DNA of 63,891 bases, filler included, from Chrysochromulina tobinii (Eukaryota), in assembly GCA_001275005.1 (NCBI GenBank). It is 8 parts of 8 records of this genome, joined end to end, with 100 filler letters (N's around TTAATTAATTAA, not from the genome) between each part and the next. Parts side by side here need not be neighbours in the genome. Positions count along the whole stretch, not along the records: positions 1 to 20,497 come from JWZX01000780.1; positions 20,598 to 26,020 come from JWZX01000781.1; positions 26,121 to 34,180 come from JWZX01000782.1; positions 34,281 to 38,293 come from JWZX01000785.1; positions 38,394 to 40,334 come from JWZX01000786.1; positions 40,435 to 50,244 come from JWZX01000787.1; positions 50,345 to 62,663 come from JWZX01000788.1; 1 more part is not named here. One strand, 5' to 3'. The translations under genes were made by a program, and so were the position numbers. Of the stretch, positions 1 through 63,891 are shown one piece after another; within the stretch, counting starts at the first letter, position 1; the number at the start of each line of letters is the position of its first letter. Under the pieces are notes generated by a model. The model was not told where the DNA came from and searched no databases. It saw only the letters and a list, made by a program, of their open reading frames with translations.

Positions 1-2
1 GC

Positions 3-851
3 GGTGCAGACAATTGCGACGCTGCCCTGTGCGGGGCGGAGTTTCCAGAGGACGAGTGCGACGAGGGCCTCTGCGAGATCAGCTTCCCCTCCTGCGTCAA
101 CCGCGCACAGTGCCCGGATGAGCCGACCACGTGCGCGGCGGCGCAGCTCTTCTTCGCAACGGGCGGCTGCGCTGCCTCGTGCACCAACGCGGACTTCGTG
201 TCTGTCGTCGGCACTCTCGTGCCTCTCTACCCGGCTCTGGCGGGCTGCACTCGCCAGGCGCCCACGATCGTGACGACCGCGTTCACGGCGTCGGGCGACG
301 TGTCCGACTTCACGCCGTCCAAAAAGGATAGCATCAAGACCGTCTTCGCCACCGCGGCGGGCGTCGACCCCTCGGTCGTCACGGTCACCGTCACGTCCGC
401 GTCCGTGCTCATCACCGTCGCGATCGCGTTCTCGTCCCCAGCCGCGGCTACCACGGCCGTCTCCACGCTGTCGACGGGCATTCTCGCCAACCAAGGCTCG
501 CTCGCGGCCGCGCTTCAAGCGGCGGTGCCCAGCATCGTCGTTCAGGCCATCGTCACTGCACCAACCATCGCCGCAGGTTCCGCTGTACAAATCCAACTCC
601 CCACTACGAGTCGGACTGCGGGGATGGGTACGGGTGGCTATGTGGGGATTGCCCTGGCCGTCTTCTTCGCCCTCGGCTGTATCTTCGGCGGGATCGTCTT
701 CGCCCTGCGTAAGAATCCGCCGGCGGGGGCCAAAGCGGGCACTGCTATTGCGGTCACAAGCTCTGCAAGGACCTCTGCAGTGTCCGTCACCACGGATGAC
801 AAAGCAGACGACGTAGTGTCCGGCGGTCGCACGTTCAATGACAAGATCTGA
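3..851 (+). CDS. 5'-truncated Cys-rich single-pass membrane/surface protein (SEA-like 'ASGDVSDF' module + C-terminal TM helix)
   Basis: Frame open from position 3 (GADNCDAALC..CVNRAQCPDEPTTC) into ORF 198-851; hydrophobic GYVGIALAVFFALGCIFGGIVFAL followed by RK; stop TGA 849-851. Confidence 0.7.
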   Translation, partial: GADNCDAALCGAEFPEDECDEGLCEISFPSCVNRAQCPDEPTTCAAAQLFFATGGCAASCTNADFVSVVGTLVPLYPALAGCTRQAPTIVTTAFTASGDVSDFTPSKKDSIKTVFATAAGVDPSVVTVTVTSASVLITVAIAFSSPAAATTAVSTLSTGILANQGSLAAALQAAVPSIVVQAIVTAPTIAAGSAVQIQLPTTSRTAGMGTGGYVGIALAVFFALGCIFGGIVFALRKNPPAGAKAGTAIAVTSSARTSAVSVTTDDKADDVVSGGRTFNDKI

Positions 852-1699
852 TGAGAGGGCTGACGAAGATATCTGGTGACTCTTCGGGCCGGTCGGGGGG
901 AAATGCGCCGAATGGCTATACGTAAGATTGCGGGCACACCGCATCTTGACCCTTGACGGGTCTGGCTCTGTGGTTAGACGGAGACATTTCGTGTGGTATA
1001 CGCCGCGAGCCCGCTACGGAGGGTGCACCATATGCTGTACCTGCTTCGCGGCGACGAGCTCTACCGTGGATCGTCCGGCGGGCTCGGTGCCGTCGCGCGC
1101 TGAGTTACCGAGCGATTAAGGATTATCGGTTGAGCTCTTACTACCGAGGATCGTCCGGCGGGCTTGTTGCCGTCGGAGCACTGTTGAGTTATAGCGTGTC
1201 GCGGGTACACGTGGTTCCTTGTGTGTGAATTTGACGTCGGCGACGCGCGGCGCATGTCGTTTGACTTTTCGTTTCGCCGAGACAGACGCGTCAACATATT
1301 CATATACAACTTACGAGTCGAACTACACACTCGCGCGCGGCGACGTGGTCGTACTAAGGTCGTACCCCGCGGCGCAGCTCCGACGAGTACGCGCCCTCGC
1401 GCCGGTACCCCGGTCGGCCGGGTAATTCGTAATTGCTGCCTATTGCTATAGGCTATTGTACGCCGCCCGCGTCGCGAGGTCCGCGCGCCTCCCGCGCGAC
1501 GGCCGGGCCGACGGTGCGCGAATGCCATATGCGCCACCATGCCATCATATGCGTAGCCATACACTGTAGGGAGCCATGTTGAGTATGCGATGCCATTCTG
1601 TATCTGAGAGATGGGGGTCCTGCCCACCTGCCGATCCCAGCGGTGTCTCCCCGGCTCCAGAATGCGGTAGATGATGCGGTGTTGTTCACCCCCCTCCTC

Positions 1700-3329
1700 T
1701 CACCCCCCTTTCTCCCTGGGCGTGGTGCTGGCCCACACCTTCCCATACGGTGTGAGCTGCTGCACTTGCTCGGCGGTGAGGTAGCGCCCGTCGACGAGGG
1801 CCTTCGCCGGGTCACTCGCCACTAGATGTACCTTACCCATGGACTGACGGTCAATCAGTTTCGTCAGTACGTGATCGACGACCCAAGCTCCAATCGCGGG
1901 CGCTCCCATCACAAGGCACGCGCCGAGCAGCTGCGGATAGTGCGCCTTGCTCACTCTGGCCACCTCCGTCCAAAACGGGATCGCGCTGAAAAAGCGTAAC
2001 GGCTCAAACTCGCGCACTTCGTAAACCGCCAAGTGGCCGCGCGACGGGCAAGCTGAGCTGTCGACCTCCTGAACCACGACCTCCATCCATCGCAGGTAGC
2101 GCCTCACGATGTCGCGCTGCGAGACGCCTGTGGGGAAGGATGGGCGCCGTGGTGAGCACTTGCATGCAGGGCAGGATCCATCTTAGGTTCGATGTCGCGC
2201 TGCGACACGCCCTTGGCCAGCAGCTTGGGCACATCCAGCGCGCGAAGGTCGTAGAAGATCACCGGGCGGCCCTCGAGGTCGTGACAAAGGACTTGCATCG
2301 CATGTGGACCCATCGCGTGCTCCAGCGCCGCCTCGGCCGTTGGATCTGCCAGCTTGAGCGCGCCCGGGCGGAGGAGCTCATGGATCCCCTCTTCTTCGCG
2401 CCAGCGCGACGATGCCGCAAAGGCTACCGCGGCCTTGGCCACGTCGCCCTGGTGCTCTTTCAGATAGCGCGCGCCGCTGTGGGCGGAGGGCGGCTGGGCG
2501 CCGAGCTGGGCGCATGCCCCGCAGAGCTTTTCGAGGCTCTGCTCCTCTGGGGTCCTCGGGCTATCCTCGGGCGCCGTGTCCGGCGTCGTCACGAACCAGC
2601 TCGCATTCCTCCAGAGCCCGCCCGACTCCCCGCTGACCCCCTTGAAGCGCAAAGCATTGCGCGCGGCGGGCGCGAGCTCGTTCTCAACGTACCACCGGAT
2701 GCTGGGCCGCGCGAGCCCGATCCCGCCCGCGTCGACCTCCGTGTACACGCCGCCCTCCACCCTGTAGAGCACCCAGTTGCACAGGACGAGGCTCGCCACA
2801 TACTCGCGCGCCTTGCCCTCGTCCGTGTGCGTCGACGGCTCGAAGTTGTGGATGCCGTTCTCGGTGACGACGACGTAGCTCTCGGGCACAGGTGGGCTCA
2901 GGATTCGGAAGAGCTGGTCGAGCACGCCACGAAGCAGCGCCAGCTGGGTACGGCCCTCTGTCGCCTCCTTTGTGGCGAGCTCGTCTCAACACTACCTACC
3001 CGGATGCTCGGGCCGTCGCCGAGCCCGATCCCGCCCGCGTCGATCTCCGTGTACACGCCGCCCTCCACCCTGTAGAGCACCCAGTTGCAGCGGAGCCTGG
3101 CCACAAAGCCGCGCGCCTCGCCCTCGTCCGAGAGCTCCGACAGACCGGTCCCACGAGCGACATGCTCATGGGTCACAAAATTGTGGATGCCTTTCTCGGT
3201 GATGATGACGTAGCGCTGGTGCGGGCCGCCTCCGCCAAAGAGGCTCTTGAATAGATCCGGCACTAGCGAGACCGCTGGAACCGTGAAAGAGGCGTTCGGG
3301 ATGGATGGCATCTGGTCGAGAACCGTCAT
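1700..3329 (-). CDS. CRAL-TRIO/Sec14-like lipid-binding protein with two tandem N-terminal domains; one intron (2128-2210) and an apparent frameshift at ~2985-3000
   Basis: ARYLKEHQGDVAKA..WREEEGI (CRAL-TRIO N), DLEGRPVIFY, HYPQLLG..MGAP (C-terminal); duplicated domain CNWVLYRVEGGVYTE[IV]DAGGIGL; splicing the GC-AG intron joins ORFs 2104-2925 and 1700-2107 in frame. Confidence 0.75.
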
Positions 3330-3755
3330 TTTCAAGCGCCCTTGAACTTGGGCATTTTGCCGAAGCAGAACCCAAAACAGCAAACATTCCTAATTCACAA
3401 CACACCGACCTCAAAGGGTGAAGGGCGGCAACACCTCGCACTCACAGTCGCTTCATTCTCATTCCTTCACAGACAAGGGTTCACACTATTAATTATCTCG
3501 ATCCTTTTCGCCGCGAATCACAGATCGACAGACACGGCACGCACGCGCTACGTAGCCGACACTACTCTGACATGCACTTGCTGAGCGGACTGAAAGGACA
3601 CGGAAGGTCACGCGATATTTCGTTGCGTTGCGTACGTGCGCGCTGATTCCTGATTCGCACGTCATGATGCCAGCACGCAACGCGTCTCGATCGTGATTCG
3701 TGTGCCTTGATATCGGCTACTTATCATCATCATCTCTCCCTGCCTGAGGCCTCGT

Positions 3756-4954
3756 CTACACGCTGCTCATGCTGCTCGACGAGAACATGCCAAACCGGAA
3801 AGAGGCGCGCACCTCGAGCCAATCTCGTGCCGCGCACCGATCGTCGGCAACCATGCGCGTGATGCGGTCCTGCTTCGCATGCTCACGTGCCGCGTAGTCA
3901 CCCACGCGTCTCCACCGACGGAGCGGATCTGCCTTGAGCGCCTGCTGCACCTGATGAGGGAGGCAATCAGCATGCAATCAGTCTCCACCGACGGAGCGGA
4001 TCTGCCTTGAGCGCCTGCTGCACCTGATGAGGAAGGCAATCAGCATGCAATCAGTCTCCACCGACGGAGCGGATCTGCCTTGAGCGCCTGCTGCACCTGA
4101 TGAGGGAGGCACTCAGCGGCGCTTGAGAGACATGCTGAGGGCAGGTCCGAGGACGATTGAAACTCAGAGAGTAACAGTAGCCCATCGGGGGGGTAGCCCG
4201 ATCGGGGGGGAGGGGGTCGGCAGCTCGGGCAGCGCTGTACCTGATGCTGCCAGACGGACACATAGTCACCAGTGGCCGCTGAGAGCTCTGAAGGCTTTGG
4301 AGCGGCCGGCGCCAAGGGCGGCGTGGGCAGCAGGGGCGTCTCGCATCGCGGCATGCCAAAGGGCGTCGTGCCAAGCTCCAGTCGGGTGAGCGTCCGTGAC
4401 TTGATACTGCTCCCCCTCTTGTGTGCATCTGCCGCGGCCGAATGCGGCCGGCTGCGATCGTGGCTGTTGAGCATGTCGGGCAGGCTGGTAGTGCTCGCGC
4501 TCGAGGTGAGAACTCGGCCGACCCGGCTCACAGTACGCGTCTGTGTCGTTGGCGTGAGCAGCTCCGCCAGCGCCTTGCGGGTCTTGTCACTCGCCTTGTC
4601 GGGCGTCGTCGGTGGCGCGGCTCCCTGGTGGTTCTCCTTATTCTCCTTGTTGACCTTGCTCCGAGCCCGAATGATGGAGTCACTGCCCATCTCTACCGTC
4701 GTTGGCGTCACCCACGCATTGGGCAGAACTGGCGCGGACGCGGTGTGCGGCATCTGCGGTGTTGAAGCGAACTGGACGATCTTGGCCACGGAGGAGCTCG
4801 CGCCTGTCGGCGTGCTCGCAATGCATCGAACGCGCGCGATCGGCGTTGGCGCGCTGGCTAGGTTGCGGCTCGTTGGGATCCGCGCGACGACTGGGGCGAC
4901 TGGCAGTGAGTTCGGAGCCTCGCGCTCAGGCAGCACGAAGAATGGCGACTTCAT
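3756..4954 (-). CDS. Hypothetical Pro/Ser/Thr-rich protein, 2 exons (intron 3951-4240)
   Basis: ORF 4040-4954 joins via CAG|GTACAG...CCCTCATCAG|GTG to VQQALKADPLRRWRRVG..., stop 3756-3758; contains KEN motifs. Confidence 0.55.
3908..4110 (-). repeat. Three tandem 73-bp units = 3' splice site + first ~42 nt of exon 2
   Basis: Units start at 3908, 3981, 4054. Confidence 0.95.
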
Positions 4955-5220
4955 GAGAAGAGGGACGAGGAAAGATCTTCTTTTGAATTCGGCTTTCGCG
5001 ACTGCGAGTTTGAGAGCGTCCCGTGTTCCAGTTCACAGCCAATGGTCACACTGTCGCACGAGTGTAACGAGATTGTTGAGAGATGGGGGAGGGTGGCAGG
5101 TTAGCGACGGAATCAAAAATAGACACCGTTCACAGCCGATGGTTTGGACGAAAGGGCTGGGAGGCCGCCTCCCTCTTGACTGTCCCTACAGCCGGCATCA
5201 CGACCGACTCCGAGTCGACG

Positions 5221-8200
5221 ATGCTGCTGCGCGCGACCAGCACCCGCTCGGAGGATGTAACCCGGCCGCCGCTGGCGCAGCGCTATCGATCTTCACCTCT
5301 CGCCTCGCCAGAGATGCCCACGGGCATCACCAACATCATCTCCAACGAGGCTGCCGAGCGCTTCTCCTTTTACGGCATGAAGTGCATCCTCGTCGTGTTC
5401 ATGACCTCGCATCTTCGCGACGCGCAGAGGCAGCCGGCCTATCTGAGCGAGAAGGTCGCACTCGTCTACTACCACTCATTCACCAGTGCCGTGTACCTGA
5501 CCCCGCTCGGCGGAGCGCTGCTAGCCGAGGCGGTGCTCGGCAAGTACCGCACGGTCGTGTACCTGTCGCTCGTGTACTGCGGAGGGCACCTCGCTCTCGC
5601 AATCGACGAGACGCGCACCGGTGATGGCCGCTGGGCGCACACGTAGTTGATTGCGTCCGATGGCCACGGATGGCCGCTGATTGCGTCGCGATTGGCGCTG
5701 AGAGCCGCTGATTGCGTCTGATTGCCGCTGAGGGCGCCCTCGCTCGAGCAGGCCTCTTCGTCGGCCTCGCCCTCGTCGCCCTCGGCTCCGGCGGCATCAA
5801 GCCGTGCGTCAGCGCCGTGTTGGGCGACCAGTTCGGCGAACTCAACCAGCACTTGGTGAGCGTCGCCTTGATTGCACTTGATTGTGTACTGGTTTGCTCT
5901 GGATTACAGTGGATTGGTGAGCTCGGCCTTGGTTGAACATGGTTGCTCTCGATTGCACTTGATTGCCTCAGGTGAGCACGGCCTTTGGGTACTTCTATCT
6001 GGCCATCAATCTGGGCGCCTTCACCTCGACGTTACTCACACCCTACCTTCTCGAGCACGCGGGCTCGCATGCGGCCTTTGGCGTGCCAGGTGGTTGCACT
6101 TGATTGCACTCGTTTGCACTTGAGTGTACTTGACGTGGTAGTGCTCACCACGGCGCCCTCGCCCACACACAGGCATCGCCATGGCTCTCGCAACGCTCGC
6201 CTTCTGGAGCGGCCGTCACAAGTACAGACCTCTGATGACCTCTGATGACCTCTGATGGCATGCTGATTGCCATACCGCCGCCGTAGGTACACGCACGTGC
6301 CCCCGAATGCGAGCCGCTTCCTGATGACCTCTGATGACCTCCCTCATCAGGTACACGCACGTGCCCCCGAATGCGAGCCGCTTCCTGCGCAGCACTTGTA
6401 GCCCCGAGGGTGCCCGCGCGCTGTGCAAGCTGATCGGCTTGTTTGGCTTCTTCGCGGTGTATTGGAGCTTGTATGACCAAAGTGGCTCGGCGTGGGTGCT
6501 GCAGGTGAGCGTCTCGGATGGCCCCTGATGGCCTCTGATGGCCTCCCTCATCGCATGCATGTGAGCGGCTCGGAGTGCTTCTGATGGCCTCTGATGGCCT
6601 CTGATGGCCTCTGATGGCCTCCGATGGCCTCTGATGGCTTCTGATGGCCTCTGATGGCCTCTGATGATCACTGATGGCCTCTACTGGCAGGCAGAGAAGT
6701 TGGACAGAAGGTTCCTGGGTGTGGAATGGCTCCCCTCCCAAATCGGGGCGATCAATCCTCTCTTGATCCTCACACTCGTACCGCTCCTGCACGGCGCCGA
6801 CTTTGGCACCCCTCTCGGCGCCGTGTCGGGCGTGGGGCGCTCGGCGTTCTTCGCACGGCTCGGGCTCGTACCACGACGGCGCGTGCGGCTGGTAGGGCTC
6901 TACGAGCTCGTCGCCCGACACGGCGTTCGCGTTACGCCGCTGCGTAAGATCGGCTGCGGGCTCGTGCTCTGCGCGTGCTCGTTCCTGATCCCGCTGCAGG
7001 TGGAGGTTTGGATGGAGGCGAGCGGGTACAATCATAGCGCTGCAGCTCTGGCCGAGTGCAACGGCGCTGTTGGCGACGGCGGCGGCGGCGGTGCGCGTGG
7101 CTGTGGGCTCAGGCCCAGCATCGCATGGCAGGTGGTTGCCTTTGATCACGTGCCCACTGATTGCCCTTGATGAATACTGCTCAGTGAGGCCGAGCATCGC
7201 GCGGCAGCTCCTCGCTGATCTCGTGCCCCCTGATTGCCCTTGATGAATACTGCTCAGTGAGGCCGAGCATCGCGCGGCAGCTCCTCGCTGATCTCGTGCT
7301 CACGCTCGTTGATCTCGTCTCGATCTCGTCTGATCTCGTCTCGATCTCGTCTCGGTTTCGTCTGATCTCGTCTCGATCTCGTCTTGGTTTCGTCTGATCT
7401 CGTCTCGATCTCGTCTCGGTTTCGTCAGCTCGTCGCCTATTTCGTGCTCACTCTTTCGGAGGTGCTCGTCTCCGTCACTGGCCTCGAGTTCAGCTACACG
7501 CAGGCGCCACCGGCCATGAAGAGCATGGTGATGGCATTCTACCTCAGCGCGGTCGCCGCAGGCAATCTGGTCACCGTGGCCATCAATGCGAGCATCCTCA
7601 ACGCTGACGGCTCGAGCAGGTGAGTGCCGCTGCTTGCCGCTGATGGACTACGATGGCTTCTGATTGCTTCTGATAGCATCTCGAGTTCATCCCTGACTGC
7701 ATCTCTGATTGCCTCTGATGTGGCAGTTGGAGTGAGGTCGAGTACTATCGGTTCTTCACACTGATTGCTTCTGATTGCTTCTGATTGCTTCTGATTGCCT
7801 CCGATGTGGCAGTTGGAGTGAGGTCGAGTACTATCGGTTCTTTACACTGATTGCTTCTGATTGCCTCTGATGTGGCAGTTGGAGTGAGGTCGAGTACTAT
7901 CGGTTCTTTACACTGATTGCTTCTGATTGCTTCTGATTGCTTCTGATTGCCTCTGATGTGGCAGTTGGAGTGAGGTCGAGTACTATCGGTTCTTTACACT
8001 GATTGCTTCTGATTTACTTCTGATTGCTTCTGATTGCCTCTGATGTGGCAGTTGGAGTGAGGTCGAGTACTATCGGTTCTTTACACTGATTTCTTCTGAT
8101 TGCTTCTGATTGCCTCTGATGTGGCAGTTGGAGTGAGGTCGAGTACTATCGGTTCTTCACACTGATTGCTTCTGATTGCTTATGATTGCTTCTGATTGCT

Positions 8201-8560
8201 TCTGATTGCCTCTGATGTGGCAGTTGGAGTGAGGTCGAGTACTATCGGTTCTTCACGCTGCTCATGTTCGTCACCGCCGCCGCCTTCGTGCCGTACGCCG
8301 CGTGCTACAAGGAGAAGAGATACTTTCAAGGCCATGGGATGGACGAGATAGAGACGAGATCGGACGAGATGGAGACGAGAACAGACGAGATAGAGACGAG
8401 ATTTCAAGGCCATGGGACGGACGCGGACGCGGACGGTCCCGAGGCGGGGGCGGGGCCGCAGCCGACGTGGCGATCGTCGCAGCCGCTGCTGCCCGATGAG
8501 GTCAAGCTCGCGACGACTCGACCACGAGACGCTATAGTCGCTCGACACGAGACGCTTTAG
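5221..8560 (+). CDS. POT/PTR family proton-dependent oligopeptide transporter (multi-exon; start may be 5083)
   Basis: [12 protein letters not shown] (ExxERF), [41 protein letters not shown] motifs; introns ~5621-5751, 5856-5971, 6090-6172, 6222-6350, 6505-6690, 7132-7428, 7620-8223. Confidence 0.92.
7715..8260 (+). repeat. Seven copies of acceptor + exon start (GATGTGGCAG|TTGGAGTGAGGTCGAGTACTATCGGTTCTTYAC) separated by variable numbers of CTGATTGCTT decamers
   Basis: Direct reading; only the last copy (exon from 8224) continues into the ORF. Confidence 0.95.
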
Positions 8561-9186
8561 AGGGCTTTAAAGGCCGACTCGGTCTCGCGCGGGGTCGGAT
8601 CCGTTACGATTAGTACGACGTTAAAGCTACGACGTATGACGCGGGCGATACGCGGGCGAGGACGCGAGGTCAAGGCCGTATATTACATACTCTACCGCAC
8701 GGGTCTAGGCCGTCCGGTCTAGCCGACCGCGACGCGCGACCTGACCACGCGACGTCATACACGACGCGCGCGAGACGGGCCGAAGCGCGCGGCGACCGGC
8801 GTGGAGAGTTTCAGAGTAGCCCGAGCTGGAGTACCTGGTTAATATCATATTATGCGCGCCCCGGCGGCGGTCTTCTAGAGAGACGCGCCGGGCGGACCGG
8901 CACTTATAAATCGAATTCATCCCGACACCGTTAGGTCCCTTCTCTAGAAGAAAGCGCATTCAGCATTGTATGTGCATTGAACGCCATGGAGATTCATGTG
9001 TTTATGACACTTCGATCTCCCATCTGTGCGAGCCTTCGGACTTCGCTCACATGATCCTGATCGCCGGCGCGCTCGCCGTGGTTCGCGCGGCACGCCGCCA
9101 GACCCGAGACCGCAGAGGATCCGTATAGCCCGAAGTCCCGGACGAGATTCTACGAGATGCTCCCGAGATTCTTCGAATTTCGTCAG

Positions 9187-11115
9187 TCAGGTCGCCGAAT
9201 GCGGCGACACGCTGCCAGCATTGTCTCGCGCCGAGATCACGACCTCGCGGAGGGGGATCACGGCCTCCCCACTGGTGCTTCTCCCCCGAGCGTCGCTGGA
9301 CCTGCCCGGAGAGAGCGTCGTCCCGGGCGTTGGAGAGGGCCCCCCTCTTGAACGAGGCGAGAGGAGCGCGGCTCCGAGCCCAGTGCCGGAGCGTGTCATC
9401 TCGCGCTCGAGTGCCCACGACGGCGGCAGTGAGGCGGAGAGGCTAGGCGACGAGGTGACCTGATGAGGGAGCTCATCATGTACCATCAGAGGCGATCAGA
9501 GGCAATCAGATGCGATCAGAGGCCATCAGAGGCGTACTGAGGAGCGTTGGGAGGTGGCCAATTAGGGAGGCAATTAGGGAGGCGATCAGGGAGGCGTACT
9601 GAGGAGCGTTGGGAGGTGGCCAGCGTGGCCAGCGTGGCTACATGCATCTGGGACGAGATCAACGAGGGCGAGGTGCATCCGGGTCGAGATTGCATCTGGG
9701 ACGAGATCGACGATGGCGAGGTGAAGGATTCGGGTCCTCTGTTGAAGGCGAACTCGGAGCCAAGCTCCATCTCCGTCTCCAGCCGCGCGCGCTCGACGAT
9801 TGCAGCTGATGAGAGAGGCAGTTGGGGAAGCAATTAGGGAGGCCATCAGGGAGGCAATTAGGGAGGCAATTAGGGAGGCAATCATCTCCGTCTCCAGCCG
9901 CGCGATATCGACGATTGCAGCAGCAGCGAGATGCGAGCACATCCCGACAGAGGCCATCCGAGGCCATCCGCGGCCATCCGAGGCCATCCGAGGCCATCCG
10001 AGGCCATCCGCGGCCATCCGAGGCCATCCGAGGCACTCACCAGCGCGGATCTCATTATTAGGGAGGCAATTAGGGAGGCAACTAGGGAGGCACTCACCAG
10101 CGCGGATCTCCCGCTCGCGCGCCACTCGATGGCACAGCCCCGCATTCTCGGCCTGCAGCCGCGAGAGCTCGTGCTGCAGAGTTTCGTTACCCTTGCGCTG
10201 CTCTTCACACTCTCTCCGATAACGCTCCTGCTGCTCGCCCAGCCGATCGATCTCGCGCGTGAGGTGCGAGACGAGGAGATGCGTTCGCGCCGCCTCCTCG
10301 TCCGCCGCCGCGACGGTGCGCCCACGACGGCGCTCCTCGTCCGCGGCTGCCGAGGCCGTCGCCGCCGACGGCGACGCGCCGGCTGGCGGCGCCGTGTACT
10401 CGCACACGTGGGGTGGTGGCGGCAGGTCCTCCGCGGGGGCCATCCCCGCCGCCGCCGTCACCGCCGCCCCCATCCCCGCCGCTCCGCCGCCGCCGCCGAG
10501 GCGGCTGTCTGCGGCGGCGGCATCGGCGGCGTGGCCAGTCCAGCGCTGCAGGTGCCCCTGGATGCTCTGCAGGATCGACGACGTGTTCTCGCGCAATCTC
10601 GTCTCAAGGGCGCGCTTCTCATCGAGGACGGCGCCGAGCTGCTTCTGCAGCTTGTTCACGATGTACTCCTGCTCCTGCTCGAGCTGGATCTCAAGGTGGA
10701 CCTTCTCTTCCTTGACCTTCTGGAGCTTCTTGGTCAGCGCATTCGTGATCATCTCCTCCTCCACCTCCACCTGCCGCGCGAGCTCCTCCTTCTCCTGCTG
10801 GAGCGCCTCGAGCCTCTTCATGAGTTTGTTGGTGATGTACTCCTCCTCCTGCTCGGCCTGGACCTGCAACTGCCCCTGCAGCTGCGTCTGACGGTCGAGC
10901 TGCACCTGCAGCCGCGCTCGAGCTGATTTCTCGCGCTCGAGCTGAAGGAGCGCGCTCTGCAGCGCCTGCTGAAGCTCAGGCACAGACGCGAGCGCCAAAG
11001 GCACCGAAGCGAGGCTATCGGTCTCGGAGGCGGAGTCGGGCGCCTCTGACGGCACGGCAGACGACTCCGACGTGACCCGTTGCACAAGGTCAGGACGAGA
11101 CTCAGGCGTCGACAT
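9187..11115 (-). CDS. CCDC6/H4-like coiled-coil protein (DUF2046), introns 9806-10097 and 9460-9599
   Basis: AEQEEEYITNKLMKRL..EEEMITNALTKKL..LEQEQEYIVNKLQKQL repeats typical of CCDC6; splicing keeps the frame to the stop at 9187. Confidence 0.8.
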
Positions 11116-11291
11116 CGTTCCAAGCAGCGTGCGTGCGTGGGTGTCGCGGCAAGACGCGCAGAAGTAACTCGACTTTTTGCCCGAGGTGCTCGCCTTTACT
11201 GTAGAACATGCGAAATGTTATTTTTTCCGTGGGCGCGGACCACCAACTCAAGGCGGTAGCGCGGTGTTTGTTCACAGACGCGCACTGCACC

Positions 11292-13880
11292 ATGCGGACG
11301 CATATGCTTCTAGCTCTGCTCACATTGCGTGCCGCCTCGGGCTTCTACCTGCCTGGCGTGGCGCCTCGCGAGTACCTGGATGGAGAGAAGGTCGAGGTTA
11401 AGGTCAACAAGCTCACATCTACCGTCACGCAGGTGCGCTCTGCCCACGGCCAGCGCCTTCGCCATGGCCGGCGCTCTGGCCTGCTATCGACGCGTACGCC
11501 TGCACCCGCCCTGAACAGCTGCCGTACGACTACTATAAGCTTGCCTTTTGCAAGCCCAAGGAGCTCATCAACGCGGTCGAGAACCTCGGCGAGGTCCTTC
11601 ACGGCTCGGTGATCCAGAACTCGCCGTATCAGCTCTTTGCGCAGAAGCAAGACTTCAAGGTGCTCTGCAAACAGGATCTGGACGCGAAGCAGGTGGCCGA
11701 GTTTGGGAAGCGGATTGGCGAGGAGTACCGCGTGCAGCTCATCATGGACAACCTGCCCGCGGCCACGCGCATGATCTCCGAGCTGCCCAATGGAAAGACG
11801 GTCTACATGTACGACCGTGGCTACAGGTTGGGCTTCATGGGAGCCAAGGAGTTTCCTGGCACGATCCCAAAGACGCCGTACCTGAACAACCACCTGCGCT
11901 TCATCATCAAGTACCACAAGGACGCCAAGTTCGAAGGCGCGCGCCTCGTCGGCTTCGAGGTCGAGGCCTTCTCCGTGAAGCACACCTACAAAGGCAAGTG
12001 GGGCGTGGACGCGAGCCTCACCTCGGTGCCTCTGTCGCCGGACCTGCCACCCCAGCCGATCGTGGAGGCGGGCGAGTACATCTTCACGTACGACGTGCAG
12101 TGGGAGGAGTCACCTATCCGGTGCGACTCGCGATGATCGCGCCTAGACCTCCCCACATGGGTGATTGCCTCTCTCATTCTCTCATTGCATGCTGATTGCG
12201 TGGGGTAGGAGTCACTCGTCCGGTGCGCCTGATTGCCTCTTCTCATTGCATGCTGATTGCGTCGGATTGCGCTGCATGCAGGTGGGCTTCGCGCTGGGAC
12301 CTCTACCTCTACATGGGTGACGACCAGATCCACTGGTTTTCGATCCTCAACTCGCTCGCCATCGTGCTGCTGCTCACGGGTACGCGCTTCGGCTCGGATG
12401 GCCTCTGATGGCCTCAGATAGGTTCTGAGTGGCTCTGAGTGGCTCTGAGTGGCTCTGAGTGGCTCTGAGTGGCTCTGAGTGGCTCTGAGTGGCTCTGAGT
12501 GCGTTTCCATTTTCCGCCCTCATCAGGCATCGTGGCGATGATCATGATGCGCACGCTGCGGCGCGACCTCAACCGTTACAACTCGGTCGAGGAGAAGGAG
12601 GAGTTGGCAGACGAGAGTGGCTGGAAGCTCGTACATGGCGATGTGCTGCGCCCGCCGCCGCTGCCCCTGCTTCTCTCGTCGTCGGTGGGGACTGGCATGC
12701 AATTGCTCTTTATGGCCATCATCTCGATCTTCTGCGCGATGCTCGGTTTCCTCTCTCCCGCCAACCGCGGCGGCCTTCTCACTGCGACGCTGCTGCTCTT
12801 CGTGTTGATGGGCGTGCCTGCGGGCTACTACGGCTCGCTCCTCTACAAGTCCATCAAGGGCTCGCAGTGGAAGTCGTTGACCGCTTCGACCGCCCTCCTG
12901 TACCCAGGCGTCATCTTCCTCCTCTTCTTCTGCCTCAACCTCTTCATATGGGGCTGCGGCTCGTCTGCCGCTGTGCCCTTCACCACCATGCTTGCCCTGA
13001 TCTGCATGTGGTTCTGCATCTCCGTCCCCCTCGTCTTTCTCGGCGCGTTCTTCGGCTTCCAGACGACCCTGCCCGAGCCGCCGGTGCGCACACGATCGAG
13101 ATCGCACGCCAAGGACTGCCGCATGCAAGTGCTCACCACGGCGCCATCTCTTCCCCACAGGTGCGCACGAACGAGATCGCACGCCATGTACCGCTGCAGG
13201 CGTGGTACATGGGGTTGCCGTGCACGATGGCGGTGGGCGGCATCTTGCCGTTCGGCGCCGTGTTCATTGAGCTCTTCTTCATCATGAGCTCTGTCTGGCT
13301 GCAGCGCTTCTACTACGTCTTCGGCTTCCTCGCGCTTGTGATCTTCATCCTGCTGCTCACGTGCGCCGAGATCTCGATAGTCCTCTGCTACTTCCAGCTC
13401 TGCAACGAGGATTATCACTGGTGGTGGCGCTCCTTCCTAAACTCGGGCGCGGCAGGCGGCTACTTGCTTGGCTACTCCGCCATCTACTTCCATACACAGC
13501 TTGACATGGTCGGTTTCACACCGACGCTCCTCTACTTTGGGTGTGAACGCCCCCCGTGTGCTGTGGAAGATTGCCTTTGGGTCTCCCCCGCGTGCCTCTC
13601 TGATAGCCCCGATCACCTCCCTCCTCAGGCACACGTTGATTGCCACTGATTACCACTGATTGCCACTGATTGCCACTGAGTGCCACTGATTGCACCCCTC
13701 CTCAGGCACATGTTGATTGCCACTGATTCCACTGATTGCCACTGATTGCCACGGATTGCACCCCTCCTCAGGTACATGTTGATCGCCGCCATCATCTTCG
13801 CGCTGATGACGGGTACAGTTGGTTTCATGGCCGCGTGGTGGTTCGTGTGGAAGATCTTCTCGGCCGTTAAGGTCGACTAG
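11292..13880 (+). CDS. TM9SF: Transmembrane 9 superfamily (EMP70/nonaspanin) protein
   Basis: Signal peptide then [61 protein letters not shown]-terminal KVD; introns 11433-11518, 12122-12282, 12380-12526, 13084-13160, 13541-13771. Confidence 0.95.
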
Positions 13881-15195
13881 GACCGACACGAGCCCAAGCA
13901 GAGGCAGCTCTCTCGATTAGGAAACCGGAGGCCCTCTCCCGCTCGCAATAGCCTCGCCTAGCGCCGTGAGGCCTTGCGTGGAGCGTGCATGCAAGTGCTC
14001 ACCCCGGCGCCTCTCCTAGCGCCGTGAGGCCTTGCGTGGAGCGTCCCGCGGGGCGCTGTCTGTGTTGCGGTGTCGCGGCTTGCATCTCGGAGATCGCACC
14101 TCGGAGATCGCATCTCGTGTGCCCCAATCGTCGGAGATCGCATCTCGTGCGCCCCAGTCGAGCCGCCGTCGTGTATCACACCGCGGCGCCTGCAACGTAC
14201 TCACTGTGCTCTCACACAGCGACGCTCACCCCCACGCCCCACAGTGCCTCGCCGTCGACCGGGCGCGCGACGCACTGACCACGCTGTGTCCTACTAATGC
14301 TGACACTGCGCACCACTCGGCGGGCGTGTCGGCTGTCGCGACGGTGTCGCGCCGGTGTTCGGTGGAATACGATCCGATCGCAACGTCCCCGGGCGCTCGC
14401 GGAGACGCGTGGGGCACGGGCGGGAGCCGGTCCGCGACTACTTAGTTCGTCATCATAGTATTAGACTCTTGACGATGTGACCACATAACCTCGAGGGCGC
14501 GGGCGAGGTGCTGGGGACAGACAGACGAGAGTGAGTGTCCGGTCTTAGATGAAACAGAGACGGCGGAAACGGAGCGTCGGAGCCCCAGCCCGGGCCGAGC
14601 CCGAGGCACAGACCGCCTCCGGATGGCGCTCGGCGGGCCGGACCCGCGGCGCTCGCCGGATAGCCGTTATGATTACTAAGCGACACCGTCTCCGCAGCGG
14701 TCTGACACTGTGCGCTCCTATGACACGCCGCACGAGGTCGAGGACCGGACAACGTTTCAAACAAGCATGTTTCAAGCATGTGGGTGACTGAGTGCGCGTG
14801 CCCGCGCAACCGGAACCGCTCTCCTGCTTCCATTATGGCTGTTCCTGCTACGCCACTTCAAGCACGATTGTACCATTGTACGATTGTAGTTTGTACGAAC
14901 GGGCGCAGAGCGTACTCCGAAGTTCCACGTTCCACCGTCGGTGCGGAGTATATGGACTTTGGATGGACCGTGTGGCAGTTGCGCGCCGTCGTGGACAGCC
15001 GGACACGGCGATCCGCCGGCGCGCCGACCCGAGCGCGCGCCGTCGTGGACAGCCGGACACGGCGATCCGCCGGCGCGCCTCGACCCGAGCGCGGTCTACC
15101 CTCGGCCCTCTAGAGATGAGGTGTCGCACTTCAGTGCCTCTGTGCTCCGCAGAGTGATGCATGGCGTGCCATAGGATTGTCGACGTGCCCGCGCT

Positions 15196-15933
15196 CTAGT
15201 CCCGTCCATCCGTGCCAAAGTAGCGGTCGCCAAAATCGCCCAACCCCGGCACGATGTAACTTTTGCTGTTGAGAATTGGGTCGATGGCCCCAGTGACGAT
15301 CTTGACCTGCGGGTACTTGTTGTGTATGGCGGCAATGCCCTCGCGCACGCACACGATGTTCACAAAGATGATATTTTCTGGGCGCACCCCTTTTTCAACC
15401 AAGCACTCGATAGCCTTGACCGCTGAGCCTCCCGTCGCGAGCATCGGGTCGAGGAGCAGCACCTGGCGCATGGCGACATCCGGCGGCAGCTTGGAGTACA
15501 TGAGCGTCGGCAGCGCAGTCTCCTCGTCGCGCTGGATGAGGATCTTGCCCACGGCCACAGATGGCATCATCACTCGCACCTCGCCCAGCATGCAGTCGGC
15601 CGCACGTAGGATGGAGACCGCACACAGGGACGACTCGGCGGGCAGGCGCATGCCCTCGTACGGGCCGCATGGCGTTTCGACGAGGACGGCCTTCGACGGT
15701 AGCAACGCCATCGCCTCTTCGATGAGCAGGTGCGTGAGCCTATTCGAGGCAATCACAAACTGTGAGCGCGGCGCCGTCTTGTCACGCATGAGCGTCTGCA
15801 GCGAGCGCGTGAGCGGTGTGTCCTTGAGCACCGTGACGTGGTGAAGGTTTTCGCACATGGAGCTGGCCGACGCGAAGGCGCCCGCGGCCGTCGCCGCGGC
15901 ACCGCCCGCTGCAAGCATCAGCCGACGCTTCAT
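15196..15933 (-). CDS. UPRT: Uracil phosphoribosyltransferase
   Basis: VSILRAA, GKILIQRDEET, LLLDPMLATGGS (PRPP site), YIVPGLGDFGDRYFGT. Confidence 0.95.
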   Translation of the reverse strand: MKRRLMLAAGGAAATAAGAFASASSMCENLHHVTVLKDTPLTRSLQTLMRDKTAPRSQFVIASNRLTHLLIEEAMALLPSKAVLVETPCGPYEGMRLPAESSLCAVSILRAADCMLGEVRVMMPSVAVGKILIQRDEETALPTLMYSKLPPDVAMRQVLLLDPMLATGGSAVKAIECLVEKGVRPENIIFVNIVCVREGIAAIHNKYPQVKIVTGAIDPILNSKSYIVPGLGDFGDRYFGTDGRD

Positions 15934-16080
15934 GGCCGTCGGGCCCCGAACTTCGCGAGTTTGGTCATTGGTTGGTCTTGAGTGGAGAGTGGAAGCCCAC
16001 CCCGTCCCGTCCCTAGGTCTCCATGTTCTGTACATGAGCTACGAAATTGGACAACTGTTCCCCGCCGTATCGGGCGGCGC

Positions 16081-16744
16081 ATGGCCACGCTGAGCGCGGC
16101 CGACCTTGGGCGCCGCGTCCAGGTCACTACCTCGGATGGCGAGGCGAGCGAGGGCACCGTCTTCGCTGTCGAGGATGGCGTCGTCGTGCTCGAGTCGTTC
16201 TGCTGGCCCAGCAATCCAGAGATCACCCGTGCAAACTACAGCGTGCTGACGGCGGCCTCGATCACAAAGGTTGCTGAGGTGGCAGCGGTGCCGTCGGGCG
16301 CCGCCGCCCAGGAGCGTTCGTTGCCGGCCGTGGATTCAGCGTATCTGCAGGCACGCGAGGCACGGGCCGTCACGCGCGCCGAAGAGGAGGCCACCAAAAT
16401 CAACCCGAAGGCGACGGCGCGTTTCCAGGCTGTCTTCGACATGCTGTCGAAGACCATGCCTTGCACGTGGGGCACCAACCCGCAAGATGGCGGCCCTGCC
16501 ATCATGATCCTCGAGGCGGTGAGCAGCCCTCGAGATGTGTGCAGCGCTCCCCCTTGTCGAAGCATGGCCTGACTGGGTGGTGTTGTGTGCGCCGTCGCAG
16601 GTCATCATCACCGCCGCTCTCAACCCCGACAAGCTAGTCGCGAAAGCGGGGGAGGAGCGCCTGAAGGAGCGCGTCCGCAAGGTGCTCTCCGGCGTCATCG
16701 CCAAGCTCGAGAGCGATCCTCGGATGAAGTCATCCATTGGCTAA
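16081..16744 (+). CDS. LSM12-like protein (N-terminal LSm fold + anticodon-binding AD domain), intron 16519-16600
   Basis: GRRVQVTTSDGEASEGTVFA; ARFQAVFDMLSKTMPCTW; ERVRKVL; head-to-head with UPRT across ~150 bp. Confidence 0.75.
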
Positions 16745-16935
16745 GGAGACACCTGTGAGTGGATGCGAAAGCGATATAGCGGATGGGGCGTCGCGGGTTC
16801 GTTCGCTCGTCTCGTCTGCAGCCCGCTAACAACGGCTGATACGTGAGTATTTTTAACGATGAACGAACTTCATGACGCAGCCCCACACGTCTCGCTTACA
16901 CATGCGTTCGCACCTAAGCGTGTCCCCGAGGTCTT

Positions 16936-17262
16936 TCATTCACCGCGCTTGCCCTTGATGAAGTCGCTGCGACGCTGGCGAGACTTGTTGATGAGATTGA
17001 CCGACGAGGGCAGCTGGGCTTCGTCGCCGATAACGTCGCCGAGGGAAGCGTTGAGCAGCAGCGTGAGCACCAAGAGCGCGAGGGCGATGCCCACCACGAT
17101 CCGGTCGTCTGGAAGCGCGTTTGCGGCAGCCGCGGCGGACGCGTCGGCTGCGAAGGCGGCGGGCTGCAGCGCAAAGGCTGCCGTACCCGAGGCTGCGGCG
17201 AAGCGGGCCACACTCGCCGGTGACAGCAGCGAGGGCCGCAGAAGCTGTGGGATGCCGAGCAT
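16936..17262 (-). CDS. Small single-TM hypothetical protein, possibly organelle-targeted
   Basis: Ala-rich N-region, hydrophobic IVVGIALALLVLTLLLNASL, short C-tail; start uncertain. Confidence 0.45.
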   Translation of the reverse strand: MLGIPQLLRPSLLSPASVARFAAASGTAAFALQPAAFAADASAAAAANALPDDRIVVGIALALLVLTLLLNASLGDVIGDEAQLPSSVNLINKSRQRRSDFIKGKRGE

Positions 17263-17461
17263 CGGAGAAAAAAAAGATCGGGACCGCTGGGGTGTGAACC
17301 AAATCGCACATTTTTGCACAAGACGCAGCGACCGAGGCCGTCGCAAGCGGATGCCGCCTTGCTTTTTCGCCAAATGTTCTTCTGTGAACTCTTGATCGCG
17401 GCTGTGCCGAAGCTTTGCTGTGCTTTGCAAGTGTTCTGCCCTCGCCGCCTGACCGCGCGCG

Positions 17462-20400
17462 ATGTCGGGCTCGCATCTCAGCCGCGACTTCTTCGAGCTT
17501 ATGTGCGCGCACACCCCAGCTCCGGCCAGTGCACGGCCAGGCACTCAACGCGAGGCGATGAAGTAACGGGACGCACAGACAGCGGGTGCGCTCACGCGCA
17601 CCAATGGGAGTGTCCTCACGCGCGCGCCATCGCCTGCTGCTATGTGCGCAGCAAGAGCATCGGCGAGTGCAAGTCGAAGCAGGAAGAGGATAAGATCTTG
17701 GCCTCGGAGGTGTCCACGCTCAAGCAAATCTTCACCACGCAGCTCACTGATAAGAAGTTGAAGGAGGCGCTCATGCGGGTCATGTATGCAGAGATGCTCG
17801 GCCACCACGCCGATTTCGGCCACATCCACGCGGTGAACATGACGCAAAAGACGAATCTCGTCTCCAAGCGCGTTGGCTACATGGCGAGTGCTGCCTGCCT
17901 CCACCCGGGCCATGAGCTGGTCACGCTCGCCGTCAACACCATGCGACGCGACGTCGCGTCGTCGAACCACGTCGAGGTGTGCGCGGCGCTGATCGCGATC
18001 CCGAAGCTGGTGAGCAAGGAGTTCCTCCCCGCGCTGCTCCAGCCGGTCCTCGCCCTCCTCGACCATGCCATGGAGGCCATTCGTAAGAAGGCCGTGATGG
18101 TGCTGCACAAGTTCTACACCATTGAGCCCGAGAGTATGGCGAGTCACACGGATAAGCTGCGGCGCGCGCTGTGCGACAAGGACCCGGCGGTGATGGGCGC
18201 GGCGCTGTACATCTTGCATGCGATGGCCGAGCAGACTCCCGCGCATCACAAGGACCTTGTGCCCTCGTACGTTTCGATCCTCAAGCAGATCACCGAGCAT
18301 CGGCTGCCCTCCACGTTTGATTACCATCGCGTGCCAGCTCCATGGATCCAGATCAAGCTGCTCAAGCTGCTGGCCCTGTTGGGCACGAACGACCAACGCG
18401 CGAGCGAGGGCATGTACGAGGTGCTCAATGACGTGATGCGCCGCGCCGACACGGGCATCAACATCGGATACGCGGTCATCTACGACTGCGTGCGCACGGT
18501 CACAACGATCTATCCGAATATCCCACTGCTCGAGGCGGCGGCGGGCCACATCGCCCGCTTCGTCCAATCGGAGAACCACAATCTCAAGTATCTCGGGATC
18601 AAGGCGCTCGCCCAGATTGTGCAGGTACGGACGAACCCACGCCCTAATCCAAATTAGGCAGGCCATGCGCCCGAGCTGCCCGGCCTGCAGCACGTGCTCA
18701 ACACGGCGCGCACCATCGCCTCTCTCGCCTCTCTCTCTCCTCTCCCCACAGGTCAACCAAAAGTACGCGCTCGACCACCAGATGGTCGTCGTCGAGTGCC
18801 TCGAGGACCCTGACGAAACTCTCAAGCGGAAGACCCTCGACCTGCTCTTCGCGATGACGAACGCGTCCAACATCATCTTCGTGGCCGACACACTCCTCGG
18901 CCACCTGCGCTCGACAACGGACCAAACCTTCCGAGGCGGCCTCGTCGACCGCATCACGCAACTCGCCGAGCGGTCAGCGCAACTCCCTACAGCGCACTGC
19001 CGAGCAACTCCCCACAGCGCACTCCCGAGCGGCGCCCACCATGCGAGCGCTCACCACGGCGCCCGGCTCTCCGCGCCTCGGCCCGCTCTCAAGCGTGCGA
19101 GCGCTCATCACGGCGCGCATTCCTCCCCTGCCCCCCTCCCCTGCCCCCCAGGTACGCGCCCGACAACACGTGGTACATTCGGACCATGAACGCGGTCTTC
19201 GAGCTCGGCGGCGAGTTAGTCCGGCCCGACATCGCCCACAACTTGATGCGCCTGATCGCCGAGGGCTCCGGCGAGGATGAGGCCGCTGACATGGCCATGC
19301 GCAAGTACGCGGCGTCGCAGTACTATGAGCTGCTCGAGAAGCCAGTGCTGCCCGACAACCTCGTGCAGGTGCTCTGCTGGGTGCTGGGTGAATATGGTTA
19401 CCTGGTCGACGGCACCCAGGTCCTCGACATAGCGACGCGCTTGTGCGGCGTCATCAAGCGCCAGTTGACGCACGTCTCGACCCGCAATTGGGTCTTGGGC
19501 GCGCTCGTGAAGCTCGTCGCCCAGCTTGGCCAGGCCCCTTCCCAGGTGACCGAGCTCGCCCAAAAGTACTCTCGGTCCGCGGACGTGACTCTCGCAAAGT
19601 ACGCGAACGAGCTGCTCGTATTCAGGGAGCACATGGACGTGATGAAGGCGGTGCTGCCCGTGGACGCGTCGTGTGAGGACCTCGAGACCGATCGCTCGCT
19701 TTCCTTCCTCAACGGCTATGTGCAGGTGACGAAGCCCTGATGGCCTCTCTTGATTGCCTCTGATTGCAGGTGACGAGACCCTGCTGGCCTCTCTTGATTG
19801 CCTCTGATAGATTGCAGGTGACGAGACCCTGCTGGCCTCTCTTGATTGCCTGCTTCCCCCTTCTTCTCAGTCTCTCCCCTTGTTTGGCTCACGATCACTG
19901 ATGACCACTGATGACCACTGATGACCACTGATGATCACTGATTGCTTCCCTCATCAGTCTCTCCCCCTTGTTTGGCTCACAGGCTGCCGTCGCCAACGGC
20001 GCCCAGCCCTACCTCAAGCGCGGTCAGCGCCCGGCAGACCTCGAGGCTGCGGCAAAGCGGGCCGCGGAGATCGCCGCCAAGCAGCCGGCCCAGCCGACGA
20101 TGCGCTTCGAGGAGTATGAGCGAGCACAGCTGCCCGTGATGTCGGCGCCACCAGCGGCGCCGGAGCCATCGGCGCCTGCCGTCGAAGAGACGCCACCACC
20201 CCTCTCGAGCGGCCTCAACACCTCAGGCGTCAAGCAAATGTGGGGCGCCGAGGGCTTCATGGGCGACAAGCCCGCGCCCGCGCCCACCCCCGCACAGGTC
20301 TTCACACCGGCTGGGGCCCCTCCGGCGGGGGGGTACCCCGGGAGCGCGCCGCAGGCCCCCCCTCGCCCCGCCGCGCCACCGGAGAAGAGTGCCGAACAGA

Positions 20401-20497
20401 TCGCAAAGGAGAAGAAGATGGCGGCACTCTTCGGTGGCATCCAGGCCGCCGCGCCCGCGCCCGCGCCGGCGCCCGCGCCCGCGCCCGCGCCGGCGCC
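17462..20497 (+). CDS. AP4E1: AP-4 adaptor complex epsilon subunit (3'-truncated by contig end)
   Basis: MSGSHLSRDFFEL at 17462 spliced (intron 17503-17651) to IKSIGECKSKQEED; YHRVPAPWIQIKLL; NHNLKYLGI; EDPDETLKRKTLDLL; LPVDASCED. Confidence 0.92.
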
Positions 20498-20597
20498 NNN
20501 NNNNNNNNNNNNNNNNNNNNNNNNNNNNNNNNNNNNNNNNNTTAATTAATTAANNNNNNNNNNNNNNNNNNNNNNNNNNNNNNNNNNNNNNNNNNNN
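20498..20597. other. Artificial contig linker (N44-TTAATTAATTAA-N44); identical linkers at 26021-26120, 34181-34280, 38294-38393, 40335-40434, 50245-50344, 62664-62763
   Basis: Six-frame-stop linker embedded in Ns, 100 nt each. Confidence 0.98.
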
Positions 20598-23500
20598 GTT
20601 CCGCAGCGCCCCCGCCGCGTTCTCCTTTTGGCCATCCGTGCCGCTCTGCACCAGCGTCACGAGCGGCGCGATCGCGCCAGCCTGCGCGATCAAGACCTGG
20701 TTCTCGGCATTTTTGAACGCGAGGTTCCGCAGCGCCCCCGCCGCGTGCTCCTTTTGGCCAGCCGTGCCGCTCTGCACCAGTGTCACGAGCGGCGCGATCG
20801 CGCCAGCCTGCGCGATCAAGACCTTGTTCTCATCGTTGCCCGCGAGGTTCCCCAGCGTCCCCGCCGCCTGCTCCTTTTGGCCATCCGTGCCGCTCTGCAC
20901 CAGCGTCACGAGCGGCGCGATGGCGCCAGCCTGCACAATCAAGACTTCATTCTCGGCGTTGATCGCGAGGTTCGCCAGCGCATCCGCCGCGTACTCCTTT
21001 TGGCCATCCGTGCCGCTCTGCACCAGCGTCACGAGCGGCGCGATCGCGCCAGCCTGCACAATCAAGACTTCGTTCTCATCGTTGCACGCGAGGTTCCGCA
21101 GCGCATCCGCCGCGTACTCCTTTTGGCCAGCCGTGCCGCTCTGCACCAGCGTCACGAGCGGCGCGATCGCGCCAGCCTGCGCGATCAAGACCTGATTCTC
21201 ATCGTTGCACGCGAGGATCGCCAGCGCACCCGCCGCATACTCCTTTTGGCCAGCCGTGCCGCTCTGCACCAGCGTCACGAGCGGCGCGATGGCGCCTGCC
21301 TGCGCGATCAAGACCTGGTTCTCGGCGTTGTTGGCCGCGAGGTTCCACAGCGCATCCGCCGCGTACTCCTTTTGGCCAGCCGTGCCGCTCTGCACCAGCG
21401 TCACGAGCGGCGAGATCGCGCCAGCCTGCGCGATCAAGACCTGGTTCTCATCGTTGCCCGCGAGGCTCGCCAGCGCACCCGCCGCGTGCTCCTTTTGGCC
21501 AGCCGTGCCGCTCTGCACCAGTGTCACGAGCGGCGCGATCGCGCCAGCCTGCGCGATCAAGACCTTGTTCTCGGTGTTGTTGGCCGCGAAGTTCCACAGC
21601 GCCCCCGCCGCCTGCTCCTTTTGGCCAGCCGTGCCGCTCTGCAACAACGTCACAAGCGGCGCAGTCGCGCCAGCGTGCGCAATCAAGACCTGGTTCTCGG
21701 CGTTGATCGCGAGGTTCCGCAGCGCCGCCGCTGCCTGCTCCTTTTGGCCATCCGTGCCGCTCTGCACCAGCGTCACGAGCGGCGCGATCGCGCCAGCCTG
21801 CGCGATCAAGACCTGGTACTCGGCGTTGGCCGCGAGGTTCCACAGCGCCCCCGCCGCCCGCTCCTTTTGGCCAGCCGTGCCGCTCTGCACCAGCGTCACG
21901 AGCGGCGCGATCGCGCCAGCCTGCGCGATCAAGACCTTGTTCTCGGCGATCATCGCGAGCCTCCGCAGCGCCCCCGCCGCCTGCTCCTTTTGGCCATCCG
22001 TGCCGCTCTGCACCAGCGTCACGAGCGGCGAGATCGCGCCAGCCTGCGCGATCAAGACCTTGTTCTCGGCATTGGCCGCGAGGTTCCAGAGCGTTGCCGC
22101 CGCCAGCTCCTTTTGGCCATCCGTGCCGCTCTGCACCAGTGTCGCGAGCGGCGCGATCGCGCCAGCCTGCGCGATCAAGACCTTGTTCTCGGCGATCATC
22201 GCGAGCCTCCGCAGCGCCCCCGCCGCCTGTTCCTTTTGGCCATCCGTGCCGCTCTGCACCAGCGTCACGAGGGGCGAGATCGCGCCCGCCCGCGCGATCA
22301 AGACCTGGTACTCGGCGTTGATCGCGAGGTTCGCCAGCGCCCCCGCCGCGTACTCCTTTTGGCCATCCGTGCCGCTCTGCACCAGCGTCACGAGCAGCGC
22401 GATCGCGCCAGCCTGCGCGATCGAGACCTGGTTCTCGGCGTTGAGCGCGAGGTTCCCCAGCGCCCCCGCCGCCTGCTCCTTTTGGCCGGCCGTGCCGCTC
22501 TGCAACAACGTCACAAGCGGCGCAATCGCGCCAGCCTGCGCGATCACGACCTTGTTCTCGGCGTTCATCGCGAGCCTCCGCAGCGCCTTCGCCGCCTGTT
22601 CCTTCTGGCCATCCGTGCCGCTCTGCACCAGCGTCACAAGCGGCGCGATCGCGCCTGCCTGCGCGATCAAGACCTGGTTCTCAACATAGGCCGCGAGGTT
22701 CCCCAGCGTTGCCGCCGCCTGCTCCTTTTGGCCATCCGTGCCGCTCTGCACCAGCGTCACGAGGGGCGCGATCGCGCCAGCCTGCGCGATCAAGACCTTA
22801 TTCTCGGCGTTGACCGCGAGGTTCCACAGCGTCCCCGCCGCGTTCTCCTTTTGGACACCCGTGCCGCTCTGCACCAGCGTCACGAGGGGCGAGATGGCGC
22901 CAGCCTGCGCGATCAAGACCTTGTTCTCGGCGTTTGTCGCGAGGTTCCGCAGCGCCCCCGCCGCCTGCTCCTTTTGGCCATCCGTGCCGCTCTGCACCAG
23001 CGTCACAAGCGGCGCGATCGCGCCAGCCTGCACAATCAAGACCTTGTTCTCGGCGTTTGTTGCGAGGCTCCGCAGCGCACGCGCCGCCTCCGCCCCGGCC
23101 GCTGGGTCTTGGGCCGTGAGCATCGCCACGAGCGGCACGATTCCGCCCGCCCTCGCAATCGCCACCCGCGACTCATTGTCGCGCATGTCAGCCAGCGCTC
23201 CGGCCGCATCGGCGCTGCTGTTGCGCACCTGCTGGACCAGCCGCTGCAGCCGCTCGTCCTTCGAGAGCGCCGGCGCATCTGCGCCCGTGCCCACGCCCGC
23301 ACCACCACGCGATGGCATCGTTGGCATCTCTGGCCAAGTAGATCTTCCACCATCAATGGCCATCATTCGGCGTAAGTCGCGATCTCGCGCAATCTCCGCG
23401 GCATCTCGTGTGGTGTAAAAGAGCAGCGTATCCCGCATCTCCTCCACCTCGATCGTCTGGACAAACTGCGATGCGTGTCTGTCCTCAACCGCATGAGCTT

Positions 23501-25914
23501 CCGCGGCTGCTTCGCCCTGGTCGAAGCGAAACGAACGCACCCTCGGCGGCTCCAGACGAATAGCAACCATTTCGCCACGGATCCCGTGCGCGGGCAGCCC
23601 GCCAATGTCCGACGGGTACGCCGAGAACGCGCGCATCCCAAGACGGTTGATCGGCGACGTCTGATCCGCCCCATCAAAGTACACGTACAGATCCGGGTAC
23701 GTGGCACGCGCTGTGTAGGCTTTGAGCCCGAGGACACGTCGCCAGCCTCGGCTTGCCTGCAGGATGGCCATCTCCTGCACCTCTGTGGCCGCTGGGAAGG
23801 GCTCGGGAGCCACCGACACCGGGATCGCATCGCGAGCAGCCTCGAGTGGGCAAGGGCTAATCTGGAGGGCCTTCCCCCTTCTCGACGAGGCGGGAGGCGG
23901 CGTGGAAAGCACTTGCATGTTGGCGGGCTTGATCAAGATGGGGGCGCCGTCGCGCATGCCTGGCTTCTGCCGGTCGACCAGCTGCACCTCCCATCGCTCG
24001 ACACCGCCCGTCATATTCCGACGGTCCACAACGCCCATGCGCCCATTCAGCTCTGGCCGTGACGCGAGGCCGCACAGAGTGACACGCGCACCCACCCAAG
24101 GGGCGATGGCGCTGGCGGCATCCGCCTTTCGTGCCGAAGGCGGCCGGATGGCTGTTGTCGCCCCCTCCGCCTGTGCTGCGCTCTCAATGGGGATCCCTTG
24201 CGCAGCCGCGAGGCCATACAGCCGCCGCGCCTCAGCCTCGTTCTTTGGTCCGCCTAGTTCTTGCTCGTGCATGGCCCCAAGACTGTACTGTGCCTCAGCA
24301 AGCCCTTGCGCGGCCGCGAGGCCATACAGCCGCCGCGCCTCAACCTCGTCCTTTTGTCCGCCATGCCCTTGCTCGTACATGGCCCCAAGAATTTGCTGTG
24401 CATCAGCATGCCCCTGCGCGGCCGCGAGGCCAAACAGCCGCCGCGCCTCTAGCAAATCCTGCGGTCCGCCCTGCCCGTGCGCGTGCATGATGCCGAGGTT
24501 GCACTGCGCTTTAGCATTCCCCTGCGCAGCCGCGAGGCCATACAGCCGCCGCGCCTCCGGCAAGTCTTGCGGTCCGCCCTGCCCGTGCGTGTACATGATC
24601 GCGAGGTTGTGCTGCGCTTTAGCATGCCCCTGCGCGGCTGCGAGGCCAAACAGCCGCCGCGCCTCAACCTCGTCCTTGGTTCCGCCACGCCCTTCATCGT
24701 GCATGAGTCCGAGGTTGTACTGCGCGTCAGCATCCCCCTGTGCGGCCGCGAGGCCATACAGCCGCTGCGCCTCTGCCTCGTCCTTTGGTCCGCATCGCCC
24801 GTGCTCGTGCATGATTCCGAGGTTGAACTGCGCGTCAGCATGCCCTTGCGCAGCCGCGAGGCCATACAGCCGCCGCGCCTCTAGCAAGTCTTGCGGTCCG
24901 CCCTGCCCTTCGCGGTGCATGACCCCGAGGTTGTACTGCGCTTTAGCATCCCCCTGCGCAGCCGCGAGGCCATACAGCCGCCGCGCCTCTAGCAAATCCT
25001 GCGGTCCGCCTAGTCCTTGCTCGTGCATGATTCCGAGGTTTTGCTGTGCCTCAGCATGCCCTTGCGCAGCCGCGAGGCCATACAGCCGCCGCGCCTCTAG
25101 CAAATCCTGCGGTCCGCCCTGCCCGTGCGTGTACATGATCCCGAGGTTGTGCTGCGAATCAGGATCCCCCTGCATAGCTGCGAGGCCAAACAGCCGCCGC
25201 GCCTCAACCTCGTCCTTGGTTCCGCCACGCCCTTCATCGTGCATGAGTCCGAGGTTGAACTGCGCGTCAGCATTCCCCTGTGCAGCCGCGAGGCCATAAA
25301 GCCGCCGCGCCTCTGCCTCGTCCTTTGGTCCGCGTCGCCCGTGCTCGTGCATGATTCCGAGGTAATGCTGTGCCTCAGCAAGCCCTTGCGCAGCCGCAAG
25401 GCCATATAGCCGCCGCGCCTCAGCCTCCGTTCCTTTCGGTCCCGCCAATCCCTTTCTCGTGCATGATTCCGAGATTGTGCTGAGCCCCAGCATACCCTTG
25501 CGCAGCCGCAAGGCGAAACAGCCGCCGCGCCTCAACCTCGTCCTTTGGTCCGCCTAGCCCTTGCAGGAACATGACCCCGAGGTCGTACTGAGCCTCAGCA
25601 TACCCTTGCGCAGCCAAGGTGCGAAGCTGCTGCCGCTCCGCCTCCGCCTTGTCCCTTGGTATGCCACGTCCTTGCGAGTGCTTGGAGGCTCCATCAGAGG
25701 ATCGATCCGACGAAGGCGACGGTTTCGGTGCAGACATCGCTGGCGATGGCTTCGGCGCCATATGCAGCGACGTGGGCTGCACGGCGAGCATCTCGCCGTT
25801 CTCGCAGCGCACCTTCCACCGACCGCGGGATTCGACCCATTCCACCACGTCGGCAACGCGACCGTTGAGCTCGGGCCGAGCCACCAGTCCCTCCAGCACG
25901 ACGCGAGCACCCAC
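20598..25914 (-). CDS. Giant repeat protein: SH3-like domain, ~13 Sel1 repeats, second SH3-like domain, linker domain, >=21 armadillo repeats (3'-truncated; apparent frameshift at ~25425-25445)
   Basis: 36-aa AQxNLGxMxxxGxGGxxDxxEARRLYGLAAAQG units; 41-aa AGAIAPLVTLVQSGTDGQKEQAAGALxNLA units; GARVxLxGLxxRPELNG twice. Confidence 0.9.
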
Positions 25915-26120
25915 GGAGATCGCGGAGATCGTCGGAGATCGTCGGAGATCGTCGGCTCCTTGGCGCTCGCCCCGACGTTATTGGTCTCGTCCCGTGACCG
26001 CTCCTCCCTCGATGCATGCTNNNNNNNNNNNNNNNNNNNNNNNNNNNNNNNNNNNNNNNNNNNNTTAATTAATTAANNNNNNNNNNNNNNNNNNNNNNNN
26101 NNNNNNNNNNNNNNNNNNNN

Positions 26121-26854
26121 TCACGCTCCCCGCGTCGGTGACGGAGATTGGTGAGCGCGCCTTTTACGGCTGCACCTCGCTCGCATCGATCACGATCCCC
26201 GAGTCGGTAACGCAGATTGGTCCGGACGCCTTTAAGGTCTGCACCTCGCTTTCGTCGATCACGATCCCATCGGCAAACCTCGGCCAGACCTTGCTGCTCC
26301 CGCCGAGGGTTTACATGGGCGAGATGGAGGTGGACATCCCGACATTCCATCTCGCCATCAAGGACGGCCCCATCGAAGCGTCGATTCGGCAGCACTATGA
26401 GCTCGGCATCCGTTGCGTCCCTTTGCTCTCGGCCCTCGATGCGATGACGACATCGGGTCCGATGGCCATTTTGGGCATCCCCTTTCTGCGTGAGTACGCC
26501 GTGTACTTCGACCGCGCGAGCTGGGGCATGTCGGTCGCCCAGATCGAGGAGGGCTCTTCGGTCTGCTCTCAATGCGGCACTACCTTTGCTTCGAGACTGA
26601 TTGAACACATCAGCGGCAGCAGCGAGACGGCCCTTGCCGCCGGCTCCAGTGCGCTGCAGCCCGAGGCCATCACAGCAACCATGAGCTCGAACAACGTCCG
26701 ACGCGCCGCGCCCATCAAGGTGAGCCGGGTGCGCGGACCGAGCCTTCATGGGGTACCGACGGTCATCATGCCCAACATGCTCGATGATGCTCATCGTCAC
26801 GAAGTACCGGCGTGGACGCATCACAACAGGACGAGGCGAGTGTGGGTGCTGTGA
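26121..26854 (+). CDS. 5'-truncated protein: BspA-type LRRs followed by a pepsin-like (A1) C-terminal segment
   Basis: [48 protein letters not shown]. Confidence 0.65.
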
Positions 26855-27124
26855 TGACCCGTGGTCTACATGTTGGATTTTCATGTTCATGAACCGAAGT
26901 GTACCGGGTACCGTTGGTTGTTAGTTTGACTCGAGAGTCCGTAAAGCATAGTCGGCCAACTCGACTAGATCCCGCGTCCCTGACCCGCTGTGCGGCGCAG
27001 CATGATCGCTGCGCCAAGGTGCAAGGAAACCTACCGGTAACCAAATAAAGGCCGCGGTGCGATTCGCAAGAGCCTCGAACGCTGAGAACGCACGGGCGAA
27101 TAGTACAATCATCTTTACATTATC

Positions 27125-28588
27125 TTACGGTAAGCGTGCCGACTTATCCCGGTGCGCGGCCTCTTTCCGCTTGCACGCCGGCCGTACTCTTGCATGTAGC
27201 TCGCGCGCTCGCACGGCCACTGGATCCCGCGATTGGGCGGGCTTGGCAGAGCCGCCCACGACTTGATACGTCTGTGTACGGCTGTGAGTGCCCCGCCCCC
27301 GAATCGTAGCACGCTGTACGTCGGAAGCACAGCTTGGCATTGGCCCGCGCCTGGCATTGATCAGCCTGCCACGCGCCTCGACGAGCTCTCGTCGCTCCGC
27401 GATGGTCAGGTGACGAAGCATAGAGTCGTCGCACACCTGCGTGACGAGGCATAGAGTCAGGTGACGAAGCATAGAGTCAGGTGACGAAGCATAGAGACGG
27501 CACACCTGCGTCAGCTTGGGATCGCAGCAAGGCCTCGCCTTCAGCATCATCGTGCCGGGCGTGAGCATCGCACTGCGCGCAAAGCACTCCTCCACCGAGC
27601 GCGTCTCGTAGTGTGCGATGGAGAGCGTGCTGGGGGATGGGTACATGACCCCGCCCACGAGCTTTCCTGCCCAGCGTGTCGGGTAGTAGTTGCAATGGGC
27701 ACCATCATTAGCGCGCCCGAGTACCACGTCAGCCAGCCAACTGCGCGTGAAGAAGCTGTGAACGCAGCCCGGCACGAGGCCTGTGATGGAGCCTAGCAAG
27801 GCGAGCCCCTTGTGACGCACCGGCCTGCGCGTGGCATTCGGATCCGCGTCTCGCTGCCGCCAGGTGTACGATGCGCGCGCACCCGCCGACGTCGGCCGCG
27901 CGCTGTGTCCACTAGGGCCATACGAGCGCCGCATCACGTGCACGCTGCGTGCACCGGCCATGCGCGCGTCGTGAAGCATCATGCGCAGCGAGCCTCCCTG
28001 CGGGTTGAGGAATTCGTCAGCGTCGAGCAAGCCCACCCACAGGTGGTCGCGCACTGGGCTTCCCCCATACGCTTGGTCCGCTACCCGACTGCGCGCAAGG
28101 CGACGCCACATGTCGTGGTACGCAATCATTTGACGGCTGTAGAAGAGTTGGTTCTCGACATCGCCGGGAAGTCGAAGCGGTGGCGTCGATAAGGCTCTCA
28201 CGCCAAGAAAGAAGCGGCGGCCTTCGGGCACTGTCACGTTATGCAGAACGACACGGCCGCTTGCAACATCACTCGGTCGCACGCCCTGATGCCCGTGCGG
28301 CATGCTGTCATCGAGGACGTGTATGCGACCGACACCAATGTGCAGGTGGTGAGCTATCCATTCAGCAAGGTGCTCGTTGCGGGCAAGGACAACGAGCACA
28401 ATTTCATCCCGGGCCACTCGATCAGGTGCAAGCTCCCGGCGCGCCGGAGTCAGGCCGATCAGCACGCAAACGAGCGGTAGCTCGCAGAACGCGAATGGAT
28501 CGTATGCCCAGATGACGATGCTGGCGAACACTGCGATCGCAGTCGAGCACCGGCACCGTCGGAGTCCCGACGTCGACGCTCCGGCCAT
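27125..28588 (-). CDS. Type II membrane glycosyltransferase, GT-A fold (GT2_4/GT92-like)
   Basis: N-terminal TM; ARNEHLAEWIAHHLHIGVGRIHVLDD; WVGLLDADEFL (DxD); IAHY; likely 69-nt intron 27437-27505. Confidence 0.8.
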   Translation of the reverse strand: MAGASTSGLRRCRCSTAIAVFASIVIWAYDPFAFCELPLVCVLIGLTPARRELAPDRVARDEIVLVVLARNEHLAEWIAHHLHIGVGRIHVLDDSMPHGHQGVRPSDVASGRVVLHNVTVPEGRRFFLGVRALSTPPLRLPGDVENQLFYSRQMIAYHDMWRRLARSRVADQAYGGSPVRDHLWVGLLDADEFLNPQGGSLRMMLHDARMAGARSVHVMRRSYGPSGHSARPTSAGARASYTWRQRDADPNATRRPVRHKGLALLGSITGLVPGCVHSFFTRSWLADVVLGRANDGAHCNYYPTRWAGKLVGGVMYPSPSTLSIAHYETRSVEECFARSAMLTPGTMMLKARPCCDPKLTQVCRLYASSPDSMLRHLTLCLVTQVCDDSMLRHLTIAERRELVEARGRLINARRGPMPSCASDVQRATIRGRGTHSRTQTYQVVGGSAKPAQSRDPVAVRARELHARVRPACKRKEAAHRDKSARLP

Positions 28589-31084
28589 CCTACATGAAGA
28601 AGACGCAGACCTTCTCGTCTCGCGTGAGCGGCCCCGCACGTGAAGTGTCTCTGTGAATGCCTACATGCACGGGCTTGCACGGGCCTGAGTCGAAATGGGG
28701 GGGGAGGCGCGTCCCTGTTTTACGCGGAGCGCGGCGCGCGCTCAATTTACGCGCATCACATGGCGCTTCTCGTCAGTGCCGATGGAATAAGATGCAGGAC
28801 CGCAGCCACAAGCAGCGCAAAGATACGGCGCCGTCTTGGGCGTTATGCTTCCCCCCTTCTGATGAGATTTGGACAATACTTAACGCTAACACTTGTTATT
28901 TACACGCGGAGCGTTCCTTGTGTTGCAGCACGAAGCAACAGAGCCCTTCCGGCCTCTGCTGCTGGCGCCGCGCAAAGGTATCCGTCTGCACAACCGTTGG
29001 CCTGGCCCCGAGCGCTGACGCATGGTCTCGCGTGCTCCCATGCCCAGCGCCGTGCCGCGCGCGCGCGCGTGGCGCCAGCCCCGCAGCGCCCGCGTCACTC
29101 AATTGCGCTGATCACGCCCGCGCCAAGCACTGCGCTGGGCGCGGACGCGCGCGAGCCAACCCTAGTGGCCGCACGCCGGCGATCGATATCACGCCACTCA
29201 TCGCGCGCTACCCGCCCGCCTGCCTTCCTACGCAGACTACATCCTGAGACTTCAAGACACCGAACCCGAGAGCCTCGAGAACATATTGCGCCTTCTGCTT
29301 GTCGCATTTTCACTCGTCATCGCCTTGCCGGCGGCGTTCGACGCACAGGACGCCCTTCAGTTCGAGGTGCAGTCCCCGCTTCAGCTCGAGGTGCGATCTC
29401 CGCCCAAGTCCCGCCCTCTTCGCCCCGCCGCCACGCGAGTTCAACACGATAGCCCCGCCACAGCACACTCCACTCTGCTCGCACACCACCCCAAGCGCAC
29501 ACATCACAATGGACGCGCCGCGGCACTAGAACGCGGGCAAGACGATCCACCCCATGATCTACGTCGTCATCAACCTCTTCAGAGCCCAGGGATACCAACC
29601 CACCTACCACAGGTGCCCCCCAGCCCGGCCGGCCGCCACGCATGCGGCGCAGCTTCGGGTCGGCCTTGCTGCTGCGCGCGCAAGGCCGGTGCGCATGGTG
29701 CACGCGCACGCGCACGAGGCCGTGTGCGCGAGTGCGATATCTGCACCCGCACCTGCCCGACTCCGCGCCCGCCGAGGCGCGCCTGCCTCAGCGCGATGCA
29801 ACTTGCGCTGGCCATCGGCACGTGCGAGAGCGCCGCCTCGCCTGTTGTGCTGACGGCTTGCGCGTTGCTCCTCCGGTGCAGGCAGCCGCAGGTGCGAGCG
29901 GTCGGGCTCGACGGCCACCGCGCTCTCGACATCTCCGCCATGACCGGCAGGCGCGACGTCGACACCACGGTCACGAGGATCCGGCCGCCATCACGCCCGC
30001 GGGCTCTGCCGCTTGGCCAGGCGGCGCGAAGCCTGTGCCTGTGAAGCCTGTGAGCCGGGCGCGGGCGTCCTCGAGGCTGCGGCCCCGTCGGCGCACTGCC
30101 CGACCCGCTCACCATCGAGTACGGCCCCGTCGATTCCAGCCTAGTCATCGGCGCCACGCGAATCAAGGCGTTGCCACGCCGCCTCTCGCCACGGGTCCAC
30201 CACCGCCTCTCGCAGTGCACACTCACCCGTGTAGCATTCACATTCATCTACACCGCATGCACCACGCACTCACGTCACCGCCTGACACTTGCAGCCCGCT
30301 TCCACTCCACCGCCCGTGCCCCAGCTGACACGTTTCTCGTGCCTGCGCGCAGCCCTCGCAAGACAAGACCTTCTCGTCGCCCACCGCGGTCGGCGAGACC
30401 CCTGGTTCGTCCTACCAGCTTCATGAGGACAACAACGCCTCGGCCGCCGCCGGCCAGACGACCGCCACGGCGCTCACCTCGACGGCCACCCAATCGGACG
30501 AGACTTACTCGTGCGAGCTCGCCACGATCAATGGCGAACCTGGATCGCTCTACCAGCGCACCGAGGGCAACGCATCGGCCGCTTCTTCCGAGCAGGTGAT
30601 CGCCAGCAGTACCGAATGGCGACCACGGCGTGCTCTTTCCGCCGCGCAACGGCCCGTCTCTCTCGCCTCTGGCCGCGGCGACCTCTCTCGCCTCCGCCTC
30701 AACGTGCCCGTCTCCAACGTGCCCGTTCTGGTCTTTGATCTGACCCTTGCATTTCACCGTGCCCACGCTCCGCAGACGTGGTACTGCATCGATATCACCG
30801 TCTCCATCGCGGTGGCTTTCGCCGCCGTGGCTACGGCCGTTGAGTCGTCGGTCGCTGCGGTCCTCACCTCCGCCGCGGCCGCCACAACCCTGCTCGGCGG
30901 CGACTTCAAGGATCGCCTCTCGGGCTATAGCATCGCCATCATCGCCGCGGTTGCCGTGCTCGCCGCAGTCGCCTCCTGCAGCCGATGGATCTCCGACCCT
31001 GAGCGGGAACTGAAAACGGGTACCAACCTTTCCGGTGGGTTTCTCCGTCCACTCCCGAAGCTCTCGACCTCCGGTTGCCTCAGG

Positions 31085-34000
31085 ATGGCACGGTTCGTTC
31101 TGGTGCTCTTGCTTTGTCCCGGGGTCTTCTCTGTGGAGAGCGGCCCAACCGTCAGCCAGACAGCCCCTGCGCCCGAAGTGCAGGCTGCTCACAAGCACGT
31201 CCCAAGTGATTCGCCAAGGAGCCCCTCCCGCTCGCCGCCACCAACTTCAGATGAGCGTCACGAAAGGCGTCGACTCCTTTTCCACGGCCACACGCCGCAC
31301 GGCCACTCGCCGCCGCCACCGCCACCGCCGACACCGCCGCCACCGCCATCACCGGCACCGCCGCCCCCAGTGGTGAACGGATTGCCGCTTTGCCCTAATT
31401 GCGGCATTTGTTCATCGACAACTCTCACACTTCCTGCCTACACGAATGAGTATTACTACAAGACCACCATGGTGATGCCTTGCAGTGCTTGTTCAAGTGT
31501 TGCCAGTGGAGGAGGACGAATGCCCGTCTACCAAGCGCAGACTGGTACTGGGTCCTGGCTGCATGTATACGTGTGGTTCGACTGCGCGACTGGGAGATGG
31601 ACCCGATCTGTAGTTACTTCTAGTGGTCCTTTCCCCGCGGGAACCATTATTGATTCTGCTCCAGCGTGGAGCTCATGCCCGTACAGTGGCGCTGCATCAT
31701 GCCCGCTGCAGCCCTCATACTACACATGCAGCAGCTGCATGGCCGCCCGAGCCGACAACGTGTGGTGCGCCGCGGGCGCACTTTGTGCATCCTCTGCTCT
31801 TACAGGCACCTCGCTGCTTCCTGGCGATCGCGTCCTCTGCCCACAAAGCGCCTGGGTGGGCAGCAGCGGCTGCGTGGCGTCGACCGTCACCGACCCTTAC
31901 TACGAGACGAACGCCTGGGCGTACACTCTGATCAACCTGCAGCCCGCCTGGGCAGCGGGCTACACTGGTGCTGGCGTGACGATCAACATTGTTGATGATG
32001 GGCCCGATGAGACGCACCCCGATTTTTCGGGCAAGTATGATGCGTTGGGGTCGTGCCCGACGCACACCACCGGCAGCCACGGGACCACGACGGCTGCGAT
32101 CGCGCTCGCAGCCGGCAACGGCCAGTGCTCTCGCGGCGTCGCGTATGGTGCGACGCTGTCCAAGTGCGGTATGCACGAAACCGACACGAATAGGTTCATC
32201 GGCAGCTTGACCCGAAACCACATCTCATCCAACTCGTGGGGGACCAACTCGTGCGCTAGTTTTGGCGACGAGCGGCGCAAGCTCCGGCAGCGCCAGCTGC
32301 AGGGGTGCCCCTTTGCGGCCACGGCCGCCTCGGGCACCAGCCCATGCAGCGCGTTCCAGTGCGCCGGGGCCAGCTGGACGTCGCCGCCGAGCATGTGCAA
32401 CACGGTCATCTCGACCTACTGCCAGAACGCCTATAACTACGACGCGGACGGCGAGTGCGCCTCGTGGACGTACCTCTGGACGTTTTGCTTTTACACAGGA
32501 GAGCTGAACTGGGCGACCCAACGGGTCCTGCAGCGTGGCGTCCTCGAGGGGCGCAGCGGGCGCGGCATCGTGTACGTCATGTCGTCGGGCAACGAACATT
32601 CATCTGGCGAGGACGTCAACATGGAGCGGAAAATTCTCTCGCGCTTCACTATCTTCGTCGGCGCCACCGACAAGCTCGGCTTGCACTCGTATTACTCGGA
32701 GACGGGCTCGTCGCTCTTCATCTCCGCGCCGGGTGGCGACACAACTCAGCACCTCAACAACTGGCACGTCGCGGCAACTGGCAGCGGCTGTGCCGAGCAG
32801 GGGCAGGGAACTTCGTATGCATGCCCCGTCGTCTCGGGCGTGGTCGCGCTCATGCTCCAAGCCAATCCGCTGCTCGGCTGGCGCGACGTGCAGGGGATCC
32901 TCGCGGCGACAACGAGCCGAAATGACCCCACGAGCTCCCTCTGGACCACGAACGCGGCCGGCTTCATCCATAACATTAAGTACGGCTTCGGCATGGTCGA
33001 CGCCGGCGCGGCCGTGGCCGCCGCGCTGTCGTGGACCAACTGGGGGATCGAGCGGCGCATTTTTGCGAGCTCGTCGCAGCAGCTCACTGTCCCGTACAAT
33101 GGCTCGACGCTGTCGACCAGTGTCACGGTCGGCGCACAGAGTCAGGCGTGGGCGATCGAGTGGATCGAAATCTTCCTCAACCTCGACCACTCGTCGCGCG
33201 GCGACTTGCAGCTCGAACTCACGTCGCCCTCTGGCACGCACTCCGTCCTGATCCCCGGCCCGCGGCCCGAGATTTCGAACCCGCCGGTTATGGGCTGCTC
33301 GGCCGCGGCCGACACGTGCTCGACGAAAGACAATGGAGTTTGCGACAACCCTTCAACTTGTGAGTGCGATTACAACGACTGTCTTGCGGCGAACTGGACG
33401 GGCGCGAACGGGCAGCCCTCGCTGTACCTGCCACGCTTCAATTGGAAGATGACGAGCGTGCGTAGCTGGGGCGAAAGCCCGGTGGGCACGTGGAGGCTCG
33501 CGATCCGCGATCGGCGGCTCGCGAACGGTGTACAAAGTTCGCTGCTCAAGAGCTGGAACCTGCTCATCTACGGCCACCACGGCACCGCCACCCGCCTGAG
33601 CAATCCGCCTTCGCCCTCGCCCCCGCCGCCTTCGCCCTCGCCCCCGCCGCCTTCAAATCTGATCTGCACCAATACGTGCACTTACGCCAATCAAGGCACC
33701 TGCGATGACGGTGGGCCAGGCGCCGAAGGCTGCCCACAAGGCTGTGAGTACATATCCGTCTGCGCCCTCGGGACCGACTGCAATGACTGCGGCCCGCGCT
33801 TGATACTCCCTCCACAGCCACCGTCGCCGCCACCGTCGCCGCCACCGACTTTTTTACCGAAATGTGCGTCGTGCGGCGTTTGTTCATGGCCTGCTTTTAC
33901 GAATGCTAACTTCCCGAATGAGGTTTACTACAAGACCAGCTACTATTTCACTTGCAGTGCTTGTTCAAGTGTTTCCACAGGAGGACAAATGTACGTCTAC

Positions 34001-34180
34001 CAAGCATGGAATGATGGTACTGCCCTACCTTGGAATGTGTACGTGTGGTTCAATTGCATGACTGGGATATGGACCCGATCTGTCGTTGGTTTCTGCTCTC
34101 CTAATATCTATGCCTGTCCTGGGCCTTACCCAACGGGAACCGTGATTGGAGTTCCTGTGTGGAGTTCATGCCCGGACAGT
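31085..34180 (+). CDS. Secreted kexin/furin-like subtilase (S8 + P-domain) with Pro-rich linkers and Cys-rich modules (3'-truncated)
   Basis: Signal MARFVLVLLLC; triad IVDDG, SHGT, GTSYACPVVSG; oxyanion SGN; P-domain HSSRGDLQLELTSPSGT; CDDGG...GTDCNDCGPR module. Confidence 0.9.
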
Positions 34181-34725
34181 NNNNNNNNNNNNNNNNNNNN
34201 NNNNNNNNNNNNNNNNNNNNNNNNTTAATTAATTAANNNNNNNNNNNNNNNNNNNNNNNNNNNNNNNNNNNNNNNNNNNNCTCTTCTCGTTCGAACAGGA
34301 TGCAGTACGACCACTCCTCCTCAGCGACGTTGAGGAGTACATGCTTGGCCTCGACTCTCGCATCATGATGCCGCGAGGCGGGTGGTGCATCGAAGGCTAT
34401 GGCCCCTCATACCGTGCCCGCCTTGAACACGCAGCTTTCCGCATCTACTGCATGGCCCTCAACGCCCTTGCAGACGATGAGTCGTTGATCGGTGGCATTA
34501 TGCGCCGCTGCCACACCTGGAGATTCTCCACGCCTTTCCATCCCTACGTTCCGTACATGATACCCGATTCACACCTTGAGTCCACTTTCGACCCGACGAA
34601 GATCGACCTCTGGATTCGCCACCATGTGCGACAGCATCTAGTCATCGACTGCCGAGAGCACGACGCTCCTCAAACCGACGGAGGTGATCCCATTATCGCA
34701 CTCCAGGTCGAGCAAGACGTGCTCG

Positions 34726-37700
34726 TCATCGACGATCTGCTCGCCGCCGCACGGTCGCCCCTGCTCCGTTTCGTTTCTCGAGCGCGGTCGAGGTGACGAG
34801 AGCCTCCGCCAGGGCCTTGCAAATAACGTACAGCTCGGCTGTGCGGTGGAACGGAGTGTCACCCTCCTCAACAACGTAGCGCACGTCGCTTCTGGCGGCG
34901 ACGACCGGGTAGTCTGGGTCCACGGAGGGGCGGTTGATGCAGATCGGGTCGGCCCATTTGGTGTGGACTATGGCGGCGATGCTGCAGGTGGGGAGTGCGG
35001 CGGGCCGAGGTCGTCTCTGATCCGCCTCCGGCGCTCGCGTGGGAAGGGAGTGGACGCCGCCGACGTCGAGTGCGCGCAGTATTGCGGCGATCTGTGGGTG
35101 GTGTTCGAGTTCGGGGATGATCCGTGGCTCGTCCGGCAGGCATCCTGAGTGGTTAACGAGGTGACTGAATGCTGCCTCATGGCCGTGGTCCGAGAGGCAC
35201 TCGAGGCCGGCGCCATGCCGTACAGAGGTTCCTCCTTGCGGCCCGTCACTGTCGGTCGTGAGGTGCACGAGAGAGTAAGTCATCTGCAGGGCTCCGCAGA
35301 TCGTGCCAAGGCCGAAGTGGTCGGGGGGGCAATCTCCGTGGTTAGGGCCAGCTGGTACGCCTGAGGGGTCGACCACGGGCTGTGCCTGCGTGGGCTCTGG
35401 TGTCGGGGTGCGGCGGCGGCCAGCGCCTCGGAGACGCAAGATCATGCCGACCGGGGGCGGCGCTACGGGCAATCCGGGTACGACAACTAGCGCTGGCGCC
35501 GGAGCTGGTACATCTTCGGGCACGGTAGCCGTCGCCTGGGGCGGCGTGGGAACAGGGGCGTGGGAGACGTCGTGGTGCACGGAGGCAACCCTCGTGACCG
35601 TAATCGGCGCCGGAGTGTCCCAGAGAGCGATGGAGAGCTGGACCGTCACGCCGTTCATCGGGACGATCGTCGCGCAGAGCGCCGCGTAGGTCGTGGTGCG
35701 GCGGCTGGTCGGGTAGCAGGTAGTACTGCATGTTGCGGTGCGGGGCCGGGCGCAGGAGGCCTCGGCGCAAGCGCGCTGCCTTCTCGAATTCCTGCGGGCT
35801 TCGCGGATGCGGCGGCGTCGCGGTTGTAGAGGCTGCTCGCGGCACTTGGCTTCGATTGGGCCGACAGGCTCACGGCGTCGTAGGTGCAGCACACGTTGCT
35901 GGGACGCGTAGTGCCAAGGGCTTCGGCTGGATCGCGGTATGACGGCCATCGTGTGCTTGCATCGGTGGGATTCGATAGCGGCTACAAGCCTACGGCGGCG
36001 TTCCTTGGGGCTATCACCAACGGTATCCTGACGCCCCACGAGTGAGCAGCGGATGTGGTGTGCGCTTAACGAGTTGGGGGGGAAGTGGGGCTTCGGTTCC
36101 CTTACCTGCTCCGAGTCCTCCTCCTCCTTGGTCTTCGCCTTCGGCGTGGCCTTGCCGAACACTCTCGGGGCTGCCCCTCGTAGGTAGGGCGCATGCGGCG
36201 TCGAGTGCAAAATGGATGCGTACAGTGCGATGCCGAGTAGGGATGGCGTGGGAGTGTTAATGGCAGTGAACAGGAGTCGCACGTGGGTTGCCCGCTCATC
36301 GTTCGCCTGCATCTTGCCGACTTCCCTCGTCACGAAGATAGGCTTCCATTCGCAAACTTCCGGTCTCGGCCAGGTTTCGGGCAGCGCGAATTCCTTGTTG
36401 AACTCGCGCATCTCGTCGCGCCTCTTCCATGCCTCGTGTTGCTCACGGGCTTGACGTACTTCGAGCTGCTGCGATGCGAGTGCTCGCTGCGCGTCATGCA
36501 CTTGCGTTTGCTGTAGCTCGCGCGCTTTGACTTTGCGGGTCTTGCGTGCATCTCGCGCTCGGCGTACCTTACGCAGTTTCCATGCTGTGGATCGTGTCTT
36601 CTTGGTCTTCTTGGGTGCAGCGAGCTGATCGAACGTCTCGTGCTCGGCCTTGCGCTTGACGGTCTGGTCGGTCGCCTCGTGTGCGGCCAGTCCGGTGCGT
36701 GCCTCACGCGTCGCTCGCGGCTCGCACTCCTCAAGGCACTCGGGCTCCTCACATGCAGCAAGCTCGCCGTGCACCTTAGGGAGTTCGACGGCTGGCGCCT
36801 TCGGCTCCTTGGTCGTCTCGCCCGGAGAAATAGCGGCACCCTCGGCGGCCTCATGTAAGACTTGGAGTGCGGTGTCGATCCATGAGGCGATCTCGGCGGC
36901 TGCGTCTCCGGGGGGCACGTTCACGAGCAGCGAGTGCAACTCGTCCAAGGACAGCCCGTCGAGCAGCATGCCCGTGATCTTGCCAGGCATCGTCACGTTG
37001 TGGCACTCGATGAGTTTATAGAGACGCTCCCCGAGCATCGGGAGGGGCTCCGGGTGCGCGAGGAGTGCGTGCAAGTCGAGCGGCATCGAGTGGCGCTGCT
37101 GCTCGAGGAGCTTCAACACGGCCGCCTCCGCGTGCGTGGTAAGGTGCGTGACGGGGTCCATCTCCACGTGCACCACGGGCCTACTCGTGGTCGTCTCCAG
37201 CTCCTTGGGCGTGGCCGACACGTCGGTCTTCTCGAGCTCGCGCTGCGCGGGTGTCGCCGGCTCCTTGGGCGCGGTCGGCACGGCGGTCTTCTCGGGCTTG
37301 TGCGGCGCGGGCGTCGCCAACTTGTCGGTCTGCTTGGCCTCGGGCTCCCACGGCTTCAAAAGTCGCGTGCCGACCAGAGAGTCGTAGTGGTTCGACCCGT
37401 ATACGACGTCGATCGGTGGGATACTGGCGTTGAATGCCATGGGCGACTCGCCGAGGACGGCCCAGAGGTGGAAGCGGCCGGGGCCGACGTTCGTGAAGAC
37501 CCTGATGCATGCACGGTAGACATGCGCGGATGCGACGAGCTCGGGTATGCCGGCCCACACACGTTCATGCTGCATGCGGTTACAGTACTCTTGCCATTGC
37601 TCGCCTGTCTCGCCGAATGCGAGGTCGGCGAGGGTGGTGCCGGCGAACGGGTGGTTCGGGTTGGCCTTGAGCCAGGTCGTCACCTGCTCACGCATCTCCT

Positions 37701-38292
37701 TGGCGTCGCCCAGCTTGAGCGAGTTGAGGAGCGAGTGGGGGAGGCAAGTGCCATCGCGTGGAATCTTCACGACAGTGCCGGAGAAAACGTCTGCGATGCG
37801 CGTCGCGGTGGTGTTGTCGGCCGTCCAGAATGCATGCCAAGGCTTGGCAGCGTCGATGGAGGCGATCGTGGCCGGCGTGCTGCGCTCGGTGACGTTGCTC
37901 AGCTTTGCGTTGCGCAACTTCGCGTCGTGTGGCTTCGTGGCGATCGCGGCCTGCTTCGGCTGCAGTTGCGCCGCGGGGTTGGCCGCAGCGCACTTCTTGA
38001 CGGCCGTCGACGATGGGGAGGGCGCGCGCGGCTTGGTGGTGTCGATGACGGTGCTCGGGGAGGTAGCGCTGCGCGTGGTGCGCGTGCGCGTGCGCTCGCC
38101 GTGCGACTGCGCGACGATGCTTGCCAGCTTTGCCGCCTGCGGTGTTGCTGCGGCCGCGGCTTGCGTCGTCGGGATCGTCGTCGACGATGAGTTTTCCAGC
38201 ACTCGCGATGGTGAAGGAGGCGTCGGAAAGCTCTCGTTCGTGGGCTTCTTCTGGTGCCCGGGTTGATTGTAGACGAGATACGGGTCCTTGGG
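34726..38292 (-). CDS. 5'-truncated intronless polyprotein with OTU cysteine protease and MLLE/PABC domain; probably mobile-element derived
   Basis: IPRDGTCLPHS...WAGIPEL...NHYDSL (OTU Cys/His); LGERLYKLI..GKITGMLLD (MLLE); frame open to the contig edge. Confidence 0.75.
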   Translation of the reverse strand, partial: PKDPYLVYNQPGHQKKPTNESFPTPPSPSRVLENSSSTTIPTTQAAAAATPQAAKLASIVAQSHGERTRTRTTRSATSPSTVIDTTKPRAPSPSSTAVKKCAAANPAAQLQPKQAAIATKPHDAKLRNAKLSNVTERSTPATIASIDAAKPWHAFWTADNTTATRIADVFSGTVVKIPRDGTCLPHSLLNSLKLGDAKEMREQVTTWLKANPNHPFAGTTLADLAFGETGEQWQEYCNRMQHERVWAGIPELVASAHVYRACIRVFTNVGPGRFHLWAVLGESPMAFNASIPPIDVVYGSNHYDSLVGTRLLKPWEPEAKQTDKLATPAPHKPEKTAVPTAPKEPATPAQRELEKTDVSATPKELETTTSRPVVHVEMDPVTHLTTHAEAAVLKLLEQQRHSMPLDLHALLAHPEPLPMLGERLYKLIECHNVTMPGKITGMLLDGLSLDELHSLLVNVPPGDAAAEIASWIDTALQVLHEAAEGAAISPGETTKEPKAPAVELPKVHGELAACEEPECLEECEPRATREARTGLAAHEATDQTVKRKAEHETFDQLAAPKKTKKTRSTAWKLRKVRRARDARKTRKVKARELQQTQVHDAQRALASQQLEVRQAREQHEAWKRRDEMREFNKEFALPETWPRPEVCEWKPIFVTREVGKMQANDERATHVRLLFTAINTPTPSLLGIALYASILHSTPHAPYLRGAAPRVFGKATPKAKTKEEEDSEQVREPKPHFPPNSLSAHHIRCSLVGRQDTVGDSPKERRRRLVAAIESHRCKHTMAVIPRSSRSPWHYASQQRVLHLRRREPVGPIEAKCREQPLQPRRRRIREARRNSRRQRACAEASCARPRTATCSTTCYPTSRRTTTYAALCATIVPMNGVTVQLSIALWDTPAPITVTRVASVHHDVSHAPVPTPPQATATVPEDVPAPAPALVVVPGLPVAPPPVGMILRLRGAGRRRTPTPEPTQAQPVVDPSGVPAGPNHGDCPPDHFGLGTICGALQMTYSLVHLTTDSDGPQGGTSVRHGAGLECLSDHGHEAAFSHLVNHSGCLPDEPRIIPELEHHPQIAAILRALDVGGVHSLPTRAPEADQRRPRPAALPTCSIAAIVHTKWADPICINRPSVDPDYPVVAARSDVRYVVEEGDTPFHRTAELYVICKALAEALVTSTALEKRNGAGATVRRRADRR

Positions 38293-38697
38293 TNNNNNNN
38301 NNNNNNNNNNNNNNNNNNNNNNNNNNNNNNNNNNNNNTTAATTAATTAANNNNNNNNNNNNNNNNNNNNNNNNNNNNNNNNNNNNNNNNNNNNCGTCAGC
38401 GCCTTCGGAGGCTTCCATGGCCTGCCCGGCGGCCCGGCGATGGCGAAAGCCTCAATTGTTGAGTTTTACATGGGACGATTGAGCCAAAAAACCCTGAATT
38501 CCTCAGGGCATCTTTAAAAGATCACCCCAGAACATGGCGCATTAAGTCCCGGTACTTTGCCTGCGGTTCGCAGGTCGTTAAATATGCTGAGCTGCATGCA
38601 ACGTTAAAACGTTATATCTAAGCTCCTTGAAAGATTTAATTTTGCATGCAACTCAACTTGCAACTCCATAGAATTTTAACGGACCCAGATCTAAGAA

Positions 38698-39417
38698 ATG
38701 TGCCGTGCAGGCAAGCGTGTGGTCGTTCCGCCCGCTCGCTTCGATGACTTCGTCGACGACAGCGGCGACGACGAAGACGCGATGCCTGCAGCTGGTGCGA
38801 TCGAGGGCGTGGTCCACCACGCCAAGAACCGCCGCATCCGCGGCGCACATAGCAGGAGCGCGCACGCGCGCGCACACTTCCAGAACGGCGTCGTCGACAA
38901 GGCGCCCCTCAAGAAGATGAAAGGCAAGGTGGAGCCCGGCAAGCGCGTCATCGCCGAGTGGCTGCTCATCAAGGGCGCGCCCTTGTGCTTTACACGGAAC
39001 GCTGCGGGTAAGCCATACTACTACATCGACGAGAAGGCCATCAACAAGTTCTCACTCGCACAGTCCCACACTCCGCGGACCAGCACCGGAGCACCTAATG
39101 AAGGCGCCATCCGACTCAAGGAGTTGCTCGGCGCCGATGGCAAGCTGGTCTGCGGCCGCTGCAACGTCATCTTCGGAGCGAAGGTGTGCGACACCGAGGG
39201 CAACGAGTTCGGTCAACTCGGCGTCTCGTCGTTCCAGCTCGACCACATCGACCCCAAGCACCCGACCATGAGCCAGGGCCGGAGCTTCCAAGACTACATG
39301 GACGCGTACGAGCAGGGCCAGATCGAAATCAAGTGCTACGAATGTATCGGCCTCCAGTACAACAAGCAGGGCATGGAGCACGTCGGCAACTGCCGCAAGT
39401 ACGCCGCAACCGCATGA
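38698..39417 (+). CDS. HNH-type endonuclease-like Zn-binding protein
   Basis: CGRC...FQLDHIDP...CYEC spacing typical of HNH/McrA-like folds; start uncertain. Confidence 0.6.
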   Translation: MCRAGKRVVVPPARFDDFVDDSGDDEDAMPAAGAIEGVVHHAKNRRIRGAHSRSAHARAHFQNGVVDKAPLKKMKGKVEPGKRVIAEWLLIKGAPLCFTRNAAGKPYYYIDEKAINKFSLAQSHTPRTSTGAPNEGAIRLKELLGADGKLVCGRCNVIFGAKVCDTEGNEFGQLGVSSFQLDHIDPKHPTMSQGRSFQDYMDAYEQGQIEIKCYECIGLQYNKQGMEHVGNCRKYAATA

Positions 39418-40058
39418 GCGCGCGCGCGCGACGGCGAGCGTGAGCGCGCGAGGTGAGCGGCGCCGGTGAGGTCTCTAGTCTCTGGTCTCTGGTCTCTGGT
39501 CTCTGGTCTCTGGTGATGTGGTGAGCGGCGCCGGTGACGCGGGTCCGGTCTCTGGTCTCTGGTGTACGTGCTTAGGATCGGAGACTCCGTTCCGGTAGGT
39601 CGCGTGTCGGAGAGTGGCTGTTGCATTCGTGCTCGTGGAGTTTCATGGAGTTTGACCCGTGTGAACGCAGTGTGAACCCTTTTATTAATCACGCCCAGGT
39701 CGTCGCACATCGTGCTCCTCCGGAGCGGCGCTTTGGGAAACGCAAATTCAAGCATTTCCAGAAAGCTATCGTATGGAGTATGGTCGCGTAGCTCGTACGA
39801 GCCAAGAGGGGTGTGTGTTTTTGATAGGGTTTGGGTTAGGGATAGACGATCCGCCAGTAATCCGTCAGGCACATCTCCTAGTTCCGATACGGCAGCTCTC
39901 AGAGAGGCTTTCTGGTGTCAGGCTGGTGTGTCGAATTTGGACGAGTCTAAACATAAAAAATTCACTGCGCGTAATTTTACTGCGTTCCGCCGTTCTGGAC
40001 CACTTGTGGAGATTCCACAATCATGAAGGTTCGCATGTACGCTATAATGTCGACCTGA

Positions 40059-40334
40059 TCAGCCCCTCCCAACGAATGGCATGTTGGTGGCCATCACGGT
40101 CATGTGCAGCACGTTCGCCGTGAGCGGGAGCTGTGCCATGTAGAACACGGCGTCGGCCGCGTCAGTCTGCGACATGCGCGGTTCGGCCCTGATGCTGCCG
40201 TCCGCCTGCGGCATGCCCACGGCCATGCCTGCCGAGATGGCGGAGACGACGTTGCCAAAGTCAATCTGGCCGCACGCGACCTGGTGAGCGCGCCCGTCGA
40301 GGGCAATCGACTTTGTGAGCCCGGTGATCGCGTG
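40059..40334 (-). CDS. C-terminal part of an SDR oxidoreductase (5'-truncated; absent from the ORF track)
   Basis: Manual translation [28 protein letters not shown]...[27 protein letters not shown]. Confidence 0.85.
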
Positions 40335-40434
40335 NNNNNNNNNNNNNNNNNNNNNNNNNNNNNNNNNNNNNNNNNNNNTTAATTAATTAANNNNNNNNNN
40401 NNNNNNNNNNNNNNNNNNNNNNNNNNNNNNNNNN

Positions 40435-43400
40435 CCTTCGACATCGGGTCGTCGCGAGGCGCGAACGAGGCGCGCCATCCCTCGAAGCCAAGCGCGAGCT
40501 TGCGGTTGATCATCCGGCTCAGGCCCTTGCGCAGCTTGCGAAGGAACTCGGCGCGCTCGACGGCCATCTCGAGCCACGCGCCGAAGCCCCGAGACAAGCC
40601 GCGGTTGATCAGGTGGCTCAGGCTTCTGCGCATCGACTCGCGCTTCGCCTTCACCGCAGCCCACCGCGAGTGCCAGCCCACCCAGCCGCGGGCGAGCTCG
40701 CGGTTGAGGAAATAGAGGAGTGCCTTCGACATCGGGTCATCACGAGGTGCGAAGGCGGCGATCCACCGATCAAACCCGAACGCGAGCTTGCGGTTGATCA
40801 TCCGGCTCAGACCCTTGCGCAGCTTGCGAAGGAACTCGGCGCGCTCAGCCGCCATCTCGACCCATGCGCCCCAGCCGCGCGACTGGCCGCGATGCAGCAG
40901 GTGGCCCACACTCTTGCGCATCGACTCGCGCTTCGCCTTGAGCTCCGAAAACGCCATGTACCACGCCACCCAGCCTCGAGACAGCCCGCGGTTCATCAGA
41001 TGCAGCAGCGCCTTCGTCATGTGCCCCTGCTGCGACTCTCGCATCTGCTTATGCGCGATCGCGGACAGCCAGCCAGCAAACCCGAGCGCCACCTTCCGGT
41101 TGATCAAGAAGCCCAAGCCCTTGCGCAGCAGGCGCAAGAACTCAGCACGCTCGACGGCCATCTCGACCCACGCGCCCCAGCCTCGCGACAAGCCGCGATT
41201 GAGCATGTGGCCGAGACCGCGCTTCAGCGCTGCGCGCTTGCGAGCGCCTTCCTCCCATGTAGAGTGCCACGCGTTCCAGCCGAGCGCGAGCTTCCGGTTG
41301 ACGAAGTAGCTCAGAGCCTTCGACATCGGGTCGTCGCGAGGCGCGAACGAGGCGCGCCATCCCTCGAAGCCAAGCGCGAGCTTGCGGTTGATCATCCGGC
41401 TCAGACCCTTGCGCAGCTTGCGAAGGAACTCGGCGCGCTCGATGGCCATCTCGAGCCACGCGCCGAAGCCCCGAGACAGCTCGCGGTTGATCAGGTGGCT
41501 CAGGCTTCTGCGCATCGACTCGCGCTTCGCCTTCACCGCAGCCCACCGCGAGTGCCAGCCCACCCAGCCGCGGGCGAGCTCGCGGTTGAGGAAATAGAGG
41601 AGTGCCTTCGTCATTGGATTCGTTGTCCTCGGCGCGCGCAGCTCGAGCCACGTAGCGAACCCTTGCGCGAGCTTTCGGTTGATCAAGAAGCTCGCTCCTT
41701 TCCTGAGCAGGCGGATGGACTGAGCGCGCGTGACTGCGAACGTGAACCATGTTTCCCATCCTTGTGCTAATCTGCGATTGGCCAGACGTCCGATGGCGCC
41801 ACGTGTCTTCTCATGAAACTCGACTAGGCTCTGCCAGACGCTGAACCATCCATTCCAGCCCTTCGTGAGCCCACGACGGCGCTTATGGTTGACCGCACGA
41901 GAGAGCAGGGCTACTCGCGGATCTACAGCTTCCTTCGTGCGCCATTTCGTAAGCGCCATCGCCACCTTCCGGTGGATCAAGAAGCCCAGGCCCTTGCGCA
42001 GCAGGCGCAGGAACTCGGCGCGCTCGACGGCCATCTCGACCCATGCGCCGAAGCCGCGCGACAGGCCGCGGTTGAGCATGTGGCCCAGGCTCTTGCGCAT
42101 CGACTCACGCTTCACTTTCAGCTCCTCCCACGTCGCATACCACGCCGTCCAGCCGCGCGACAGCCCGCGGTTCATCAGGTGCCGCAGCGCCTTCGACATC
42201 GGGTCATCACGAGGTGCGAAGGCGGCGATCCACCGATCGAACCCGAGCGCGAGCTTGCGGTTGATCATCCGGCTCAGACCCTTGCGCAGCTTGCGCATGA
42301 GCTCCGCACGCTCAGCGGCCATCTCGGACCAAGCACCGAAGCATCGCGACAGGCCGCGATTGATCAGGTGGCTTAAGCTCTTACGCATCGAGTCGCGCTT
42401 CCCTTTAATCGCAGCCCACCGCGAGTGCCATGCTGTCCAGCCGTGCGAGAGATGACGGTGGACGAGGTGGCGAAGGGCACGGCTCATCGGATCTGCAGTG
42501 CGCGACTCGCGCAGCTGGGAGACAGCACTCCACGCGCCAAAGCCGATGACGAGCTTGCGGTTGACCATAAAGCCCATGCCCTTGCGCAGCAACCGGAGGA
42601 ACTCGGTGCGCTCAGCAGCCAGCTCGATCCATGCACCCCAGCCGAGCGAGAGCTTGCGGTTCTTTAGGTGTCCCAGAGCCTTGCTCATGGGCTCGAGCTT
42701 CGCCTTGCGCTCCACCACAAACCACTCCCACGCGGTCCACCCACGCGCGAGGCCGCGGTTGATGAGGTCGGTGAGGGCGCGACGGGCCACCCCGCGTGCT
42801 GCCTGCCGGTCGCCGCACAGCGCCCGCCAGCCCTGCCAGCCGAGTGCCAGCTTGCGGTGGATCATGTGCTTGAACACCTGCCTCATCTTCGTGCGGTGCG
42901 CGTCGCGCTTGCTACGGCGGGCGTCCCATGCGTTCCATGCAGCGACGAGCCCGCGCTTGCGGAAGGCACCCACTGCCTTCTTCATCAAGGCCACGCGGTC
43001 CTTGCCGCTGGCCAAGGCCGCGCGCCACTGCTGAAACGCCGCCTTTCGCAGGCTCGTGCGCTTGATCGTGAAGGCGCGGTTCAAGACGCGCAGCGAGTGC
43101 GTGCGCCACTTGCTGGACGCAGCCCAGTTTCGAAAGTCGCTCTTCTTGTCACGCTTCCCCGCCAGCTGGCGCGCGCGGCGCATCCTATCGCGCTGCTCGC
43201 GCTGCTCGACGGCGCGGACCTTCCACAGACGCAGCCGATCGAGGCGGCGGCGCCGATCGCGCCGCTGCCGGAAGCTCGCTGCCTTCTTGCTGAGCGAGCG
43301 GGCGTACGCGAGGTCACCCCACTGCTGGAACGCGCTGGCGCGAGCGCCGCTCACCCACTGCTCCGTCGCGGCGAGCGCCATGCGCCGCTCGCGCAGCTCG

Positions 43401-44958
43401 TGCCCGTGCATCACGCTCTGGTCCCACTGGTTCATCGCGCGCGACAGCTTCTGCTGCCGGAGGTGCTGCATGGCCTCGTGCATGAGCTGCAGGCCACGCA
43501 CGCGGTCCGCCCACCGGTAGAACCAGTTGGCCTTGCGGAGTTTCTGCATCAGCTGCTTCTGCTTGGCGCTCAGCGCGATGGGCACACGCGAACGGTTCCC
43601 CTTGAGAGCGCGCAGGCCGCGTCGCAGGCGCAGGCGCCTCGCCGCTTTCGCACCGTACTTGATCGCCGCACGCCCGTGCGCGATCGTGAACCAGCGTAGC
43701 AGCATGCCATGCTTCCACTTGCGCAGCGCGGCCTTGAAGGAGGCGGCCGAATCGGCGTGCAGCTTAGGCGAGACCGTGCGCCGCCGCCATGCGCGCCAGA
43801 AGCTCTGCCGTGTGATGCGCGCCACTGTTGTGCGTACCCTGCGAAGCTGCCGCGCCACCTTTGCCGCCCGCCTCCAGAGCTTCCATACCTGGCGCCGTCG
43901 CAAGTGCAGGAGCTGCACCCCCGCGGTCCGGCCGAACGTGCGAAGCGCGGCCTCCCGGCGCCACCGGCGCAGCGCACGGTGGAACTTGGAGCGCAGCAGC
44001 TGGCGCTTCTGCTCCTCGACCGAGACCTGCCAGCTGCGCACGTAATCGAGGAACTCGGCCCATTTCCACAGCCACACGCGGATGCGCGTGCGGCGCATGA
44101 GCACACCCACGCGGAGGAAGGCGGCGTGCAGGGCTGCATCGGACCTCCAGAAGCGCAGCGACTGTCGCCTTCGTAGGTTGTTGAGCGCCTCGAACGCCGC
44201 GCGCTCGGGTGCCGCGCGCTGCAGCTTGGCCACCGCCGCTTGCACCCACACGCGCAGGGCCGTGCGCTGGCGCAGGTTGCGCACGCGCTGCTCCTTGTCG
44301 AGCAGCCCAAGCCCGTAGCGCGTCCCCTCACGCCACACGTGGAACGCGTCAAACTTGGCCGCGGCGGACGAGTGCTTGCGCGCTGTCGCGAGCATCTGGC
44401 TCTGCATCTCGCGCCGTCGCGCGGTCGTTACTTGGCTGTTGAGCTTCCACTCGACGAGGGCCTGCCGCTGCAGGTACCCGTAAGGCAGCTCGAGGATCGC
44501 GCGCGGCCGGAGCTTGCGCGCGTGCGCCTTCTGCGCCCATCGCTGGAAGAGGCGCGACGCACGCTCGAGCACGAGGATGCGAGCCGCGCGCGCGGGCGCG
44601 ACGCCGCCTGAGCGCGCGGCCATCGCGCGCGCGTACTCCCACCAGAAGCGCGCCCACTTTTGCACCAAAGTGAGGTCTTGCTTCCGCCTCCAGGGCGCCA
44701 TCGCCTTGGCAAGCCGGACGCCGCTGTACTGGTCGGCATAGAACTCGCACCACGCCTCGAAGCCCGCCGACATCTTCGTCTTCTTGACCGACCAGCCGCG
44801 CGACTCGAGCTCGATCTCCCACTTTTTGTAGCCCTTGGGCTTCTCGCCCGGCCGGATGTGGCGGAGCGCGGCCATCTTGGTCGACTCTTTTGGGACTGTG
44901 AGCACGGTCCCGGGCTTGGCCGGCTGCTTTTTCAGCGCAGCCTTGCCCTTGCCGCCCT

Positions 44959-44995
<37 letters not shown>

Positions 44996-45232
44996 AGCGG
45001 CGGCTTCGGCCTCCTTGGCCGCCACCTCCTCGAGAGAGAGGATTGGACCGTGGAAGGGATCCTCCTGCTTCACACCGCCCTTAGTGGCCAGGATGGCGTC
45101 GCGCGCGGCCTTGCGCCGCACCGCTCGTTGGCCGGCGGCGATGGCCATCGCCACTTTCGTATCATAGACGTGCTGCTGCTGCTTCTGCTTGCTAAGTGCG
45201 ACCCATCGCTCCTGCGCGCGACGGGTCGTCAA
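40435..45232 (-). CDS. Large Sfi1-like (putative centrin-binding) Trp/Arg repeat protein, 3'-truncated; N-terminal exon unresolved
   Basis: Dozens of LxRG[FW]xxW / FxxW helical repeats, with higher-order DNA repeats in 40435-42700. Confidence 0.7.
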
Positions 45233-45308
45233 AGGCGGCCGTGGTCAGTCAGAGCTGAGGCGCTGCTGGGAGCGGCAGAACCGGGGTAGGCAGCGGCGAT
45301 GGCCGCCG

Positions 45309-45321
45309 CAGCAGCAGCAGC

Positions 45322-45408
<87 letters not shown>
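45309..45408 (+). repeat. (CAG)n microsatellite, ~33 units with one CGG interruption
   Basis: Direct reading. Confidence 0.97.
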
Positions 45409-45411
<3 letters not shown>

Positions 45412-45936
45412 TTGGGCGCTACTCCGGTTACCGCGCCTGCGGCGACGAGCAAAGACTTTGGTTCCTCGCTCCTTTATGACGTCGATTGAGCTGCCCGCCG
45501 GCTTCACGAGCATCGTGGACTAAGCAATTGTGCCCAAGGCCGCTCAAATCAAGCAGCGGGGCGACTGATCTGGCCTCACGAGCCTCGGTGATGCCGCATT
45601 CTTCACCTCTCCATTTCGTGGACTCCGGGAACCAGGATCATAACGCCAGAGTTGATCAGAGCAGGAGCGGTCGCAGGGAATCTGTGCAAAATCATTTTCC
45701 TCATTCCTGAACTATAGTCACTATCTTCCACAGAGCGCTTCGAAGAGCGCTAAAGACCATGGGGTAGTTCTTAGGTAGTTCTAGTTGGTACCACTTTATT
45801 AGTCTAATTAGTCTAATGATTCATGACGCAGCGTAACCGTAAGAGGGGAAATTTGTACGGCAGCGACGAGCGAGCAACGAGCAGCGAGCAGCGTTCTATC
45901 ACGCTATGGCGCTTCTGCGGTTCTGGCAGTTCTGGT

Positions 45937-46113
45937 ATAGTTCACCCAAAGTGGGGGGTATCATCCCGTAGGATCATCCTTGTGCAGCGGATTGCCTCCC
46001 GGAGGCTCAAATACTTCGCGTCATAGTTCCCAAAGTGGGGGGTATCATCCGATCATCCCCTTGGGCACAGCCACAGGGCAGCGGATGGCCTCCCGGAGGC
46101 TCAAATACTTCGC
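45937..46113. repeat. Imperfect ~85-bp tandem duplication with internal palindrome GCCTCCCGGAGGC
   Basis: ATAGTT..CCCAAAGTGGGGGGTATCATCC...GCAGCGGATxGCCTCCCGGAGGCTCAAATACTTCGCG occurs twice. Confidence 0.85.
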
Positions 46114-46695
46114 GATCTGGGGCGGTCGCGGCTCCTGCGGGCGGCTCGTGCGCGACCCTGTGGCCTGTGCTCACACTTTTGCAATTTGCATGCACTTTTG
46201 ACTTTAGTTTGCTTCCTGCTTAGACTAAGACTTAATCCGCTTGCGCCTACCTTGGCCGCTTGTACCTAGCTACCTTTCCTTCACCCGAGCGGTCGTGGGA
46301 GCCGAAGCCGGTACGGAGTCGGAGAGCGGCGGGAGCGCAGACCCCCGGTGCCCCGGCAGCGACCCACGGTAACGCCATGGGTAATGCGACTCTAAGAAAA
46401 TGGGCCTGCACACACTGGACACTCACACGGGACAAGAGTCAAGACGCACATATGATATATGATGCATGATATGATCTGACGAACGCGTAACGGAACCGCC
46501 GCGACCGGGCAACCGGCTCAACCGCGCACGTCACAGATCTCTGTCATCTGTGATCTGAGATCACACACGACGCCACAAATTCAAATACCAGACCGCGGGT
46601 CGACCACAGTACTCAGTAGCAGTACGGACTGGTCTCGTCGTGCGGTGGTCGCTTCGCGTTAACGGCGTTAAACCTGGCACCCGGCCTGTGCGCCT

Positions 46696-49158
46696 TCACT
46701 TCTGGCTACTCTCTAAACTGTTACTATCCGGATACATGGCCCCCTTCATGAGCGAAAGCCCGTCAATAACGCCAAAGTCGGCATCGGTGGCCGCGCGCAC
46801 GCTCGCGAGATCGACGCCAGATGCAATCTCGCGCAGCGTGAGGCCGGAGCCGTCGGGTGCGACGTCGAAGACGCCGAGTTCGGTGATGAGCATCGACACG
46901 CAGCGTGCGCCGGTGAGGGGCAACGTGCAGTGGCGGAGCACCTTCGAACGCCCTCTCTTGTCGCAGTGCTCCATCGTGACGATCACCTTGGCGGGAGAGG
47001 AGACGAGATCCATCGCGCCGCCCATGCCTTTGACGAGCTTGCCAGGGATAAGGTAGTTGGCCATGTCGCCGTTAGCAGCGACCTGCGCCCGAGCCGAGGG
47101 TGGTCGCAATCAGAGGCGCAATCTGAGGCGCAATCAGAGTCGCAATCAGAGGCGCAATCAGAGGCGCAATCAGACCTGCGCCCGAGCCGAGGGTGGTGAC
47201 GTCGCAGGAGCAATCAGTCTCAATCAGAGGCGCAATCAGAGGCGCAATCAGAGGCGCAATCAGACCTGCATCGAGCCGAGGATGGTCACGTCGCAGTGGC
47301 AATCAGTCGCAATCAGAGGCGCAATCAGCGGCGCAATCAGACCTGCATCGAGCCGAGGATGGTCACGTCGCAGGAGCAATCAGTCGCAATCAGAGGCGCA
47401 ATCAGAGGCGCAATCATGGGCTATCAGAGTCCATCAAGCCTGAGCCCGAGCTGAGGTTGGGCCTCATCAGGCGCAATCAGTCGCAATCAGAGGCGCAATC
47501 AGAGGCGCAATCAGACCTGCATCGAGCCGAGGATGGTCACGTCGCAGTGGCCGCCGCGGATCATTCCAAAAGAGGCATCCGCGCTGAAGTACGAAGCGCC
47601 GGGCAGTGCAGTCACCTGAGTAGGGACGTACTCCGATACACTCAGCCGCAATCAGCCGCAATCAGCCGCAATCAGTCGCACTCAGCCACCATCAGATGCA
47701 ATCAGCCGCCATCAGAGGCACTCAGCTCACCGTCTGCTTGCCCGCGTTGATCAGATCGGCATCCTCTTGCCCCCTTGTGGGGAAAGGGCCGACGCCGAGC
47801 ATCCCGTTCTCGCTCTGCAACGTGATCGAGACGCCTTCGGGAATGAAGTTGCTCACCTGATGAGGGAAGCCATCATAGGTCATCAGAGGTCATCGGAGGT
47901 CATCGGAGGTCATCAGAGGTCATCAGAGGTCATCAGAGGTCATCAGAGGTCATCAGAGGTCATCAGAGGTCATCAGGCGCTCACGAGGGTCGGCAGCCCG
48001 ATGCCCAGGTTGACGTAATCTCCGTCAGCGAGCTCGAGCGCCGCGCGCCGAGCAATCCGCTCTCGGTCCGGCGTCATGGCGTCCCCTTCGGTCCGTTCAC
48101 CGGCGAGGGTGAGGCGCTCGATACAACGCTCGGACGGTCCCTGCACAATCCGCTCGACGAAGAGGCGCCATCAGCGGGCGCAATCAGATGGCGTAATCAG
48201 CCGGCGCAATCAGCCGGCGCCATCAGCGGCGCCATCAGCGGGCGCCATCAGAGGGCGCAATCAGTGAGGTGCAATCAGAGGGCGCCATCACCTGCACGAT
48301 CCGGTCGACGAAGATCCCCGGCGTGTGGATGTCGTTTGGGTCGAGCGTCCCCGCGGGCACGAGCTCCTCCACCTGCCTCGAGGAGGCAATTAGTGGCAAT
48401 CAGAGGCAATTAGTGGCAATCAGAGGCAATTAGAGGCAATCAGGAGCGGGCACGAGCTCCTCCACCTCCGCGATGGTGATCTTGCCCGCCGTCGCCACCG
48501 CCGGGTTGTGATTACGCGAGGTCATGCGATAGATAAGGTTGCCCTCGGTGTCGCCCTTCCACGCGCGCACGAGGGCAAAGTCGCCAGGCAGCGCCCGCTC
48601 CATGATGTACTCCTTACCCTCGAAGAGCTGCGACGCGCGTGGCGTCGAGCCCTTGATGACCTTGCCCGAGCCATCGGATGCGTATCGAACTGGCATGTTG
48701 CCGTGATGAACGAGGGTTCCGACACCGGTGGCGGTGAAGAAGGCCGGGATGCCCGCGCCGGCCGCGCGCATCCGCTCGGCCAGCGTGCCCATCGGCACCA
48801 GCTCGACATCGATCTCGCCGCTCAGGAATTGCTTCTCGAAGAGAGCGTTCTCGCCCACGTACGAGCCGATCATCTTGGAGATCTGCTTGCCCTGGAAGAG
48901 CAGGCCGAGGCCACGCTCGCTCGTGCCCACATTGGAGCTCACCACCGTCAGGTCGCCCACACCCTTCTTTTGCAGCGCAGCGATCAGGTTCTCAGGCACG
49001 CCCGTAAGGCCGAAGCCGCCGACGAGCAGCGTCGCGCCCGACGGCACGTCGGCGACGGCATCGGCGGCCGACGCGAAGACCTTGCCGCCGACCGGCACCG
49101 TCGACGAGCGATGCCGTCGCGCTGCGGCCAACGTCGTCATCAAGGCGCGACGCACCAT
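46696..49158 (-). CDS. OXCT1: Succinyl-CoA:3-oxoacid CoA transferase (fused A+B), mitochondrial-type presequence, 5 introns
   Basis: [52 protein letters not shown] (catalytic Glu), [10 protein letters not shown]. Confidence 0.95.
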
Positions 49159-49341
49159 GGCGAACGCGCCGTGATGGGCTACTCGAATCTCCTCGGGGCA
49201 CCTGATCTTTAGAAAGCAGCAGGACGGGGCAAGTTCAAGTCATGCATAGAGTCGGAACCACGTCGCGTGCGATGTACATGTAGTACCAAGTACCTTTGTA
49301 CTAAGGGACCCAACCTGAAGGTGTGGCCCCAGTCTGCCCCT

Positions 49342-50084
49342 TCAGCGATGGCGCCCACTGGCATGCCCACGGGCTTCAGGGCGCTTGCTTCGTCTGTCCT
49401 TGCCATCCTCGCTGCCATGGCTTCCTTGGCGCTTGCCATCCTCGCTGCCATGGCTTGTTTGGCGCTTGCCATCCTCGCTGCCATGGCTTGCTTGGCGCTT
49501 GGGGCGTCGTCGGTGGTGTCCGCTGCCGCCGCCGCTGCGAAGCCTTTGAGGGGTGGGGCCTTCGCTGCGAGCGTCTCCGCCAGCCTCACCGCCCTCGCCA
49601 TCGCCACCGGCCTCGCCGCCCTCGCCCTCGTCGCCGTCATCGCCACCGTCGCCACCGTCGGCGCTACTGTTGGCACGCCTGCTGCCTGAGCTGCTGCCGC
49701 GCAGGTCGCCTGAGGTGCGCCGGTGGCGGTGCCGGTGCCCTTTTCCCGTGTCCCCTCGGCGCGTTGCAGTCGCCTTCTTGAACGAGCCGCCCATCGCGCC
49801 CGAAACGGCGCCCGATATGGCGCCCGACACGGCGCTCGCCGCGCCGCCGACCCACTTTTTGAACGAGCCGCTCGCGGAGGCGCCCGCTGCGGCACCACCG
49901 CTCACGACGGCGCTCACGCGCTTCAGAAAAGAGGGCGAAGAGTCCGGTGACGTGCCAGCGCCATCCGCGCTGCCGTGGGCGCCATCCGCGCTGCCGTGGG
50001 CGCCTCCCGCGCTGCCGTGGGCGCCTCCCGCCGCGCCTCCTATGAGCCGTTTGAATGAGTTCATCCAGGCTGAGTCTCCATGGG
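49342..50084 (-). CDS. Low-complexity Gly/Ser/Ala-rich 3' exon(s) of a truncated gene
   Basis: Acceptor CAG at 50085-50087 preceded by three branch-point-like repeats; SFKR/SFKK repeats; reading frame of the distal part uncertain. Confidence 0.35.
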
Positions 50085-50443
50085 CTGCGCCGTGGTCAGC
50101 GCCGTGGTCAGCGCCGTGGTGAGCATCGGGGTTGTCAGGGGAGGTCCAGTGGACGGCGGGGGGGCGCCCGGCGTACTCGGCGCCAAGGACATGTTTCCAC
50201 CACTCTGTTGTGCCCTGACGCTCGCAAAGTGGGAGGGGGGAGGGNNNNNNNNNNNNNNNNNNNNNNNNNNNNNNNNNNNNNNNNNNNNTTAATTAATTAA
50301 NNNNNNNNNNNNNNNNNNNNNNNNNNNNNNNNNNNNNNNNNNNNGCAGGGACCGGGTTGTCGCGCTCACCAGGCTGCTTGTGTAGCTCTGATGAACAGCA
50401 ATTCAAGTCAAACACGCGACCAAGTTTACGCACGCGGAGTCGA

Positions 50444-53400
50444 ATGGTGAAGCCCCCCTTGTCGATGAAGACAAAGCTCGACGTGGCCTCCAAGGCTCCC
50501 AAGCTCTTCATCCCGGGGAAAGCTTTCCCCGTGCCTTCAACAGCAGCGCCCGTGCCCGTGCCAACACCGGCATCAGCACCTTCCCGATCCGCTGGAGGGG
50601 CCGCCGTCACCGCACTCGGGCTCGCCGCCAACGCGGAGAAGGCGGCAGCGGAGAAGGCGGTAGTCATGGATGTGGCACCTGGCCGTGGATGGGACTACAT
50701 CCAAGGTAAGGGTGCAGCTGTGCTTCGACACCTCGAGACAGGTCATGCTGTTGGTCTTTCGGATGGCTCAAATGGCTATGTACATCTTAAGCAGGGTGAT
50801 ACAGCGCCTGAACTGGTCGAGTTTCCCCTCGGCACTCAACCACAGGATTGGAGTGCCGAAGAGCGCAGATTGCTTGGCATTCTCATGACTTCGCCAGGCG
50901 CTCATCCGCTGAGCACATCGTTGGGCTGCACCACCACGTTTGGTCGTTGGAAGTTCACTATCGAGGACAGTGGCCTTGTCATGCTACATAATTCGTCTCA
51001 AGGTGAGTCACCGGAGAGAACGCGCTGTCTCGCAGAGCATGGATACGAACGACCACGGAGCGCTCACCACCTAACGGAAATTGTGGCCAAACATGCAGCT
51101 TTGCAGGGGAAGACCGCCGGCACCAACGCGCCGGCGCTCGCGCTCGCGATCGCGACTCCGAGCCTCTTCGGAGGCGCACCGGCGCCAGCTGCCGGCCTTT
51201 TCAGAAGCACACCGGCCGCCGGCCTTTTCAGAAGCACACCGGCGCCAGCTGCCGGCCTTTTCAGAAGCACAACGGCGCCAGCTGCCGGGTTTTTCGTAGC
51301 CCCGGCGCCAGCTGCCGGCCTTTTCGGAGGCGCACCGGCGCCGGCTGTCAACCCCTTCAACGCGCCAGCCGCCGGCCTTTTCGGCGGCGCACCGGCGCCA
51401 GCCGCCGGCCTTTTCGGAGGCGCACCGGCGCCAGCCGCCGGCCCTTTCGGAGGCGCGCAGGCGCCAGCTGCCGGCCTTTTCGTAGCCCCGGCGCCAGCCG
51501 CCGGCCTTTTCGGAGGCGCACCGGCGCCAGCTGCCGGCCTTTTCGGAGGCGCACCAGCGCCAGCCGCCGGCCTTTTCGGCGGCGCACCGGCGCCAGCTGC
51601 CGGCCTTTTCAGAAGTACAACGGCGCCAGCTGCCGGGGTTTTCGTAGCCCCGGCGCCAGCTGCCGGCCTTTTCGGAGGCGCACCGGCGCCGGCTGTCAAC
51701 CCCTTCAACGCGCCAGCCGCCGGCCTCTTCGGAGGCGCACCGGCGCCAGCTGCCGGCCTTTTCGGAGGCGCACCGGCGCCAGCTGTCAACCCCTTCAACG
51801 CGCCAGCCGCCGGCCTTTTCGGCGGCGCACCGGCGCCAGCCGCCGGCCATTTCGGAGGCGCACCGGCGCCAGCCGCCGGCCCTTTCGGAGGCGCACAGGC
51901 GCCAGCTGCCGGGTTTTTCGTAGCCCCGGCGCCAGCCGCCGGCCTTTTCGGAGGCGCACCGGCGCCAGCTGCCGGCCTTTTCGGAGGCGCACCAGCGCCA
52001 GCTGCCGGCCTTTTCGGCGGCGCACCGGCGCCAGCTGCCGGCCTTTTCAGGAGCACACCGGTGCCAGCTGCCGGGTTTTTCGTAGCCCCGGCGCCAGCTG
52101 CCGGCCTTTTCGGAGGCGCACCGGCGCCAGCTGTCAACCCCTTCAATGCGCCAGCCGCCAGCCTCTTCGGAGGCGCACCGGCGCCAGCCGCCGGCCTTTT
52201 CGGAGGCGCACCGGCGCCAGCTGCCGGCCTCTTCGGAGGCGCACCGGCGCCAGCTGCCGGCCTTTTCGGAGGCGCACCGGCGCCAGGTGCCGGTTTTTTC
52301 GTAGCCCCGGCGCCAGCTGCCGGCCTTTTCGGAGGCGCACCAGCGCCAGCTGCCGGCCTTTTCGGAGGCGCACCGGCGCCAGCCGCCGGCCTTTTTGGAG
52401 GCGCACCGGCGCCAGCTGTCAACCCCTTCAACGCGCCAGCTGCCGGCCTCTTCGGAGGCGCACCGGAGCCAGCTGTCAACCCCTTCAACGCGCCAGGATC
52501 TCCGCCGACCTTCACCTTTGGAAGTGCCTCGATAACATTTGGCGCGCCCGCGCCCGCGCCCGCTGTCGGCTTCGGCGACTTTGGCGGTGGTGCCGCTGGC
52601 TTCGGCGATGGTGCCGCCGGCTTTGGCGGTGGTGCCGCCGGCGTTAGCGGGACGGCCGCGGCCGGCACGGGCGACCCACCGTATAAGCCGGTGCAGGAGA
52701 GGGAGCAAGTCGCGGGCGCGCCCGGCCAAGTGCAGGTATACCAGTACTGCTCGATCACCAAGATGCCTCAGTACGGAGCCAAATCGTTGGAGGAGCTCCG
52801 GTTCGAGGACTACGCCAAGGGTAATACGGGTGCAGTCGTACTTCGGGTGGAGGGCGCGGGTGCTTACGACCATGTCCAAGGTGAGTACAAGGTGGACGTC
52901 GCCGCTGGCCCTTGCGCTGCTGAGTGTGCAGATAAGGCGACTCGTGTTTGCGTCGAGTTTGATGGCGGGAAAGGAAGGAACAACTACATCGCTTCGACTG
53001 AGCTCAATCTGACAAGGCTCGCCGGCGGGTACCGGATGGGCGACCGCGTGACGACTCGCGTCGTTTGTGGTAAAGTCGCGGTTGGGGAGGCAGGCACGGT
53101 GATTGGCCCTTGCAGCTCTCAGGTGGACGATAAGGCGACTCGTGTTTGCGTCGAGTTTGATGGCGGGAAAGGACGGTTGAACTACATCGCTTCGACTGAA
53201 CTCCGTCTGACAAGGCTCGCCGGCGGGTACCGGAGGGGCGACCGCGTGACAGCTGGCTTGAACATGTACCCAGTCGCGGTTGGGGACGCAGGCACGGTGA
53301 TTGGCCCTTGCACTGCTGAGTGTGCAGATCAGGCGAATCGTGTCTGCGTCGAGTTTGATGGTGGAAAGGGACGGATCAACTGCCCTGCTTCGATTCTGAT

Positions 53401-56400
53401 GGAGCCGTTGCCACCTCGATTAAGCCAAGCCTTGACAGACAATCATGTGATGTTGAATCAGCTCGACCTGGGCGTGATCGATTGGATGGTAGCCTCGTAC
53501 AAGAAATGCGAATCCGATCAGGAGCGTGATTTTGTGCTCAAGATTATTCTGCAGACCCTCGTCCATGGGTGGCCCCAGTCTTCCAAGCAGGCGGACTGTG
53601 GACGTTACAAGTACTGGAACAGACTGGCACTCGTGCCGAGGAGTCGGCAAGCATTGCAAGCAGCGCTACGGGAGTACTCCGTTAACTACAAACGAGAGTT
53701 ACAAACGAGAGTCTCCGATTACACAGAATTCCTTCATAGTGCGGATAACCAATTCTACCAACAGGTGGAAGCGTGGGCACGGGAGGATGCCATCCTACGC
53801 GAGGCCAAGGAGAAGCAACGGCAGGCGCTCGAGGAGAAGAAGCAGGCCGAAATCAAGGAGCGGGAGGAACGCAGGAAGGCGGTTGAAGCGAGGCAGGCGA
53901 AAGGGAATGTTTCGTCAAGGCTCGAGGACGCTAACCCGGGGAAGAAGAAACCCTGGAGTGTGGATGAATTGGGTTCGGAGCTCTTCCGCCTTGCATTCGA
54001 GGGCGGAGATACGCGACAGCTCGAGCCCCTTCTCAACAAGGTCAGCAACCTGAGCCTCAAGAAGCGGACCAAGGTGCGCGAGTGGGTCGACGATTCGGGT
54101 GCGACGCCGCTGTATGCGGCCGCGTACAACGGCAACGTCGACGCACTCAAGCTGCTCCTACGTGCGCAGTTTGCGCCCGACATGTTCCACACCAAAGATG
54201 GCGTGACGCCCCTCTACGCGGCGTGTGACCGTGGTCATCTGGCGACGGTGAAGGAGCTCGTCAAGGGGCGTGCGGACCCGATGCTCAGCATGCGGGACAC
54301 CGCCTTCACCCCCTTGACCATTGCCGAGACCATCGCCGAGACCAAGGGGACGAAGAGTGTGCACCAGTCGATCGTGGAGCTGCTGCGTGCACACGTGAAC
54401 TCGCCGCAGGTGCTTACGGCAGCGCCGACCAAAAGCTCCGCTGTGCCGACCATGAAGACCCTCACGAAGCTTTTCGAGGACGAGGGTGAGGAGGGGGTCA
54501 AGAACAAGAAGCAACTCGAGGAACTGAAGTTGCAACTCGAGCAAGTCGGGAAGAACAAGAAGCAACTCGAGCAACTCGGGAAGAACAAGTTTGAGAAACA
54601 AAGGGCTTGGGGAGGAGGAGGAGTGATCGAGGAGGAGGGGGAGGAGGGGGAGGAGGGGGAGGAAGCGGAGGGCAGGAAGGAGGGGGAGAACAGGGAGGAC
54701 AGGGAGGACAGAGAGGAGGGGGAGGGCAGGGAGGAGGGTGGTTTCTTCACAAGCGTCGAAACACGTTCGAATGGAAAGGAGGGGGAGGAGCAGCAGCCAG
54801 AGGAGAGCCACTTTCATGTGGAGCAGCAGAGCATCGGGGAGGCAGAGCGTGAGGTGGAGCGAGTCGCTCATCGTCCGGCCTTGAGCTCGGGATTGAGCTC
54901 GGGATTGAGCTCAGCCACGCTCGACAGTGCGACCGTGCGTCCGGCCGAGTCCTTCGACTCCCTCATCACGGCCCTTCACTCTAGTGCCTCAAGCTCTGAT
55001 GTGTTGCGTGCTGCTCTGAAGCAGCTCGACTGTGTCGACGAGGACAGCCTCGATGACGCTCGCAAGAGGCGCTGGCGTGAGGCTCTGAGTTGGGGCCAAG
55101 AGCACCTCGACCACCTGACGATGAAGGAGGCCACCTCGCTCTACGCCCTGGAATGCGAGCTGCCTGTCGACCTTGGACCGAAAAGCTGCTTCTCGGCCCA
55201 CACCATTCTCGTGGTGGACAATAGCGCCTCGATGCGGCAGGTCGATGTGCACACGGGCACCGCTGAGGGCGACATCTCACGGACAGAGGCGGCTAAGCGG
55301 CTACTCACGACACACTTCCTCAAGACGCAGATCGATGCGGGCGCGCAGGCGCACGAGCGCGTGTCGCTGATCAAGATCCAGAGGGGTTCGACGAGGCCCC
55401 CGTTTGCCCTCTTCCCGCTCGATCATAGCCTCGCTGACCGCATCCTGCGCGCCATCGACGAGCCTCGAGGGCATGGCGACTACCTGCCCGCACTCGAGCT
55501 GCTCGCCAAGCTGGTGGAGCTCACAGCCCCTTTCATGAAGGAGAGCGCCAAGACGTCAATCCTCTTCTTCTCCGACGGCAAGCCCTCCGATCACATCGAT
55601 GAGCGCGTGCTGCCCGCGCACCTACGGCAGGCGCTGTCGGAGCTGCACAAGGCAGTGCAGCGGAGCGGCAGTTACATCGAGCAGTTCTCGCTCCTTGGCT
55701 TTGGCGAGGCCGATGAGGCGATGCTGCGCATGATGGCAGAGGCGTACCCCGCGCGCGTGGCTGAGTACCGCGCCGTGAGCGGGCCAGAGGGGTACAAGGC
55801 GCTTGAGACGGCCGTGACCACCTTTGCCTCGTCTGTGGCGGTCTCTCGCCTCTCGTCGGTCTCAGTGACCTTGGACAAGAAGCAGCGTGCGTTGCGTCGC
55901 GTCGACCGCTCCCTGGGCGAGCGCTTCTACCGTTACGAGGACTGCAAGGTGCTGCTCCCGCCAGAGAGGCTAATTCACCTCCATGATTGCCTCTGATATA
56001 CCCGAACGACTCTGATAGCCTCTGATGACCTCTGGTGGCCTATTGATCGCATCCCTCATCAGGTGCTGCTCCCGCCAGAGAGGCTCGGGGACTTTAACTC
56101 GGATCTGCTCAGGCTGCCTGAAGGGCACACCCTTCTGATCTCGTCCAAGCTACTTGGCCACGGCGGCGAGCGCAACGCGTTCGTAGCCTTCTTCCTGTCC
56201 AAGAACAGCTTCACCACTGAAGATGAGGAGTGGGTGGTCAAGGAGAGTCGACACGAGCGCGCGGAGCACGAAGATGACGACTTTCATCGCAAGGCGCTCG
56301 TCACGCAGCATGCGGCGCACATGCTCGCGAAGCGCTTCAACGACGATGCCGAGGCTCTCGAGATAGACGGCCTTCCGAGCGTCTCGTACATGAACCACTG

Positions 56401-59400
56401 CTTCATCAAGACGGGGCGCGTAACGCGCCGTGCCGGCGAGAAGGCAGATCCAGATGAGATCCCGCGTCGTTCGCTCTTTGCGGAGCGCAAGATTGAAGGT
56501 ACCTTCCGCAAGTGGAACACGAATTTCGGCGCCGTGGTCAAGACGATCGAACTCGATGATGAGGGCGGCGACGCCGCCGCGGGCGATGGGCGTGTGCGCC
56601 TCTCGTCCGATTGTGTGCCGCAAGCGTTCTCGCATTGGACGATTGACTTCTCCGGCCGGCCAGAATCCACCTTCAAGGGGCCCGACGGGACGGCGGGCCG
56701 GTGCCTCGTGTGCGACTTGCAGGGATGCTTCGACAAGGACGGCTCGCTCAACGGCTCGCCCAACACCTTCCTCTTCTCGGATCCGGTGATCCATTCCGAT
56801 CTTGGCACGCCGCACCTGTTTGGCGCCACGGACTTGGGTAGAAATGGGATCGCCGCGTTCCTGCGCTCGCACAAGTGCAACGACGTGTGCCGGCTGCTCC
56901 ACCTGCCGGAGAACAAGGACTTTGTCGAAGAGAACGTGGGACAGCTCGAGAACTCAAGTGTGAACACGTCCTTCATCTCGGTGGCCCAGACGAAACATCT
57001 GGCCTTGCGCGCCGCCGAGCGCAAGATTAACCATCGCGAGATGCAGGCCGCCAAGAAGCACGGCGAGAAGTACCGTGGGCTCAACGGCAACTTCCAGCAC
57101 GAGCTCGAGGACATCAGGCTCGTGACGAGCTCGGACCAGAAGGTGGGGGTCACGGTCATCAAGCAAGGGGCGCCGCGCCTGGACGCTCCCGGCGACGCTC
57201 CCGACGCCCGTCGCGCCCAGTACGACGCTCCCGACGCCCGACGCGCCCAGTACGACGCCCGCAGCGGCGTCGGGAGCGGTAGCAGCGGCGCTGGGGGCGG
57301 TAGCTCTCAAAAGAAGCCGGTCATCTTGTCGCTGCCCCGCGCCCCGCGACCAGCGCCGCCAATCATCACTCTTGCGCCACCCAAACCACGGACGCCACCG
57401 ACACTGCCCACGCCGGAGCTACTGGCTCCCTCCGGTGTCGTTGAACCGGTACCCGTTCCAGGGCATGCTCTCACACCCAGTGCGCCTCATGGTGAACGCG
57501 GAGGCGGGCGCGGAGGGCGTGGCGGCCGAGGCGGAGGCCGCGGTTTGGTGCACGCGGTCGCTGCTGCAGCTGCTCTGATGGCTGCAACGCCAGGTGGATC
57601 ACCAGCGGAGGTGGCTGCAGTACATCCACGTCCAGGAGCTGCATCGGAGATGACTGCAGTACATGCCCTGCCCCTGCCAGCTGCTCTGGAGGCAGGCCGA
57701 GGCGGCCGAGGGGGCCGAGGCGGCCGAGGCGGCCGAGGCCTGCATCTTGCGTCCGCCACGTCTTCGGCACTCATGATGAGCCTCACAGGGCCTGAGGGCA
57801 CCAAGTTTCTCGAGTCGATGGCGGCCGGCGTGTCGTCGTCTGCGCTGACGCACCTTGCACGCAGCCTGCCTCCGCAGGCCCTCCCATTCCCCGCTCAGCT
57901 GCTGCCTGCACGTGGCGCCGAGAGCACCGGACCACCCAACGTGGCCCTCGCCGCTGGTGTGTCGCCAACTGCCCTACCTGCCATGGAAGCTTTGCAGAGC
58001 CTTCCGAGCTTCCCCACAGCCGCCAGCTGCTCTCCTCCTGCTGAGGAAGTTGGGCGGCCCGATCCCTCTCGTCCGCCTCCCTCAAAAGCCTTGGCACCCT
58101 ACTCAAGAGAGCCGGCTGCTGAGCCTGTGCCTAAGCTCGGGGCTGCTGAGCCTGCTGCTGAGCCTGCTGCTGAGCCGCCCGGGATTGGGGCGAAGCTGGC
58201 GGCCAAAGGCGCCGAGTTGGAGTTGCCGGTCGCTGATCAACTCGCTCTACGAGCCCAAGCGGCCAAGATCGCCACTGCCCTGGCTGTCGCTAAGGAGCCC
58301 CGTACGATCGACGCCGCGCCTGAGCCCATATCAGCGCCTGCGAGCGTGTCTGCGGGTGCAGAGGCCTCCGCCGCCAGAGCCGAAGTGGAGGTGAAGGTCG
58401 GCGCGGAGGTCACCCCGGAGGTCATCTCGGAGGAGGCGATGGCGATTCGTAAGGACTGGCTCTTAAGGCAAGATCAGGCAAAGCGCGGCAACCTTCCCAA
58501 GATCAGCTTTGTGGAGTGGTATCGCCGGCTAACGCTCTTAGATCAGCGCCTTCTCACTCCACACCTCACCGAGGTGGAGAAAGAAGAGATCCGGGCGAAC
58601 TCGACAGGGTTCATGGAGGTCGTCACTCGATCGTCCGCGGCGCTCAAGGAGAAGGGTGAGGGGGCGAAGCCGACTGGCGACGTAGCCCTACGTTCGCAGC
58701 AGGAGGTGCCCAAAACAGCGCTTGCGCCCGGACGCCTAGCGAACCAATTTGGCGCGCTGGCAGCTGTGAGCCCCGAGGACACTCCCCTGACCGACAAGGA
58801 GATGCGCAAACAGGAGAAAAAGGAGCGCCGAGCCGAAGAACGGCGTCTGCAGGAACATGAGCGGCAATTCCATCCCTCATCTGTTCCCCCACAGGAGCGT
58901 CTCCAGGAGCACGGGCGGGCTGGAGCCGAGGCGCGAGAGGCGCCCCGAGAGGCACCCCCACGGAAAGTTGGAGCGCCAAAGGTTGCCGATGCAGAGAACG
59001 GCTTGCTCGAGGCACGGCTTGCGTCGAAGCACTCGACCGCGACGGTGGGCTCGGGAGCTCACAGTAAGCCGCACGTGCACAAGAAGATGACGTCCAAGGA
59101 GATCGATGCCTACACGACTCCCAAAGCGCTCCGTCGCGCGTTGCTGGATCGCGGCATCGCACAAGCCGTGGTGGAACAGTTCGAGGATAAGCCCGATGAG
59201 CTGAAGCGCCTGAGAGCGCATGCTAAGACGCTCCCCGGCGTGTGCTCCGAGGCGCGCTCGCGAGGACGCATTCACGTGGAAGGTGTCCACGTGGACCAAG
59301 TGGAAGCTCAGGAAATCGAGCGCATCTCTGAATTTATCAATAACCCTTCGCAATCCGCCAAGGGGGCAGCCTATGCAGACACGATCCAAAATGTGGTGAA

Positions 59401-59629
59401 CGATGTGGCACAGAAGGCCAGTGACGTGTTCAGCTACGTGAAGGATGCTGTTCTAGGCAGCACGAGTGCGTCGGCGCCGCCGGCGGTGGCGGACAAGGAC
59501 GATGAGGATGAACATGGCCACGGTGCAGCTACGGCACAGGTCAACGAGAGCAGCGAGGAAGGCAAGGAGCGCGAAAGAAAAGAGCAACTGAAAAAACTCC
59601 GCGCGCGCGCACGTGCGGCGCGTGCATGA
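50444..59629 (+). CDS. ~3000-aa multidomain alpha-kinase: GLFG repeats, GLEBS, SH3-like repeats, ankyrin, acidic tract, vWA, alpha-kinase, RGG/low-complexity tail; intron 55949-56062
   Basis: Splicing AAG|GT..CCCTCATCAG|GT joins ORFs 50357-55996 and 56063-59629 in frame; GGERNAF, WVVKE, FRKWNTNFG, QAFSHWT, CDLQG, DPVIH, DLGRNGI, HKCNDVC; VVDNSASM..FFSDGKP; GATPLYAAA. Confidence 0.88.
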
Positions 59630-60156
59630 GAGTGAGAAACCTTATACTTCCGATGGGGCCCAGGAGTACTAGCATGAGAACTACGAGTAGGCTGGCGCTG
59701 TGTGCGGCGCGCAGCGCATGCGCTGTGTGTACTGGTTTCGTACAAACCTCGAATTCCGCTGTGTGTACAGTACAAAAGGCAGTAGATGTGTGCGACTGTA
59801 CTTACGAAGTTTGGTACGAACGAAGTCGAAGATCGAAGTCGGCTCCTCGTCGGCGGCTAAACTTACGGGACCGGCGAGGCTGTATACGCCTTGTTGGGAG
59901 TTGAGCGTAGTTGGACGACGTTTGGGACTTCATAAGAAAGTCACCTTCAGATAATGGCAAAATTGCTTTGTGTCTCCACGGGACCTGTGGTCGTGCGACT
60001 TGCCGATATGGCAGTTTAACAAGCAAGCAAGCGTGCTTGCTTGCTTGCAGTTTAACGTCACAACGTCCGCGCCGAGATAATGCAAAAATGGGGAGGCGTA
60101 ACGGCTAATTAATTCTCGAATTCGTCGTGTCGTTCGTCTCGACCCCCGGGGGCACG

Positions 60157-60954
60157 ATGGTGGCCTTCACGATTCGCATTGTCGGCTTATTTGCGGTCGC
60201 GAGCGTTGCATGCGCGTTCACTGCAGGTCCCTTGGCTCCCGCCCTACGGCGATCGGCAGTAGTTGCTGGTGGTAGCTCTGACTATCTTCCACATTGGCGG
60301 TCTCAGGCCTCTGTTGCAATGCCTCGAGCAGCTGTGGTGAAGGCGGTCGCCCCTCGGCCAGGGCCGGCCGAGACAGGGGCGAGCGTGATGTCATTTATTA
60401 CTGCGTTGGGCACGCGCAACGCCGTCACTGCAACCGCTGCGTTTGTCCTGGCGGTTATAGGCGCATCCATTCTCCGCAAACGTGGAGAAGTCCGCCGTCT
60501 CAAGCGAGCAGAGGAGAAGAAGGGGGAGAAGACGGTGGAGAAGAAGGCGCCGCCTCCGAAAAAGGTGGAGAAGAAAGTGGAGAGCAAAGCTGGGAAAGGG
60601 GCGGAGACAAAGTCCGAGACGGACGCAAGCACGATTTTGGACTTCGGAGCAGCCATCTTCGGCGCTGCAGTCGATGCGACGGTCTGGGCGGGGACGGCGA
60701 TCGCAGAGGAGGGTGTCAAGGTGCTTGCTGTGCCGACGGTGGCAGCAGAGGCTGCCGCCATGCCGAAAGAGCAGGAGGAGAAGGAGGCAGCGCCCGAGAA
60801 GGTGCCCGCGAAGGTGTCCGCGAAGGTGTCCGCGATGGACGACACGCGTGCCTTCATTCCGACACCGAAATTCGCGGGCCCGAAGAAGAATTTCGTCTTC
60901 AAGGCGGGCCCAGAGGGCGTTGGCTATTACAATCGAGATTACACATGGGAATGA
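60157..60954 (+). CDS. Probable plastid-targeted membrane protein
   Basis: Signal peptide ending VACAF (ASAF-like) + Ala/Arg/Ser transit-like region; TM helix; C-terminal FxGxKxNFVFKxGPEGVGYY motif. Confidence 0.65.
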   Translation: MVAFTIRIVGLFAVASVACAFTAGPLAPALRRSAVVAGGSSDYLPHWRSQASVAMPRAAVVKAVAPRPGPAETGASVMSFITALGTRNAVTATAAFVLAVIGASILRKRGEVRRLKRAEEKKGEKTVEKKAPPPKKVEKKVESKAGKGAETKSETDASTILDFGAAIFGAAVDATVWAGTAIAEEGVKVLAVPTVAAEAAAMPKEQEEKEAAPEKVPAKVSAKVSAMDDTRAFIPTPKFAGPKKNFVFKAGPEGVGYYNRDYTWE

Positions 60955-61371
60955 TGCTAGAATCGGAGGGTATCAGTGCAGCAGCGTGCAGCAGTCAGTG
61001 ACAATCAGCGCCAACAATCGTGTGCGAGCCGCATGACGCCAGCATGTATATTCTGAATCTGAGGTGTCTGTTGGATGCGTCACTGGTCGTTTGAGGTCGG
61101 GGGCGGTCGGGGGCGGCGTGGTGCGTTGCGGTGCATTGCGAAGAATGTTGATTCCACCGCAAACCGCGCGCTCGAGAGGACTGGTGCCTCGACGGTCCCG
61201 AGAGCACATTTCAGGCGTTTGGTTCGCGAAGTTTGTTGTTAATATTCATGCGTGCACCGTGCCCAGAGGCCATCCCAGAGGCAGCGCGTTCAAAGGTTCG
61301 CATGCGGTATGTTTCCCTGGGCATGGCGAAGGCCAATACAACAATGTGATGCATTCTTGAGGTAACCTAAC

Positions 61372-62403
61372 TTACGCGAGACGGATCTGCGGCGGCGAGG
61401 GCGGCGGCGGCGGCGGCGGCGTCAGCGGCGGCGTCAGCGGCGGTGTCATAGCGGGCATCGCCTCTGCCTCCGCCTGCTGTAGCCACGACACCGCGTGCCG
61501 ACGAGCACTCGGCGATGGCGTCTCCTGCCGCCTTGGCGGCGGCGAGGTCAATGCGGGCTCCATCGCTCCCTGCACTGCGAGCGCGGCGCACAGGGCCTCA
61601 CGCATGTGTGGCACGCCGGATTGCTTTGCGAACTCATTCACCAGCCACTGCATTCCCACCCCCCTCGCCCTCCCCGCGGGCTTCGACGAGTGCGCGTTGG
61701 GCACGACGAGACTCTCGGGCATCTCCGGCTCGAGATTCTTGAACACGCTCACGAGATCCGCCTCAACCTTCGTGAGCCTCGAGCCCGCGACCTTTGCGAG
61801 GGACACCTGCGGGCGGCCCCAAAAGCGCTCCTGCGCCTTCGAGACGGGTATGTAATGCTGGGGGCTGCGCTCCGTCTTCTTGGGAAAGCGCGAATACTCG
61901 GACGAGGGCGAGCCAGGCCTCGACACCCCGCTTGGGGACGCCTGTGTGCTGCCCCAAAAGCGCTCCTGCGCCTTCGAGTCAGGTACGAAATGCTGCGGGC
62001 TGCGCTCGTGCTTCTTGGGGAAGCGCGAATACTCGGACGAGGGCGAGCCCGCGGGCCTCGGCACCCCGCTTGAGGCTTTGACGCGGCTGGGCGGCGGGTG
62101 CACGCTCGTCGTCTCGTTCCTTCGTGGCGGTGATGCGTCGTAGGTATGTTTGATGGTAGGCAATGGCGTCTTGACCTTAGCCTCACCCTCGCCGGCCTTT
62201 GCCAAGCTTCGCCGATCGGATCGCCCGCGCGCCACCGCCTGCAAGCGCGCCGCAGCGTAGTAGTCCTGCTCGACGTCCCGAAACTCATTCAGGTCCACGT
62301 CTTCGTCGGCATACTCGGCGTGCGCGTCGGCCGTGAATGCGCGCGGCGGCGTCCACATTTCTGACGCGGGGCGTTTGAACAAGAATTCGAAAACGTTTTG
62401 CAT
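61372..62403 (-). CDS. Hypothetical protein with IQ motif and a duplicated ~40-aa unit
   Basis: AAARLQAVARGRSDRR; two copies of GSPSSEYSRFPKKxERSPQH..SKAQERFWG. Confidence 0.6.
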   Translation of the reverse strand: MQNVFEFLFKRPASEMWTPPRAFTADAHAEYADEDVDLNEFRDVEQDYYAAARLQAVARGRSDRRSLAKAGEGEAKVKTPLPTIKHTYDASPPRRNETTSVHPPPSRVKASSGVPRPAGSPSSEYSRFPKKHERSPQHFVPDSKAQERFWGSTQASPSGVSRPGSPSSEYSRFPKKTERSPQHYIPVSKAQERFWGRPQVSLAKVAGSRLTKVEADLVSVFKNLEPEMPESLVVPNAHSSKPAGRARGVGMQWLVNEFAKQSGVPHMREALCAALAVQGAMEPALTSPPPRRQETPSPSARRHAVSWLQQAEAEAMPAMTPPLTPPLTPPPPPPPSPPQIRLA

Positions 62404-62763
62404 GCGAGTTCACACTCGAAAGTGTCTTTGTTCTCACAAAAGTTTCTTCGGCAATGGCCTCTCTTCGCAACGGCCAACGCTGAACGGACGCGAAAGGCGA
62501 AACTGAAACCGAGGGGGGCCTCAGCCGCACGGACAGTCAGTCAGTCAGTCAGTTTCGTCGTCCGCGGAGGTTCCGCACTCAGTTTGTAATCAGGGTATGA
62601 GGAAGGGGTGCAAATCCAGATATTAATCCCTCCCCTACCCCCTTGGGTAAATCACTCAGTTTGNNNNNNNNNNNNNNNNNNNNNNNNNNNNNNNNNNNNN
62701 NNNNNNNTTAATTAATTAANNNNNNNNNNNNNNNNNNNNNNNNNNNNNNNNNNNNNNNNNNNN

Positions 62764-63871
62764 AGCTGCTTGCACGGCCGGCCGCGTTGAAGTCGGCGCA
62801 CGGCCGCTTGCTCTTGTCGTCGCCGTTGCCGTTGGGCTTGATGGTCTTGGTGTCCTTAGAGGTATCAATAGGTGCTCCCCCGAGCTGCAGGTTCGCCCCG
62901 CCAGCACGAAAAAAGGCTGCGGCGTTGCGCCGCGCCTCCGAGAGCAAAGTATCTTGGCCTCCGCGGCGGAAGACGTTGCCCATGTGCATCACGCGCTGCG
63001 GGTCGATGTCGATCTCGCGAAAGTACACCATCAAGAGCTCGTGCGCCACCTTCCAGGGCTCTTTCATCCGAAGGGCGCCATAGACGACGTCGTCAAAGAA
63101 CTTCATGACGATCGTGGCAGAGGCCATGCCGAGCGCGACGATCACGATGATGAAGTAGTGGATCATCTCGTAGAACTCGCCCTCAGTCATCGGGCGCACG
63201 AGCGTCGCCGTGTGGCTGGTCGCCTTGGCCTTGCCCACCTCCAGCTTGAAGGTTGGGTCGTTGCGCTTCGACGGCACGTTCGAGACCTTGGCCCAAATGA
63301 ACGCCAGCGTGCCCGAGGAGGAGGAGATGACCGACTCGGCGCCGAGCCGGAGAGACTCCATAGCGCCCCGGATCTTATCGACGTCGAGCGCTTGAGTGGC
63401 TCCATCCAGGCGCTCCGCCAGCTCGGCCGAAGCTTCAGCAAAGGAGCAGTGCCCATACATCGCCGCCTTGACGACAGCATTGGCTGCCGTGTACGCCGCC
63501 GACTTGAGGTCGACGATGGCGCCCTGACATGGTGCGCACGCGATGCCCATGATCGCGTCGAGGACGGGCCGAGTGAAGTGGGCCGCAAGCTCGTGCGTCA
63601 AGGAGTAGGTGACCGTGGGCGCAGTGCCGAGCGTCTTCGCCGAGAAGATCTGCGCATTCGCAGCAATGTTCACCACCAGCGGGCAGGCGGCGTCGACATG
63701 GGTCGGCGCGATCGTGTCCTTGCAGTGCGTGCAGACCGCGCGCGCCGTCGGGAGCGAGCCCAGGACGATCATGATCGCGAGCGAAGTGGGCCGTGCGCGA
63801 AGTAGAGAGAGCGAGACGAAGTTGTACAGAATTGGTTGCCACTGCCAAGACTTCGTAACCATCTTCGGCAT
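62764..63871 (-). mobile_element. Probable gag-like ORF1 of a tyrosine-recombinase (DIRS/Ngaro-type) retrotransposon, truncated
   Basis: Intronless; N-terminal CTHC..H...C knuckle; begins a C-terminal RPCADFN zinc-finger-like motif at the contig break; no RT visible. Confidence 0.45.
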
Positions 63872-63891
63872 CTTCGACGGACTCGGAAGGA

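What the first reader, a model, noticed from the sequence alone, without database searches (positions are those of the whole stretch)
2128..56085. Window-wide intron-writing signature: exon/splice-site duplication + branch-point tandem filler
Seen: introns in CRAL-TRIO, the 3756-4954 gene, POT, CCDC6, TM9SF, AP4E, GT, SCOT and the alpha-kinase (4 contigs) carry 15-45 nt copies of the adjacent exon start, exon end or splice site. Most copies are joined to sense-strand 10-12-mer repeats that contain a YTRAY-like branch motif. Copies range from perfect to decayed, implying a recurring process over time. Established: classical introners are TIR DNA elements with short TSDs, and tandem-duplication intron gain adds no foreign filler. 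Inference: a staggered break or slippage at splice junctions is filled by iterative templated synthesis (telomerase/RT-like or Pol-theta-like) of splice-competent motifs, creating or rebuilding introns.
Basis: partly seen in the sequence, partly recalled or inferred. Interest (0 to 1): 0.92.

Follow-up and report, generated by a model that had tools for sequence, protein, structure and literature searches.

The report
Hypervariable introns copying their exon edges
In this haptophyte-like alga about half of the sampled introns carry copies of the neighbouring exon edge or splice site, mostly beside short CTGAT repeats, the copy numbers differ between nearly identical strains, and the likely cause is runaway local duplication that lengthens introns and probably sometimes creates them.

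Summary
I curated 28 introns. In 15 of them a copy of the adjacent 45-nt exon edge scores above the 99th percentile of controls, and 12 exceed all 2,436 control comparisons. Copies are always in direct orientation: there are 41 local direct repeat pairs and 0 inverted. The CTGATKRC motif occurs 114 times against 9.5 expected, and 111 hits lie in introns, all on the sense strand.

Four related metagenome contigs have POT exons 97.5-100% identical to the window (all but exon 6 at 99.3% or more), yet 5 of 7 introns differ in length. Intron 7 holds 0, 1 or 6 exon-start copies. The one-copy form carries filler that repeats the intron's own last 25 nt.

The recurring process is therefore mainly tandem duplication and slippage, not a telomerase-like writer. 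A minority of short introns consist of an exon-edge copy plus a module shared with other introns, and these need a non-local template. This fits repair-templated or mobile intron gain, which remains unresolved.

No whole-intron presence/absence was seen, and no RNA data were available. An earlier scan note (e1-2577349) reported a similar repeat-flanked intron elsewhere in this genome.

The parts
2128..2210 (-). CRAL-TRIO gene intron with a GC-AG boundary. Its first 21 nt (2190-2210) copy the downstream exon start (2107-2127) at 20/21. The remaining 62 nt carry the 25-mer GCATGCAAGTGCTCACCACGGCGCC, a pyrimidine tract and CCCCACAG.
3908..4126 (-). Three tandem 73-nt units at the 3' end of predicted intron 3951-4531. 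Each unit is a 42-43-nt exon start plus the 31-nt filler CTGATTGCATGCTGATTGCCTCCCTCATCAG. The last unit runs into the exon.
   Evidence: 43/43
5621..5751 (+). POT intron 1, with a 10-mer array (TGATTGCGTC type). Its length is identical in related contig L007.
5856..5971 (+). POT intron 2. Its start GTGAGCGTCGCCTT and the internal stretch 5917-5930 resemble the exon-3 start GTGAGCACGGCCTT. The array is 30 nt longer in L007.
6090..6172 (+). POT intron 3, with the family-B core GTGCTCACCACGGCGCC at 6141-6157. It carries no exon copy and is invariant in L007.
6222..6350 (+). POT intron 4. A perfect 37-nt copy (6287-6323) of the exon-5 start (6351-6387) is followed by the 27-nt filler ATGACCTCTGATGACCTCCCTCATCAG. 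ACCTCTGATG occurs 4 times in the window and 7 times in L007.
6505..6690 (+). POT intron 5, with a (CTGATGGCCT)n array and two copies of the donor region GTGAGCG.CTCGGA. L006 has three donor copies. Lengths across contigs are 186, 221, 247 and 273 nt.
7132..7428 (+). POT intron 6. A 73-nt tandem duplication (7143-7288) is absent in L006. The intron also holds a decayed copy of the exon-7 start (7281-7321, 33/44) and 11/21/32-mer arrays that vary between contigs.
7620..8223 (+). POT intron 7. Six internal copies of the 3' splice site plus the first 33 nt of exon 8 are interleaved with (CTGATTGCTT)n. L006 has 1 copy, and L004 and L005 have 0.
9806..10097 (-). CCDC6-like gene intron. It holds a copy (9883-9920, 35/38) of the downstream exon start and a copy (10041-10053) of the upstream exon end with its donor. 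The arrays are 10- and 12-mers. L006 has three extra ~46-nt units.
12121..12281 (+). TM9SF intron 2, with weak, decayed similarity to both exon flanks and ATTGCATGCTGATTGC motifs.
13084..13160 (+). TM9SF intron 4. Its first 43 nt are a decayed copy (35/43, with gaps) of the downstream exon start. The remainder is the family-B core plus CCCCACAG.
13541..13771 (+). TM9SF intron 5. It holds two or three copies of a 59-66-nt unit ending CCCCTCCTCAG|G.ACATGTTGAT.GCC (3' splice site plus exon start), with (CTGATTGCCA)n arrays.
19726..19982 (+). AP4E intron 3. At its start are about three tandem copies of TGCAG|GTGACGA.. (the last 5 exon bases plus the donor, 19721-19851). Near its end an array block ending CCCTCATCAG is flanked by a 23-26-nt repeat (19867-92 and 19954-80) that lies inside the intron.
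27437..27505 (-). GT2-gene segment of 69 nt built only from copies of the following coding sequence. The copy at its start is 29/32, followed by 20-mers containing CTGAC. It has GT..AG bounds but is in frame within an open ORF, so it could be an intron or a coding repeat.
47083..47516 (-). SCOT intron 5. It holds about four internal copies of the upstream exon end plus its donor (best copy 35/35), each followed by (TCTGATTGCGCC)n.
47616..47984 (-). SCOT introns 4 (47616-47730) and 3 (47857-47984). Both are array-filled, with only 4-6-nt boundary repeats. Intron 3 ends in CCCTCATCAG.
48141..48291 (-). SCOT intron 2. Its last 23 nt copy the upstream exon end (21/23), including the CAG used as acceptor. 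The body is a 13-mer array.
48373..48465 (-). SCOT intron 1, 93 nt. It is a perfect 20-nt copy of the downstream exon start (GTGGAGGAGCTCGTGCCCGC) plus 73 nt of (CTGATTGCC/CTAATTGCC) array. Homologues show a 31-residue gap exactly here.
55949..56062 (+). Alpha-kinase gene intron. It is a perfect 23-nt copy of the downstream exon start plus a 91-nt filler ending CCCTCATCAG.

Best explanation
The introns here behave as hypervariable minisatellites. Tandem duplication and slippage, shown by differences between near-identical strains, copy the adjacent splice junction and exon edge into the intron beside CTGAT-type 10-12-mer arrays. The same break- or replication-repair process, with filler likely copied from other introns, has probably also created the short introns that consist of an exon-edge copy plus a branch-motif/CAG module.

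Shown:
- The copies exist, are direct only, and come only from the junction-adjacent exon.
- Arrays and junction copies change in number between contigs with nearly identical exons.
- One duplication sits between similar 12-mers.
- One new unit carries the intron's own terminal sequence as its filler.

Inferred:
- A duplicate that spans a junction survives because the outer splice sites remove it. Where the exon starts with GT, each unit could also remove itself.
- Exon duplicates that bring a GT/GC at their start and gain a branch motif plus AG become new introns.
- The enzymology is replication slippage, unequal sister exchange, or microhomology-mediated template switching.
For: 1. Cross-strain polymorphism. 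Related contigs L004-L007 have POT exons 97.5-100% identical to the window. Exon 6 is 97.5-99.1%; the other exons are 99.3-100%. Introns nevertheless differ in length. In L007, intron 2 is +30 nt, intron 4 +30 nt and intron 5 +61 nt. Intron 5 is also +35 nt in L004 and +87 nt in L006. Intron 6 is -64 nt in L004 and L005 and -137 nt in L006. Intron 7 is 604 nt in the window against 193 nt (L004, L005) and 183 nt (L006).
2. Intron 7 holds 6, 1 and 0 copies of the first 33 nt of exon 8. In the one-copy form, the last 25 nt of the filler equal the 25 nt that precede the first copy.
3. The 73-nt unit of intron 6 is single in L006, where it lies between TGATCACGTGCC and TGATCTCGTGCT. L006 has a third copy of the intron-5 donor region.
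4. There are 41 direct and 0 inverted local repeat pairs. Only junction-adjacent exon sequence is copied.
5. Array units differ between introns.
6. The GT2-gene segment is built only from the neighbouring coding sequence.
7. The downstream exon starts with GT in 16 of 28 introns, against a 4.8% GT dinucleotide frequency. The upstream exon ends with AG in 13 of 28. This is what duplication-derived junctions predict.
8. An independent record, L003, is 99.97% identical over 3,228 nt and repeats introns 1-5, including the 37-nt copy.
Against: Plain local duplication does not give the filler of four short introns: alpha-kinase, CRAL, SCOT i1 and TM9SF i4. No local source is visible for any of them. 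CRAL and TM9SF i4 share an identical 25-mer although they lie in different genes.

An 86-nt insertion at the 5' end of POT intron 7 in L004 and L005 carries 26 nt identical to filler in another gene's intron 3.6 kb away, on the other strand.

In POT intron 4, the two perfect 37-nt copies are preceded by different 3' splice regions.

The motif CTCATCAG recurs at 13 places, 10 of which I read as intron or repeat-unit ends in 7 genes.

Every POT intron spanned by a related contig is present there (L007 spans introns 1-5; L004-L006 span introns 5-7), so no intron birth was seen.

The related contigs could be alleles or recent paralogues rather than strains.

No RNA evidence shows which sites are spliced.
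Confidence: 0.55

Rival explanations
1. Short non-autonomous mobile elements (introner-like) insert into exons and introns and duplicate 20-45 nt of target. Two families are proposed. One is a CTGAT-array body ending in CCCTCATCAG. The other is a GCATGCAAGTGCTCACCACGGCGCC core followed by a pyrimidine tract and CACAG. The element brings the branch motif and the 3' splice site, and the first GT/GC of the duplicated target becomes the donor. Variable 5' ends with fixed 3' ends would suggest target-primed reverse transcription.
For: - Five introns begin with a copy of the downstream exon start, with repeats of 20, 21, 23, ~30 and ~43 nt. One intron ends with a 23-nt copy of the upstream exon end.
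- The family-B core has 13 hits against 0.83 expected. The six strongest intronic or UTR hits are all on the sense strand. A 25-mer is identical between the CRAL and TM9SF introns.
- CTCATCAG ends introns in 7 genes.
- An array block inside AP4E intron 3 is also flanked by a 23-nt repeat, although no splice-site selection acts there.
- A 36-nt repeat surrounds a 22-nt core in a 3' UTR.
- The same architecture appears in an unrelated record, L066.
Against: - The repeat lengths are too long and too variable for known transposase footprints. Introners described in print show 3-9 bp duplications (passages).
- There are no terminal inverted repeats beyond a 5-7-nt CTGATGA/TCATCAG palindrome.
- Homology between family-B members stops at the ~25-nt core. 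Family-A fillers share only 12-19-nt exact stretches elsewhere in the window, against a mean of 13.3 for coding controls.
- No RT or transposase domain was found among the 99 ORFs scanned.
- Most of the polymorphic events seen are local duplications, not insertions of a constant unit.
Confidence: 0.25
2. A staggered break at a splice junction is filled by a dedicated enzyme (telomerase/RT-like or Pol-theta-like) that writes splice-competent 10-12-mers iteratively from a template.
For: - Arrays are homogeneous within an intron, and all carry a CTGAT-like core on the sense strand.
- Array lengths change quickly between strains.
- The junctions of some fillers show 3-4-nt microhomology, read by eye.
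Against: - Units differ between introns in sequence and in period (9-14 nt). A fixed template would write one unit.
- Array growth by whole units, and duplications between short direct repeats, are what ordinary slippage gives.
- Sense-strand bias can result from selection on spliceability.
- Nothing in the window points to a template RNA or an RT (99 ORFs scanned).
Confidence: 0.07
3. The repeats are assembly artefacts of a short-read draft, or chance similarity caused by splice-site consensus and composition.
For: The window consists of short draft contigs. The six-copy state of POT intron 7 is seen only in this assembly. L003 breaks at the 73-nt repeat of the 3756 gene.
Against: - Three other records repeat the 37-nt copy in POT intron 4, and four show related but different repeat states.
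- Controls with other-gene flanks, shuffled introns, reverse complements and distant exon segments all fail to reach the observed scores.
Confidence: 0.02

Closest known systems
Intron gain by tandem genomic duplication of an AGGT-containing exon segment (review PMC3443670; passages read)
   Same: The intron edge is a direct copy of the adjacent exon, and removing one copy restores the coding sequence. Junctions are rich in AG|GT (16 of 28 exon starts are GT). The GT2-gene segment is built only from exon sequence.
   Different: In most cases here 27-91 nt of non-exonic filler (CTGAT arrays or a shared core) lies between the copies and supplies the branch motif and the acceptor. The copies are short (13-44 nt) and multiply further.
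Daphnia pulex neointrons from repair of staggered double-strand breaks (PMC4202315; abstract and passages read)
   Same: [quoted passage not shown] Many introns have internal direct repeats (55 of 90 neointrons there; 15 of 28 with junction copies here). Both are population-level phenomena.
   Different: The Daphnia repeats are 4-12 bp, whereas here they are 20-45 nt. No tandem 10-12-mer arrays or multi-copy junction units are described in the passages I read. Whole-intron presence/absence was shown there and not here.
Introners, i.e. transposon-derived introns (PMC9860276 and PMC12130899; passages read)
   Same: Sequence modules are shared between introns of unrelated genes. One splice site is carried by the insert and the other is co-opted from the duplicated target. 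All copies are in sense orientation.
   Different: Described introners have 3-9 bp target duplications, often terminal inverted repeats, and full-length similar copies. A Chrysochromulina family is described with 4-bp duplications that carries its 5' site. Here the repeats are long and variable, the shared part is only ~8-25 nt, and no autonomous element is seen.
Junction-spanning minisatellites such as the human F7 intron 7 37-bp VNTR
   Same: Tandem units whose first element spans the exon-intron boundary create strings of identical pseudo splice sites, and the copy number is polymorphic.
   Different: In human these are isolated loci. Here about half of the sampled introns in many genes are affected, at both donor and acceptor sides, and the units are interleaved with branch-motif arrays.

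Membership tests
Tandem-duplication intron gain (AGGT model) | The intron edge is a direct copy of adjacent exon sequence, and removing one copy plus the spacer restores a single-copy open frame. | tested here: met
   CRAL 20/21, SCOT i1 20/20, alpha-kinase 23/23, TM9SF i4 35/43, SCOT i2 21/23 and the GT2 segment 29/32. ORFs are open after removal.
Tandem-duplication intron gain (AGGT model) | Both splice sites come from the duplicated exon segment, with no foreign sequence between the copies. | tested here: not met
   This is met only for the GT2 segment. In the others, 34-128 nt of filler supplies the acceptor, or in SCOT i2 the donor.
Introner (transposon-derived intron) | Many near-identical, full-length copies occur in unrelated genes. 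| tested here: inconclusive
   Only a ~25-nt core (13 hits against 0.83 expected) and an 8-nt 3' motif (13 hits) are shared. The sample is 64 kb, and no genome is held.
Introner (transposon-derived intron) | A short target-site duplication of fixed length and/or terminal inverted repeats. | tested here: not met
   Flanking repeats are 20-45 nt and variable. There are 0 local inverted repeat pairs of 20 nt or more.
Introner (transposon-derived intron) | An autonomous element encodes the mobilising enzyme. | not testable with these tools
   No whole genome is held. None of the 99 ORFs scanned has an RT or transposase domain.
DSB-repair neointrons (Daphnia type) | The intron is present in some individuals and absent in others, with a single copy of the repeat at the empty site. 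| tested here: not met
   Every POT intron that a related contig spans is present there: L007 and L003 span introns 1-5, and L004-L006 span introns 5-7. The other genes had no relatives.
DSB-repair neointrons (Daphnia type) | A direct repeat of exon terminal bases lies at the opposite intron end, together with internal direct repeats. | tested here: met
   The repeats here are longer (20-45 nt against 4-12 bp).
Junction-spanning minisatellite (F7 IVS7 type) | Tandem units include the exon-intron boundary, and the copy number is polymorphic. | tested here: met
   Tandem junction units occur in POT i7, the 3756 gene, SCOT i5 and AP4E i3. Polymorphism was tested only in POT: intron 7 has 0, 1 or 6 copies, and the intron 5 donor region has 2 or 3 copies.
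Junction-spanning minisatellite (F7 IVS7 type) | Only the authentic splice site is used. | not testable with these tools
Telomerase/RT-like templated repeat synthesis | One template-defined unit is written at all sites. | tested here: not met
   Array units differ in sequence and in period (9-14 nt) from intron to intron.

The most novel reading that the evidence does not exclude
Introns breed introns without a transposase. The 3' module of an existing intron (branch motif, spacer, CAG) is copied into a staggered break in an exon or intron. The copying runs either from excised intron RNA through a reverse transcriptase or by template-switching repair. It duplicates 20-45 nt of target, and the first GT/GC of that target becomes the new donor. 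Slippage then inflates the new intron. This would be a self-propagating intron-writing cycle that is still active in natural populations.
Probability: 0.15. Interest if true: 0.9.

Novelty: new variant of a known kind. Interest (0 to 1): 0.6.

Why it matters
How new spliceosomal introns arise and grow is a long-standing open question. Few organisms show the process while its footprints are still fresh. Here perfect and decayed junction copies coexist. Related populations differ by 0, 1 or 6 copies while their exons stay nearly identical. Short introns still show which part came from the exon and which from elsewhere.

This makes the alga a candidate system for measuring rates of intron extension, and possibly intron birth, with long reads, RNA-seq and mutation-accumulation lines. 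It could also show how a spliceosome copes with strings of identical decoy splice sites.

There is a practical point as well. Such introns break short-read assemblies and mislead gene predictors.

Tried and rejected
1. Sequencing runs.

2. Whole genome. None is held, so a genome-wide survey was not possible.

3. Gene finder. My own dynamic-programming gene finder over-predicted. I left out the following:
- its antisense-strand models;
- seven 'introns' inside continuous ORFs of the Nup98/alpha-kinase contig (50706-50804, 51003-51098, 54849-54914, 57269-57461, 57543-57695, 57751-57788, 57957-58088);
- CCDC6 9272-9693 and 9150-9231;
- GT2 27314-27350.
I also corrected POT i3, i4 and i6, CRAL i1 and SCOT i1 by hand.

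4. Strict boundary test. A zero-offset, gapless boundary-repeat test found only 3 of 27 introns at a score of 15 or more, against 0 of 702 controls. It is too strict when boundaries can slide or copies have indels, so I replaced it with local alignment.

5. Collection scans.
- Scans of viral contigs and genome contigs with the family-B core gave one relevant record (L001, later fetched whole as L066) and one probable chance hit.
- The 17-mer gave 17 viral hits, which I take to be mostly chance.
- The family-A 3' end gave none.
- Protein scans of viral contigs for the alpha-kinase, TM9SF and SCOT exons gave no relatives.

6. Family A as a discrete mobile element. This is not supported by exact-match lengths.

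7. Organism. The protein search found no identical protein. The best matches are 83-86% identical, unnamed transcriptome proteins. Donors are 27 GT and 1 GC, unlike the ~60% GC donors reported for Emiliania huxleyi (PMC4028052, passages).

8. Literature. Full-text searches found no description of exon-junction copies in haptophyte introns. The Emiliania genome paper is not held. The Chrysochromulina tobin paper mentions introns once, for number only. I read no supplements.

Full report
**What the window is.** The 63,891 bases are eight contigs joined by N44-TTAATTAATTAA-N44 spacers. GC content is about 63%. Tandem Repeats Finder lists 199 rows, many with periods of 10-13 nt. No whole genome is held.

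**Gene models.** I wrote a small exon-chaining program and corrected its output by hand using reading frames and Pfam coordinates. The five SCOT introns i1-i5 were checked against two 83-86% identical full-length homologues by tblastn. Each intron falls exactly where the homologues are continuous. The first is a 31-residue gap, which makes it 93 nt long. The curated set has 28 introns, 27 with GT donors and 1 with GC. Removing them leaves uninterrupted ORFs in all nine genes tested, for example POT 597 aa, TM9SF 591 aa, SCOT 513 aa, AP4E 903 aa and CRAL 400 aa. I left out program-predicted introns that lie inside continuous ORFs or lack support; they are listed under Tried and rejected.

- Each 45-nt exon flank was aligned locally to its own intron. 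17 of 56 comparisons, in 15 of 28 introns, exceed the 99th percentile (22) of 1,316 comparisons with flanks from other genes.
- Twelve introns (scores 30-86) exceed every one of those controls and of 1,120 comparisons with shuffled introns.
- On the 27-intron set, reverse-complemented flanks passed in 1 of 54 comparisons. Exon pieces 60-105 nt from the junction passed in 0 of 54.
- Thirteen copies are of the downstream exon start and four of the upstream exon end. They are 13-44 nt long and 75-100% identical.
- 11 of 17 copies lie within 20 nt of a period 7-14 array.
- Without any gene model, and after masking short-period arrays, the window holds 41 local direct repeat pairs (20 nt or more, 88% or more, spacing 15-700 nt) in 22 clusters and no inverted pair. 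18 of the 22 clusters touch curated introns.
- CTGATKRC occurs 114 times against 9.5 expected. 111 hits lie in the 28 curated introns plus the predicted, uncurated intron 9272-9693, which together make 8.7% of the window. All 111 are on the sense strand of the host gene.

**Anatomy.** Three patterns recur.

(a) *Edge type.* The intron begins with a copy of the downstream exon start. The first GT or GC of that copy is the donor. A filler follows that ends in CAG.
- CRAL 2128-2210: 20/21, GC donor.
- SCOT i1 48373-48465: 20/20.
- Alpha-kinase 55949-56062: 23/23.
- TM9SF i4 13084-13160: 35/43.
- GT2 segment 27437-27505: 29/32.
- SCOT i2 is the mirror image. Its last 23 nt copy the upstream exon end, including the CAG.

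(b) *Tandem type.* Units of 'junction plus exon edge plus array' are repeated inside the intron.
- POT i7: six extra copies of the 3' splice site plus 33 nt of exon 8.
- The 3756 gene: three 73-nt units.
- SCOT i5: about four copies of the exon end plus donor.
- AP4E i3, CCDC6 i1, TM9SF i5 and POT i4, i5 and i6.

(c) *Arrays.* These are 10-13-mers with a CTGAT-like core. The exact unit differs from intron to intron.

Two longer motifs are shared between genes. CTCATCAG occurs at 13 places, 10 of which I read as intron or repeat-unit ends in 7 genes. The core GTGCTCACCACGGCGCC has 13 hits against 0.83 expected, and a 25-mer is identical between the CRAL and TM9SF introns.

**Related DNA.** One metagenome scan with POT exon 6 returned five close loci.
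- L003 is 99.97% identical to window 4057-7284. As a separate record it confirms introns 1-5, including the perfect 37-nt copy.
- L004-L007 have POT exons 97.5-100% identical to the window. Exon 6 is the lowest, at 97.5-99.1%, and all other exons are 99.3% or more. Yet 5 of 7 introns differ in length.

The differences are as follows.
- Intron 7 is 604 nt with six exon-start copies in the window. It is 183 nt with one copy in L006, and 193 nt with none in L004 and L005.
- In the one-copy form, the last 25 nt of the filler equal the 25 nt before the first copy. The new unit is therefore a tandem duplicate of 'intron end plus exon start' with two extra 10-mers.
- The 73-nt duplication in intron 6 is absent in L006. 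There the single unit lies between TGATCACGTGCC and TGATCTCGTGCT, which is the classic substrate of slippage.
- L006 has a third copy of the intron-5 donor region.
- Array unit counts differ in introns 2, 4 and 5.
- L006 also has three extra ~46-nt units in the CCDC6 intron.
- Introns 1 and 3 are invariant in L007.
- Every intron a contig spans is present in it, so no whole-intron gain or loss was seen.
- I cannot tell whether these contigs are strains, alleles or very recent paralogues.

**How it most likely works.**

Shown:
- Junction copies and arrays gain and lose whole units on a time scale at which most exons change by less than 1% (exon 6 by up to 2.5%).
- Copies are direct and strictly local.
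- At least two events have the signatures of slipped or unequal pairing.

Inferred:
- Any tandem duplication that overlaps a splice junction leaves an extra junction inside the intron. It is tolerated because splicing removes it.
- Where the exon begins with GT (16 of 28, against a 4.8% dinucleotide frequency), each unit 'exon copy plus filler ending in AG' is itself intron-like.
- The edge-type introns are most simply read as new introns, made when a short exon piece was duplicated around a filler that brought a branch motif and an AG.

Some fillers are not local. The alpha-kinase, CRAL, SCOT i1 and TM9SF i4 fillers have no nearby source. An 86-nt insertion in L004 and L005 carries 26 nt identical to filler in another gene's intron. 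My preferred reading is therefore break or replication repair with template switching among the dispersed arrays and 3' modules. I hold that step with modest confidence.

**Rivals.**
- *Mobile, introner-like element with long variable target duplications.* This is the main rival. It is favoured by the shared 3' ends, by a 23-nt-flanked block inside an intron (AP4E i3), by a 36-nt-flanked 22-nt core in a 3' UTR, by the same architecture in record L066, and by the earlier scan note e1-2577349. It is weakened by the very short shared sequence, the lack of fixed-length duplications or inverted ends, and the absence of any enzyme gene in view.
- *Assembly artefact or chance.* Independent records and the controls exclude these.

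**Comparison with what is known.**
- The tandem-duplication (AGGT) model of intron gain (PMC3443670, passages) shares the exon-copy logic but has no filler.
- Daphnia neointrons (PMC4202315, abstract and passages) share exon-derived repeats at the opposite intron end and frequent internal repeats. Those repeats are only 4-12 bp, and whole-intron polymorphism was shown there.
- Introners (PMC9860276 and PMC12130899, passages) share modules and co-opted splice sites, but they have 3-9 bp duplications.
- The human F7 intron 7 VNTR (PMC1557585, listing only) is a single-locus analogue of the tandem type.
- My searches of the held library found no description of this in haptophytes. The Emiliania genome paper and all supplements were not seen.

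**Verdict.** I rate this a new variant of known kinds of intron dynamics. It is of real interest to people who study intron origin, because the footprints are fresh and polymorphic.

Noticed in passing
window 8326-8419 (+): In the last POT exon a 16-nt direct repeat (TTTCAAGGCCATGGGA) flanks an 11-mer array (GACGAGATAGA)n. That array is the reverse-complement type of the POT intron 6 array. The 78-nt block is in frame, has GC..AG bounds and is present in L004-L006. It could be a coding insertion or an unrecognised GC-AG intron.
   Followed up: partly
window 13951-14044 (+): In the TM9SF 3' UTR a 36-nt direct repeat (35/36) surrounds a 22-nt copy of the family-B core (GCATGCAAGTGCTCACCCCGGC). 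This is the same footprint as in the introns, but outside coding sequence.
   Followed up: partly
window 14981-15079 (+): A perfect 45-nt direct repeat with 54-nt spacing lies between TM9SF and the UPRT gene. It has no CTGAT array.
   Followed up: no
window 2712-2786 and 3020-3094 (- strand gene): A 75-nt repeat, 96% identical and 308 nt apart, lies inside the CRAL-TRIO gene. That gene forms one 400-aa ORF over 1703-2985 once the intron is removed. The repeat may be an internal exon duplication.
   Followed up: no
window 20598-25553 (-) and 51150-52670 (+): Long coding tandem repeats are present. One is a 1,652-aa ARM/Sel1 ORF built of 123-nt and 108-nt units. The other is a set of Nup98-type FG repeats of 33 nt. 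The genome appears prone to tandem duplication in exons too.
   Followed up: no
L066 (G001) 4368-4554: An IMG/VR 'viral' contig of 4,554 nt carries a 39-nt repeat pair around (TGACGAACCC)4, followed by the family-B core and ..CCACCACAG|GTGAGT. It looks like algal nuclear DNA filed as viral.
   Followed up: partly
window, intron 3' ends (e.g. 6321-6350, 47857-47886): The terminal CTCATCAG is the reverse complement of CTGATGAG. The last array unit and the 3' splice site can therefore form a 7-bp hairpin (CTGATGA..TCATCAG). Its meaning for DNA or RNA is unknown.
   Followed up: no
window 27437-27505 (-): The GT2-gene 'intron' is 69 nt, in frame, and lies inside an uninterrupted 511-aa ORF. It may be translated as a tandem peptide repeat rather than spliced.
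   Followed up: partly

Follow-up and report, generated by a model that had tools for sequence, protein, structure and literature searches.

We consider it probable that a family of short inserts lying between 12-50-nt repeats of host sequence forms introns, and that its spread is likely due to target-primed copying, in which a staggered break receives the end of a family intron that already exists. The window, that is, the whole stretch of DNA analysed, comprises 63,891 nucleotides of Chrysochromulina tobinii (8 parts joined by filler). The first-pass annotation had reported a cassette shared by introns of unrelated genes, and its sequence and coordinates were borne out by a window search: the 26-mer occurs at 2143-2168 (minus strand), 13120-13145 (plus) and 13986-14011 (plus) with 0, 1 and 1 mismatches, respectively, together with a 16-nt core at 6141, degenerate copies at 18694, 19047 and 19101, and a tandem at 50087-50126 (minus). 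With up to 2 mismatches, the core matches the window 10 times compared to a mean of 0.20 in shuffled sequences (none of the 100 shuffles reached 10), and an exact 24-mer is expected by chance 1.4e-8 times. The cassette is, however, the middle of a larger footprint, the flanking direct repeats of which the earlier reading overlooked, and the feature as a whole is more than a long splicing signal, namely an insertion accompanied by a long duplication of its target. The copies in the window and their parts are as follows.

2107..2127, minus strand: exonic downstream copy of a target duplication, matching the intron start at 2190-2210 in 20/21 positions
2128..2210, minus strand: GC-AG intron of 83 nt in a CRAL/TRIO gene, from sequence and RNA contig ends; duplicated exon start (2210-2190), filler, core (2167-2144) and pyrimidine tail ending in CCCCACAG
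6090..6172, plus strand: intron of 83 nt containing a tail and a core truncated at its 5' end (6141-6156), splicing predicted from the reading frame only
13084..13160, plus strand: GT-AG intron of 77 nt in an EMP70/TM9SF gene, from frame, Pfam and RNA contigs; duplicated exon start (13084-13111), filler, exact core (13121-13144) and tail
13161..13186, plus strand: exonic downstream copy of the target duplication, differing from 13084-13111 by one 2-nt indel and one substitution
13951..14044, plus strand: copy with no tail, located in the EMP70/TM9SF gene's 3' UTR; repeat (13951-13986), core (13987-14010) and repeat (14009-14044, overlapping the core end by 2 nt), with the repeats 35/36 identical
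18625..18751, plus strand: 127-nt intron in an adaptin gene, from RNA contigs; degenerate core (~18686-18709) and CCCCACAG tail
18973..19151, plus strand: 179-nt intron, from RNA contigs, with two degenerate cores (19039-19062 and 19093-19116)
50087..50126, minus strand: tandem of a 12-nt unit similar to the core's 3' half, located within an open reading frame and lacking a pyrimidine tail

The evidence of splicing differs among these sites. The exons flanking the EMP70/TM9SF intron join into a 16-letter protein stretch, the Pfam EMP70 match continues over the intron (216-393, then 400-517), and the X15 and X16 RNA contigs diverge from the genome at 13082, with 163 nt of contig yet to be mapped. 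In the adaptin region, RNA contigs from all 3 runs connect 18621 with 19151 and lack 306 nt, the sum of 127 and 179. The junctions of the CRAL/TRIO intron are based on contig ends: RNA contigs stop at 2128 (X14, X15) and 2207 (X14), where a DNA contig continues to 2169. Runs X20-X22 (share 0.00) were left out. The first-pass annotation had the cassette always intronic and just upstream of an AG, a generalization to which the 3' UTR copy at 13987, which all 3 RNA runs retain in contigs that cover 13771-14555 without a gap, and the tandem at 50087 are counter-cases. The open frame of this tandem reads DAHHGADHGADHGAAHG; it is probably coding, and its membership in the core family is uncertain. 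An anchored repeat is absent at 4 of the 7 non-tandem copies in the window, and a search for target duplications detected none at the introns 6090..6172, 18625..18751 and 18973..19151. Exon duplications are also found in other intron families of the window.

We surveyed the family by scanning metagenomes for the exact 24-mer core and found it at 132 loci or more (136 non-redundant exact sites); because this sample was picked by exact match, the uniformity of the core is inflated. The start of the downstream exon is repeated upstream (at least 11/14) at 95 of the 142 tail-bearing sites, compared to 1.8% of 3000 controls, and the remaining 47 lack an anchored repeat. In 88 of the 95, the repeat begins with GT or GC; among these 88, its length is variable, 12-50 nt with a median of 28 nt, and the two repeat copies are 95% identical. 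The introns are 57-95 nt long, with an even spread of lengths modulo 3 (34/34/27), and the donor-to-core distance is 14-53 nt (median 36) and mostly locus-specific. The duplicated target accounts for about a third of each intron. The 3' junction is sharp and the 5' junction is ragged, with 0-38 nt of filler. Three arrangements can be distinguished. In form A, the repeat begins with GT/GC and the insert carries a likely branch point and an AG; in form B, AG closes the repeat and a GT head comes with the insert; and form C consists of the core only and is located in UTRs, within introns or in frame. Because in form A the upstream repeat supplies the GT/GC donor and the insert the likely branch point and the CCCCACAG acceptor, splicing restores the exon exactly, and at the predicted junctions RNA contigs break or skip.

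Tails end in CCCACAG in 73 of 100 cases and are unrelated to the upstream exon of their own site (n=80, p=0.58), indicating that the acceptor is imported; an A at position -2 of the upstream exon is present in only 32 of 80 form A sites. These observations bear on the possibility that plain tandem duplication of exon sequence makes the introns, with the core as a splicing signal that was acquired afterwards or homogenized by gene conversion and selection. Such a scenario would accommodate the 8 of 88 form A sites that come after an older acceptor, the allelic variation in tandem unit number (94 nt between L021 and L047), the exon duplications in the other intron families and the AG|GT inside the repeat of L069. 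However, the form A acceptor is no copy of the local exon end, core, tail and repeat arrive jointly in one polymorphic step (see below), and full cores persist in UTRs, in exons and antisense, where a branch point is useless; we therefore regard this scenario as improbable. Likewise, introns in which both splice sites come from the duplicated segment, as in tandem genomic duplication of the AGGT type, do not correspond to form A and are seen in single cases, such as L069 at 18-41.

An immobile extended splicing element under selection, whether a long branch point or a protein-binding site, would account for the strand bias, with 92 copies on the same strand as independent intron markers versus 7 on the opposite strand (99 of 207 copies scored), for core positions 11-15 being among the least variable (81 non-exact copies), and for a single difference in 192 core nucleotides over 7 allele pairs. 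It leaves target duplications, the empty site and non-intronic copies unexplained; target duplications and the empty site refute it as the sole explanation, and we consider this reading very unlikely overall, although a splicing role may have spared the 5' half of the core from erosion. The earlier proposal that CTCAC at these positions is the branch point is plausible, if predicted from sequence: tail lengths place its A ~22-34 nt ahead of the AG in the majority of tail-bearing copies. Pairing of the core with snRNA finds no support in the Rfam search, which over the window and 20 of the 135 loci gave neither a match at the gathering score nor an snRNA gene. The orientation is not invariably sense as had been claimed, given that antisense copies exist elsewhere (clearly L069 at 18-41, probably L065 and L043/L095). 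By inspection, copies with an independent strand marker and no evident splicing role are sense at ~6 and antisense at 3 loci, and a mechanistic sense bias is not evident from these counts.

Several further properties of the copies were recorded. Some lie in UTRs, in frame within exons, or antisense. Among tail-less copies, the spacing is a multiple of 3 in 9 of 21, overall not above chance, and repeat divergence did not follow core divergence (small n). Improvement of the donor in the upstream repeat was considered and rejected as too weak (at +5, 4 changes to G versus 1 away in 88 sites). A GNRA-capped hairpin in the 5' half of the core was dropped because common variants at positions 8 and 10 break the pairing; a second hairpin (positions 9-13 with 20-24, -4.3 kcal/mol) shows 38 compatible versus 23 breaking changes, a comparison confounded by transitions and shared descent. 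Prokaryote genomes yielded one core match, apparently inside coding sequence and with no tail, which is likely due to chance, and viral contigs one contig-end match with a tail, which likely represents host DNA.

One locus captures an apparent insertion. L071 carries 81 nt, a 33-nt perfect repeat and a 48-nt insert, that are absent from L010 and L036, with flanks 98% identical, and the insert is the same as the last 48 nt of an intron located 524 nt downstream in the same gene, ending at its AG. This is the single empty/filled pair among the loci compared, and the direction is unpolarized: the empty site could reflect precise loss between the repeats or assembly collapse instead of gain, and L010 and L036, being identical, may not be independent of each other. 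Together with the recurrence of the exact 24-mer, this visible parent-daughter pair supports the common template suggested in the first-pass annotation. Across the family, 9 of 102 same-locus pairs share an upstream match of at least 5 nt, as against 434 of 21,173 other pairs, whereas neither shared core variants (6/32 versus 264/2164, p=0.27) nor tail similarity (p=0.26) is enriched in same-locus pairs; the pairs are not independent in any of these comparisons, and local parentage is a minority signal. Short direct repeats are prone to mis-assembly and the window contains scaffold gaps, but ungapped DNA contigs cross the copies at 2144, 13987, 18694 and 19047/19101, the same loci recur in separate assemblies, and the repeat copies are ~5% different, such that an assembly artefact is hardly credible.

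At the 3' junction, microhomology of at least 3 nt is present in 8 of 26 copies compared to 1.2 expected (for copies in which the repeat begins within 8 nt of the core end), or in 6 of 24 when two copies abutting another core are set aside. From the anatomy, the exact frame restoration, the RNA junctions, the empty-site allele, the parent-daughter pair and this microhomology, all observed, we infer a mechanism in which two nicks ~28 nt apart would bare 3' ends, one of which would anneal by a few bases to a core-carrying template and be extended. Fill-in would then duplicate the target and, among exon insertions, the survivors would mainly be those in which the duplication provides the missing splice site. 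Because a new form A intron precedes a donor-like exon start and can itself serve as a template, the family would propagate without coding capacity. Present data fit RNA and DNA templates alike, and the enzyme is putative either way; our preference is for RNA as the template, with a reverse transcriptase acting in trans, to which we assign not quite an even chance; copying from DNA by a repair polymerase seems possible but doubtful. Among 25 ORF pieces of the window, none matched a reverse transcriptase or transposase family.

Alternatively, a dedicated DNA transposase (HUH/Replitron-like or unknown) might move the core, which would then be a minimal non-autonomous element whose ends are fuzzy and whose target duplications are variable. 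Of 104 half-anchored matches, 59 have a sharply defined 5' border at the palindrome GCATGC, and 34 of 207 copies carry a palindromic extension of at least 3 nt; both observations are compatible with this possibility, as are the variable target duplications and carried parental flank of Replitron-1 and the one Replitron protein found in C. tobinii (PMC10288648, available portions). Nevertheless, both ends vary among the aligned copies inspected and show no common direct terminal repeat, the inserts, at 24-70 nt, fall short of the ~52 nt per end common to Replitron-1 and N1, and primed synthesis accounts better for the junction microhomology; we consider a transposase unlikely. Primed copying, the preferred reading, can be extended to a broader and more tentative proposal, namely that existing introns give rise to new ones with no transposon of their own: a polymerase, either the host's or a hijacked one, would copy the branch-point region, sometimes from a neighbour in the same gene, into ~28-nt staggered breaks, with the duplicated exon as the other splice site, in a self-feeding and still active process that reshapes UTRs and proteins and escapes introner screens.

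The origin of new spliceosomal introns is a long-standing question, and recent surveys trace bursts mostly to transposons, which they identify from introns that are similar from end to end. The host, the alga Chrysochromulina, likely carries an intron-creating element missed by published screens. Its copy number is likely in the hundreds or up to a few thousand, in a species group with an introner score of zero: supplement file 7 of PMC12130899 lists 0 introner families for C. tobinii. The score follows from a third of each intron copying its own exon. The pipeline of Gozashti 2022 requires similarity within 10 intronic nt of both ends (10.1101/2022.06.06.494994, as far as its available text goes), so that form A, with 14-53 nt between donor and core, cannot qualify. 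The family thus reveals a systematic blind spot of introner screens, for which a simple rescreen is to compare the intron start with the start of the next exon. With a polymorphic insertion, an identifiable parent 524 nt away and a culturable alga, the mechanism (RNA or DNA template, enzyme) is directly testable. We found no description of this core family in the literature searched, although supplementary sequence lists of introner surveys could still contain it; PMC8557442 does not mention haptophytes, and in their available portions PMC4580454 uses the word "intron" once and PMC11282704 and PMC8469720 hold nothing specific on the family.

By two features, these resemble introners in the broad sense: similar introns occur at many unrelated gene positions, and splicing restores the mRNA, as judged from frames, Pfam continuity, RNA contigs, the 306-nt skip and lengths modulo 3. 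The closest described cases, as far as the available portions of the sources go, are the Symbiodinium ILEs and Polarella classes 1, 4/5 and 6/8/10, which bring their own 3' splice site and take the donor from the target duplication (bioRxiv 10.1101/2020.10.14.339549; Gozashti 2022 Fig. 2B, 10.1101/2022.06.06.494994). In these and in the present family, one splice site comes from the element and the other from the duplicated target, the mRNA is restored exactly and genic copies are many; however, the Symbiodinium/Polarella duplications are 3-8 nt, fixed per class and often accompanied by terminal inverted repeats (TIRs), whereas those described here are long and variable, make up about a third of the intron and go with ragged ends and no TIRs. 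The introners of Chrysochromulina sp. (TARA MAG) share the genus label and the absence of TIRs but have a 4-bp duplication, bring their own donor and co-opt the acceptor (Gozashti 2022 Fig. 2C). A MITE or other DDE transposon, the alternative raised earlier, fails on the TIRs (core start compared with tail end), present in 0 of 95 copies, and on the duplication, which is not short and fixed (n=88). Daphnia neointrons, attributed to staggered double-strand-break repair (PMC4202315) or tandem genomic duplication (PMC3443670), similarly have terminal exon bases recurring at the far end of the new intron and repeat events at one site, but their repeats are 4-12 bp and the available portions describe no shared insert family. 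Replitron-1/N1 of Chlamydomonas (PMC10288648) resembles the core in copy-and-paste, oriented insertion, variable duplications and carried parental flank, and differs in its short direct terminal repeats and kb-sized bodies, both absent here; coding sequence and introns contain fewer Replitron insertions than expected (PMC9977147). Non-LTR retroposition by target-primed reverse transcription (TPRT) yields variable-length duplications in LINEs and PLEs, 126 bp in R9, and in Dualen (PMC9977147). The core family is like these in its long variable duplication starting at a sharp 3' junction, its ragged 5' junction, microhomology and stacked partial copies. Unlike the TPRT retrocopies described in the available portions, and unlike SINEs, it has neither a poly(A) or simple-repeat tail nor, in the window and the 20 of 135 loci compared with Rfam, a head derived from tRNA, 7SL or 5S, is only 24-70 nt long and has an intron end as its apparent template. 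Tail-less, internally primed retrocopies are related products of non-LTR retroposition.

The core lies where the first-pass annotation had placed it and occurs in the window far more often than expected by chance. Direct repeats of local sequence flank three window copies (2128-2210 (-), 13084-13160 (+) and 13987), and no detectable repeat was found at the four older-looking copies (6141, 18694, 19047 and 19101). The claim that the motif is always intronic holds for the first two loci below, fails for the third and probably fails for the fourth:

2128-2210 (-): intron; the upstream repeat is the intron start with a GC donor, the downstream repeat the next exon start
13084-13160 (+): intron; the upstream repeat is the intron start with a GT donor, the downstream repeat the next exon start
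13987: core copy in a 3' UTR, 35/36 repeat, no tail; kept in the RNA contigs of all three runs
50087-50126: core-like tandem in an open frame

Removal of 2128-2210 (-) restores the frame of a CRAL/TRIO gene, and removal of 13084-13160 (+) that of an EMP70 gene. RNA contigs end at 2128 in two of three runs and at 2207 in one, and depart from the genome at 13082 in two of three; what is seen in each case is the end of a contig rather than the joint itself, and the ends lie as expected from splicing there. Across the first cassette, the DNA contig, unlike the RNA contigs, is continuous. From 18621 to 19151, contigs from all three RNA runs also lack 306 nt, which equals the summed length of the two introns with degenerate cores. 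As to the retained 13987 copy, the RNA libraries may hold DNA, but the contigs start at the edge of the last exon. The 3' half of the core also forms short 12-18-nt tandem arrays (L038, L028, L100 and window 50087-50126).

Elsewhere in the window, an intron-free uracil phosphoribosyltransferase ORF falls in the same 90% cluster as a Chrysochromulina parva protein, which marks the host as a haptophyte, the TTAATTAATTAA linker within N runs of scaffold gaps (20498-20597 and six others) is an assembly feature, and three large repeat proteins are encoded:

20550-25493 (-): Sel1 and 20 ARM repeats
50444-55996 (+): FG/GLEBS-like, ankyrin and VWA
56321-59629 (+): alpha-kinase

An exact scan of metagenome contigs yielded at least 132 core-bearing loci (L-numbers). 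Among the matches listed, 100 of 136 non-redundant exact sites carry a pyrimidine tail ending in YAG; the tail ends in CCCACAG at 73 of these 100, GT or GC directly follows it at 90, and upstream similarity exceeds the 99th percentile of shuffled pairings at 79. With up to four mismatches to the core, the exon start is repeated upstream at 95 of the 142 tail-bearing sites among the matches listed, compared with 1.8% of controls. The repeats in these matches are 12-50 nt long (median 28, n = 88) and 95% identical between copies, the filler after the upstream repeat spans 0-38 nt, and intron lengths range from 57 to 95 nt, multiples of three not being favoured. The exon start is donor-like (n = 88: G in 87, T in 83, purine in 79, G at +5 in 58), and the tail does not resemble the upstream exon of the same site.

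A shared GT head is present at 11 of 205 sites, 9 of them with a repeat; in several such copies (L098, L102, L125, L132), the AG comes from the repeat, which is the end of the upstream exon. Tail-less cores flanked by repeats are found in introns, UTR and long open frames. Judging from sequence, six cores lie in frame in apparent coding regions (L066, L033, L124, L008, L017, L123), and the first five appear to read as a 15-residue peptide or ACKCSPRR; the peptides added by the six would be HASAHHGA or MQVLTTA. None of the core's sense frames contains a stop codon, and the intact 5' half of the core may aid splicing or mobility.

Sense orientation, originally described as invariable, is a bias: relative to markers of other intron families, 92 copies are on the same strand and 7 on the opposite one (108 of 207 unscored). 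Noise accounts for several of the seven; L069 (18-41) is clearly antisense. At L043/L095, the stop codon of a gene is provided by a core that is probably antisense; the last exon of this gene presumably resembles the end of a family-A DNA polymerase. Summed DNA contig depth reaches ~33,000 at 13146 versus ~45-60 in single-copy bins, a depth that is not itself a copy number. This depth and the three near-exact copies present within 63 kb together suggest a family size of hundreds to a few thousand.

When all loci were compared with one another, one filled/empty pair emerged, with 81 nt in L071 missing from L010 and L036. The extra sequence consists of a perfect 33-nt repeat starting with GTGAGT and a 48-nt insert identical to the last 48 nt, ending at AG, of an intron 524 nt downstream in L010; L071's own copy of that intron end has one mismatch to the insert. 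The empty allele is in frame throughout, and the 81 extra nt of L071 amount to 27 stop-free codons. Precise loss or assembly collapse could also produce this unpolarised difference. A single 94-nt tandem unit separates L021 from L047, a difference that fits unequal exchange between repeats. Tails or fillers are common to other same-gene pairs (L044, L038, L088, L013, L048); across the whole set of pairs, sharing within loci is modest, and part of it is non-significant.

Other window intron families consist of 10-12-nt repeats (CTGATGGCCT-, CTGATTGC- and CTAATTGCCTCC-like), end in CCCTCATCAG or similar, and likewise carry copies of the start of the neighbouring exon, in many cases in stacks of up to 7:

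3908-4117 (-), 6220-6350, 7700-8250, 9460-10110 (-)
13540-13771, 19725-19982, 47080-48460 (-), 55947-56086

They probably reflect the same process acting on other templates. Chimeras with the core occur at L014, L048 and L099. At 8 of 88 sites (L024, L034, L109 and five others), new acceptor cassettes immediately follow an older acceptor, in some cases one of a different family; insertion has thus recurred at 3' splice sites already in place. In L067 (core at 198, -), the 5' part of one intron copies the exon-start repeat of a second intron located 400 nt downstream; the junction shows 6 nt of microhomology. In a second family as well (GCATGCTGAT), GCATGC stands ahead of the branch-like motif; the places concerned are window 13121-13126, 12121-12281 and 3908-4117. 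TGCATG, the RBFOX site of animals, may act as a splicing enhancer in this genome. Non-coding DNA at 1061-1175, 14981-15079 and 45945-46114 holds closely spaced direct repeats (22-45 nt) that enclose no recognised core.

No TIRs were found in the 95 core-bearing copies compared, microhomology is in excess where the core joins the repeat, and the 3' junction is sharp and the 5' junction ragged. Together with the variable repeat length, these features agree better with annealing-primed synthesis at staggered nicks than with cut-and-paste; the MITE alternative is contradicted. New copies are probably made by primed copying of existing family introns. Movement by a dedicated transposase is improbable, and duplication with later homogenisation is a very improbable origin. 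The polarity of the insert is that of target-primed reverse transcription. Long TSDs of variable length are described for non-LTR elements in PMC9977147. An RNA template is plausible, if tentative. A comparable trace would be left by repair synthesis that used nearby DNA as its template, and such a template is possible but rather doubtful. Selection alone can account for the exactness of the ends at AG or GT and for the sense bias, so neither decides between templates.

We found no description of this family in the papers and supplements covered. Gozashti 2022 has C. tobinii in its input table with no other mention in the part of the supplement covered, and a 2025 survey (PMC12130899) lists 0 introner families for this species; the cassette fails the both-ends similarity criterion of the Gozashti 2022 pipeline. 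The Daphnia break-repair introns described in PMC4202315 have repeats of 4-12 bp. Replitrons (PMC10288648) share fuzzy ends and variable TSDs with the cassette but possess terminal repeats. The cassette works like the introners that take their donor from the TSD (10.1101/2020.10.14.339549; Gozashti 2022, 10.1101/2022.06.06.494994). It is a real, introner-like element whose target duplications are unusually long and variable.

Follow-up and report, generated by a model that had tools for sequence, protein, structure and literature searches.

The stretch of Chrysochromulina tobinii DNA analysed here (the window) comprises 63,891 nucleotides joined from eight records, and includes intron-containing genes for a DUF2046 protein, EMP70/TM9SF, adaptin, a CoA-transferase and a VWA/alpha-kinase protein, as well as a gene that we take to encode a peptide transporter (the exon tested beside its 6222..6350 intron gave no Pfam match). 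Several of these introns end in the same 10-mer, CCCTCATCAG, and many contain copies of an adjacent exon:

2128..2210, minus strand: GC-donor intron with a 21-nt exon duplication, ending in a second 3' cassette (family B)
3951..4240, minus strand: probable intron ending in CCCTCATCAG, with two extra acceptor-plus-exon-start tandem copies and a 13-nt repeat across the junction; in frame
6222..6350, plus strand: intron ending in CCCTCATCAG, opening with 5 nt copied from the next exon and containing an internal 37-nt copy
9460..9599, minus strand: RNA-joined intron of the DUF2046 gene ending in CCCTCATCAG, with an internal copy of the upstream exon end and donor
9806..10097, minus strand: intron ending in the variant CTCTCATCAG, with 12-mer filler in common with the 9460 intron
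12380..12526, plus strand: RNA-joined intron of the EMP70/TM9SF gene ending in CCCTCATCAG, with no detectable exon duplication
13084..13160, plus strand: RNA-joined family-B intron opening with a diverged next-exon copy
13951..14044, plus strand: family-B filler flanked by the two copies of a 36-nt stretch, 3' of the TM9SF stop codon; unspliced in RNA contigs of two runs
19726..19982, plus strand: RNA-joined intron of the adaptin gene with an unused internal CCCTCATCAG at 19948-19957
47083..47516, minus strand: RNA-joined intron with repeated upstream-exon copies and 12-mer filler; the exon copy gives the acceptor
47857..47984, minus strand: RNA-joined intron of the CoA-transferase gene ending in CCCTCATCAG, with its GT donor from a 6-nt duplication
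48141..48291, minus strand: mirror-type intron, with its donor from filler and its acceptor from a 23-nt copy of the previous exon
48373..48465, minus strand: intron opening with a 20-nt next-exon copy, with a different acceptor, from filler
55949..56062, plus strand: intron of the VWA/alpha-kinase gene ending in CCCTCATCAG, opening with a perfect 23-nt next-exon copy (25 including the shared AG)

A preliminary description of this DNA had placed CCCTCATCAG at six acceptors, 3951(-), 6350(+), 9460(-), 12526(+), 47857(-) and 56062(+), together with an internal copy near 19948 and the variant CTCTCATCAG at 9806; all were recovered, the variant on the minus strand, which had not been given. That description lacked two further copies, an exact one at 4097(-), the eighth, and one with a single mismatch at 4024(-); they are tandem repeats of the 3951 acceptor plus exon start with a 73-bp unit. 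The eight exact copies compare with a mean of 0.17 expected in the window and a maximum of 2 in 100 shuffles. RNA contigs confirm three of the acceptors, with joins across 9460-9599, 12380-12526 and 47857-47984; a further join (19722->19980) places the internal copy at 19948 inside an intron, and one RNA contig ends at 9805, consistent with the acceptor at 9806. These joins display junction repeats, in that 6-9 letters fit both sides, and one contig reaches 20 nt into the copy at 48465. Joins at 3951 and 6350 were absent from the matches listed. As acceptors, 6350 and 56062 rest on restored reading frames, the longest ORF being 527 versus 171 aa when the 6350 intron is removed and 2951 versus 1778 aa for that at 56062, while the 3951 intron is only in frame (304 versus 306 aa) and is thus the weakest of the six. 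Three unlabelled runs (X15, X16 and X19) yielded no GT-AG join among the matches listed, several of their contigs spanning introns; absence of the introns from these runs was considered and rejected, as it was seen just as missing joins among those matches.

The preliminary description had proposed weighing the frequency of the 10-mer against a position-independent acceptor weight matrix. Such a matrix expects 0.145 occurrences among the 27 window acceptors, 15 of which were hand-picked by sequence and ORF continuity, and CCCTCATCAG ends six of them, a count that none of 20,000 column shuffles reached. In the RNA-joined introns alone it is found at 3 of 12 acceptors against 0.14 expected (19 of 20,000 shuffles).

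CCCTCATCAG is the end of a 20-nt branch-point-plus-acceptor cassette that many introns of this haptophyte have in common and that serves as acceptor. The 31 nt at 3981-3951 have the composition first described for them, a run of filler leading into the 10-mer, and in each run 12-26 contigs derived from other loci align to 3948-3981 and break off at the acceptor. The filler consists of decamers with CTGAT/CTAAT cores, which by consensus are presumably branch-point-like. In the window 119 of 123 such cores lie in sense introns and there is no intergenic array; of the sandwiched filler runs, 178 of 179 are in sense introns. Upstream of the 20-nt search pattern the consensus frequency is 0.3-0.65, with a 10-nt periodicity. 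Intronic repeats of 10-11 bp were reportedly seen in Emiliania by Read et al. in 2013. The inserts are 28-161 nt long (n=26) and, without the shared 20-mer, have a similarity to their best partner of 0.16-0.64 (23 inserts); near-identical full-length copies at unrelated loci were not found among them, and no excess of terminal inverted repeats was seen, 9 of 37 inserts starting with at least 5 nt complementary to their end versus 22% at internal positions. A second 3' cassette, family B, plays the same role as the CCCTCATCAG cassette. Conservation that fades upstream, dissimilar inserts lacking terminal repeats and a second 3' cassette argue against a single master element. The earlier suggestion that the 10-mer is the fixed end of a template is thus retained insofar as the 10-mer appears to be passed on by copying and adjoins the decamer filler without a break, but not as to a single master or an end set by the mechanism. 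In fact, filler stops at variable places where the duplicated exon gives AG, in locus L108 two bases short of it. About 7 unrelated loci contain a linked variant of the family-B cassette, which indicates that copying between loci occurs.

Exon duplications were counted at metagenome loci, 146 of which were reduced to 130 sequences, window contigs included, by removing 11 duplicate or allelic loci and merging 9 groups before counting. This sample represents less than 1% of the genome if the genome is near 59 Mb, the size given for C. tobin in the part of the source available, and because the loci were chosen for the motif, the motif frequency is overstated. At 55 of 116 independent terminal sites the start of the downstream exon is found copied further upstream (score at least 10), compared with 0.0 when the exon comes from another locus and 1 of 113 for exon +60; the remaining 61 sites have no duplication of at least 10 nt. 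The duplication starts at the splice junction and is 10-55 nt long (median 22; 5-6 nt in two window introns). In 37 of the 55 sites the copy directly follows exon-like sequence; 34 of these copies begin with GT or GC, 16 match exactly (the 37 together have 39 mismatches over 902 nt), and retention of the intron breaks the frame in 33. A class in which the duplication provides the acceptor is also present. The copy is preceded by filler in the other 18 sites, and 21 best repeats extend into the cassette, so that intra-intron tandem copying is real (e.g., 3951, 6350, 7620, L080/L108). Head-to-tail boundary copies inside introns are confined to a subset, namely 3908-4117, the same 18 sites and L108, which has three copies versus one in L080.

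An empty allele and a template can be seen together at one locus. L041 carries a 79-nt intron that is absent from L069 (alleles 98.4% identical) and is bounded by a perfect 28-nt duplication (30 with the AG). Apart from one missing decamer, 2 substitutions and 2 extra bases, its filler is the same as an intron lying 440 nt upstream, and it includes a base private to the L041 allele, at which L006 and L069 differ; the filler word is found nowhere else in 490 kb. The distances among L006, L041 and L069 are star-like (16/13/17), and the same duplication-flanked intron is present in all three, which are independent assemblies. The perfect duplication and the allele-specific base, at a site covered by two alleles, favour a gain rather than a loss. 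Of about 10 filler introns that were compared between homologous loci, this is the one with functional presence/absence, seen in a single assembly. In L045, two introns of one same-strand series are linked in this way: the downstream one has an exon-derived 5' part, and the other, 2.8 kb away, contains a copy of it, which fixes the direction of copying; further same-locus intron pairs occur in L070, L137 and L033, the template lying upstream in L070 as in L041. L108 contains a second insert, absent from its homologue L080, with 30 nt identical to an intron about 100 nt upstream and unusable as an intron.

Pairs with at least 3 common private 14-mers make up 15 of 943 at the same locus and strand versus 158 of 92,654 across loci (for the Fisher test one intra-intron pair was removed, leaving 14 of 942), and none of 351 opposite-strand neighbour pairs has common words (p=0.012). 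Of 62 inserts, 11 find their best match within their own locus against 0.68 expected, the 62 being drawn from 109 catalogue rows of which 28 were hand-removed as intra-intron copies or artefacts and others were too short or had no neighbour. One reciprocal pair is counted among these 11, and in several the margin is 1-3 points. Since 51 of the 62 have no same-locus best match, most templates were not found; those that can be traced are themselves introns, several of them in the very gene that holds the insert. Splice sites are not required for insertion, as shown by the unspliced insert in the 3' flank of TM9SF and an antisense in-frame insert in a coding exon of L010.

Taken together, the shared intron ends, the exon copies and the match of the L041 intron to an intron of the same gene suggest that new introns are made by break repair, and the CCCTCATCAG cassette likely spreads as staggered breaks in genes are repaired by copying pieces of existing introns. 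In this model, a staggered DNA break would occur within a gene, gap filling would duplicate 10-55 nt of exon, and error-prone templated synthesis from an existing intron, sometimes of the same gene, would produce the new intron. Decamer filler with its CTGAT/CTAAT cores would make nearly any copied piece spliceable. Survival in coding sequence could follow two routes: either the duplicated exon begins with GT/GC and the copy ends at the AG of the cassette, or the duplication itself brings the AG. Selection would keep the copies that splice and, because survival requires a usable donor and an AG, the fixed end may be regarded as a survival filter on copies of copies. Later rounds may add acceptor-plus-exon tandem copies within introns. 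Templated insertions made by polymerase theta are short error-prone copies from nearby sequence. Microhomology of at least 3 nt is present at 30 of 78 duplication/filler junctions versus 29% in a simulated null (p=0.24), and at the other junction p=0.008 was obtained with a set contaminated by intra-intron copies; traced intron pairs share 4-9 nt at junctions, partly splice consensus. Tandem duplications at breaks with 3' overhangs (PMC8355091) duplicate the overhang. These and polymerase-theta insertions are known from animal cells and not as an intron source, and the microhomology in the alga is not significant.

The template for this repair is probably DNA, slightly preferred over the gene's own transcript. 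A DNA-only route leaves unexplained the placing of 119 of 123 cores in sense introns, the lack of an intergenic array and the lack of opposite-strand sharing. A sub-case of the break-repair model, in which only the unspliced transcript of the gene itself, or its excised intron, serves as template, would fit this sense and same-strand restriction and the finding of templates on either side, upstream in L041 and L070 and 2.8 kb downstream in L045; it is, however, a tentative reading, as the antisense insert in the coding exon of L010, the local copy in L108, which is a detached, frame-broken gene fragment, and the cross-locus lineages speak against it, and sense bias in exons can come from selection alone. 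It is conceivable, though doubtful, that the introns multiply as a population with no transposon involved, those of a gene being pasted via its transcript into breaks of the same gene, with a vocabulary (a branch point per fragment, one ready acceptor) selected for being copied. If true, every new intron could be assigned its source, in a process still under way across the genome.

Variable duplications combined with a constant 3' end resemble the outcome of target-primed reverse transcription. They could thus reflect a diffusing mobile element (an introner, non-LTR-like given the variable duplication length) that carries the 3' splice site and whose fixed RNA 3' end is reverse-transcribed at a nick, with 5' truncation and with repeats scrambled by slippage. 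The family-B variant in unrelated loci and the other-locus contigs that stop at the acceptor agree with this, but such an element is unlikely: there is no conserved body, two different 3' cassettes exist, some inserts have no fixed end, same-locus templates exceed chance 16-fold, the L041 copy is allele-specific and in cis, the window has no intergenic arrays, and family-A patterns had 0 matches in viral contigs. It is less likely still that the introns are old and that slippage or unequal crossing-over copied the flanking exon inward (mirage-type), with the shared acceptor as an optimal splice signal under selection. Intra-intron tandem copying and the motif without duplication in 12380-12526 would be expected in that case, but not the 37 copies that directly follow exon-like sequence and give the donor, the empty allele in L069, the private non-signal words common to separate introns or the 10-mer frequency that the matrix fails to explain. 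A short-read assembly artefact in repetitive introns is very improbable, for although the genomic evidence all comes from assembled contigs, in which tandem copy numbers may be wrong, the same duplication-flanked intron occurs in three independent assemblies, RNA joins display the junction repeats and the L041 insert differs from its template, with 4-6 nt common at the junction.

The break-repair model has its closest counterpart in Daphnia pulex, whose neointrons arise from repair of staggered double-strand breaks (PMC4202315; reviewed in PMC3443670). The available portions of these sources describe newly gained, polymorphic introns whose far end carries a direct repeat of the neighbouring exon, as found in the alga, and later internal repeats; the Daphnia repeats are, however, 4-12 bp (33 cases among 90 introns) and the inserts AT-rich and mostly of unknown source, whereas in the alga the repeats are 10-55 nt, the vocabulary is shared and several inserts trace to a same-locus intron. 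Introners are known from dinoflagellates and other algae (bioRxiv 10.1101/2020.10.14.339549; 10.1101/2022.06.06.494994; PMC12130899). In the accessible text of these papers, they carry one splice site and obtain the other, or both, from the target duplication, and all three arrangements occur in this alga, which also shows filled and empty alleles (one functional case). Described families have, as far as that text goes, a fixed duplication length (3-8 nt), near-identical copies and, in many cases, terminal inverted repeats, and those of a marine Chrysochromulina MAG have 4-bp duplications, no terminal repeats and a carried 5' site. The alga differs in its variable duplication length, differing bodies, lack of terminal repeats and carried site, which is mostly 3'. 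It differs as well from fungal introner-like elements, whose RNA structure is stable and which lack a target duplication. Duplications of introns within one gene, known from fungi, resemble the algal pairs in that near-identical introns in one gene are read as possible within-transcript transposition, but they are rare (82 among 1610 multi-copy introns, with segmental duplications making up half of the 82), and the accessible text mentions no long target duplication (PMC3609843). Amphioxus 'mirages', as partially accessible, share the acceptor-plus-exon-start tandem copies inside introns (in the alga 3951-4106, 7620-8223 and L108) but extend existing boundaries and cannot explain inserts at empty exon sites or filler common to introns (PMC3087553). 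The motif, the long duplications and the same-gene copying are not described in the haptophyte literature covered, which is largely open-access, nor in the accessible parts of PMC4580454, PMC12480563, PMC8469720 and PMC13685798.

According to the available text of PMC3443670 and PMC4202315, it is still an open issue where most newly gained introns come from. In this alga, target duplication, empty allele and template are visible together, and wild populations in public metagenomes make gain rate, template distance and DNA versus RNA template testable. Introner screens that need near-identical copies would likely miss this class of introns, and exon copies at intron starts together with GC donors will cause errors when genes are predicted or reads mapped in such algae.

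Several other resemblances of the filler were pursued and discarded. The putative hairpin CTGATGA...TCATCAG has no structure beyond that of shuffles (z-scores -1.6 to +1.4 in 5 sequences), and a likeness to C/D-box snoRNAs came down to 3 Rfam matches, all below the gathering score, at which no family was found in four loci. A possible telomerase origin (CCCTAA within one 12-mer) and a possible likeness to U2 snRNA were dropped, as most units have neither. The family-B pattern has one match in viral contigs, at a contig end, and this looks like joined host sequence.

The observation that independent introns of the window share the acceptor CCCTCATCAG, made in the preliminary description, is real and not ordinary. 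This 10-mer, the end of a 20-nt branch-point-plus-acceptor cassette (family A), occurs eight times in the window versus 0.17 expected. RNA contigs confirm its use as acceptor at 9460, 12526 and 47857 and leave the internal copy at 19948 unused, while the acceptors at 6350 and 56062 are based on restoration of the open reading frame and that at 3951 on frame only. A weight matrix does not account for the recurrence either: six of the 27 annotated introns (12 RNA-joined and 15 defined by hand) end in the 10-mer versus 0.145 expected, and six is never reached in 20,000 column shuffles. The motif is moreover genome-wide, because RNA contigs of other loci stack on 3948-3981 and stop at the 3951 acceptor (12-26 per run), and at 47905 the loose ends of 3-17 RNA contigs per run reconstruct a decamer array (the filler of ~10-nt repeats with CTGAT/CTAAT cores), the cassette and GT. 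On the minus strand, CTCTCATCAG lies at 848-857, outside all annotated introns and directly behind a plus-strand stop; it may be chance.

As judged from sequence, the source of the window is a haptophyte, since its uracil phosphoribosyltransferase has its closest named relatives in Haptolina ericina and Prymnesium parvum (69%). The G+C content is 62.7%, and 63.4% is given for C. tobin in PMC4580454, which would tentatively point to the genus Chrysochromulina. Distances across the following N-runs are meaningless because these connect separate contigs:
~20499-20597, 26021-26121, 34181-34281, 38294-38394, 40335-40435, 50225-50345, 62664-62764: N-runs with TTAATTAATTAA mid-run, all positions approximate

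A larger sample was obtained by scanning metagenome contigs for the 20-nt cassette, which gave at least 147 stretches, one of them (L075) overlapping the window at 99.2% identity. The 286 cassette matches listed include 160 terminal ones, of which 120 are unique and 116 have sufficient upstream sequence. Among these listed matches, a terminal cassette is followed by GT in 86 cases and by GC in 19, and the start of the downstream exon is copied 50-448 nt upstream in 55 of 116 sites, versus 0.0 (other locus) and 1/113 (exon +60) in the controls. The copy is preceded by exon-like sequence in 37 of these listed sites and by filler in 18; of the former, 34 start with GT or GC and 16 are perfect, with lengths of 10-55 nt. 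A motif-independent search returned three arrangements, in which the duplication gives the donor, the acceptor or both, and a second 3' cassette, GCATGCAAGTGCTCACCACGGCGC followed by pyrimidines and CCCCACAG (family B), plays the same role as that of family A. GC donors would serve 24 of the 109 candidate duplication-flanked introns in the catalogue. The duplications in the window are:
55949, plus strand: duplication at intron start, 23 nt
48465, minus strand: duplication at intron start, 20 nt
2210, minus strand: duplication at intron start, 21 nt
47984, minus strand: duplication at intron start, 6 nt
6222, plus strand: duplication at intron start, 5 nt
48141, minus strand: mirror-form duplication, 23 nt

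The inserts show no single master element. Upstream of the cassette the signal is 10-nt periodic only, insert length ranges from 28 to 161 nt and mutual similarity from 0.16 to 0.64; terminal repeats are not more frequent than at internal positions, and folding of five sequences gave no surplus structure. Individual inserts can instead be traced to other introns. The metagenome loci L041 and L069 are 98.4% identical, and at a site that is empty in L069, L041 carries an intron of 79 nt with a perfect duplication of 28 nt. Its filler is the 3' part of an intron 440 nt upstream, minus one decamer and with two substitutions and two extra bases, and it carries the base that separates L041 from L006 and L069 in that template. 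Because this base is specific to L041 and the three alleles are roughly equidistant, copying in cis after the L041-specific change is the simplest reading, weakened by the fact that the base also fits the common vocabulary. In L045, one intron holds a segment that is the exon-derived start of another intron, located 2.8 kb downstream; the copy comes from the latter, as this downstream intron lies elsewhere in a repeated domain. The region concerned (1-4700, a multi-AAA-like gene with 14 filler units on one strand) is suited to copy tracing. Of two matching introns in L070, 356 nt apart, the downstream one has the cleaner duplication. Filler-unit pairs with at least three private 14-mers in common amount to 15/943 on the same locus and strand, 0/351 on opposite strands and 158/92,654 across loci. 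The best match is local for 11 of 62 inserts versus 0.68 expected, and non-local for 51. Copying between distant loci also takes place, since a linked family-B variant repeats in about seven loci.

In the proposed mechanism, two nicks 10-55 nt apart would leave overhangs, a broken end would prime on an existing intron, copy 30-160 nt with slips and rejoin, and fill-in would duplicate the overhang. Duplication at staggered breaks is known in animal cells (PMC8355091). A simple DNA-template route is opposed by the finding that 119 of the 123 decamer cores in the window lie in sense introns spanning 4,823 bases, and by microhomology that is not significant; the inserts of L010 and L108 speak against a strict RNA-template route. 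Templated break repair, whether from DNA or from RNA, is the origin we favor, with moderate confidence.

Some inserts are not introns. At 13951-14044, a piece of family B that is flanked by 36-nt repeats and lies downstream of a stop codon is kept in RNA contigs of two runs. The 48-nt in-frame insert of L010 contains antisense filler (one of 179 sandwiched runs). L108 is a detached partial copy (92%) of the L080 gene; its insert of 57 nt is missing in L080, and 30 nt of this insert are identical to the adjacent upstream intron and end before the AG. This 30-mer is also present in L134. These three inserts show that insertion needs neither the fixed end nor a start with GT, and we infer that both are imposed by selection in coding exons.

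The proposed route to new introns in the alga resembles break-repair intron gain in Daphnia (PMC4202315). The inserts use splice sites as introners do but are set apart from that class by dissimilar copies, duplications of variable length and a lack of terminal repeats, and the tandem copies inside introns resemble mirages. No account of such introns in haptophytes was found in the openly accessible literature searched.

Other repeats are present as well. A 10-14 nt family with GAGATC/ATCTCG cores (7311-7426, 8342-8402, 9142-9176, 14082-14160, 25914-25955) differs from the decamer filler and is found on both strands, in introns and gene flanks as well as at the ends of exons. The 605-nt intron at 7620-8223 contains about seven acceptor-plus-exon copies in units of 66-96 nt, and an intron-like stretch at 27405-27510 (minus strand) has 20-nt repeats in which exon copies are mixed, and no decamer filler. 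Long coding tandem repeats at 20598-23089 (123 nt), 24195-25615 (108 nt), 40435-42400 (288 nt) and 51162-52475 (33 nt) are presumably armadillo-, Sel1- and FG-like. Similar stretches at 2695-2830 and 3000-3135, ~300 nt apart in adjoining minus-strand reading frames, are likely a partial gene duplication. At the contig end of L001 (1-130), a TGCATGC palindrome marks the junction between plus-strand acceptor-exon copies and a filler intron on the minus strand, either an inverted insertion or an assembly chimera, and the viral-collection contig L147 finishes in a family-B intron end (930-1060), which is probably joined host DNA.

Follow-up and report, generated by a model that had tools for sequence, protein, structure and literature searches.

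How does an intron come to contain a perfect copy of the beginning of the exon that follows it? The question is raised by positions 6222-6350 of a 63,891-nt stretch of Chrysochromulina tobinii DNA (GCA_001275005.1; hereafter the window), which consists of several contigs joined by N spacers and has a GC content of ~63%. The preliminary description of this stretch proposed that a 3' end in the exon copy had annealed to a repeat template and been extended, as in telomerase healing or template switching. According to the available excerpt of PMC4202315, it is not known where most newly gained introns come from, and the locus bears on that wider problem.

Structure of the intron at 6222-6350

RNA contigs identify 6222-6350 (+) as a single GT..AG intron of 129 nt that is removed in one piece. 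The splice joint 6221 -> 6351 is present in RNA runs X13 (short side 19 letters) and X14 (52) and was not seen in runs X16 and X17; RNA cover of the gene is thin. The intron is built of two intron-sized units of 65 and 64 nt (Table 1). Splicing at the AG of the first unit (6285-6286) would shorten the open reading frame to 268 aa, and the stretch 6280-6319 is free of any RNA contig cover. Identity between the exon copy and the exon start extends over 37 nt, or 39 with the preceding AG, after which the intron copy reads ATGACCT and the exon CGCAGCA, so that the exon copy passing at CTG into filler is as first described. The overlap at 6323 amounts to 3 nt by the period of the array itself and 4 by a k-mer method.

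The 10-bp-repeat filler tail ends in CCCTCATCAG. Its last 20 nt can fold into a 7-bp hairpin (-7.1 kcal/mol, z -2.3), and its last 16 nt have no other occurrence and no exact donor within the window. The two tails of the intron have just 2 nt in common, so plain tandem copying of the first unit does not account for the second. Allele L088 shares the layout, with three extra array units, and the presence of the same structure in the independent assemblies L062 and L088 shows that it is not an assembly artefact.

Table 1. Coordinates of the host gene, of the parts of intron 6222-6350 and of comparable introns in the window
Feature	Positions	Strand	Evidence
POT/PTR2 peptide transporter, 8 exons, 7 GT..AG introns, 597-aa model	5221..8560	+	gene model
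Upstream exon	6173..6221	+	RNA contig pieces
GTACA, 5-nt copy of next exon's start, donor in use	6222..6226	+	sequence
10-bp array, 3.1 copies (6.1 in allele L088)	6227..6257	+	sequence
Tail of first unit, AG at 6285-6286	6258..6286	+	sequence
Perfect 37-nt copy of exon start 6351-6387, duplicated target	6287..6323	+	sequence
CTG common to exon copy and filler, microhomology	6321..6323	+	sequence
Filler, two CTGAT-type units and acceptor in use	6321..6350	+	sequence, RNA
Real exon	6351..6504	+	RNA contigs, gene model
Intron 7, repeated exon-copy/filler units, junction 7760	7620..8223	+	sequence
Intron of 73-nt units, exon-copy/filler junction 3981	3908..4117	-	sequence
Intron of 12-bp units, exon-copy/filler junction 9883	9807..9905	-	sequence
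Intron in a presumably TM9SF-like gene, exon-copy/filler junction 13640	13629..13772	+	sequence
Intron opening with 23-nt copy of next exon, junction 55971	55949..56062	+	sequence, model
Mirror form, intron closing with 23-nt copy of upstream exon's end	48141..48291	-	sequence

Similarity matches of the host gene carry PF00854, and a PTR2 match on exon 6352-6504 (E 4.9e-05) lies under the curated cut-off. POT relatives of 60-79% identity continue without a gap across the intron site, which suggests that the intron was gained in this lineage; the relatives are possibly transcript-derived, and some of them run into apparent introns of their own at other positions. Two relatives, proteins P0002 and P0003, enter a low-complexity repeat at a point where this gene has no intron, as would be expected of another short-period intron filler. 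The named closest matches of the first exon of the gene are bacterial, and the gene may be of bacterial origin with all seven introns acquired since.

Elsewhere in the window, exon 17773-18621 matches, with 100% identity, a protein of Chrysochromulina tobinii named AP-4 subunit. The coding stretch 2672-2974 has a diverged duplicate at 3040-3340; contigs of DNA and RNA runs contain a joint back over 303 nt (2974 -> 2672) with two C>T differences, and the number of units at 2672-3340 may differ from that in the window. Long coding tandem repeats occupy 20598-23089 (period 123 nt), 24195-25615 (108) and 51162-52475 (33).

Comparable introns in the window

All six exon-copy/filler junctions named at the outset (6323, 7760, 9883, 3981, 55971 and 13640) were found again at the coordinates given. 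The join at 7760 reads CAC-a-CTG, with one mismatch to the exon, and its intron is 421 nt shorter in allele L061. At 13640 the overlap is TTGAT, and RNA contigs pick up again at 13771, the last acceptor of that intron. The overlaps at 9883 (TG), 3981 (AC; 2 nt by k-mer, 1 by the array's own period) and 55971 (CT, with filler recognised just 12 nt further on) are singly at chance level, the null probability of at least 2 nt being ~0.3; the excess appears in the set as a whole.

Several further arrangements were noted. The minus-strand intron 47100-47520, in a gene that we take to be CoA-transferase-like, contains, besides 12-bp arrays, the end of the upstream exon with its donor four times over. 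At 8324-8417 (+) two copies of a 16-nt direct repeat, at 8324 and 8402, enclose a GACGAGAT-type array, which in reverse complement corresponds to array 7311-7426 in the same gene. The arrangement may be a GC..AG intron of 78 nt whose filler is antisense and whose two splice sites were both supplied by the duplicate. A second family of dispersed introns, sharing the core GTGCTCACCACGGCGC, occurs at 2160 (-) and at 6140, 13128, 13995, 19046 and 19100 (+); its core has 67 exact copies across all matches listed, overlapping loci counted too, and the member at ~13083-13161 opens with a degenerate copy of the next exon.

Prevalence of exon copies with filler tails

A pattern scan for filler gave at least 124 loci from 127 stretches (748,443 nt); loci were chosen by the filler pattern, and all counts rest on the window and these loci. 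Among the matches listed there are 228 distinct filler acceptors, 212 of them with 300 nt upstream, and a copy of the next exon's start precedes 98 of those 212, against 171 of 4227 swapped controls (4%). Of 133 listed acceptors outside the pattern choice, 98 are followed by GT or GC. Exact flanking repeats of at least 12 nt accompany 196 of 441 arrays in the matches listed (51 of 1319 controls), and 39 cases there show the mirror form, with a copy of the upstream exon's end closing the intron. Duplications in the matches listed measure 11-60 nt, copies scoring <10 having been omitted. Many introns of this alga are made up of a brief copy of the following exon and a repeat tail, joined through a few common letters; tails of this type close hundreds of its introns.

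In the matches listed, the frame is open in 42 of 46 cases with the intron removed and in 13 of 46 with it kept, and no AG stands before the donor in 26 of the 46. At L003 (-) 10410 the duplicate starts with GG after AG, and exact canonical splicing is not obvious.

Overlap at the junctions

Sixty-eight clean cases were obtained from the 228 acceptors by removing those with no copy, a score <10, an exon start other than GT or GC, or a filler-like exon. Copy and filler abut in 29 of these 68 listed cases, are separated by 1-36 nt in 37, and in two no filler is recognised. For the abutting junctions in the matches listed, mean overlap is 3.76 nt as against 1.1-1.2 nt in simulated blunt joins, whose highest mean in 500 runs (1.86) falls below the observed value; overlaps of at least 3 nt make up 21 of 29, compared with 15.5% in the simulations. 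Taken without conditioning, all 68 listed cases average 3.41 nt versus 2.99 +/- 0.12 (P=0.0005), a modest excess of 0.4 nt, and 11 overlap by at least 5 nt where 5.3 are expected (P=0.015). The suggestion that junction overlaps exceed chance therefore stands for the 29 abutting junctions (3.8 vs 1.2 nt), whereas 39 of the 68 listed cases do not abut and the overall excess is small.

Overlap is strongest where the copy directly follows coding sequence (16 of 46 listed cases abut, mean 4.7 nt, 15 of the 16 with at least 3 nt) and weaker where it follows an older acceptor (13 of 22 abut, mean 2.6 nt, in the matches listed). In the mirror form, 18 of 39 listed cases abut with a mean of 4.8 vs 1.45 nt, a value inflated by three overlaps of 8-14 nt from filler-like copies. 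The gaps are taken up by unusual unit variants, by a continuation of the copy that has diverged, or by short pieces re-copied locally, and patchwork re-priming is seen, for example, at L007 6466.

At the return junction there is no excess of homology in the matches listed (2.5 vs 2.5 nt), and the mean back-match there, 1.6 nt, is accounted for by the donor consensus. Plain microhomology switching does not predict this lack of homology. The overlap itself could also stem from later microhomology deletions trimming longer copies, and would look alike if filler were made from the AG end on the other strand. Even so, the initial proposal that a 3' end annealed to a repeat template, by template switching, gains support from an overlap above chance in both direct and mirror geometry.

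Unit diversity and the origin of the filler

The matches listed contain 467 unit types among 1876 units, most starting CTGAT, a start that resembles the branch-point consensus CTRAY. Arrays are homogeneous inside, the top unit making up 56% against 24% expected in the matches listed. Read et al. 2013 are said to have described 10-11 bp tandem repeats in Emiliania huxleyi introns, short-period arrays in a haptophyte as here, reportedly with neither a duplication footprint nor an origin route for them.

Likeness between arrays is local. In the matches listed, an uncommon unit is shared by 9.8% of 225 array pairs 250-600 nt apart, compared with 2.1% between loci, and beyond 600 nt the excess has almost gone. 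In 10 of 33 listed cases, where 1.65 are expected, the best local donor matches better than foreign acceptors do (p<=0.05); six of these donors lie upstream and four downstream, two of the cases being alleles of one gene, and the other 23 of the 33 are without a clear local donor. To judge from these matches, the templates appear to be numerous and often local, which excludes a single telomerase-like template.

The telomerase half of the original suggestion, in which telomerase or an enzyme like it would restore a broken exon end from a single RNA template, consequently fares badly, and we regard it as very improbable. Short tandem units are indeed added at microhomology, and a single CCCTAA occurs in 17 of 477 listed arrays, but two consecutive telomere hexamers occur in none of the 477. 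The haptophyte telomere repeat is given as TTAGGG in the portion of PMC13518057 available. The diversity of units, the sharing with neighbouring introns and the existence of a mirror form all speak against telomerase healing.

Where the filler stops bears on the nature of the template. Among 65 listed non-nested rows, 38 have an offset <=0, and in most of these the filler runs to the acceptor AG, overlapping by 0-5 nt. In about five listed cases, four among these 38 and another at a second tail, filler stops at AG despite non-donor letters next to it, and in these cases a GT lies within the duplicate. Arrays within 1.5 kb of each other are on the same strand in 847 listed pairs against 12, opposite-strand donor matches in the matches listed are at background level, and fillers of the mirror form start at GT. 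These features would suit RNA-templated capture, in which the 3' tail of an intron excised from the same or a different transcript (in the mirror form its 5' head) is reverse-transcribed into a nick or break, the fixed end being a splice site and the variable end being joined by microhomology. Such a route is conceivable, though we think it rather unlikely. Much the same restrained credence attaches to the version in which the part copied is the lariat tail with its acceptor and branch-like motifs.

Selection for splicing, however, accounts for most of the exact ends and for the strand, and the terminal 20-nt hairpin could halt DNA synthesis at the same point; the stop at AG may reflect either a new strand letting go at the hairpin or an RNA template that ends there. 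A few possible run-ons of 1-4 nt beyond AG (L006, L070 2985, L027 12698 and L028 3897) favour a DNA template, yet are ambiguous.

Differences between alleles

Twenty-five aligned locus pairs were used to compare alleles. A 79-nt intron of L015 with a perfect 28-nt duplicate is missing in L024 (98.2% identity), and 132 nt, comprising two units, of L039 are missing in L113 (99.8% identity). Neighbouring introns are still present in the shorter alleles, which are therefore DNA. The fillers of both introns match neighbouring introns of the same gene; that of L015 shares with an intron lying 438 nt upstream a stretch of 21 nt, which exceeds what it shares with every other listed locus. Further locus pairs differ in unit number. 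Two absences were left uncounted: L041/L119, which concerns the second family and in which L119 may be RNA-derived, and L026/L091 (83% identity). L015 and L024 also differ by two non-coding insertions of 101 and 200 nt with short direct repeats and no CTGAT filler.

Because the duplicates are perfect, we infer that the allele differences represent intron gain, precise loss in the shorter alleles being the possible alternative. Since two introns are missing from near-identical gene copies, new introns are likely still arising in this alga.

Slippage alone is another possible account. In it, a tandem duplication reaching back to the tail of a neighbouring intron would be followed by deletion between GT words; a variant invokes precise loss of the inner intron through cDNA. 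Some cases would then renew an old intron and add none. It agrees with the local donors, with the variation in unit number between alleles and with the 11 of 22 listed nested cases that have at least 16 nt of tail in common with the preceding unit. It is harder to reconcile with the dissimilar tails of 6222-6350, the lack of excess homology at the return junction and the absence of whole introns from alleles, and we judge it unlikely as a sole explanation.

Comparison with described routes of intron gain

These comparisons draw on excerpts of the cited papers. In the text available of PMC4202315, neointrons of Daphnia pulex, attributed to staggered double-strand break repair, likewise carry a direct repeat of the adjacent exon end, show allelic presence and absence, and undergo repeated secondary events inside young introns. 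The Daphnia repeats given there measure 4-12 bp, with most insert sources unknown, as opposed to 11-60 nt here; moreover, unlike in that account, the filler here is an array that bears splice signals and can be traced to other introns, in many cases adjoining ones, with measured microhomology. By analogy, the process would work like Daphnia-type break-repair intron gain with filler, with longer duplications and a traceable filler.

Tandem genomic duplication of an AGGT segment and intron transposition, as set out in the excerpt of PMC3443670, also involve a duplicated exon that gives a splice site and the reuse of an intron. The main form here differs from them in that only one site comes from the duplicate, and in combining a partial copy of the donor intron with a target duplication. 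Polymerase-theta end joining resembles our cases in its microhomology, nearby-copied insertions, re-priming and duplication; the excerpt of PMC8654963 does not give it as an intron source, polymerase theta is a candidate enzyme here, and the exact stop at AG is left unexplained by it.

Introners, as far as the excerpts of PMC9860276 and bioRxiv 10.1101/2020.10.14.339549 describe them, are likewise dispersed related introns in which element and duplicate each contribute one splice site, 3' and 5' respectively or the other way round, as here. A non-autonomous transposon of this kind, with short inverted ends CTGATGA..TCATCAG and a target duplication, would fit a dispersed family whose filler words reach a summed depth of ~26,000 in a DNA run against ~50 for single-copy DNA; introners are recorded for Chrysochromulina sp. 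and Emiliania in the available part of PMC9860276. The inverted 7-mers, a 7-bp inversion inside the last 20 nt, would also suit it; the 5' side is only an array unit. On the other hand, the introns here have no fixed length or 5' end: starts vary, units are diverse and copies in the matches listed are not similar end to end. The duplications lack a class-fixed size, unlike the 3-9 nt of introners in the excerpted descriptions, and neither junction overlap nor local donors are hallmarks of a transposase. In the listed supplement rows of PMC9860276, C. tobinii appears once, as a screened genome. Altogether an introner origin seems improbable. Replitrons were considered and set aside, since the target duplications are not canonical for them in the available text of PMC10288648. 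Viral contigs contained no match to the filler pattern.

In the open full texts searched, we found no description of the process in haptophytes, and the available portions of PMC4580454 (the C. tobin genome paper), PMC8379373, PMC12130899, PMC13518057 and bioRxiv 10.1101/2024.05.26.595999 contain no mention of it.

Proposed mechanism and significance

On balance we lean towards microhomology-guided template switching, in which repair would copy the tail of an existing intron and duplicate 11-60 nt of its target. The reading is based on the duplication, the overlap, splicing, the allele differences and the likeness to neighbouring introns. A 3' end in an exon would pair over 2-8 nt with the 10-12 bp CTGAT array of a different intron, in many cases a same-strand intron of the same gene, and a repair polymerase would copy the array up to the acceptor CCCTCATCAG. 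Rejoining 11-60 nt upstream, with little or no homology, would then duplicate that stretch. Inserts would persist where the duplicate opens with GT or GC and the unit measures at least ~60 nt, since exact splicing would then remove them. Subsequent slippage would multiply the units. Every new intron would be an additional template, and introns could thus spread without an encoded transposase. The enzyme, the direction of synthesis and the choice between a DNA and an RNA template are inferred parts of this proposal; the two templates predict different end points for the filler.

A bolder view, to which we give only limited credence, is that excised introns template repair at their own gene, the lariat tail being reverse-transcribed into a nearby exon, and that a transposon-free chain reaction of this kind built the short-repeat introns of haptophytes.

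The false exon copies call for caution with gene callers. The phenomenon is real and general, and is likely ongoing. In part of the cases the source of an intron can be read here from the sequence, alleles of this cultured alga differ with respect to the process, and no transposon is needed; for these reasons the origin of new introns becomes testable. If the proposal is true, the short-period intron repeats of haptophytes would be explained.

What the first reader, a model, noticed from the sequence alone, without database searches (positions are those of the whole stretch)
7620..8260. Seven-fold iterated acceptor + exon start: six decoy 3' splice sites before the real one
A constant ~45-bp unit alternates with variable numbers of CTGATTGCTT decamers, giving a CRISPR-like look. 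Every copy has branch-like motifs and CAG, yet only the last preserves the C-terminus. Using an upstream copy gives ..RFFTLIAS.. with an altered tail. This raises the question of how the spliceosome chooses the distal site, or whether isoforms exist.
Basis: partly seen in the sequence, partly recalled or inferred. Interest (0 to 1): 0.7.

Follow-up and report, generated by a model that had tools for sequence, protein, structure and literature searches.

The report
Algal splice-acceptor "mirage" repeat, seven copies
In a freshwater alga's peptide-transporter gene, the end of the last intron plus the start of the last exon is repeated seven times in this strain but only once or twice in wild relatives; the one informative transcript contig uses the last copy, so it is likely a tolerated repeat of a kind already known from lancelets rather than a splicing switch.

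Summary
The array fills the last intron (7620-8223) of a POT/PTR2 peptide-transporter gene on a Chrysochromulina tobinii contig. There are seven branch-like+CAG acceptors, each followed by the same 33-nt exon head. Only the seventh keeps the conserved last hydrophobic helix. DNA depth in two runs (unit about 7.6-8 times the flanks) argues against assembly inflation. Three wild alleles carry 1, 1 and 2 copies, so copy number varies. RNA support for the last acceptor is thin: one same-allele contig (depth 3.8) is unambiguous, two joints are ambiguous, and the deep run matches the one-copy allele. Decoy use is neither shown nor excluded. It matches amphioxus 'mirage' minisatellites; this scan noted the same thing before in several animals. 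What is of some interest: copy 1 keeps the upstream context of the only acceptor in one-copy alleles, so intron-side signals cannot explain a distal choice. Such exon-edge duplications occur at 10 of 17 decamer clusters in the window (control 10.5%). Verdict: new member of a known kind, first seen here in a haptophyte as far as my searches reach. Interest 0.3.

The parts
5221..8560 (+). POT/PTR2-family peptide transporter gene, 8 exons, 597 aa if the first in-frame ATG is used (start codon assumed)
   Evidence: Gene model; PF00854 on exons 6 and 7; POT homologs; introns 1, 2, 3, 6, 7 seen as GT..AG joints and intron 4 in contig pieces in RNA runs; intron 5 not seen in the rows shown
7429..7619 (+). 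Exon 7
7620..8223 (+). Last intron (604 nt) when the seventh acceptor is used; 183-193 nt in three wild alleles
   Evidence: Joint 7615->8220 (cut +4), GT..AG; allele lengths
7620..7726 (+). Ancestral-type intron: donor, unique part and acceptor copy 1; its last 90 nt match 89/90 the only acceptor of one-copy alleles L002/L003
7727..8223 (+). Six extra units: 33-nt exon-8 head + 2-5 decamers + acceptor (heads start at 7727, 7813, 7879, 7965, 8052, 8128)
   Evidence: DNA contig depths
8224..8560 (+). Real exon 8 coding part (conserved last hydrophobic helix, then low-complexity tail), stop at 8558-8560
   Evidence: RNA contig X13 record 12
6285..6387 (+). Second acceptor+exon-head duplication in the same gene (intron 4; 39-nt copies at 6285 and 6349)
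   Evidence: distal copy used in X13 record 10 and X14 record 14

Best explanation
This is a variable-number tandem repeat of an intron-exon boundary (a 'mirage') in the last intron of a Chrysochromulina tobinii peptide-transporter gene, likely tolerated rather than functional, and the full-length mRNA seen uses the last copy, likely because signals downstream of the copied exon head decide the choice. Shown: anatomy, 7 copies here, 1-2 in wild assemblies, DNA depth, one same-allele transcript contig spliced to copy 7. Inferred origin: a slip or unequal crossover between the intron's CTGAT decamers and a CTG-containing word 35 nt into exon 8 made the first extra copy; further unequal exchange, probably also between alleles, expanded it. 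Inferred splicing: copy 1 has a competent intron-side context, so the distal preference must come from the exon side (enhancers beyond nt 33 or coupling to 3'-end formation, i.e. terminal-exon definition), possibly helped by decay of decoy-spliced RNAs that stop 375-776 nt early.
For: Anatomy and translations. Alleles: L002 and L003 have one acceptor, L001 two, window seven, with about 1-2% exon divergence (7-16 differences in 987-1123 columns). DNA contig depth of the unit against single-copy flanks: 741/92 in X1, 329/(52, 35) in X6; copy-specific spacer contigs at 0.7-0.9 times flank depth in X1, so most templates carry the array. X13 record 12 (517 nt, 0 differences, depth 3.8) runs 7451-7619 then 8224-8562. 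At intron 4 two same-allele contigs also take the distal copy. Four of six residues invariant in 8 of 8 aligned homologs (M14, F21, E30, Q35 of exon 8) lie beyond the decoy breakpoint. Variants in decoys (one in copy 2, one in copies 2-5) are those of the real acceptor/exon in L002/L003. 10 of 17 decamer clusters in the window have such a duplication against 394 of 3739 control placements. Mirages in amphioxus vary between haplotypes and did not disturb splicing (PMC3087553, passages). An exon-centric proximity rule is described for exon-defined human splicing (PMC9225289, passages).
Against: RNA evidence is thin. Only 1 of 4 RNA runs laid gives an unambiguous same-allele junction, at depth 3.8. 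The joints in X12 and X14 end inside the 34-37 nt shared by all copies (the tool placed X12's at copy 1 and X14's at copy 7), so they fit any copy. X16 (depth 53) carries the L002/L003 letters at 3 of 3 diagnostic sites, so it probably comes from a one-acceptor allele and says nothing about skipping. Contigs drop rare forms, and X12 holds unspliced array sequence (record 15, depth 5.2) that could be pre-mRNA, DNA or the 3' UTR of a decoy-spliced RNA. The intron-centric proximity rule (PMC9225289) predicts copy 1 (107-nt intron) in a short-intron gene. Short-read metagenome assemblies can collapse arrays, so 1-2 copies in L001-L003 may be underestimates. No enhancer, poly(A) site or decay pathway was tested.
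Confidence: 0.7

Rival explanations
1. The decoys are often used (nearest acceptor wins); those RNAs stop early and are degraded or give a transporter lacking its last helix. The array would then be a mildly harmful allele that lowers transporter output with copy number.
For: Copy 1 keeps the context of the working acceptor of one-copy alleles (89/90 nt). The intron-centric rule favours the upstream 3' site in short introns (PMC9225289 passages). X12 and X14 joints are compatible with any copy, and X12 has array sequence in an RNA library.
Against: X13 record 12 passes the shared stretch unbroken into the real exon. Unspliced pieces of introns 1, 3, 6 and 7 also occur in these libraries, which explains array sequence without decoy use.
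Confidence: 0.2
2. The array is a selected control device or produces functional truncated isoforms.
For: All seven acceptors are intact.
Against: Absent or reduced in 3 of 3 wild alleles, two of which carry a different, donor-side duplication in the same intron; similar duplications sit at many unrelated introns; copies are near-identical, i.e. recent.
Confidence: 0.04
3. Two-step splicing: an upstream acceptor is used first, and an AG|GT at +10/+11 of the head then re-splices to the same position in copy 7, giving the identical mRNA.
For: The head holds an AG|GT at +10/+11; the product would be indistinguishable in contigs.
Confidence: 0.03
4. The array is an assembly artefact.
For: X1 and X6 may be related to the material that was assembled; no listed contig spans the array.
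Against: Unit depth is 7.6-8.0 times flank depth against 6.4 expected from the window, and copy-specific variants appear as their own contigs with 0 differences. If anything the assembly is 1-2 copies short. A two-copy form exists in L001.
Confidence: 0.03

Closest known systems
Amphioxus 'mirage' minisatellites (BflGb6, BflGb9, Adh3, troponin C, PGBD5; PMC3087553 and PMC3902484, passages read)
   Same: Tandem units made of the 3' end of an intron plus the 5' part of the next exon; units 66-96 nt (mirages 10-160 nt); copy number differs between haplotypes (6 and 3 at BflGb6; 7, 2, 1, 1 here); intact AG signals; normal mRNA still made; both donor and acceptor edges can be copied.
   Different: Found in a haptophyte alga; units are padded by variable numbers of the genome's intron decamer, whose CTGAT resembles a branch site; it lies before the terminal exon; normal splicing here rests on one contig, not RT-PCR.
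Intron gain by tandem genomic duplication of AG|GT (Rogers model; PMC3443670, passages)
   Same: Tandem duplication creating extra splice sites, with the redundant copies spliced out.
   Different: Here an existing intron edge was copied and no new intron arose; the acceptor is CAG|TT, not AG|GT.
Introners of Chrysochromulina sp. (PMC9860276, passages)
   Same: Same genus; short duplications at intron edges.
   Different: Introners are dispersed insertions with 4-bp target-site duplications; this is a local head-to-tail array of the gene's own sequence.
CRISPR array
   Same: Constant units alternating with variable stretches.
   Different: Variable parts are runs of one decamer, the host is a spliced eukaryotic gene, and the constant part is exon sequence.

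Membership tests
Mirage minisatellite | Tandem repeat whose unit spans an intron-exon boundary | tested here: met
Mirage minisatellite | Units keep splice signals | tested here: met
   CAG and CTGAY in 7 of 7 copies
Mirage minisatellite | Copy number varies between haplotypes | tested here: met
   7 in window, 2 in L001, 1 in L002 and L003; short-read collapse not excluded
Mirage minisatellite | Normal mRNA is still made | tested here: met
   X13 record 12, depth 3.8
Mirage minisatellite | Extra sites are not used to a notable degree | tested here: inconclusive
   Contigs built from 31-letter words cannot resolve the 34-37 nt shared stretch
Mirage minisatellite | Somatic or clonal length instability | not testable with these tools
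   No long reads were offered
POT/PTR2 transporter (host gene) | PF00854 match above the curated cut-off | tested here: met
   Exon 6 34.6 bits and exon 7 30.8 bits, cut-off 27; exon 1 alone gave no Pfam hit but POT proteins as top homologs
Rogers-type intron gain | Duplicated AG|GT supplying both sites of a new intron | tested here: not met
   Acceptor is CAG|TT and the intron exists in one-copy alleles
CRISPR array | Unique spacers between repeats | tested here: not met
   Spacers are 2-5 copies of one decamer

The most novel reading that the evidence does not exclude
In Chrysochromulina, branch-site-like decamers that fill introns drive frequent copying of exon edges across the genome (about half of decamer-rich introns in this window), and the spliceosome of this short-intron alga picks among identical acceptors by exon-side cues, against the intron-centric proximity rule; natural alleles with 1, 2 and 7 or more acceptors would make this testable without engineering.
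Probability: 0.3. Interest if true: 0.55.

Novelty: new member of a known kind. Interest (0 to 1): 0.3.

Why it matters
As a single locus it is an ordinary mirage. It extends the class from animals to a haptophyte (no such report in searches of the open-access library; subscription papers are not covered). It offers a natural allelic series for asking whether intron-side or exon-side signals pick a 3' splice site in a protist. It also warns that gene models in this genome can take a wrong acceptor or donor.

Tried and rejected
No whole genome is held, so the density estimate rests on this window only. X16 first looked like strong support for the last acceptor (depth 53) but matches the one-acceptor allele at 3 of 3 sites, so I dropped it as evidence of skipping. 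X12 and X14 joints dropped as ambiguous. X16 shows no cover over exon 5 (6370-6486); not interpreted. The first density test without merging gave 14 of 30 clusters against 11.8% (all) or 4.4% (coding arrays excluded) of controls; I merged clusters and widened the flank, because four of the 30 belonged to this one array. An Atlas search, a cluster look-up and a SCOT search gave no taxon. 58 of 61 related loci were 74% identical or less and were not examined for introns, apart from blastn of L004-L009, which gave short exon-only matches. CRISPR, Introner and simple recursive splicing were considered and rejected for this array. Passages of PMC12480563, PMC4580454 and PMC8724738 gave nothing on such repeats.

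Full report
Observation. The region holds seven exact copies of an acceptor plus exon head, with AG ending at 7726, 7812, 7878, 7964, 8051, 8127 and 8223; spacings are 86, 66, 86, 87, 76 and 96 nt, that is a 46-nt constant part plus 2-5 decamers. Each acceptor has 3-5 CTGAY pentamers within 60 nt and no competing AG within 40 nt; that CTGAY resembles the branch consensus is recalled knowledge.

Host gene and organism. The array lies in the last intron of an eight-exon POT/PTR2 transporter gene (model; PF00854 above cut-off on 2 of 4 exon pieces scanned; POT homologs). RNA contigs show GT..AG joints for introns 1, 2, 3, 6 and 7 and pieces across intron 4 (23 joints and 1926 pieces were not shown). 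The window is a chain of contigs separated by N blocks; the first runs 1-20497. A gene on it is 100% identical over 301 aa to a protein labelled Chrysochromulina tobinii on a 20497-nt contig. Using copies 1-6 gives 504-511 aa instead of 597 and removes M14, F21, E30 and Q35 of exon 8, which are invariant in 8 of 8 homologs aligned; calling this stretch the last membrane helix rests on its hydrophobicity and on recalled MFS topology.

Is the array real? Two of 11 DNA holders were laid. In X1 the flanks have depth 93 and 92 and the unit contig 741 (8.0 times); in X6 52 and 35 against 329 (7.6 times the mean); the window predicts 6.4 for that contig. Spacer contigs specific to single copies are at 0.7 and 0.9 times flank depth in X1, and one head variant is at 3.4-3.5 times against 1.8 expected. 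Contig depth is a rough measure and these runs may be close to the assembled material, but the array is not inflated and may be one or two copies longer.

Alleles. L002 and L003 have one acceptor; L001 has two; intron 7 is 193, 193 and 183 nt against 604. L002 and L003 instead carry a decayed copy of the exon-7 end and donor inside the same intron. The 90 nt before copy 1 match the sole acceptor of L002/L003 at 89 of 90 places; copy 7's match at 34 of 90 without gaps. Two single-base variants found in decoys are the letters of the real acceptor and exon in L002/L003, which suggests exchange between alleles (inference). Introns 5 and 6 also vary in length among alleles. Collapse of arrays in short-read assemblies cannot be excluded.

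Which acceptor is used? Four of 6 RNA runs were laid. X13 record 12 has no difference from the window and runs from exon 7 into 8224-8562 (depth 3.8): the last acceptor is used. X12 and X14 have spliced joints that end within the 34-37 nt shared by all copies, so they are uninformative. X16 (depth 53) shows the letters of L002/L003 at 7575, 8254 and 8362; it likely comes from a one-acceptor allele, so it supports the competence of the copy-1 type context, not skipping. Unspliced pieces of several introns occur in these libraries, and X12 holds array sequence, so decoy use is neither shown nor excluded. At intron 4, where a 39-nt acceptor-head copy sits 64 nt upstream, two same-allele contigs use the distal copy.

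Context. Local duplications of non-decamer sequence occur at 10 of 17 merged decamer clusters in the window (2 further clusters inside coding arrays were skipped; this array is one of the 10) against 394 of 3739 random placements (binomial p 1.6e-6; placements overlap, and clusters outside this gene are not RNA-verified introns; first version). By eye these are acceptor+head or exon-end+donor copies. At 7 of 10 junctions examined, two or more letters of the exon copy run into a decamer-like word; this was read by eye without a null model. Here the decoy leaves the exon at a CTG that matches the decamer start after one mismatch.

Mechanism. Shown: structure, variation, one correct transcript. 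Inferred: origin by slippage or unequal exchange on decamer-like words, then expansion. Because copy 1 has a working intron-side context and six of seven copies are identical from -22 to the head, a distal preference must come from beyond the head: exon enhancers, coupling to 3'-end formation, or loss of decoy-spliced RNAs, whose stops lie 375-776 nt before the normal one. PMC9225289 (passages) describes an intron-centric rule favouring the upstream 3' site in short introns and an exon-centric rule under exon definition, in human data; applying it to this alga is inference.

Comparison. [quoted passage not shown] The term and these papers came as a lead from earlier scan notes on other genomes, and I checked the passages. 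Searches (listings) showed no report of this in haptophytes; the library lacks most subscription papers. PMC9860276 (passages) reports Introners with 4-bp duplications in a Chrysochromulina, a different thing. PMC3443670 (passages) gives the AG|GT duplication model, which fits some neighbouring introns but not this array.

Verdict. Real, polymorphic, a new member of a known kind; likely tolerated. Interest 0.3; the most novel open reading (genome-wide, decamer-driven exon-edge copying with exon-side acceptor choice) has probability about 0.3 and would merit about 0.55.

Noticed in passing
window 48342-48456 (- strand), succinyl-CoA:3-ketoacid CoA-transferase gene: A 93-nt intron whose first bases are an exact copy (22 nt including AG|GT) of the next exon's start, padded with decamers; it holds a stop, and homolog P0121 lacks the insert. 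It fits intron birth by duplication of an AG|GT site or a long target-site duplication.
   Followed up: partly
window 55947-56085 (+): Same pattern: 25-nt copy of AG|GT plus exon head at both ends of a 114-nt decamer-rich stretch.
   Followed up: partly
window 7260-7306 (intron 6 of the same gene): A decayed copy (39 of 47 letters) of the spliced exon 6/exon 7 junction lies inside the intron; part of it is doubled in the window, L002 and L003 and single in L001. It may record how this intron arose.
   Followed up: partly
window 47080-47550 (- strand): Several copies of an exon end plus donor inside one intron of the CoA-transferase gene; tblastn finds the exon-end peptide three times.
   Followed up: partly
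window 3908-4117 (-), 9473-9620 (-), 9768-9905 (-), 10030-10110 (-), 13601-13809 (+), 19720-19850 (+): Further two- to three-copy duplications of acceptor+head or exon-end+donor next to decamer runs; many have AG|GT at the copied edge, which would allow re-splicing.
   Followed up: partly
L002:1299-1400 and L003:1001-1100: One-acceptor alleles carry a decayed copy of the exon-7 end and donor in intron 7.
   Followed up: partly
window 7310-7426 and 8341-8402: An 11-nt repeat in intron 6 and its reverse complement in the coding tail of exon 8 form arms of about 40 nt, 85-93% complementary, about 1 kb apart, around exon 7 and the array.
   Followed up: no
window 20598-23089, 24195-25615, 40435-41614, 51162-52496: Long tandem arrays with periods of 123, 108, 288 and 33 nt, probably coding repeats.
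   Followed up: no
window 20498-20597 and six similar blocks: Paired runs of 44 N separate contigs, so neighbours across these blocks are not shown to be linked.
   Followed up: yes

What the first reader, a model, noticed from the sequence alone, without database searches (positions are those of the whole stretch)
7132..7428. Intron contains two copies of its own spliced exon-exon junction
AGGCCgAGCATCGCgcGGCAG|CTCcTCGC at 7187-7215 and 7260-7288 matches the upstream exon end (AGGCCCAGCATCGCATGGCAG) fused directly to the downstream exon start (CTCGTCGC). It is either a fossil of the pre-intron allele or a copy from spliced mRNA/cDNA. Both readings are informative about mechanism. A weaker case lies at ~9920 (GCTG|CTGCAATC).
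Basis: partly seen in the sequence, partly recalled or inferred. Interest (0 to 1): 0.78.

Follow-up and report, generated by a model that had tools for sequence, protein, structure and literature searches.

The report
Junction copy left by stacked duplications
An intron in an algal peptide-transporter gene contains a worn copy of the sequence that its own splicing joins together, most likely left by two local DNA duplications of the kind that has copied neighbouring exon sequence into about half of this alga's introns, so a copy made from messenger RNA is probably not needed to explain it.

Summary
The match is real. Intron 6 (7132-7428) of a Chrysochromulina POT peptide-transporter gene holds a copy of its spliced junction (39 of 48 bases; two-sided score 13.5/13.5, null maximum 4.5 in 400 permutations). 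The splice site rests on protein homology, not on RNA reads. 'Two copies' is one copy plus a young 73-nt tandem duplication: one of three informative wild loci and three protein records carry a single unit. The copy is old (19% from the exon; alleles differ 0.3-1%) and does not follow an exon variant. Fifteen of 28 hand-called introns here contain copies of flanking exon; four begin with a 20-26-nt copy of the next exon's start and one ends with a 23-nt copy of the previous exon's end. One event of each kind, stacked, gives an internal junction copy with no RNA step; about one such case is expected among 28, one is seen. An mRNA template is not excluded (about 10%), because a sister lineage has an intron at this position. 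The scan noted repeat-flanked introns before in this genome (e1-2577349). New variant of known intron gain by duplication; interest 0.5.

The parts
5221..8561 (+). POT/PTR peptide transporter gene, 8 exons (5221-5620, 5752-5855, 5972-6089, 6173-6221, 6351-6504, 6691-7131, 7429-7619, 8224-8561), 598 aa
   Evidence: open frame; PF00854 homologs; first 422 aa identical to the named record KOO35702.1 of Chrysochromulina tobinii (P0132)
7111..7131 (+). end of exon 6 (A), source of the upstream half of the junction copy
   Evidence: (family D6)
7132..7428 (+). intron 6, GT-AG, phase 0 between Q and L; 297 nt here, 233 nt in L002 and L003, 160 nt in L004
7143..7157 (+). 15-mer near the intron start that matches the copied exon-7 start at 13 of 15; likely a third partial copy and the homology at which the 73-nt duplication arose
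   Evidence: 0 of 4249 15-mers in the other 27 introns reach 13 of 15; the breakpoint role is inference
7143..7288 (+). two head-to-tail 73-nt units (7143-7215, 7216-7288), 97% identical; one unit in some wild alleles
7187..7226 (+). junction copy 1 (truncated twin within the duplicated unit)
   Evidence: scores 13.5 and 9.0
7260..7307 (+). junction copy 2: 21-nt copy of exon-6 end ending in CAG (likely the former acceptor) plus 27-nt copy of exon-7 start; 9 differences, 5 at third, 4 at first, 0 at second codon positions
7311..7428 (+). 11-mer array (GATCTCGTCTC, 10.8 copies) ending in the acceptor CAG; 64 nt shorter in L002-L004
7429..7455 (+). start of exon 7 (B), source of the downstream half of the junction copy
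   Evidence: (family D5)
48141..48291 (-). comparison: CoA-transferase-like gene intron that ends with a 23-nt copy (21 of 23) of the upstream exon end (model for step 1)
   Evidence: retention gives stops
55949..56062 (+). comparison: intron that starts with a perfect 23-nt copy of the downstream exon start, then a 10-mer array and acceptor (model for step 2)
   Evidence: retention gives a stop
48373..48465 (-). comparison: intron starting with a perfect 20-nt copy of the downstream exon start
2128..2210 (-). comparison: likely GC-AG intron starting with a 21-nt copy (20 of 21) of the downstream exon start; shares a cassette with 13084-13160
13084..13160 (+). comparison: TM9SF-like gene intron starting with an about 26-nt copy of the downstream exon start plus the shared cassette

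Best explanation
The intron contains a real but decayed copy of its spliced junction, and that copy is most likely the by-product of stacked local DNA duplications with repeat-array filler, with no RNA template needed. Step 1 (inferred): filler beginning with GT was inserted behind the CAG of the Gln codon with duplication of the last 21 or more exon bases, so the filler gave the donor and the duplicate's CAG the acceptor; the duplicate then stood directly before exon 7, as in the intron-less gene. Step 2 (inferred): the first 27 bases of exon 7 were duplicated around an 11-mer array ending in CAG, which became the new, more distal acceptor and left old acceptor plus copied exon start inside the intron; in three wild loci this addition is 84 nt, in frame and stop-free (shown). 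Step 3 (shown as a length polymorphism): a 73-nt tandem duplication doubled the copy in some alleles. The enzyme is unknown; staggered-break repair with templated filler is my first guess, target-primed insertion of a short RNA the second.
For: Both single-step products exist in this window: intron ending in a 23-nt copy of the upstream exon (48141-48291) and introns starting with 20-26-nt copies of the downstream exon (55949, 48373, 2128, 13084), whose retention would break the frame or give stops; ungapped start matches of score 10 or more occur in 3 of 28 introns and 0 of 756 permutations. 15 of 28 introns hold a flank copy of score 10 or more against about 1% per side in the null. The process is active: 86-nt allele-specific insertion of exon-end copy plus 11-mer array in intron 7 of L002 and L003, and 0, 1 or 6 extra boundary units in intron 7. 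The product of the two one-sided frequencies predicts 0.6-1.3 two-sided copies among 28 introns; one is seen (rough, frequencies chosen by me from the same survey). The copy is old: 9 of 48 differences against 0.3-1.0% exon SNPs among alleles; identical in L002-L004; the S-to-N exon change of L004 is not in its copy. Five of nine differences are synonymous third positions, as expected if the exon drifted under selection and the copy decayed (expected about 4.5 of 9); the copy keeps L where three of the four closest homologs have L and the exon has V.
Against: No intron-less or step-1-only allele was found: 0 of 33 close protein records that reach this point read through the junction, so no intermediate is observed. 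The 13-of-15 match near the intron start is not explained by steps 1-2 and would fit a single duplication spanning the junction with a donor made by mutation, so the order of events is open. Six of the 33 records, from a sister lineage at about 84% identity, have an intron at the same position with another start, so the intron may be older than the copy. No second-position change among 4 non-third changes is slightly more coding-like than neutral decay predicts (about 1 in 16). Introns were called by hand, mostly without RNA joints; the wild records are not independent samples.
Confidence: 0.75

Rival explanations
1. A piece of spliced mRNA or cDNA of this gene served as repair template and was written into an already existing intron.
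For: The copy is precise at the junction and in sense orientation. The intron position is shared with a sister lineage whose intron starts differently (6 of 33 records). Shared cassettes occur in unrelated genes, so some templating in trans exists (L046).
Against: Only 1 of 28 introns has a clear two-sided copy, the number expected from DNA events alone. The copy covers one junction only, lies 50-150 nt from its source, is invariant among alleles and ignores a current exon variant. One-sided copies that cannot come from spliced mRNA, since they include intron sequence, are common.
Confidence: 0.1
2. The copy came by ectopic DNA conversion from an intron-less paralog or a divergent intron-less allele.
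For: Seven of nine differences are synonymous or give residues common in homologs, none is at a second position. Uninterrupted close homologs exist on long contigs (P0123, 579 aa, 10731 bp; P0124, 537 aa, 7460 bp), if these are single-ORF calls.
Against: The same pattern follows from exon drift plus neutral decay; two changes hit nearly invariant W and Y. No paralog close enough was found (best non-self hits 76% identity over exon 7). Whether P0123 and P0124 are genomic single ORFs could not be checked.
Confidence: 0.1
3. The copy is kept for a function, as an alternative acceptor giving a protein 28 residues longer or as a splicing decoy.
For: In L002-L004 the stretch from the copy's CAG to the true acceptor is 84 nt, in frame and stop-free; the C. 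parva gene model P0142 uses that CAG; the copy is invariant in three wild loci.
Against: In the window allele the stretch is 148 nt, out of frame, with a stop; the extra residues would interrupt a conserved hydrophobic stretch that none of 119 homologs interrupts; unit number varies; alleles are under 1% apart, so invariance over 48 nt is expected. No Rfam match.
Confidence: 0.05

Closest known systems
Intron gain by tandem genomic duplication (Rogers model; reviewed in PMC3443670, passages read)
   Same: An exonic segment is duplicated in place and splicing between the copies restores the coding sequence exactly.
   Different: The classic case needs AGGT in the duplicated segment and no foreign filler. 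Here the junction is AG|CT, one splice site likely comes from an inserted repeat array, and two events are stacked.
Introners that recruit one splice site from the target-site duplication (Polarella classes 4/5, 6/8/10, 12; bioRxiv 10.1101/2020.10.14.339549, passages read; Chrysochromulina sp. family with 4-bp TSD, PMC9860276, passages read)
   Same: One site carried by the insert, the other co-opted from duplicated exon; recurring inserts in unrelated genes; one orientation.
   Different: The passages seen give fixed TSDs of 3-8 nt; here the duplications are 20-43 nt and vary, no terminal inverted repeat was found at intron 6, and the inserts are 10-12-mer arrays of differing unit.
Amphioxus 'mirage' minisatellites (PMC3087553, passages read)
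   Same: Tandem duplications spanning 5' or 3' exon-intron boundaries, unstable in copy number between haplotypes, proposed as a source of new introns.
   Different: Mirages as described copy one boundary of an existing intron; here exon end and exon start are joined in one copy, and the units carry branch-point-like arrays.
Intron gain in double-strand-break repair with short direct repeats (Daphnia; as reviewed in PMC3443670) and direct repeats near splice sites (PMC11782384, abstract only)
   Same: Direct repeats flanking inserted filler.
   Different: Repeats here are longer than the mean of 11.4 bp in that abstract and sit exactly at the splice site; the filler recurs as families.

Membership tests
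Tandem-duplication intron gain (Rogers) | Intron contains duplicated flanking exon sequence | tested here: met
Tandem-duplication intron gain (Rogers) | Duplicated segment holds AG|GT, used as donor in one copy and acceptor in the other | tested here: not met
   Spliced junction is CAG|CTC; both exon 7 and its copy start CT
Tandem-duplication intron gain (Rogers) | Position absent in outgroups | tested here: inconclusive
   Shared with a sister lineage; more distant homologs are uninterrupted on long contigs, but their gene-calling mode is unknown
Introner (DNA-transposon type) | Family of sequence-similar introns at unrelated sites | tested here: inconclusive
   Met for two cassettes in other introns (17-mer core in 5 of 28 introns; CCTCATCAG in 7 of 28 in sense); intron 6 has neither, and no genome was available to count its own filler
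Introner (DNA-transposon type) | Short TSD of fixed length | tested here: not met
   Duplications of 20, 21, 23, 23, about 26, 37 and 43 nt
Introner (DNA-transposon type) | Terminal inverted repeats | tested here: not met
   No inverted repeat of 12 nt or more with arms at the ends of intron 6; many introners also lack them
Introner (DNA-transposon type) | Presence/absence polymorphism or an autonomous partner | not testable with these tools
   No genome held; all close records that reach the site carry the intron
Mirage minisatellites | Tandem units spanning an exon-intron boundary with variable copy number | tested here: met
   Met for intron 7 (0, 1, 6 extra units); the 73-nt unit of intron 6 varies 1 versus 2 but spans a former boundary
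Mirage minisatellites | Regular splicing is undisturbed | not tested
   No RNA joints obtained for this gene
RNA-templated (cDNA) insertion | Copy crosses a spliced junction precisely | tested here: met
RNA-templated (cDNA) insertion | Intron older than the copy, or copy crossing two junctions | tested here: inconclusive
   One junction only; DNA of the sister lineage could not be fetched

The most novel reading that the evidence does not exclude
Chrysochromulina writes RNA back into its own genes: a target-primed or RNA-templated repair process inserts branch-point arrays with long, variable duplications to make new introns, and this junction copy is a stretch of spliced mRNA written into its own intron.
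Probability: 0.1. Interest if true: 0.85.

Novelty: new variant of a known kind. Interest (0 to 1): 0.5.

Why it matters
The junction copy itself is probably debris. The setting matters more: a freshwater haptophyte with public genomes and many wild haplotypes in which precise intron gain by long (20-43 nt), variable duplication plus repeat-array filler seems frequent and still active. That makes the open question of how new spliceosomal introns arise testable by population genomics, and junction copies give a direct test of DNA versus RNA templating (one-sided versus two-sided frequencies, ancient versus young introns). Practical point: both public gene models seen go wrong at this intron (P0132 stops 12 residues into it; P0142 splices to the copy), so annotation in this group is likely affected widely.

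Tried and rejected
No whole genome is held, so there is no genome-wide survey. RNA and DNA contigs laid on 3400-20200 were swamped by the repeat arrays: 15 joints listed, 431 not shown, none for intron 6; direct RNA support for this splice stays open. Of 45 loci, five are near-identical (L001 is 100% and possibly the window's own strain, so not independent; L005 ends before the unit); the 40 distant ones (27-61% identity) were not examined. Searches for more cassette loci: 1 hit in viral contigs (L046), 0 in prokaryote genomes, 0, and 15 hits of an 18-mer in prokaryote genomes that I take as chance and did not use. DNA of the sister lineage was not found in viral contigs. Rfam: no match. The case at 3951-4240 (scores 6 and 43) is rejected as a junction copy because the exon happens to end in the acceptor motif CATCAG. 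27437-27505 is counted among the 28 but may not be an intron (retention is in frame and stop-free). Left out of the survey: uncertain gene structures at about 28900-31000 and a possible coding duplication near 58865. Replitrons considered and dropped: nothing in the passages read links them to introns. Paper searches showed no paper describing long variable duplications or junction copies in haptophyte introns; the library lacks most subscription journals; the 2013 Emiliania genome paper was not held (I recall, unverified, that it reports 10-11-bp repeats in introns); PMC2784329 passages had nothing on this; PMC12130899 has no whole-word mention of Chrysochromulina. Supplements, including the introner family tables, were not read and may list these families.

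Full report
What the locus is. The stretch 5221-8561 is an eight-exon POT/PTR peptide-transporter gene giving a 598-aa open frame. Its first 422 residues are identical to a named record of Chrysochromulina tobinii (P0132), so the window belongs to the freshwater haptophyte C. tobinii/parva group. The finding is intron 6, 7132-7428, GT-AG, phase 0. The splice sites rest on homology: in 119 homologs aligned on the downstream motif, W stands in 117 and Y in 115 at the spacing that this splice gives. I have no RNA joint for it: the contigs laid were swamped by repeats (15 joints shown, 431 not). Both public gene models seen differ from mine here, one ending 12 residues into the intron, one splicing from a later GT to the copy's CAG; neither fits the homologs.

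The observation. The two strings are there. Copy 2 matches 21 bases of exon 6 end plus 27 of exon 7 start at 39 of 48. In a survey of 28 introns that I called by hand, this is the only one with a clear two-sided match: 13.5 and 13.5, against a null maximum of 4.5 for the smaller side in 400 of 756 permutations.

Why two copies. They are one 73-nt unit repeated 2.2 times at 95-97% identity. Of the wild loci that span the region, L002 and L003 have two units and L004 one; protein records P0155, P0178 and P0179 also read through one unit. Collapse in assembly could mimic this, but L004 is a distinct haplotype elsewhere too. So there is one old copy and one young duplication.

Age and decay. Alleles differ from the window at 3 of 1090, 9 of 936, 7 of 1121 and 8 of 1263 exon bases, whereas the copy differs from the junction at 9 of 48; the 48-nt copy is identical in L002, L003 and L004, and the S-to-N change in exon 6 of L004 is absent from its copy. 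Five differences are synonymous third positions, four are first positions, none second. Equal time on a selected exon and a neutral copy predicts about half at third positions (inference), which fits. Two first-position changes destroy the nearly invariant W and Y, so the copy is not coding now; one gives L where three of the four closest homologs have L and the exon has V, as a fossil of an older exon state would.

The genomic habit that explains it. Fifteen of 28 introns hold a copy of flanking exon scoring 10 or more, against about 1% per side by permutation. Four introns whose retention would shift the frame or give stops begin with a 20-26-nt copy of the next exon's start, so the donor comes from the duplicate and the acceptor from inserted filler (55949-56062, 48373-48465, 2128-2210, 13084-13160); a fifth candidate (27437-27505) may not be an intron. 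One intron ends with a 23-nt copy of the previous exon's end (48141-48291). Fillers are arrays of 10-12-mers; CTGAT occurs 141 times in sense and its complement 3 times in these introns, 29 per kb against 1.2 per kb outside, and two cassettes recur in unrelated genes (also L046). The process is active: L002 and L003 carry an 86-nt insertion of array plus exon-end copy in intron 7, and the 3' boundary unit of intron 7 varies from no extra copy to six.

Mechanism. Shown: the anatomy, the polymorphisms, the single-step analogues. Inferred: step 1, an exon-end duplication with GT-bearing filler makes the intron, leaving duplicate and exon 7 adjacent as in the intron-less gene; step 2, an exon-start duplication with an 11-mer array and a new CAG moves the acceptor downstream and traps the old boundary inside; in L002-L004 this addition is 84 nt, in frame and stop-free, which would have softened its cost; step 3, the 73-nt duplication. 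Multiplying one-sided frequencies from the same survey gives 0.6-1.3 expected two-sided copies among 28, a rough figure; one is seen. The order is uncertain: a 13-of-15 match between the intron start and the copied exon start (0 of 4249 in other introns) suggests a third partial copy and would fit one duplication across the junction with a donor made by mutation. Either order is DNA-level. The enzyme is unknown; staggered-break repair with templated filler is my first guess, target-primed insertion the second (own knowledge, not tested).

Results against this reading. No intermediate allele was seen: none of 33 close protein records that reach the site reads through; 27 have the window's intron start and 6, from a sister lineage at about 84% identity, have another start at the same position (these come from cluster lists showing 15 of 35, 15 of 20 and 10 of 10 members). 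The intron may therefore predate the copy, which an mRNA template would require; parallel gain or step 1 in the common ancestor fits equally. More distant homologs run uninterrupted on 7-11-kb contigs, which hints at a young intron only if these are single-ORF calls, which I could not check. I put the RNA template at 0.1, an ectopic paralog at 0.1 and a functional role at 0.05.

Relation to what is known. It works like intron gain by tandem duplication (PMC3443670, passages) but lacks the AGGT; like introners that recruit a site from the target duplication (bioRxiv 10.1101/2020.10.14.339549, passages; PMC9860276, passages) but with long, variable duplications in place of fixed 3-8-nt ones; and like amphioxus mirages (PMC3087553, passages), a lead taken from an earlier scan note. 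Nine paper searches showed no description of this in haptophytes; the library is incomplete and supplements were not read. An earlier scan note on another piece of this genome reports a 15-bp repeat-flanked intron and a family of such introns; it agrees with my survey but is unchecked and is no independent evidence.

Verdict. Real feature, best read as debris of an active duplication-plus-filler process of intron gain and extension; new variant of a known kind; interest 0.5, carried mainly by the system around it.

Noticed in passing
window 55949-56062 (+), 48373-48465 (-), 2128-2210 (-), 13084-13160 (+): Introns that begin with a 20-26-nt copy of the next exon's start and would be spliced precisely; cleaner evidence for intron gain by long duplication than the finding itself.
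   Followed up: yes
window 13958-14045: The 17-mer cassette core sits in the 3' untranslated region of the TM9SF-like gene between direct repeats of about 29 nt.
   Followed up: partly
window 7620-8223; L002 1300-1490; L003; L004: Intron 7 differs strongly among alleles: 0, 1 or 6 extra 3' boundary units, and an 86-nt insertion of array plus exon-end copy that lacks the six bases before the GT.
   Followed up: partly
window 3951-4240 (-), 6222-6350 (+): Duplications that start exactly at an exon start beginning with GT, each followed by array and acceptor: possible stacked or recursively spliced introns with zero-length exons.
   Followed up: no
protein records P0167, P0174, P0187: In the sister lineage the exon-7 frame starts ten codons later behind an apparent acceptor, suggesting a further intron 33 nt downstream of intron 6 that the window lacks.
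   Followed up: no
protein records P0123 and P0187: Both list a longest contig of 10731 bp; if it is one contig, an uninterrupted paralog would lie beside the intron-bearing gene. Could be coincidence.
   Followed up: no
window 8340-8402, 9640-9720 (-), 58840-58910: Duplication-plus-filler structures and 11-mer arrays that stay in frame inside coding sequence, so the same process may also lengthen proteins.
   Followed up: no
window 47083-47516 (-): Intron with at least four internal copies of the exon end plus intron start, in two diverged versions; the acceptor comes from the diverged version.
   Followed up: partly
window 20498, 26022, 34181, 38294, 40335, 50246, 62665: Runs of N with a TTAATTAATTAA spacer: the window is a concatenation of contigs, so gene neighbourhoods across these points mean nothing.
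   Followed up: no
L046 1375-1550: A contig in the viral collection shows the same duplication, 10-mer array and cassette, so it is likely haptophyte host DNA or a host-derived stretch.
   Followed up: partly
window 2640-3120: A diverged direct duplication of about 130 nt beside the CRAL-TRIO-like gene; and, at 31360-31700 and 33810-34180, two related cysteine-rich domains flanking a subtilase-like frame.
   Followed up: no
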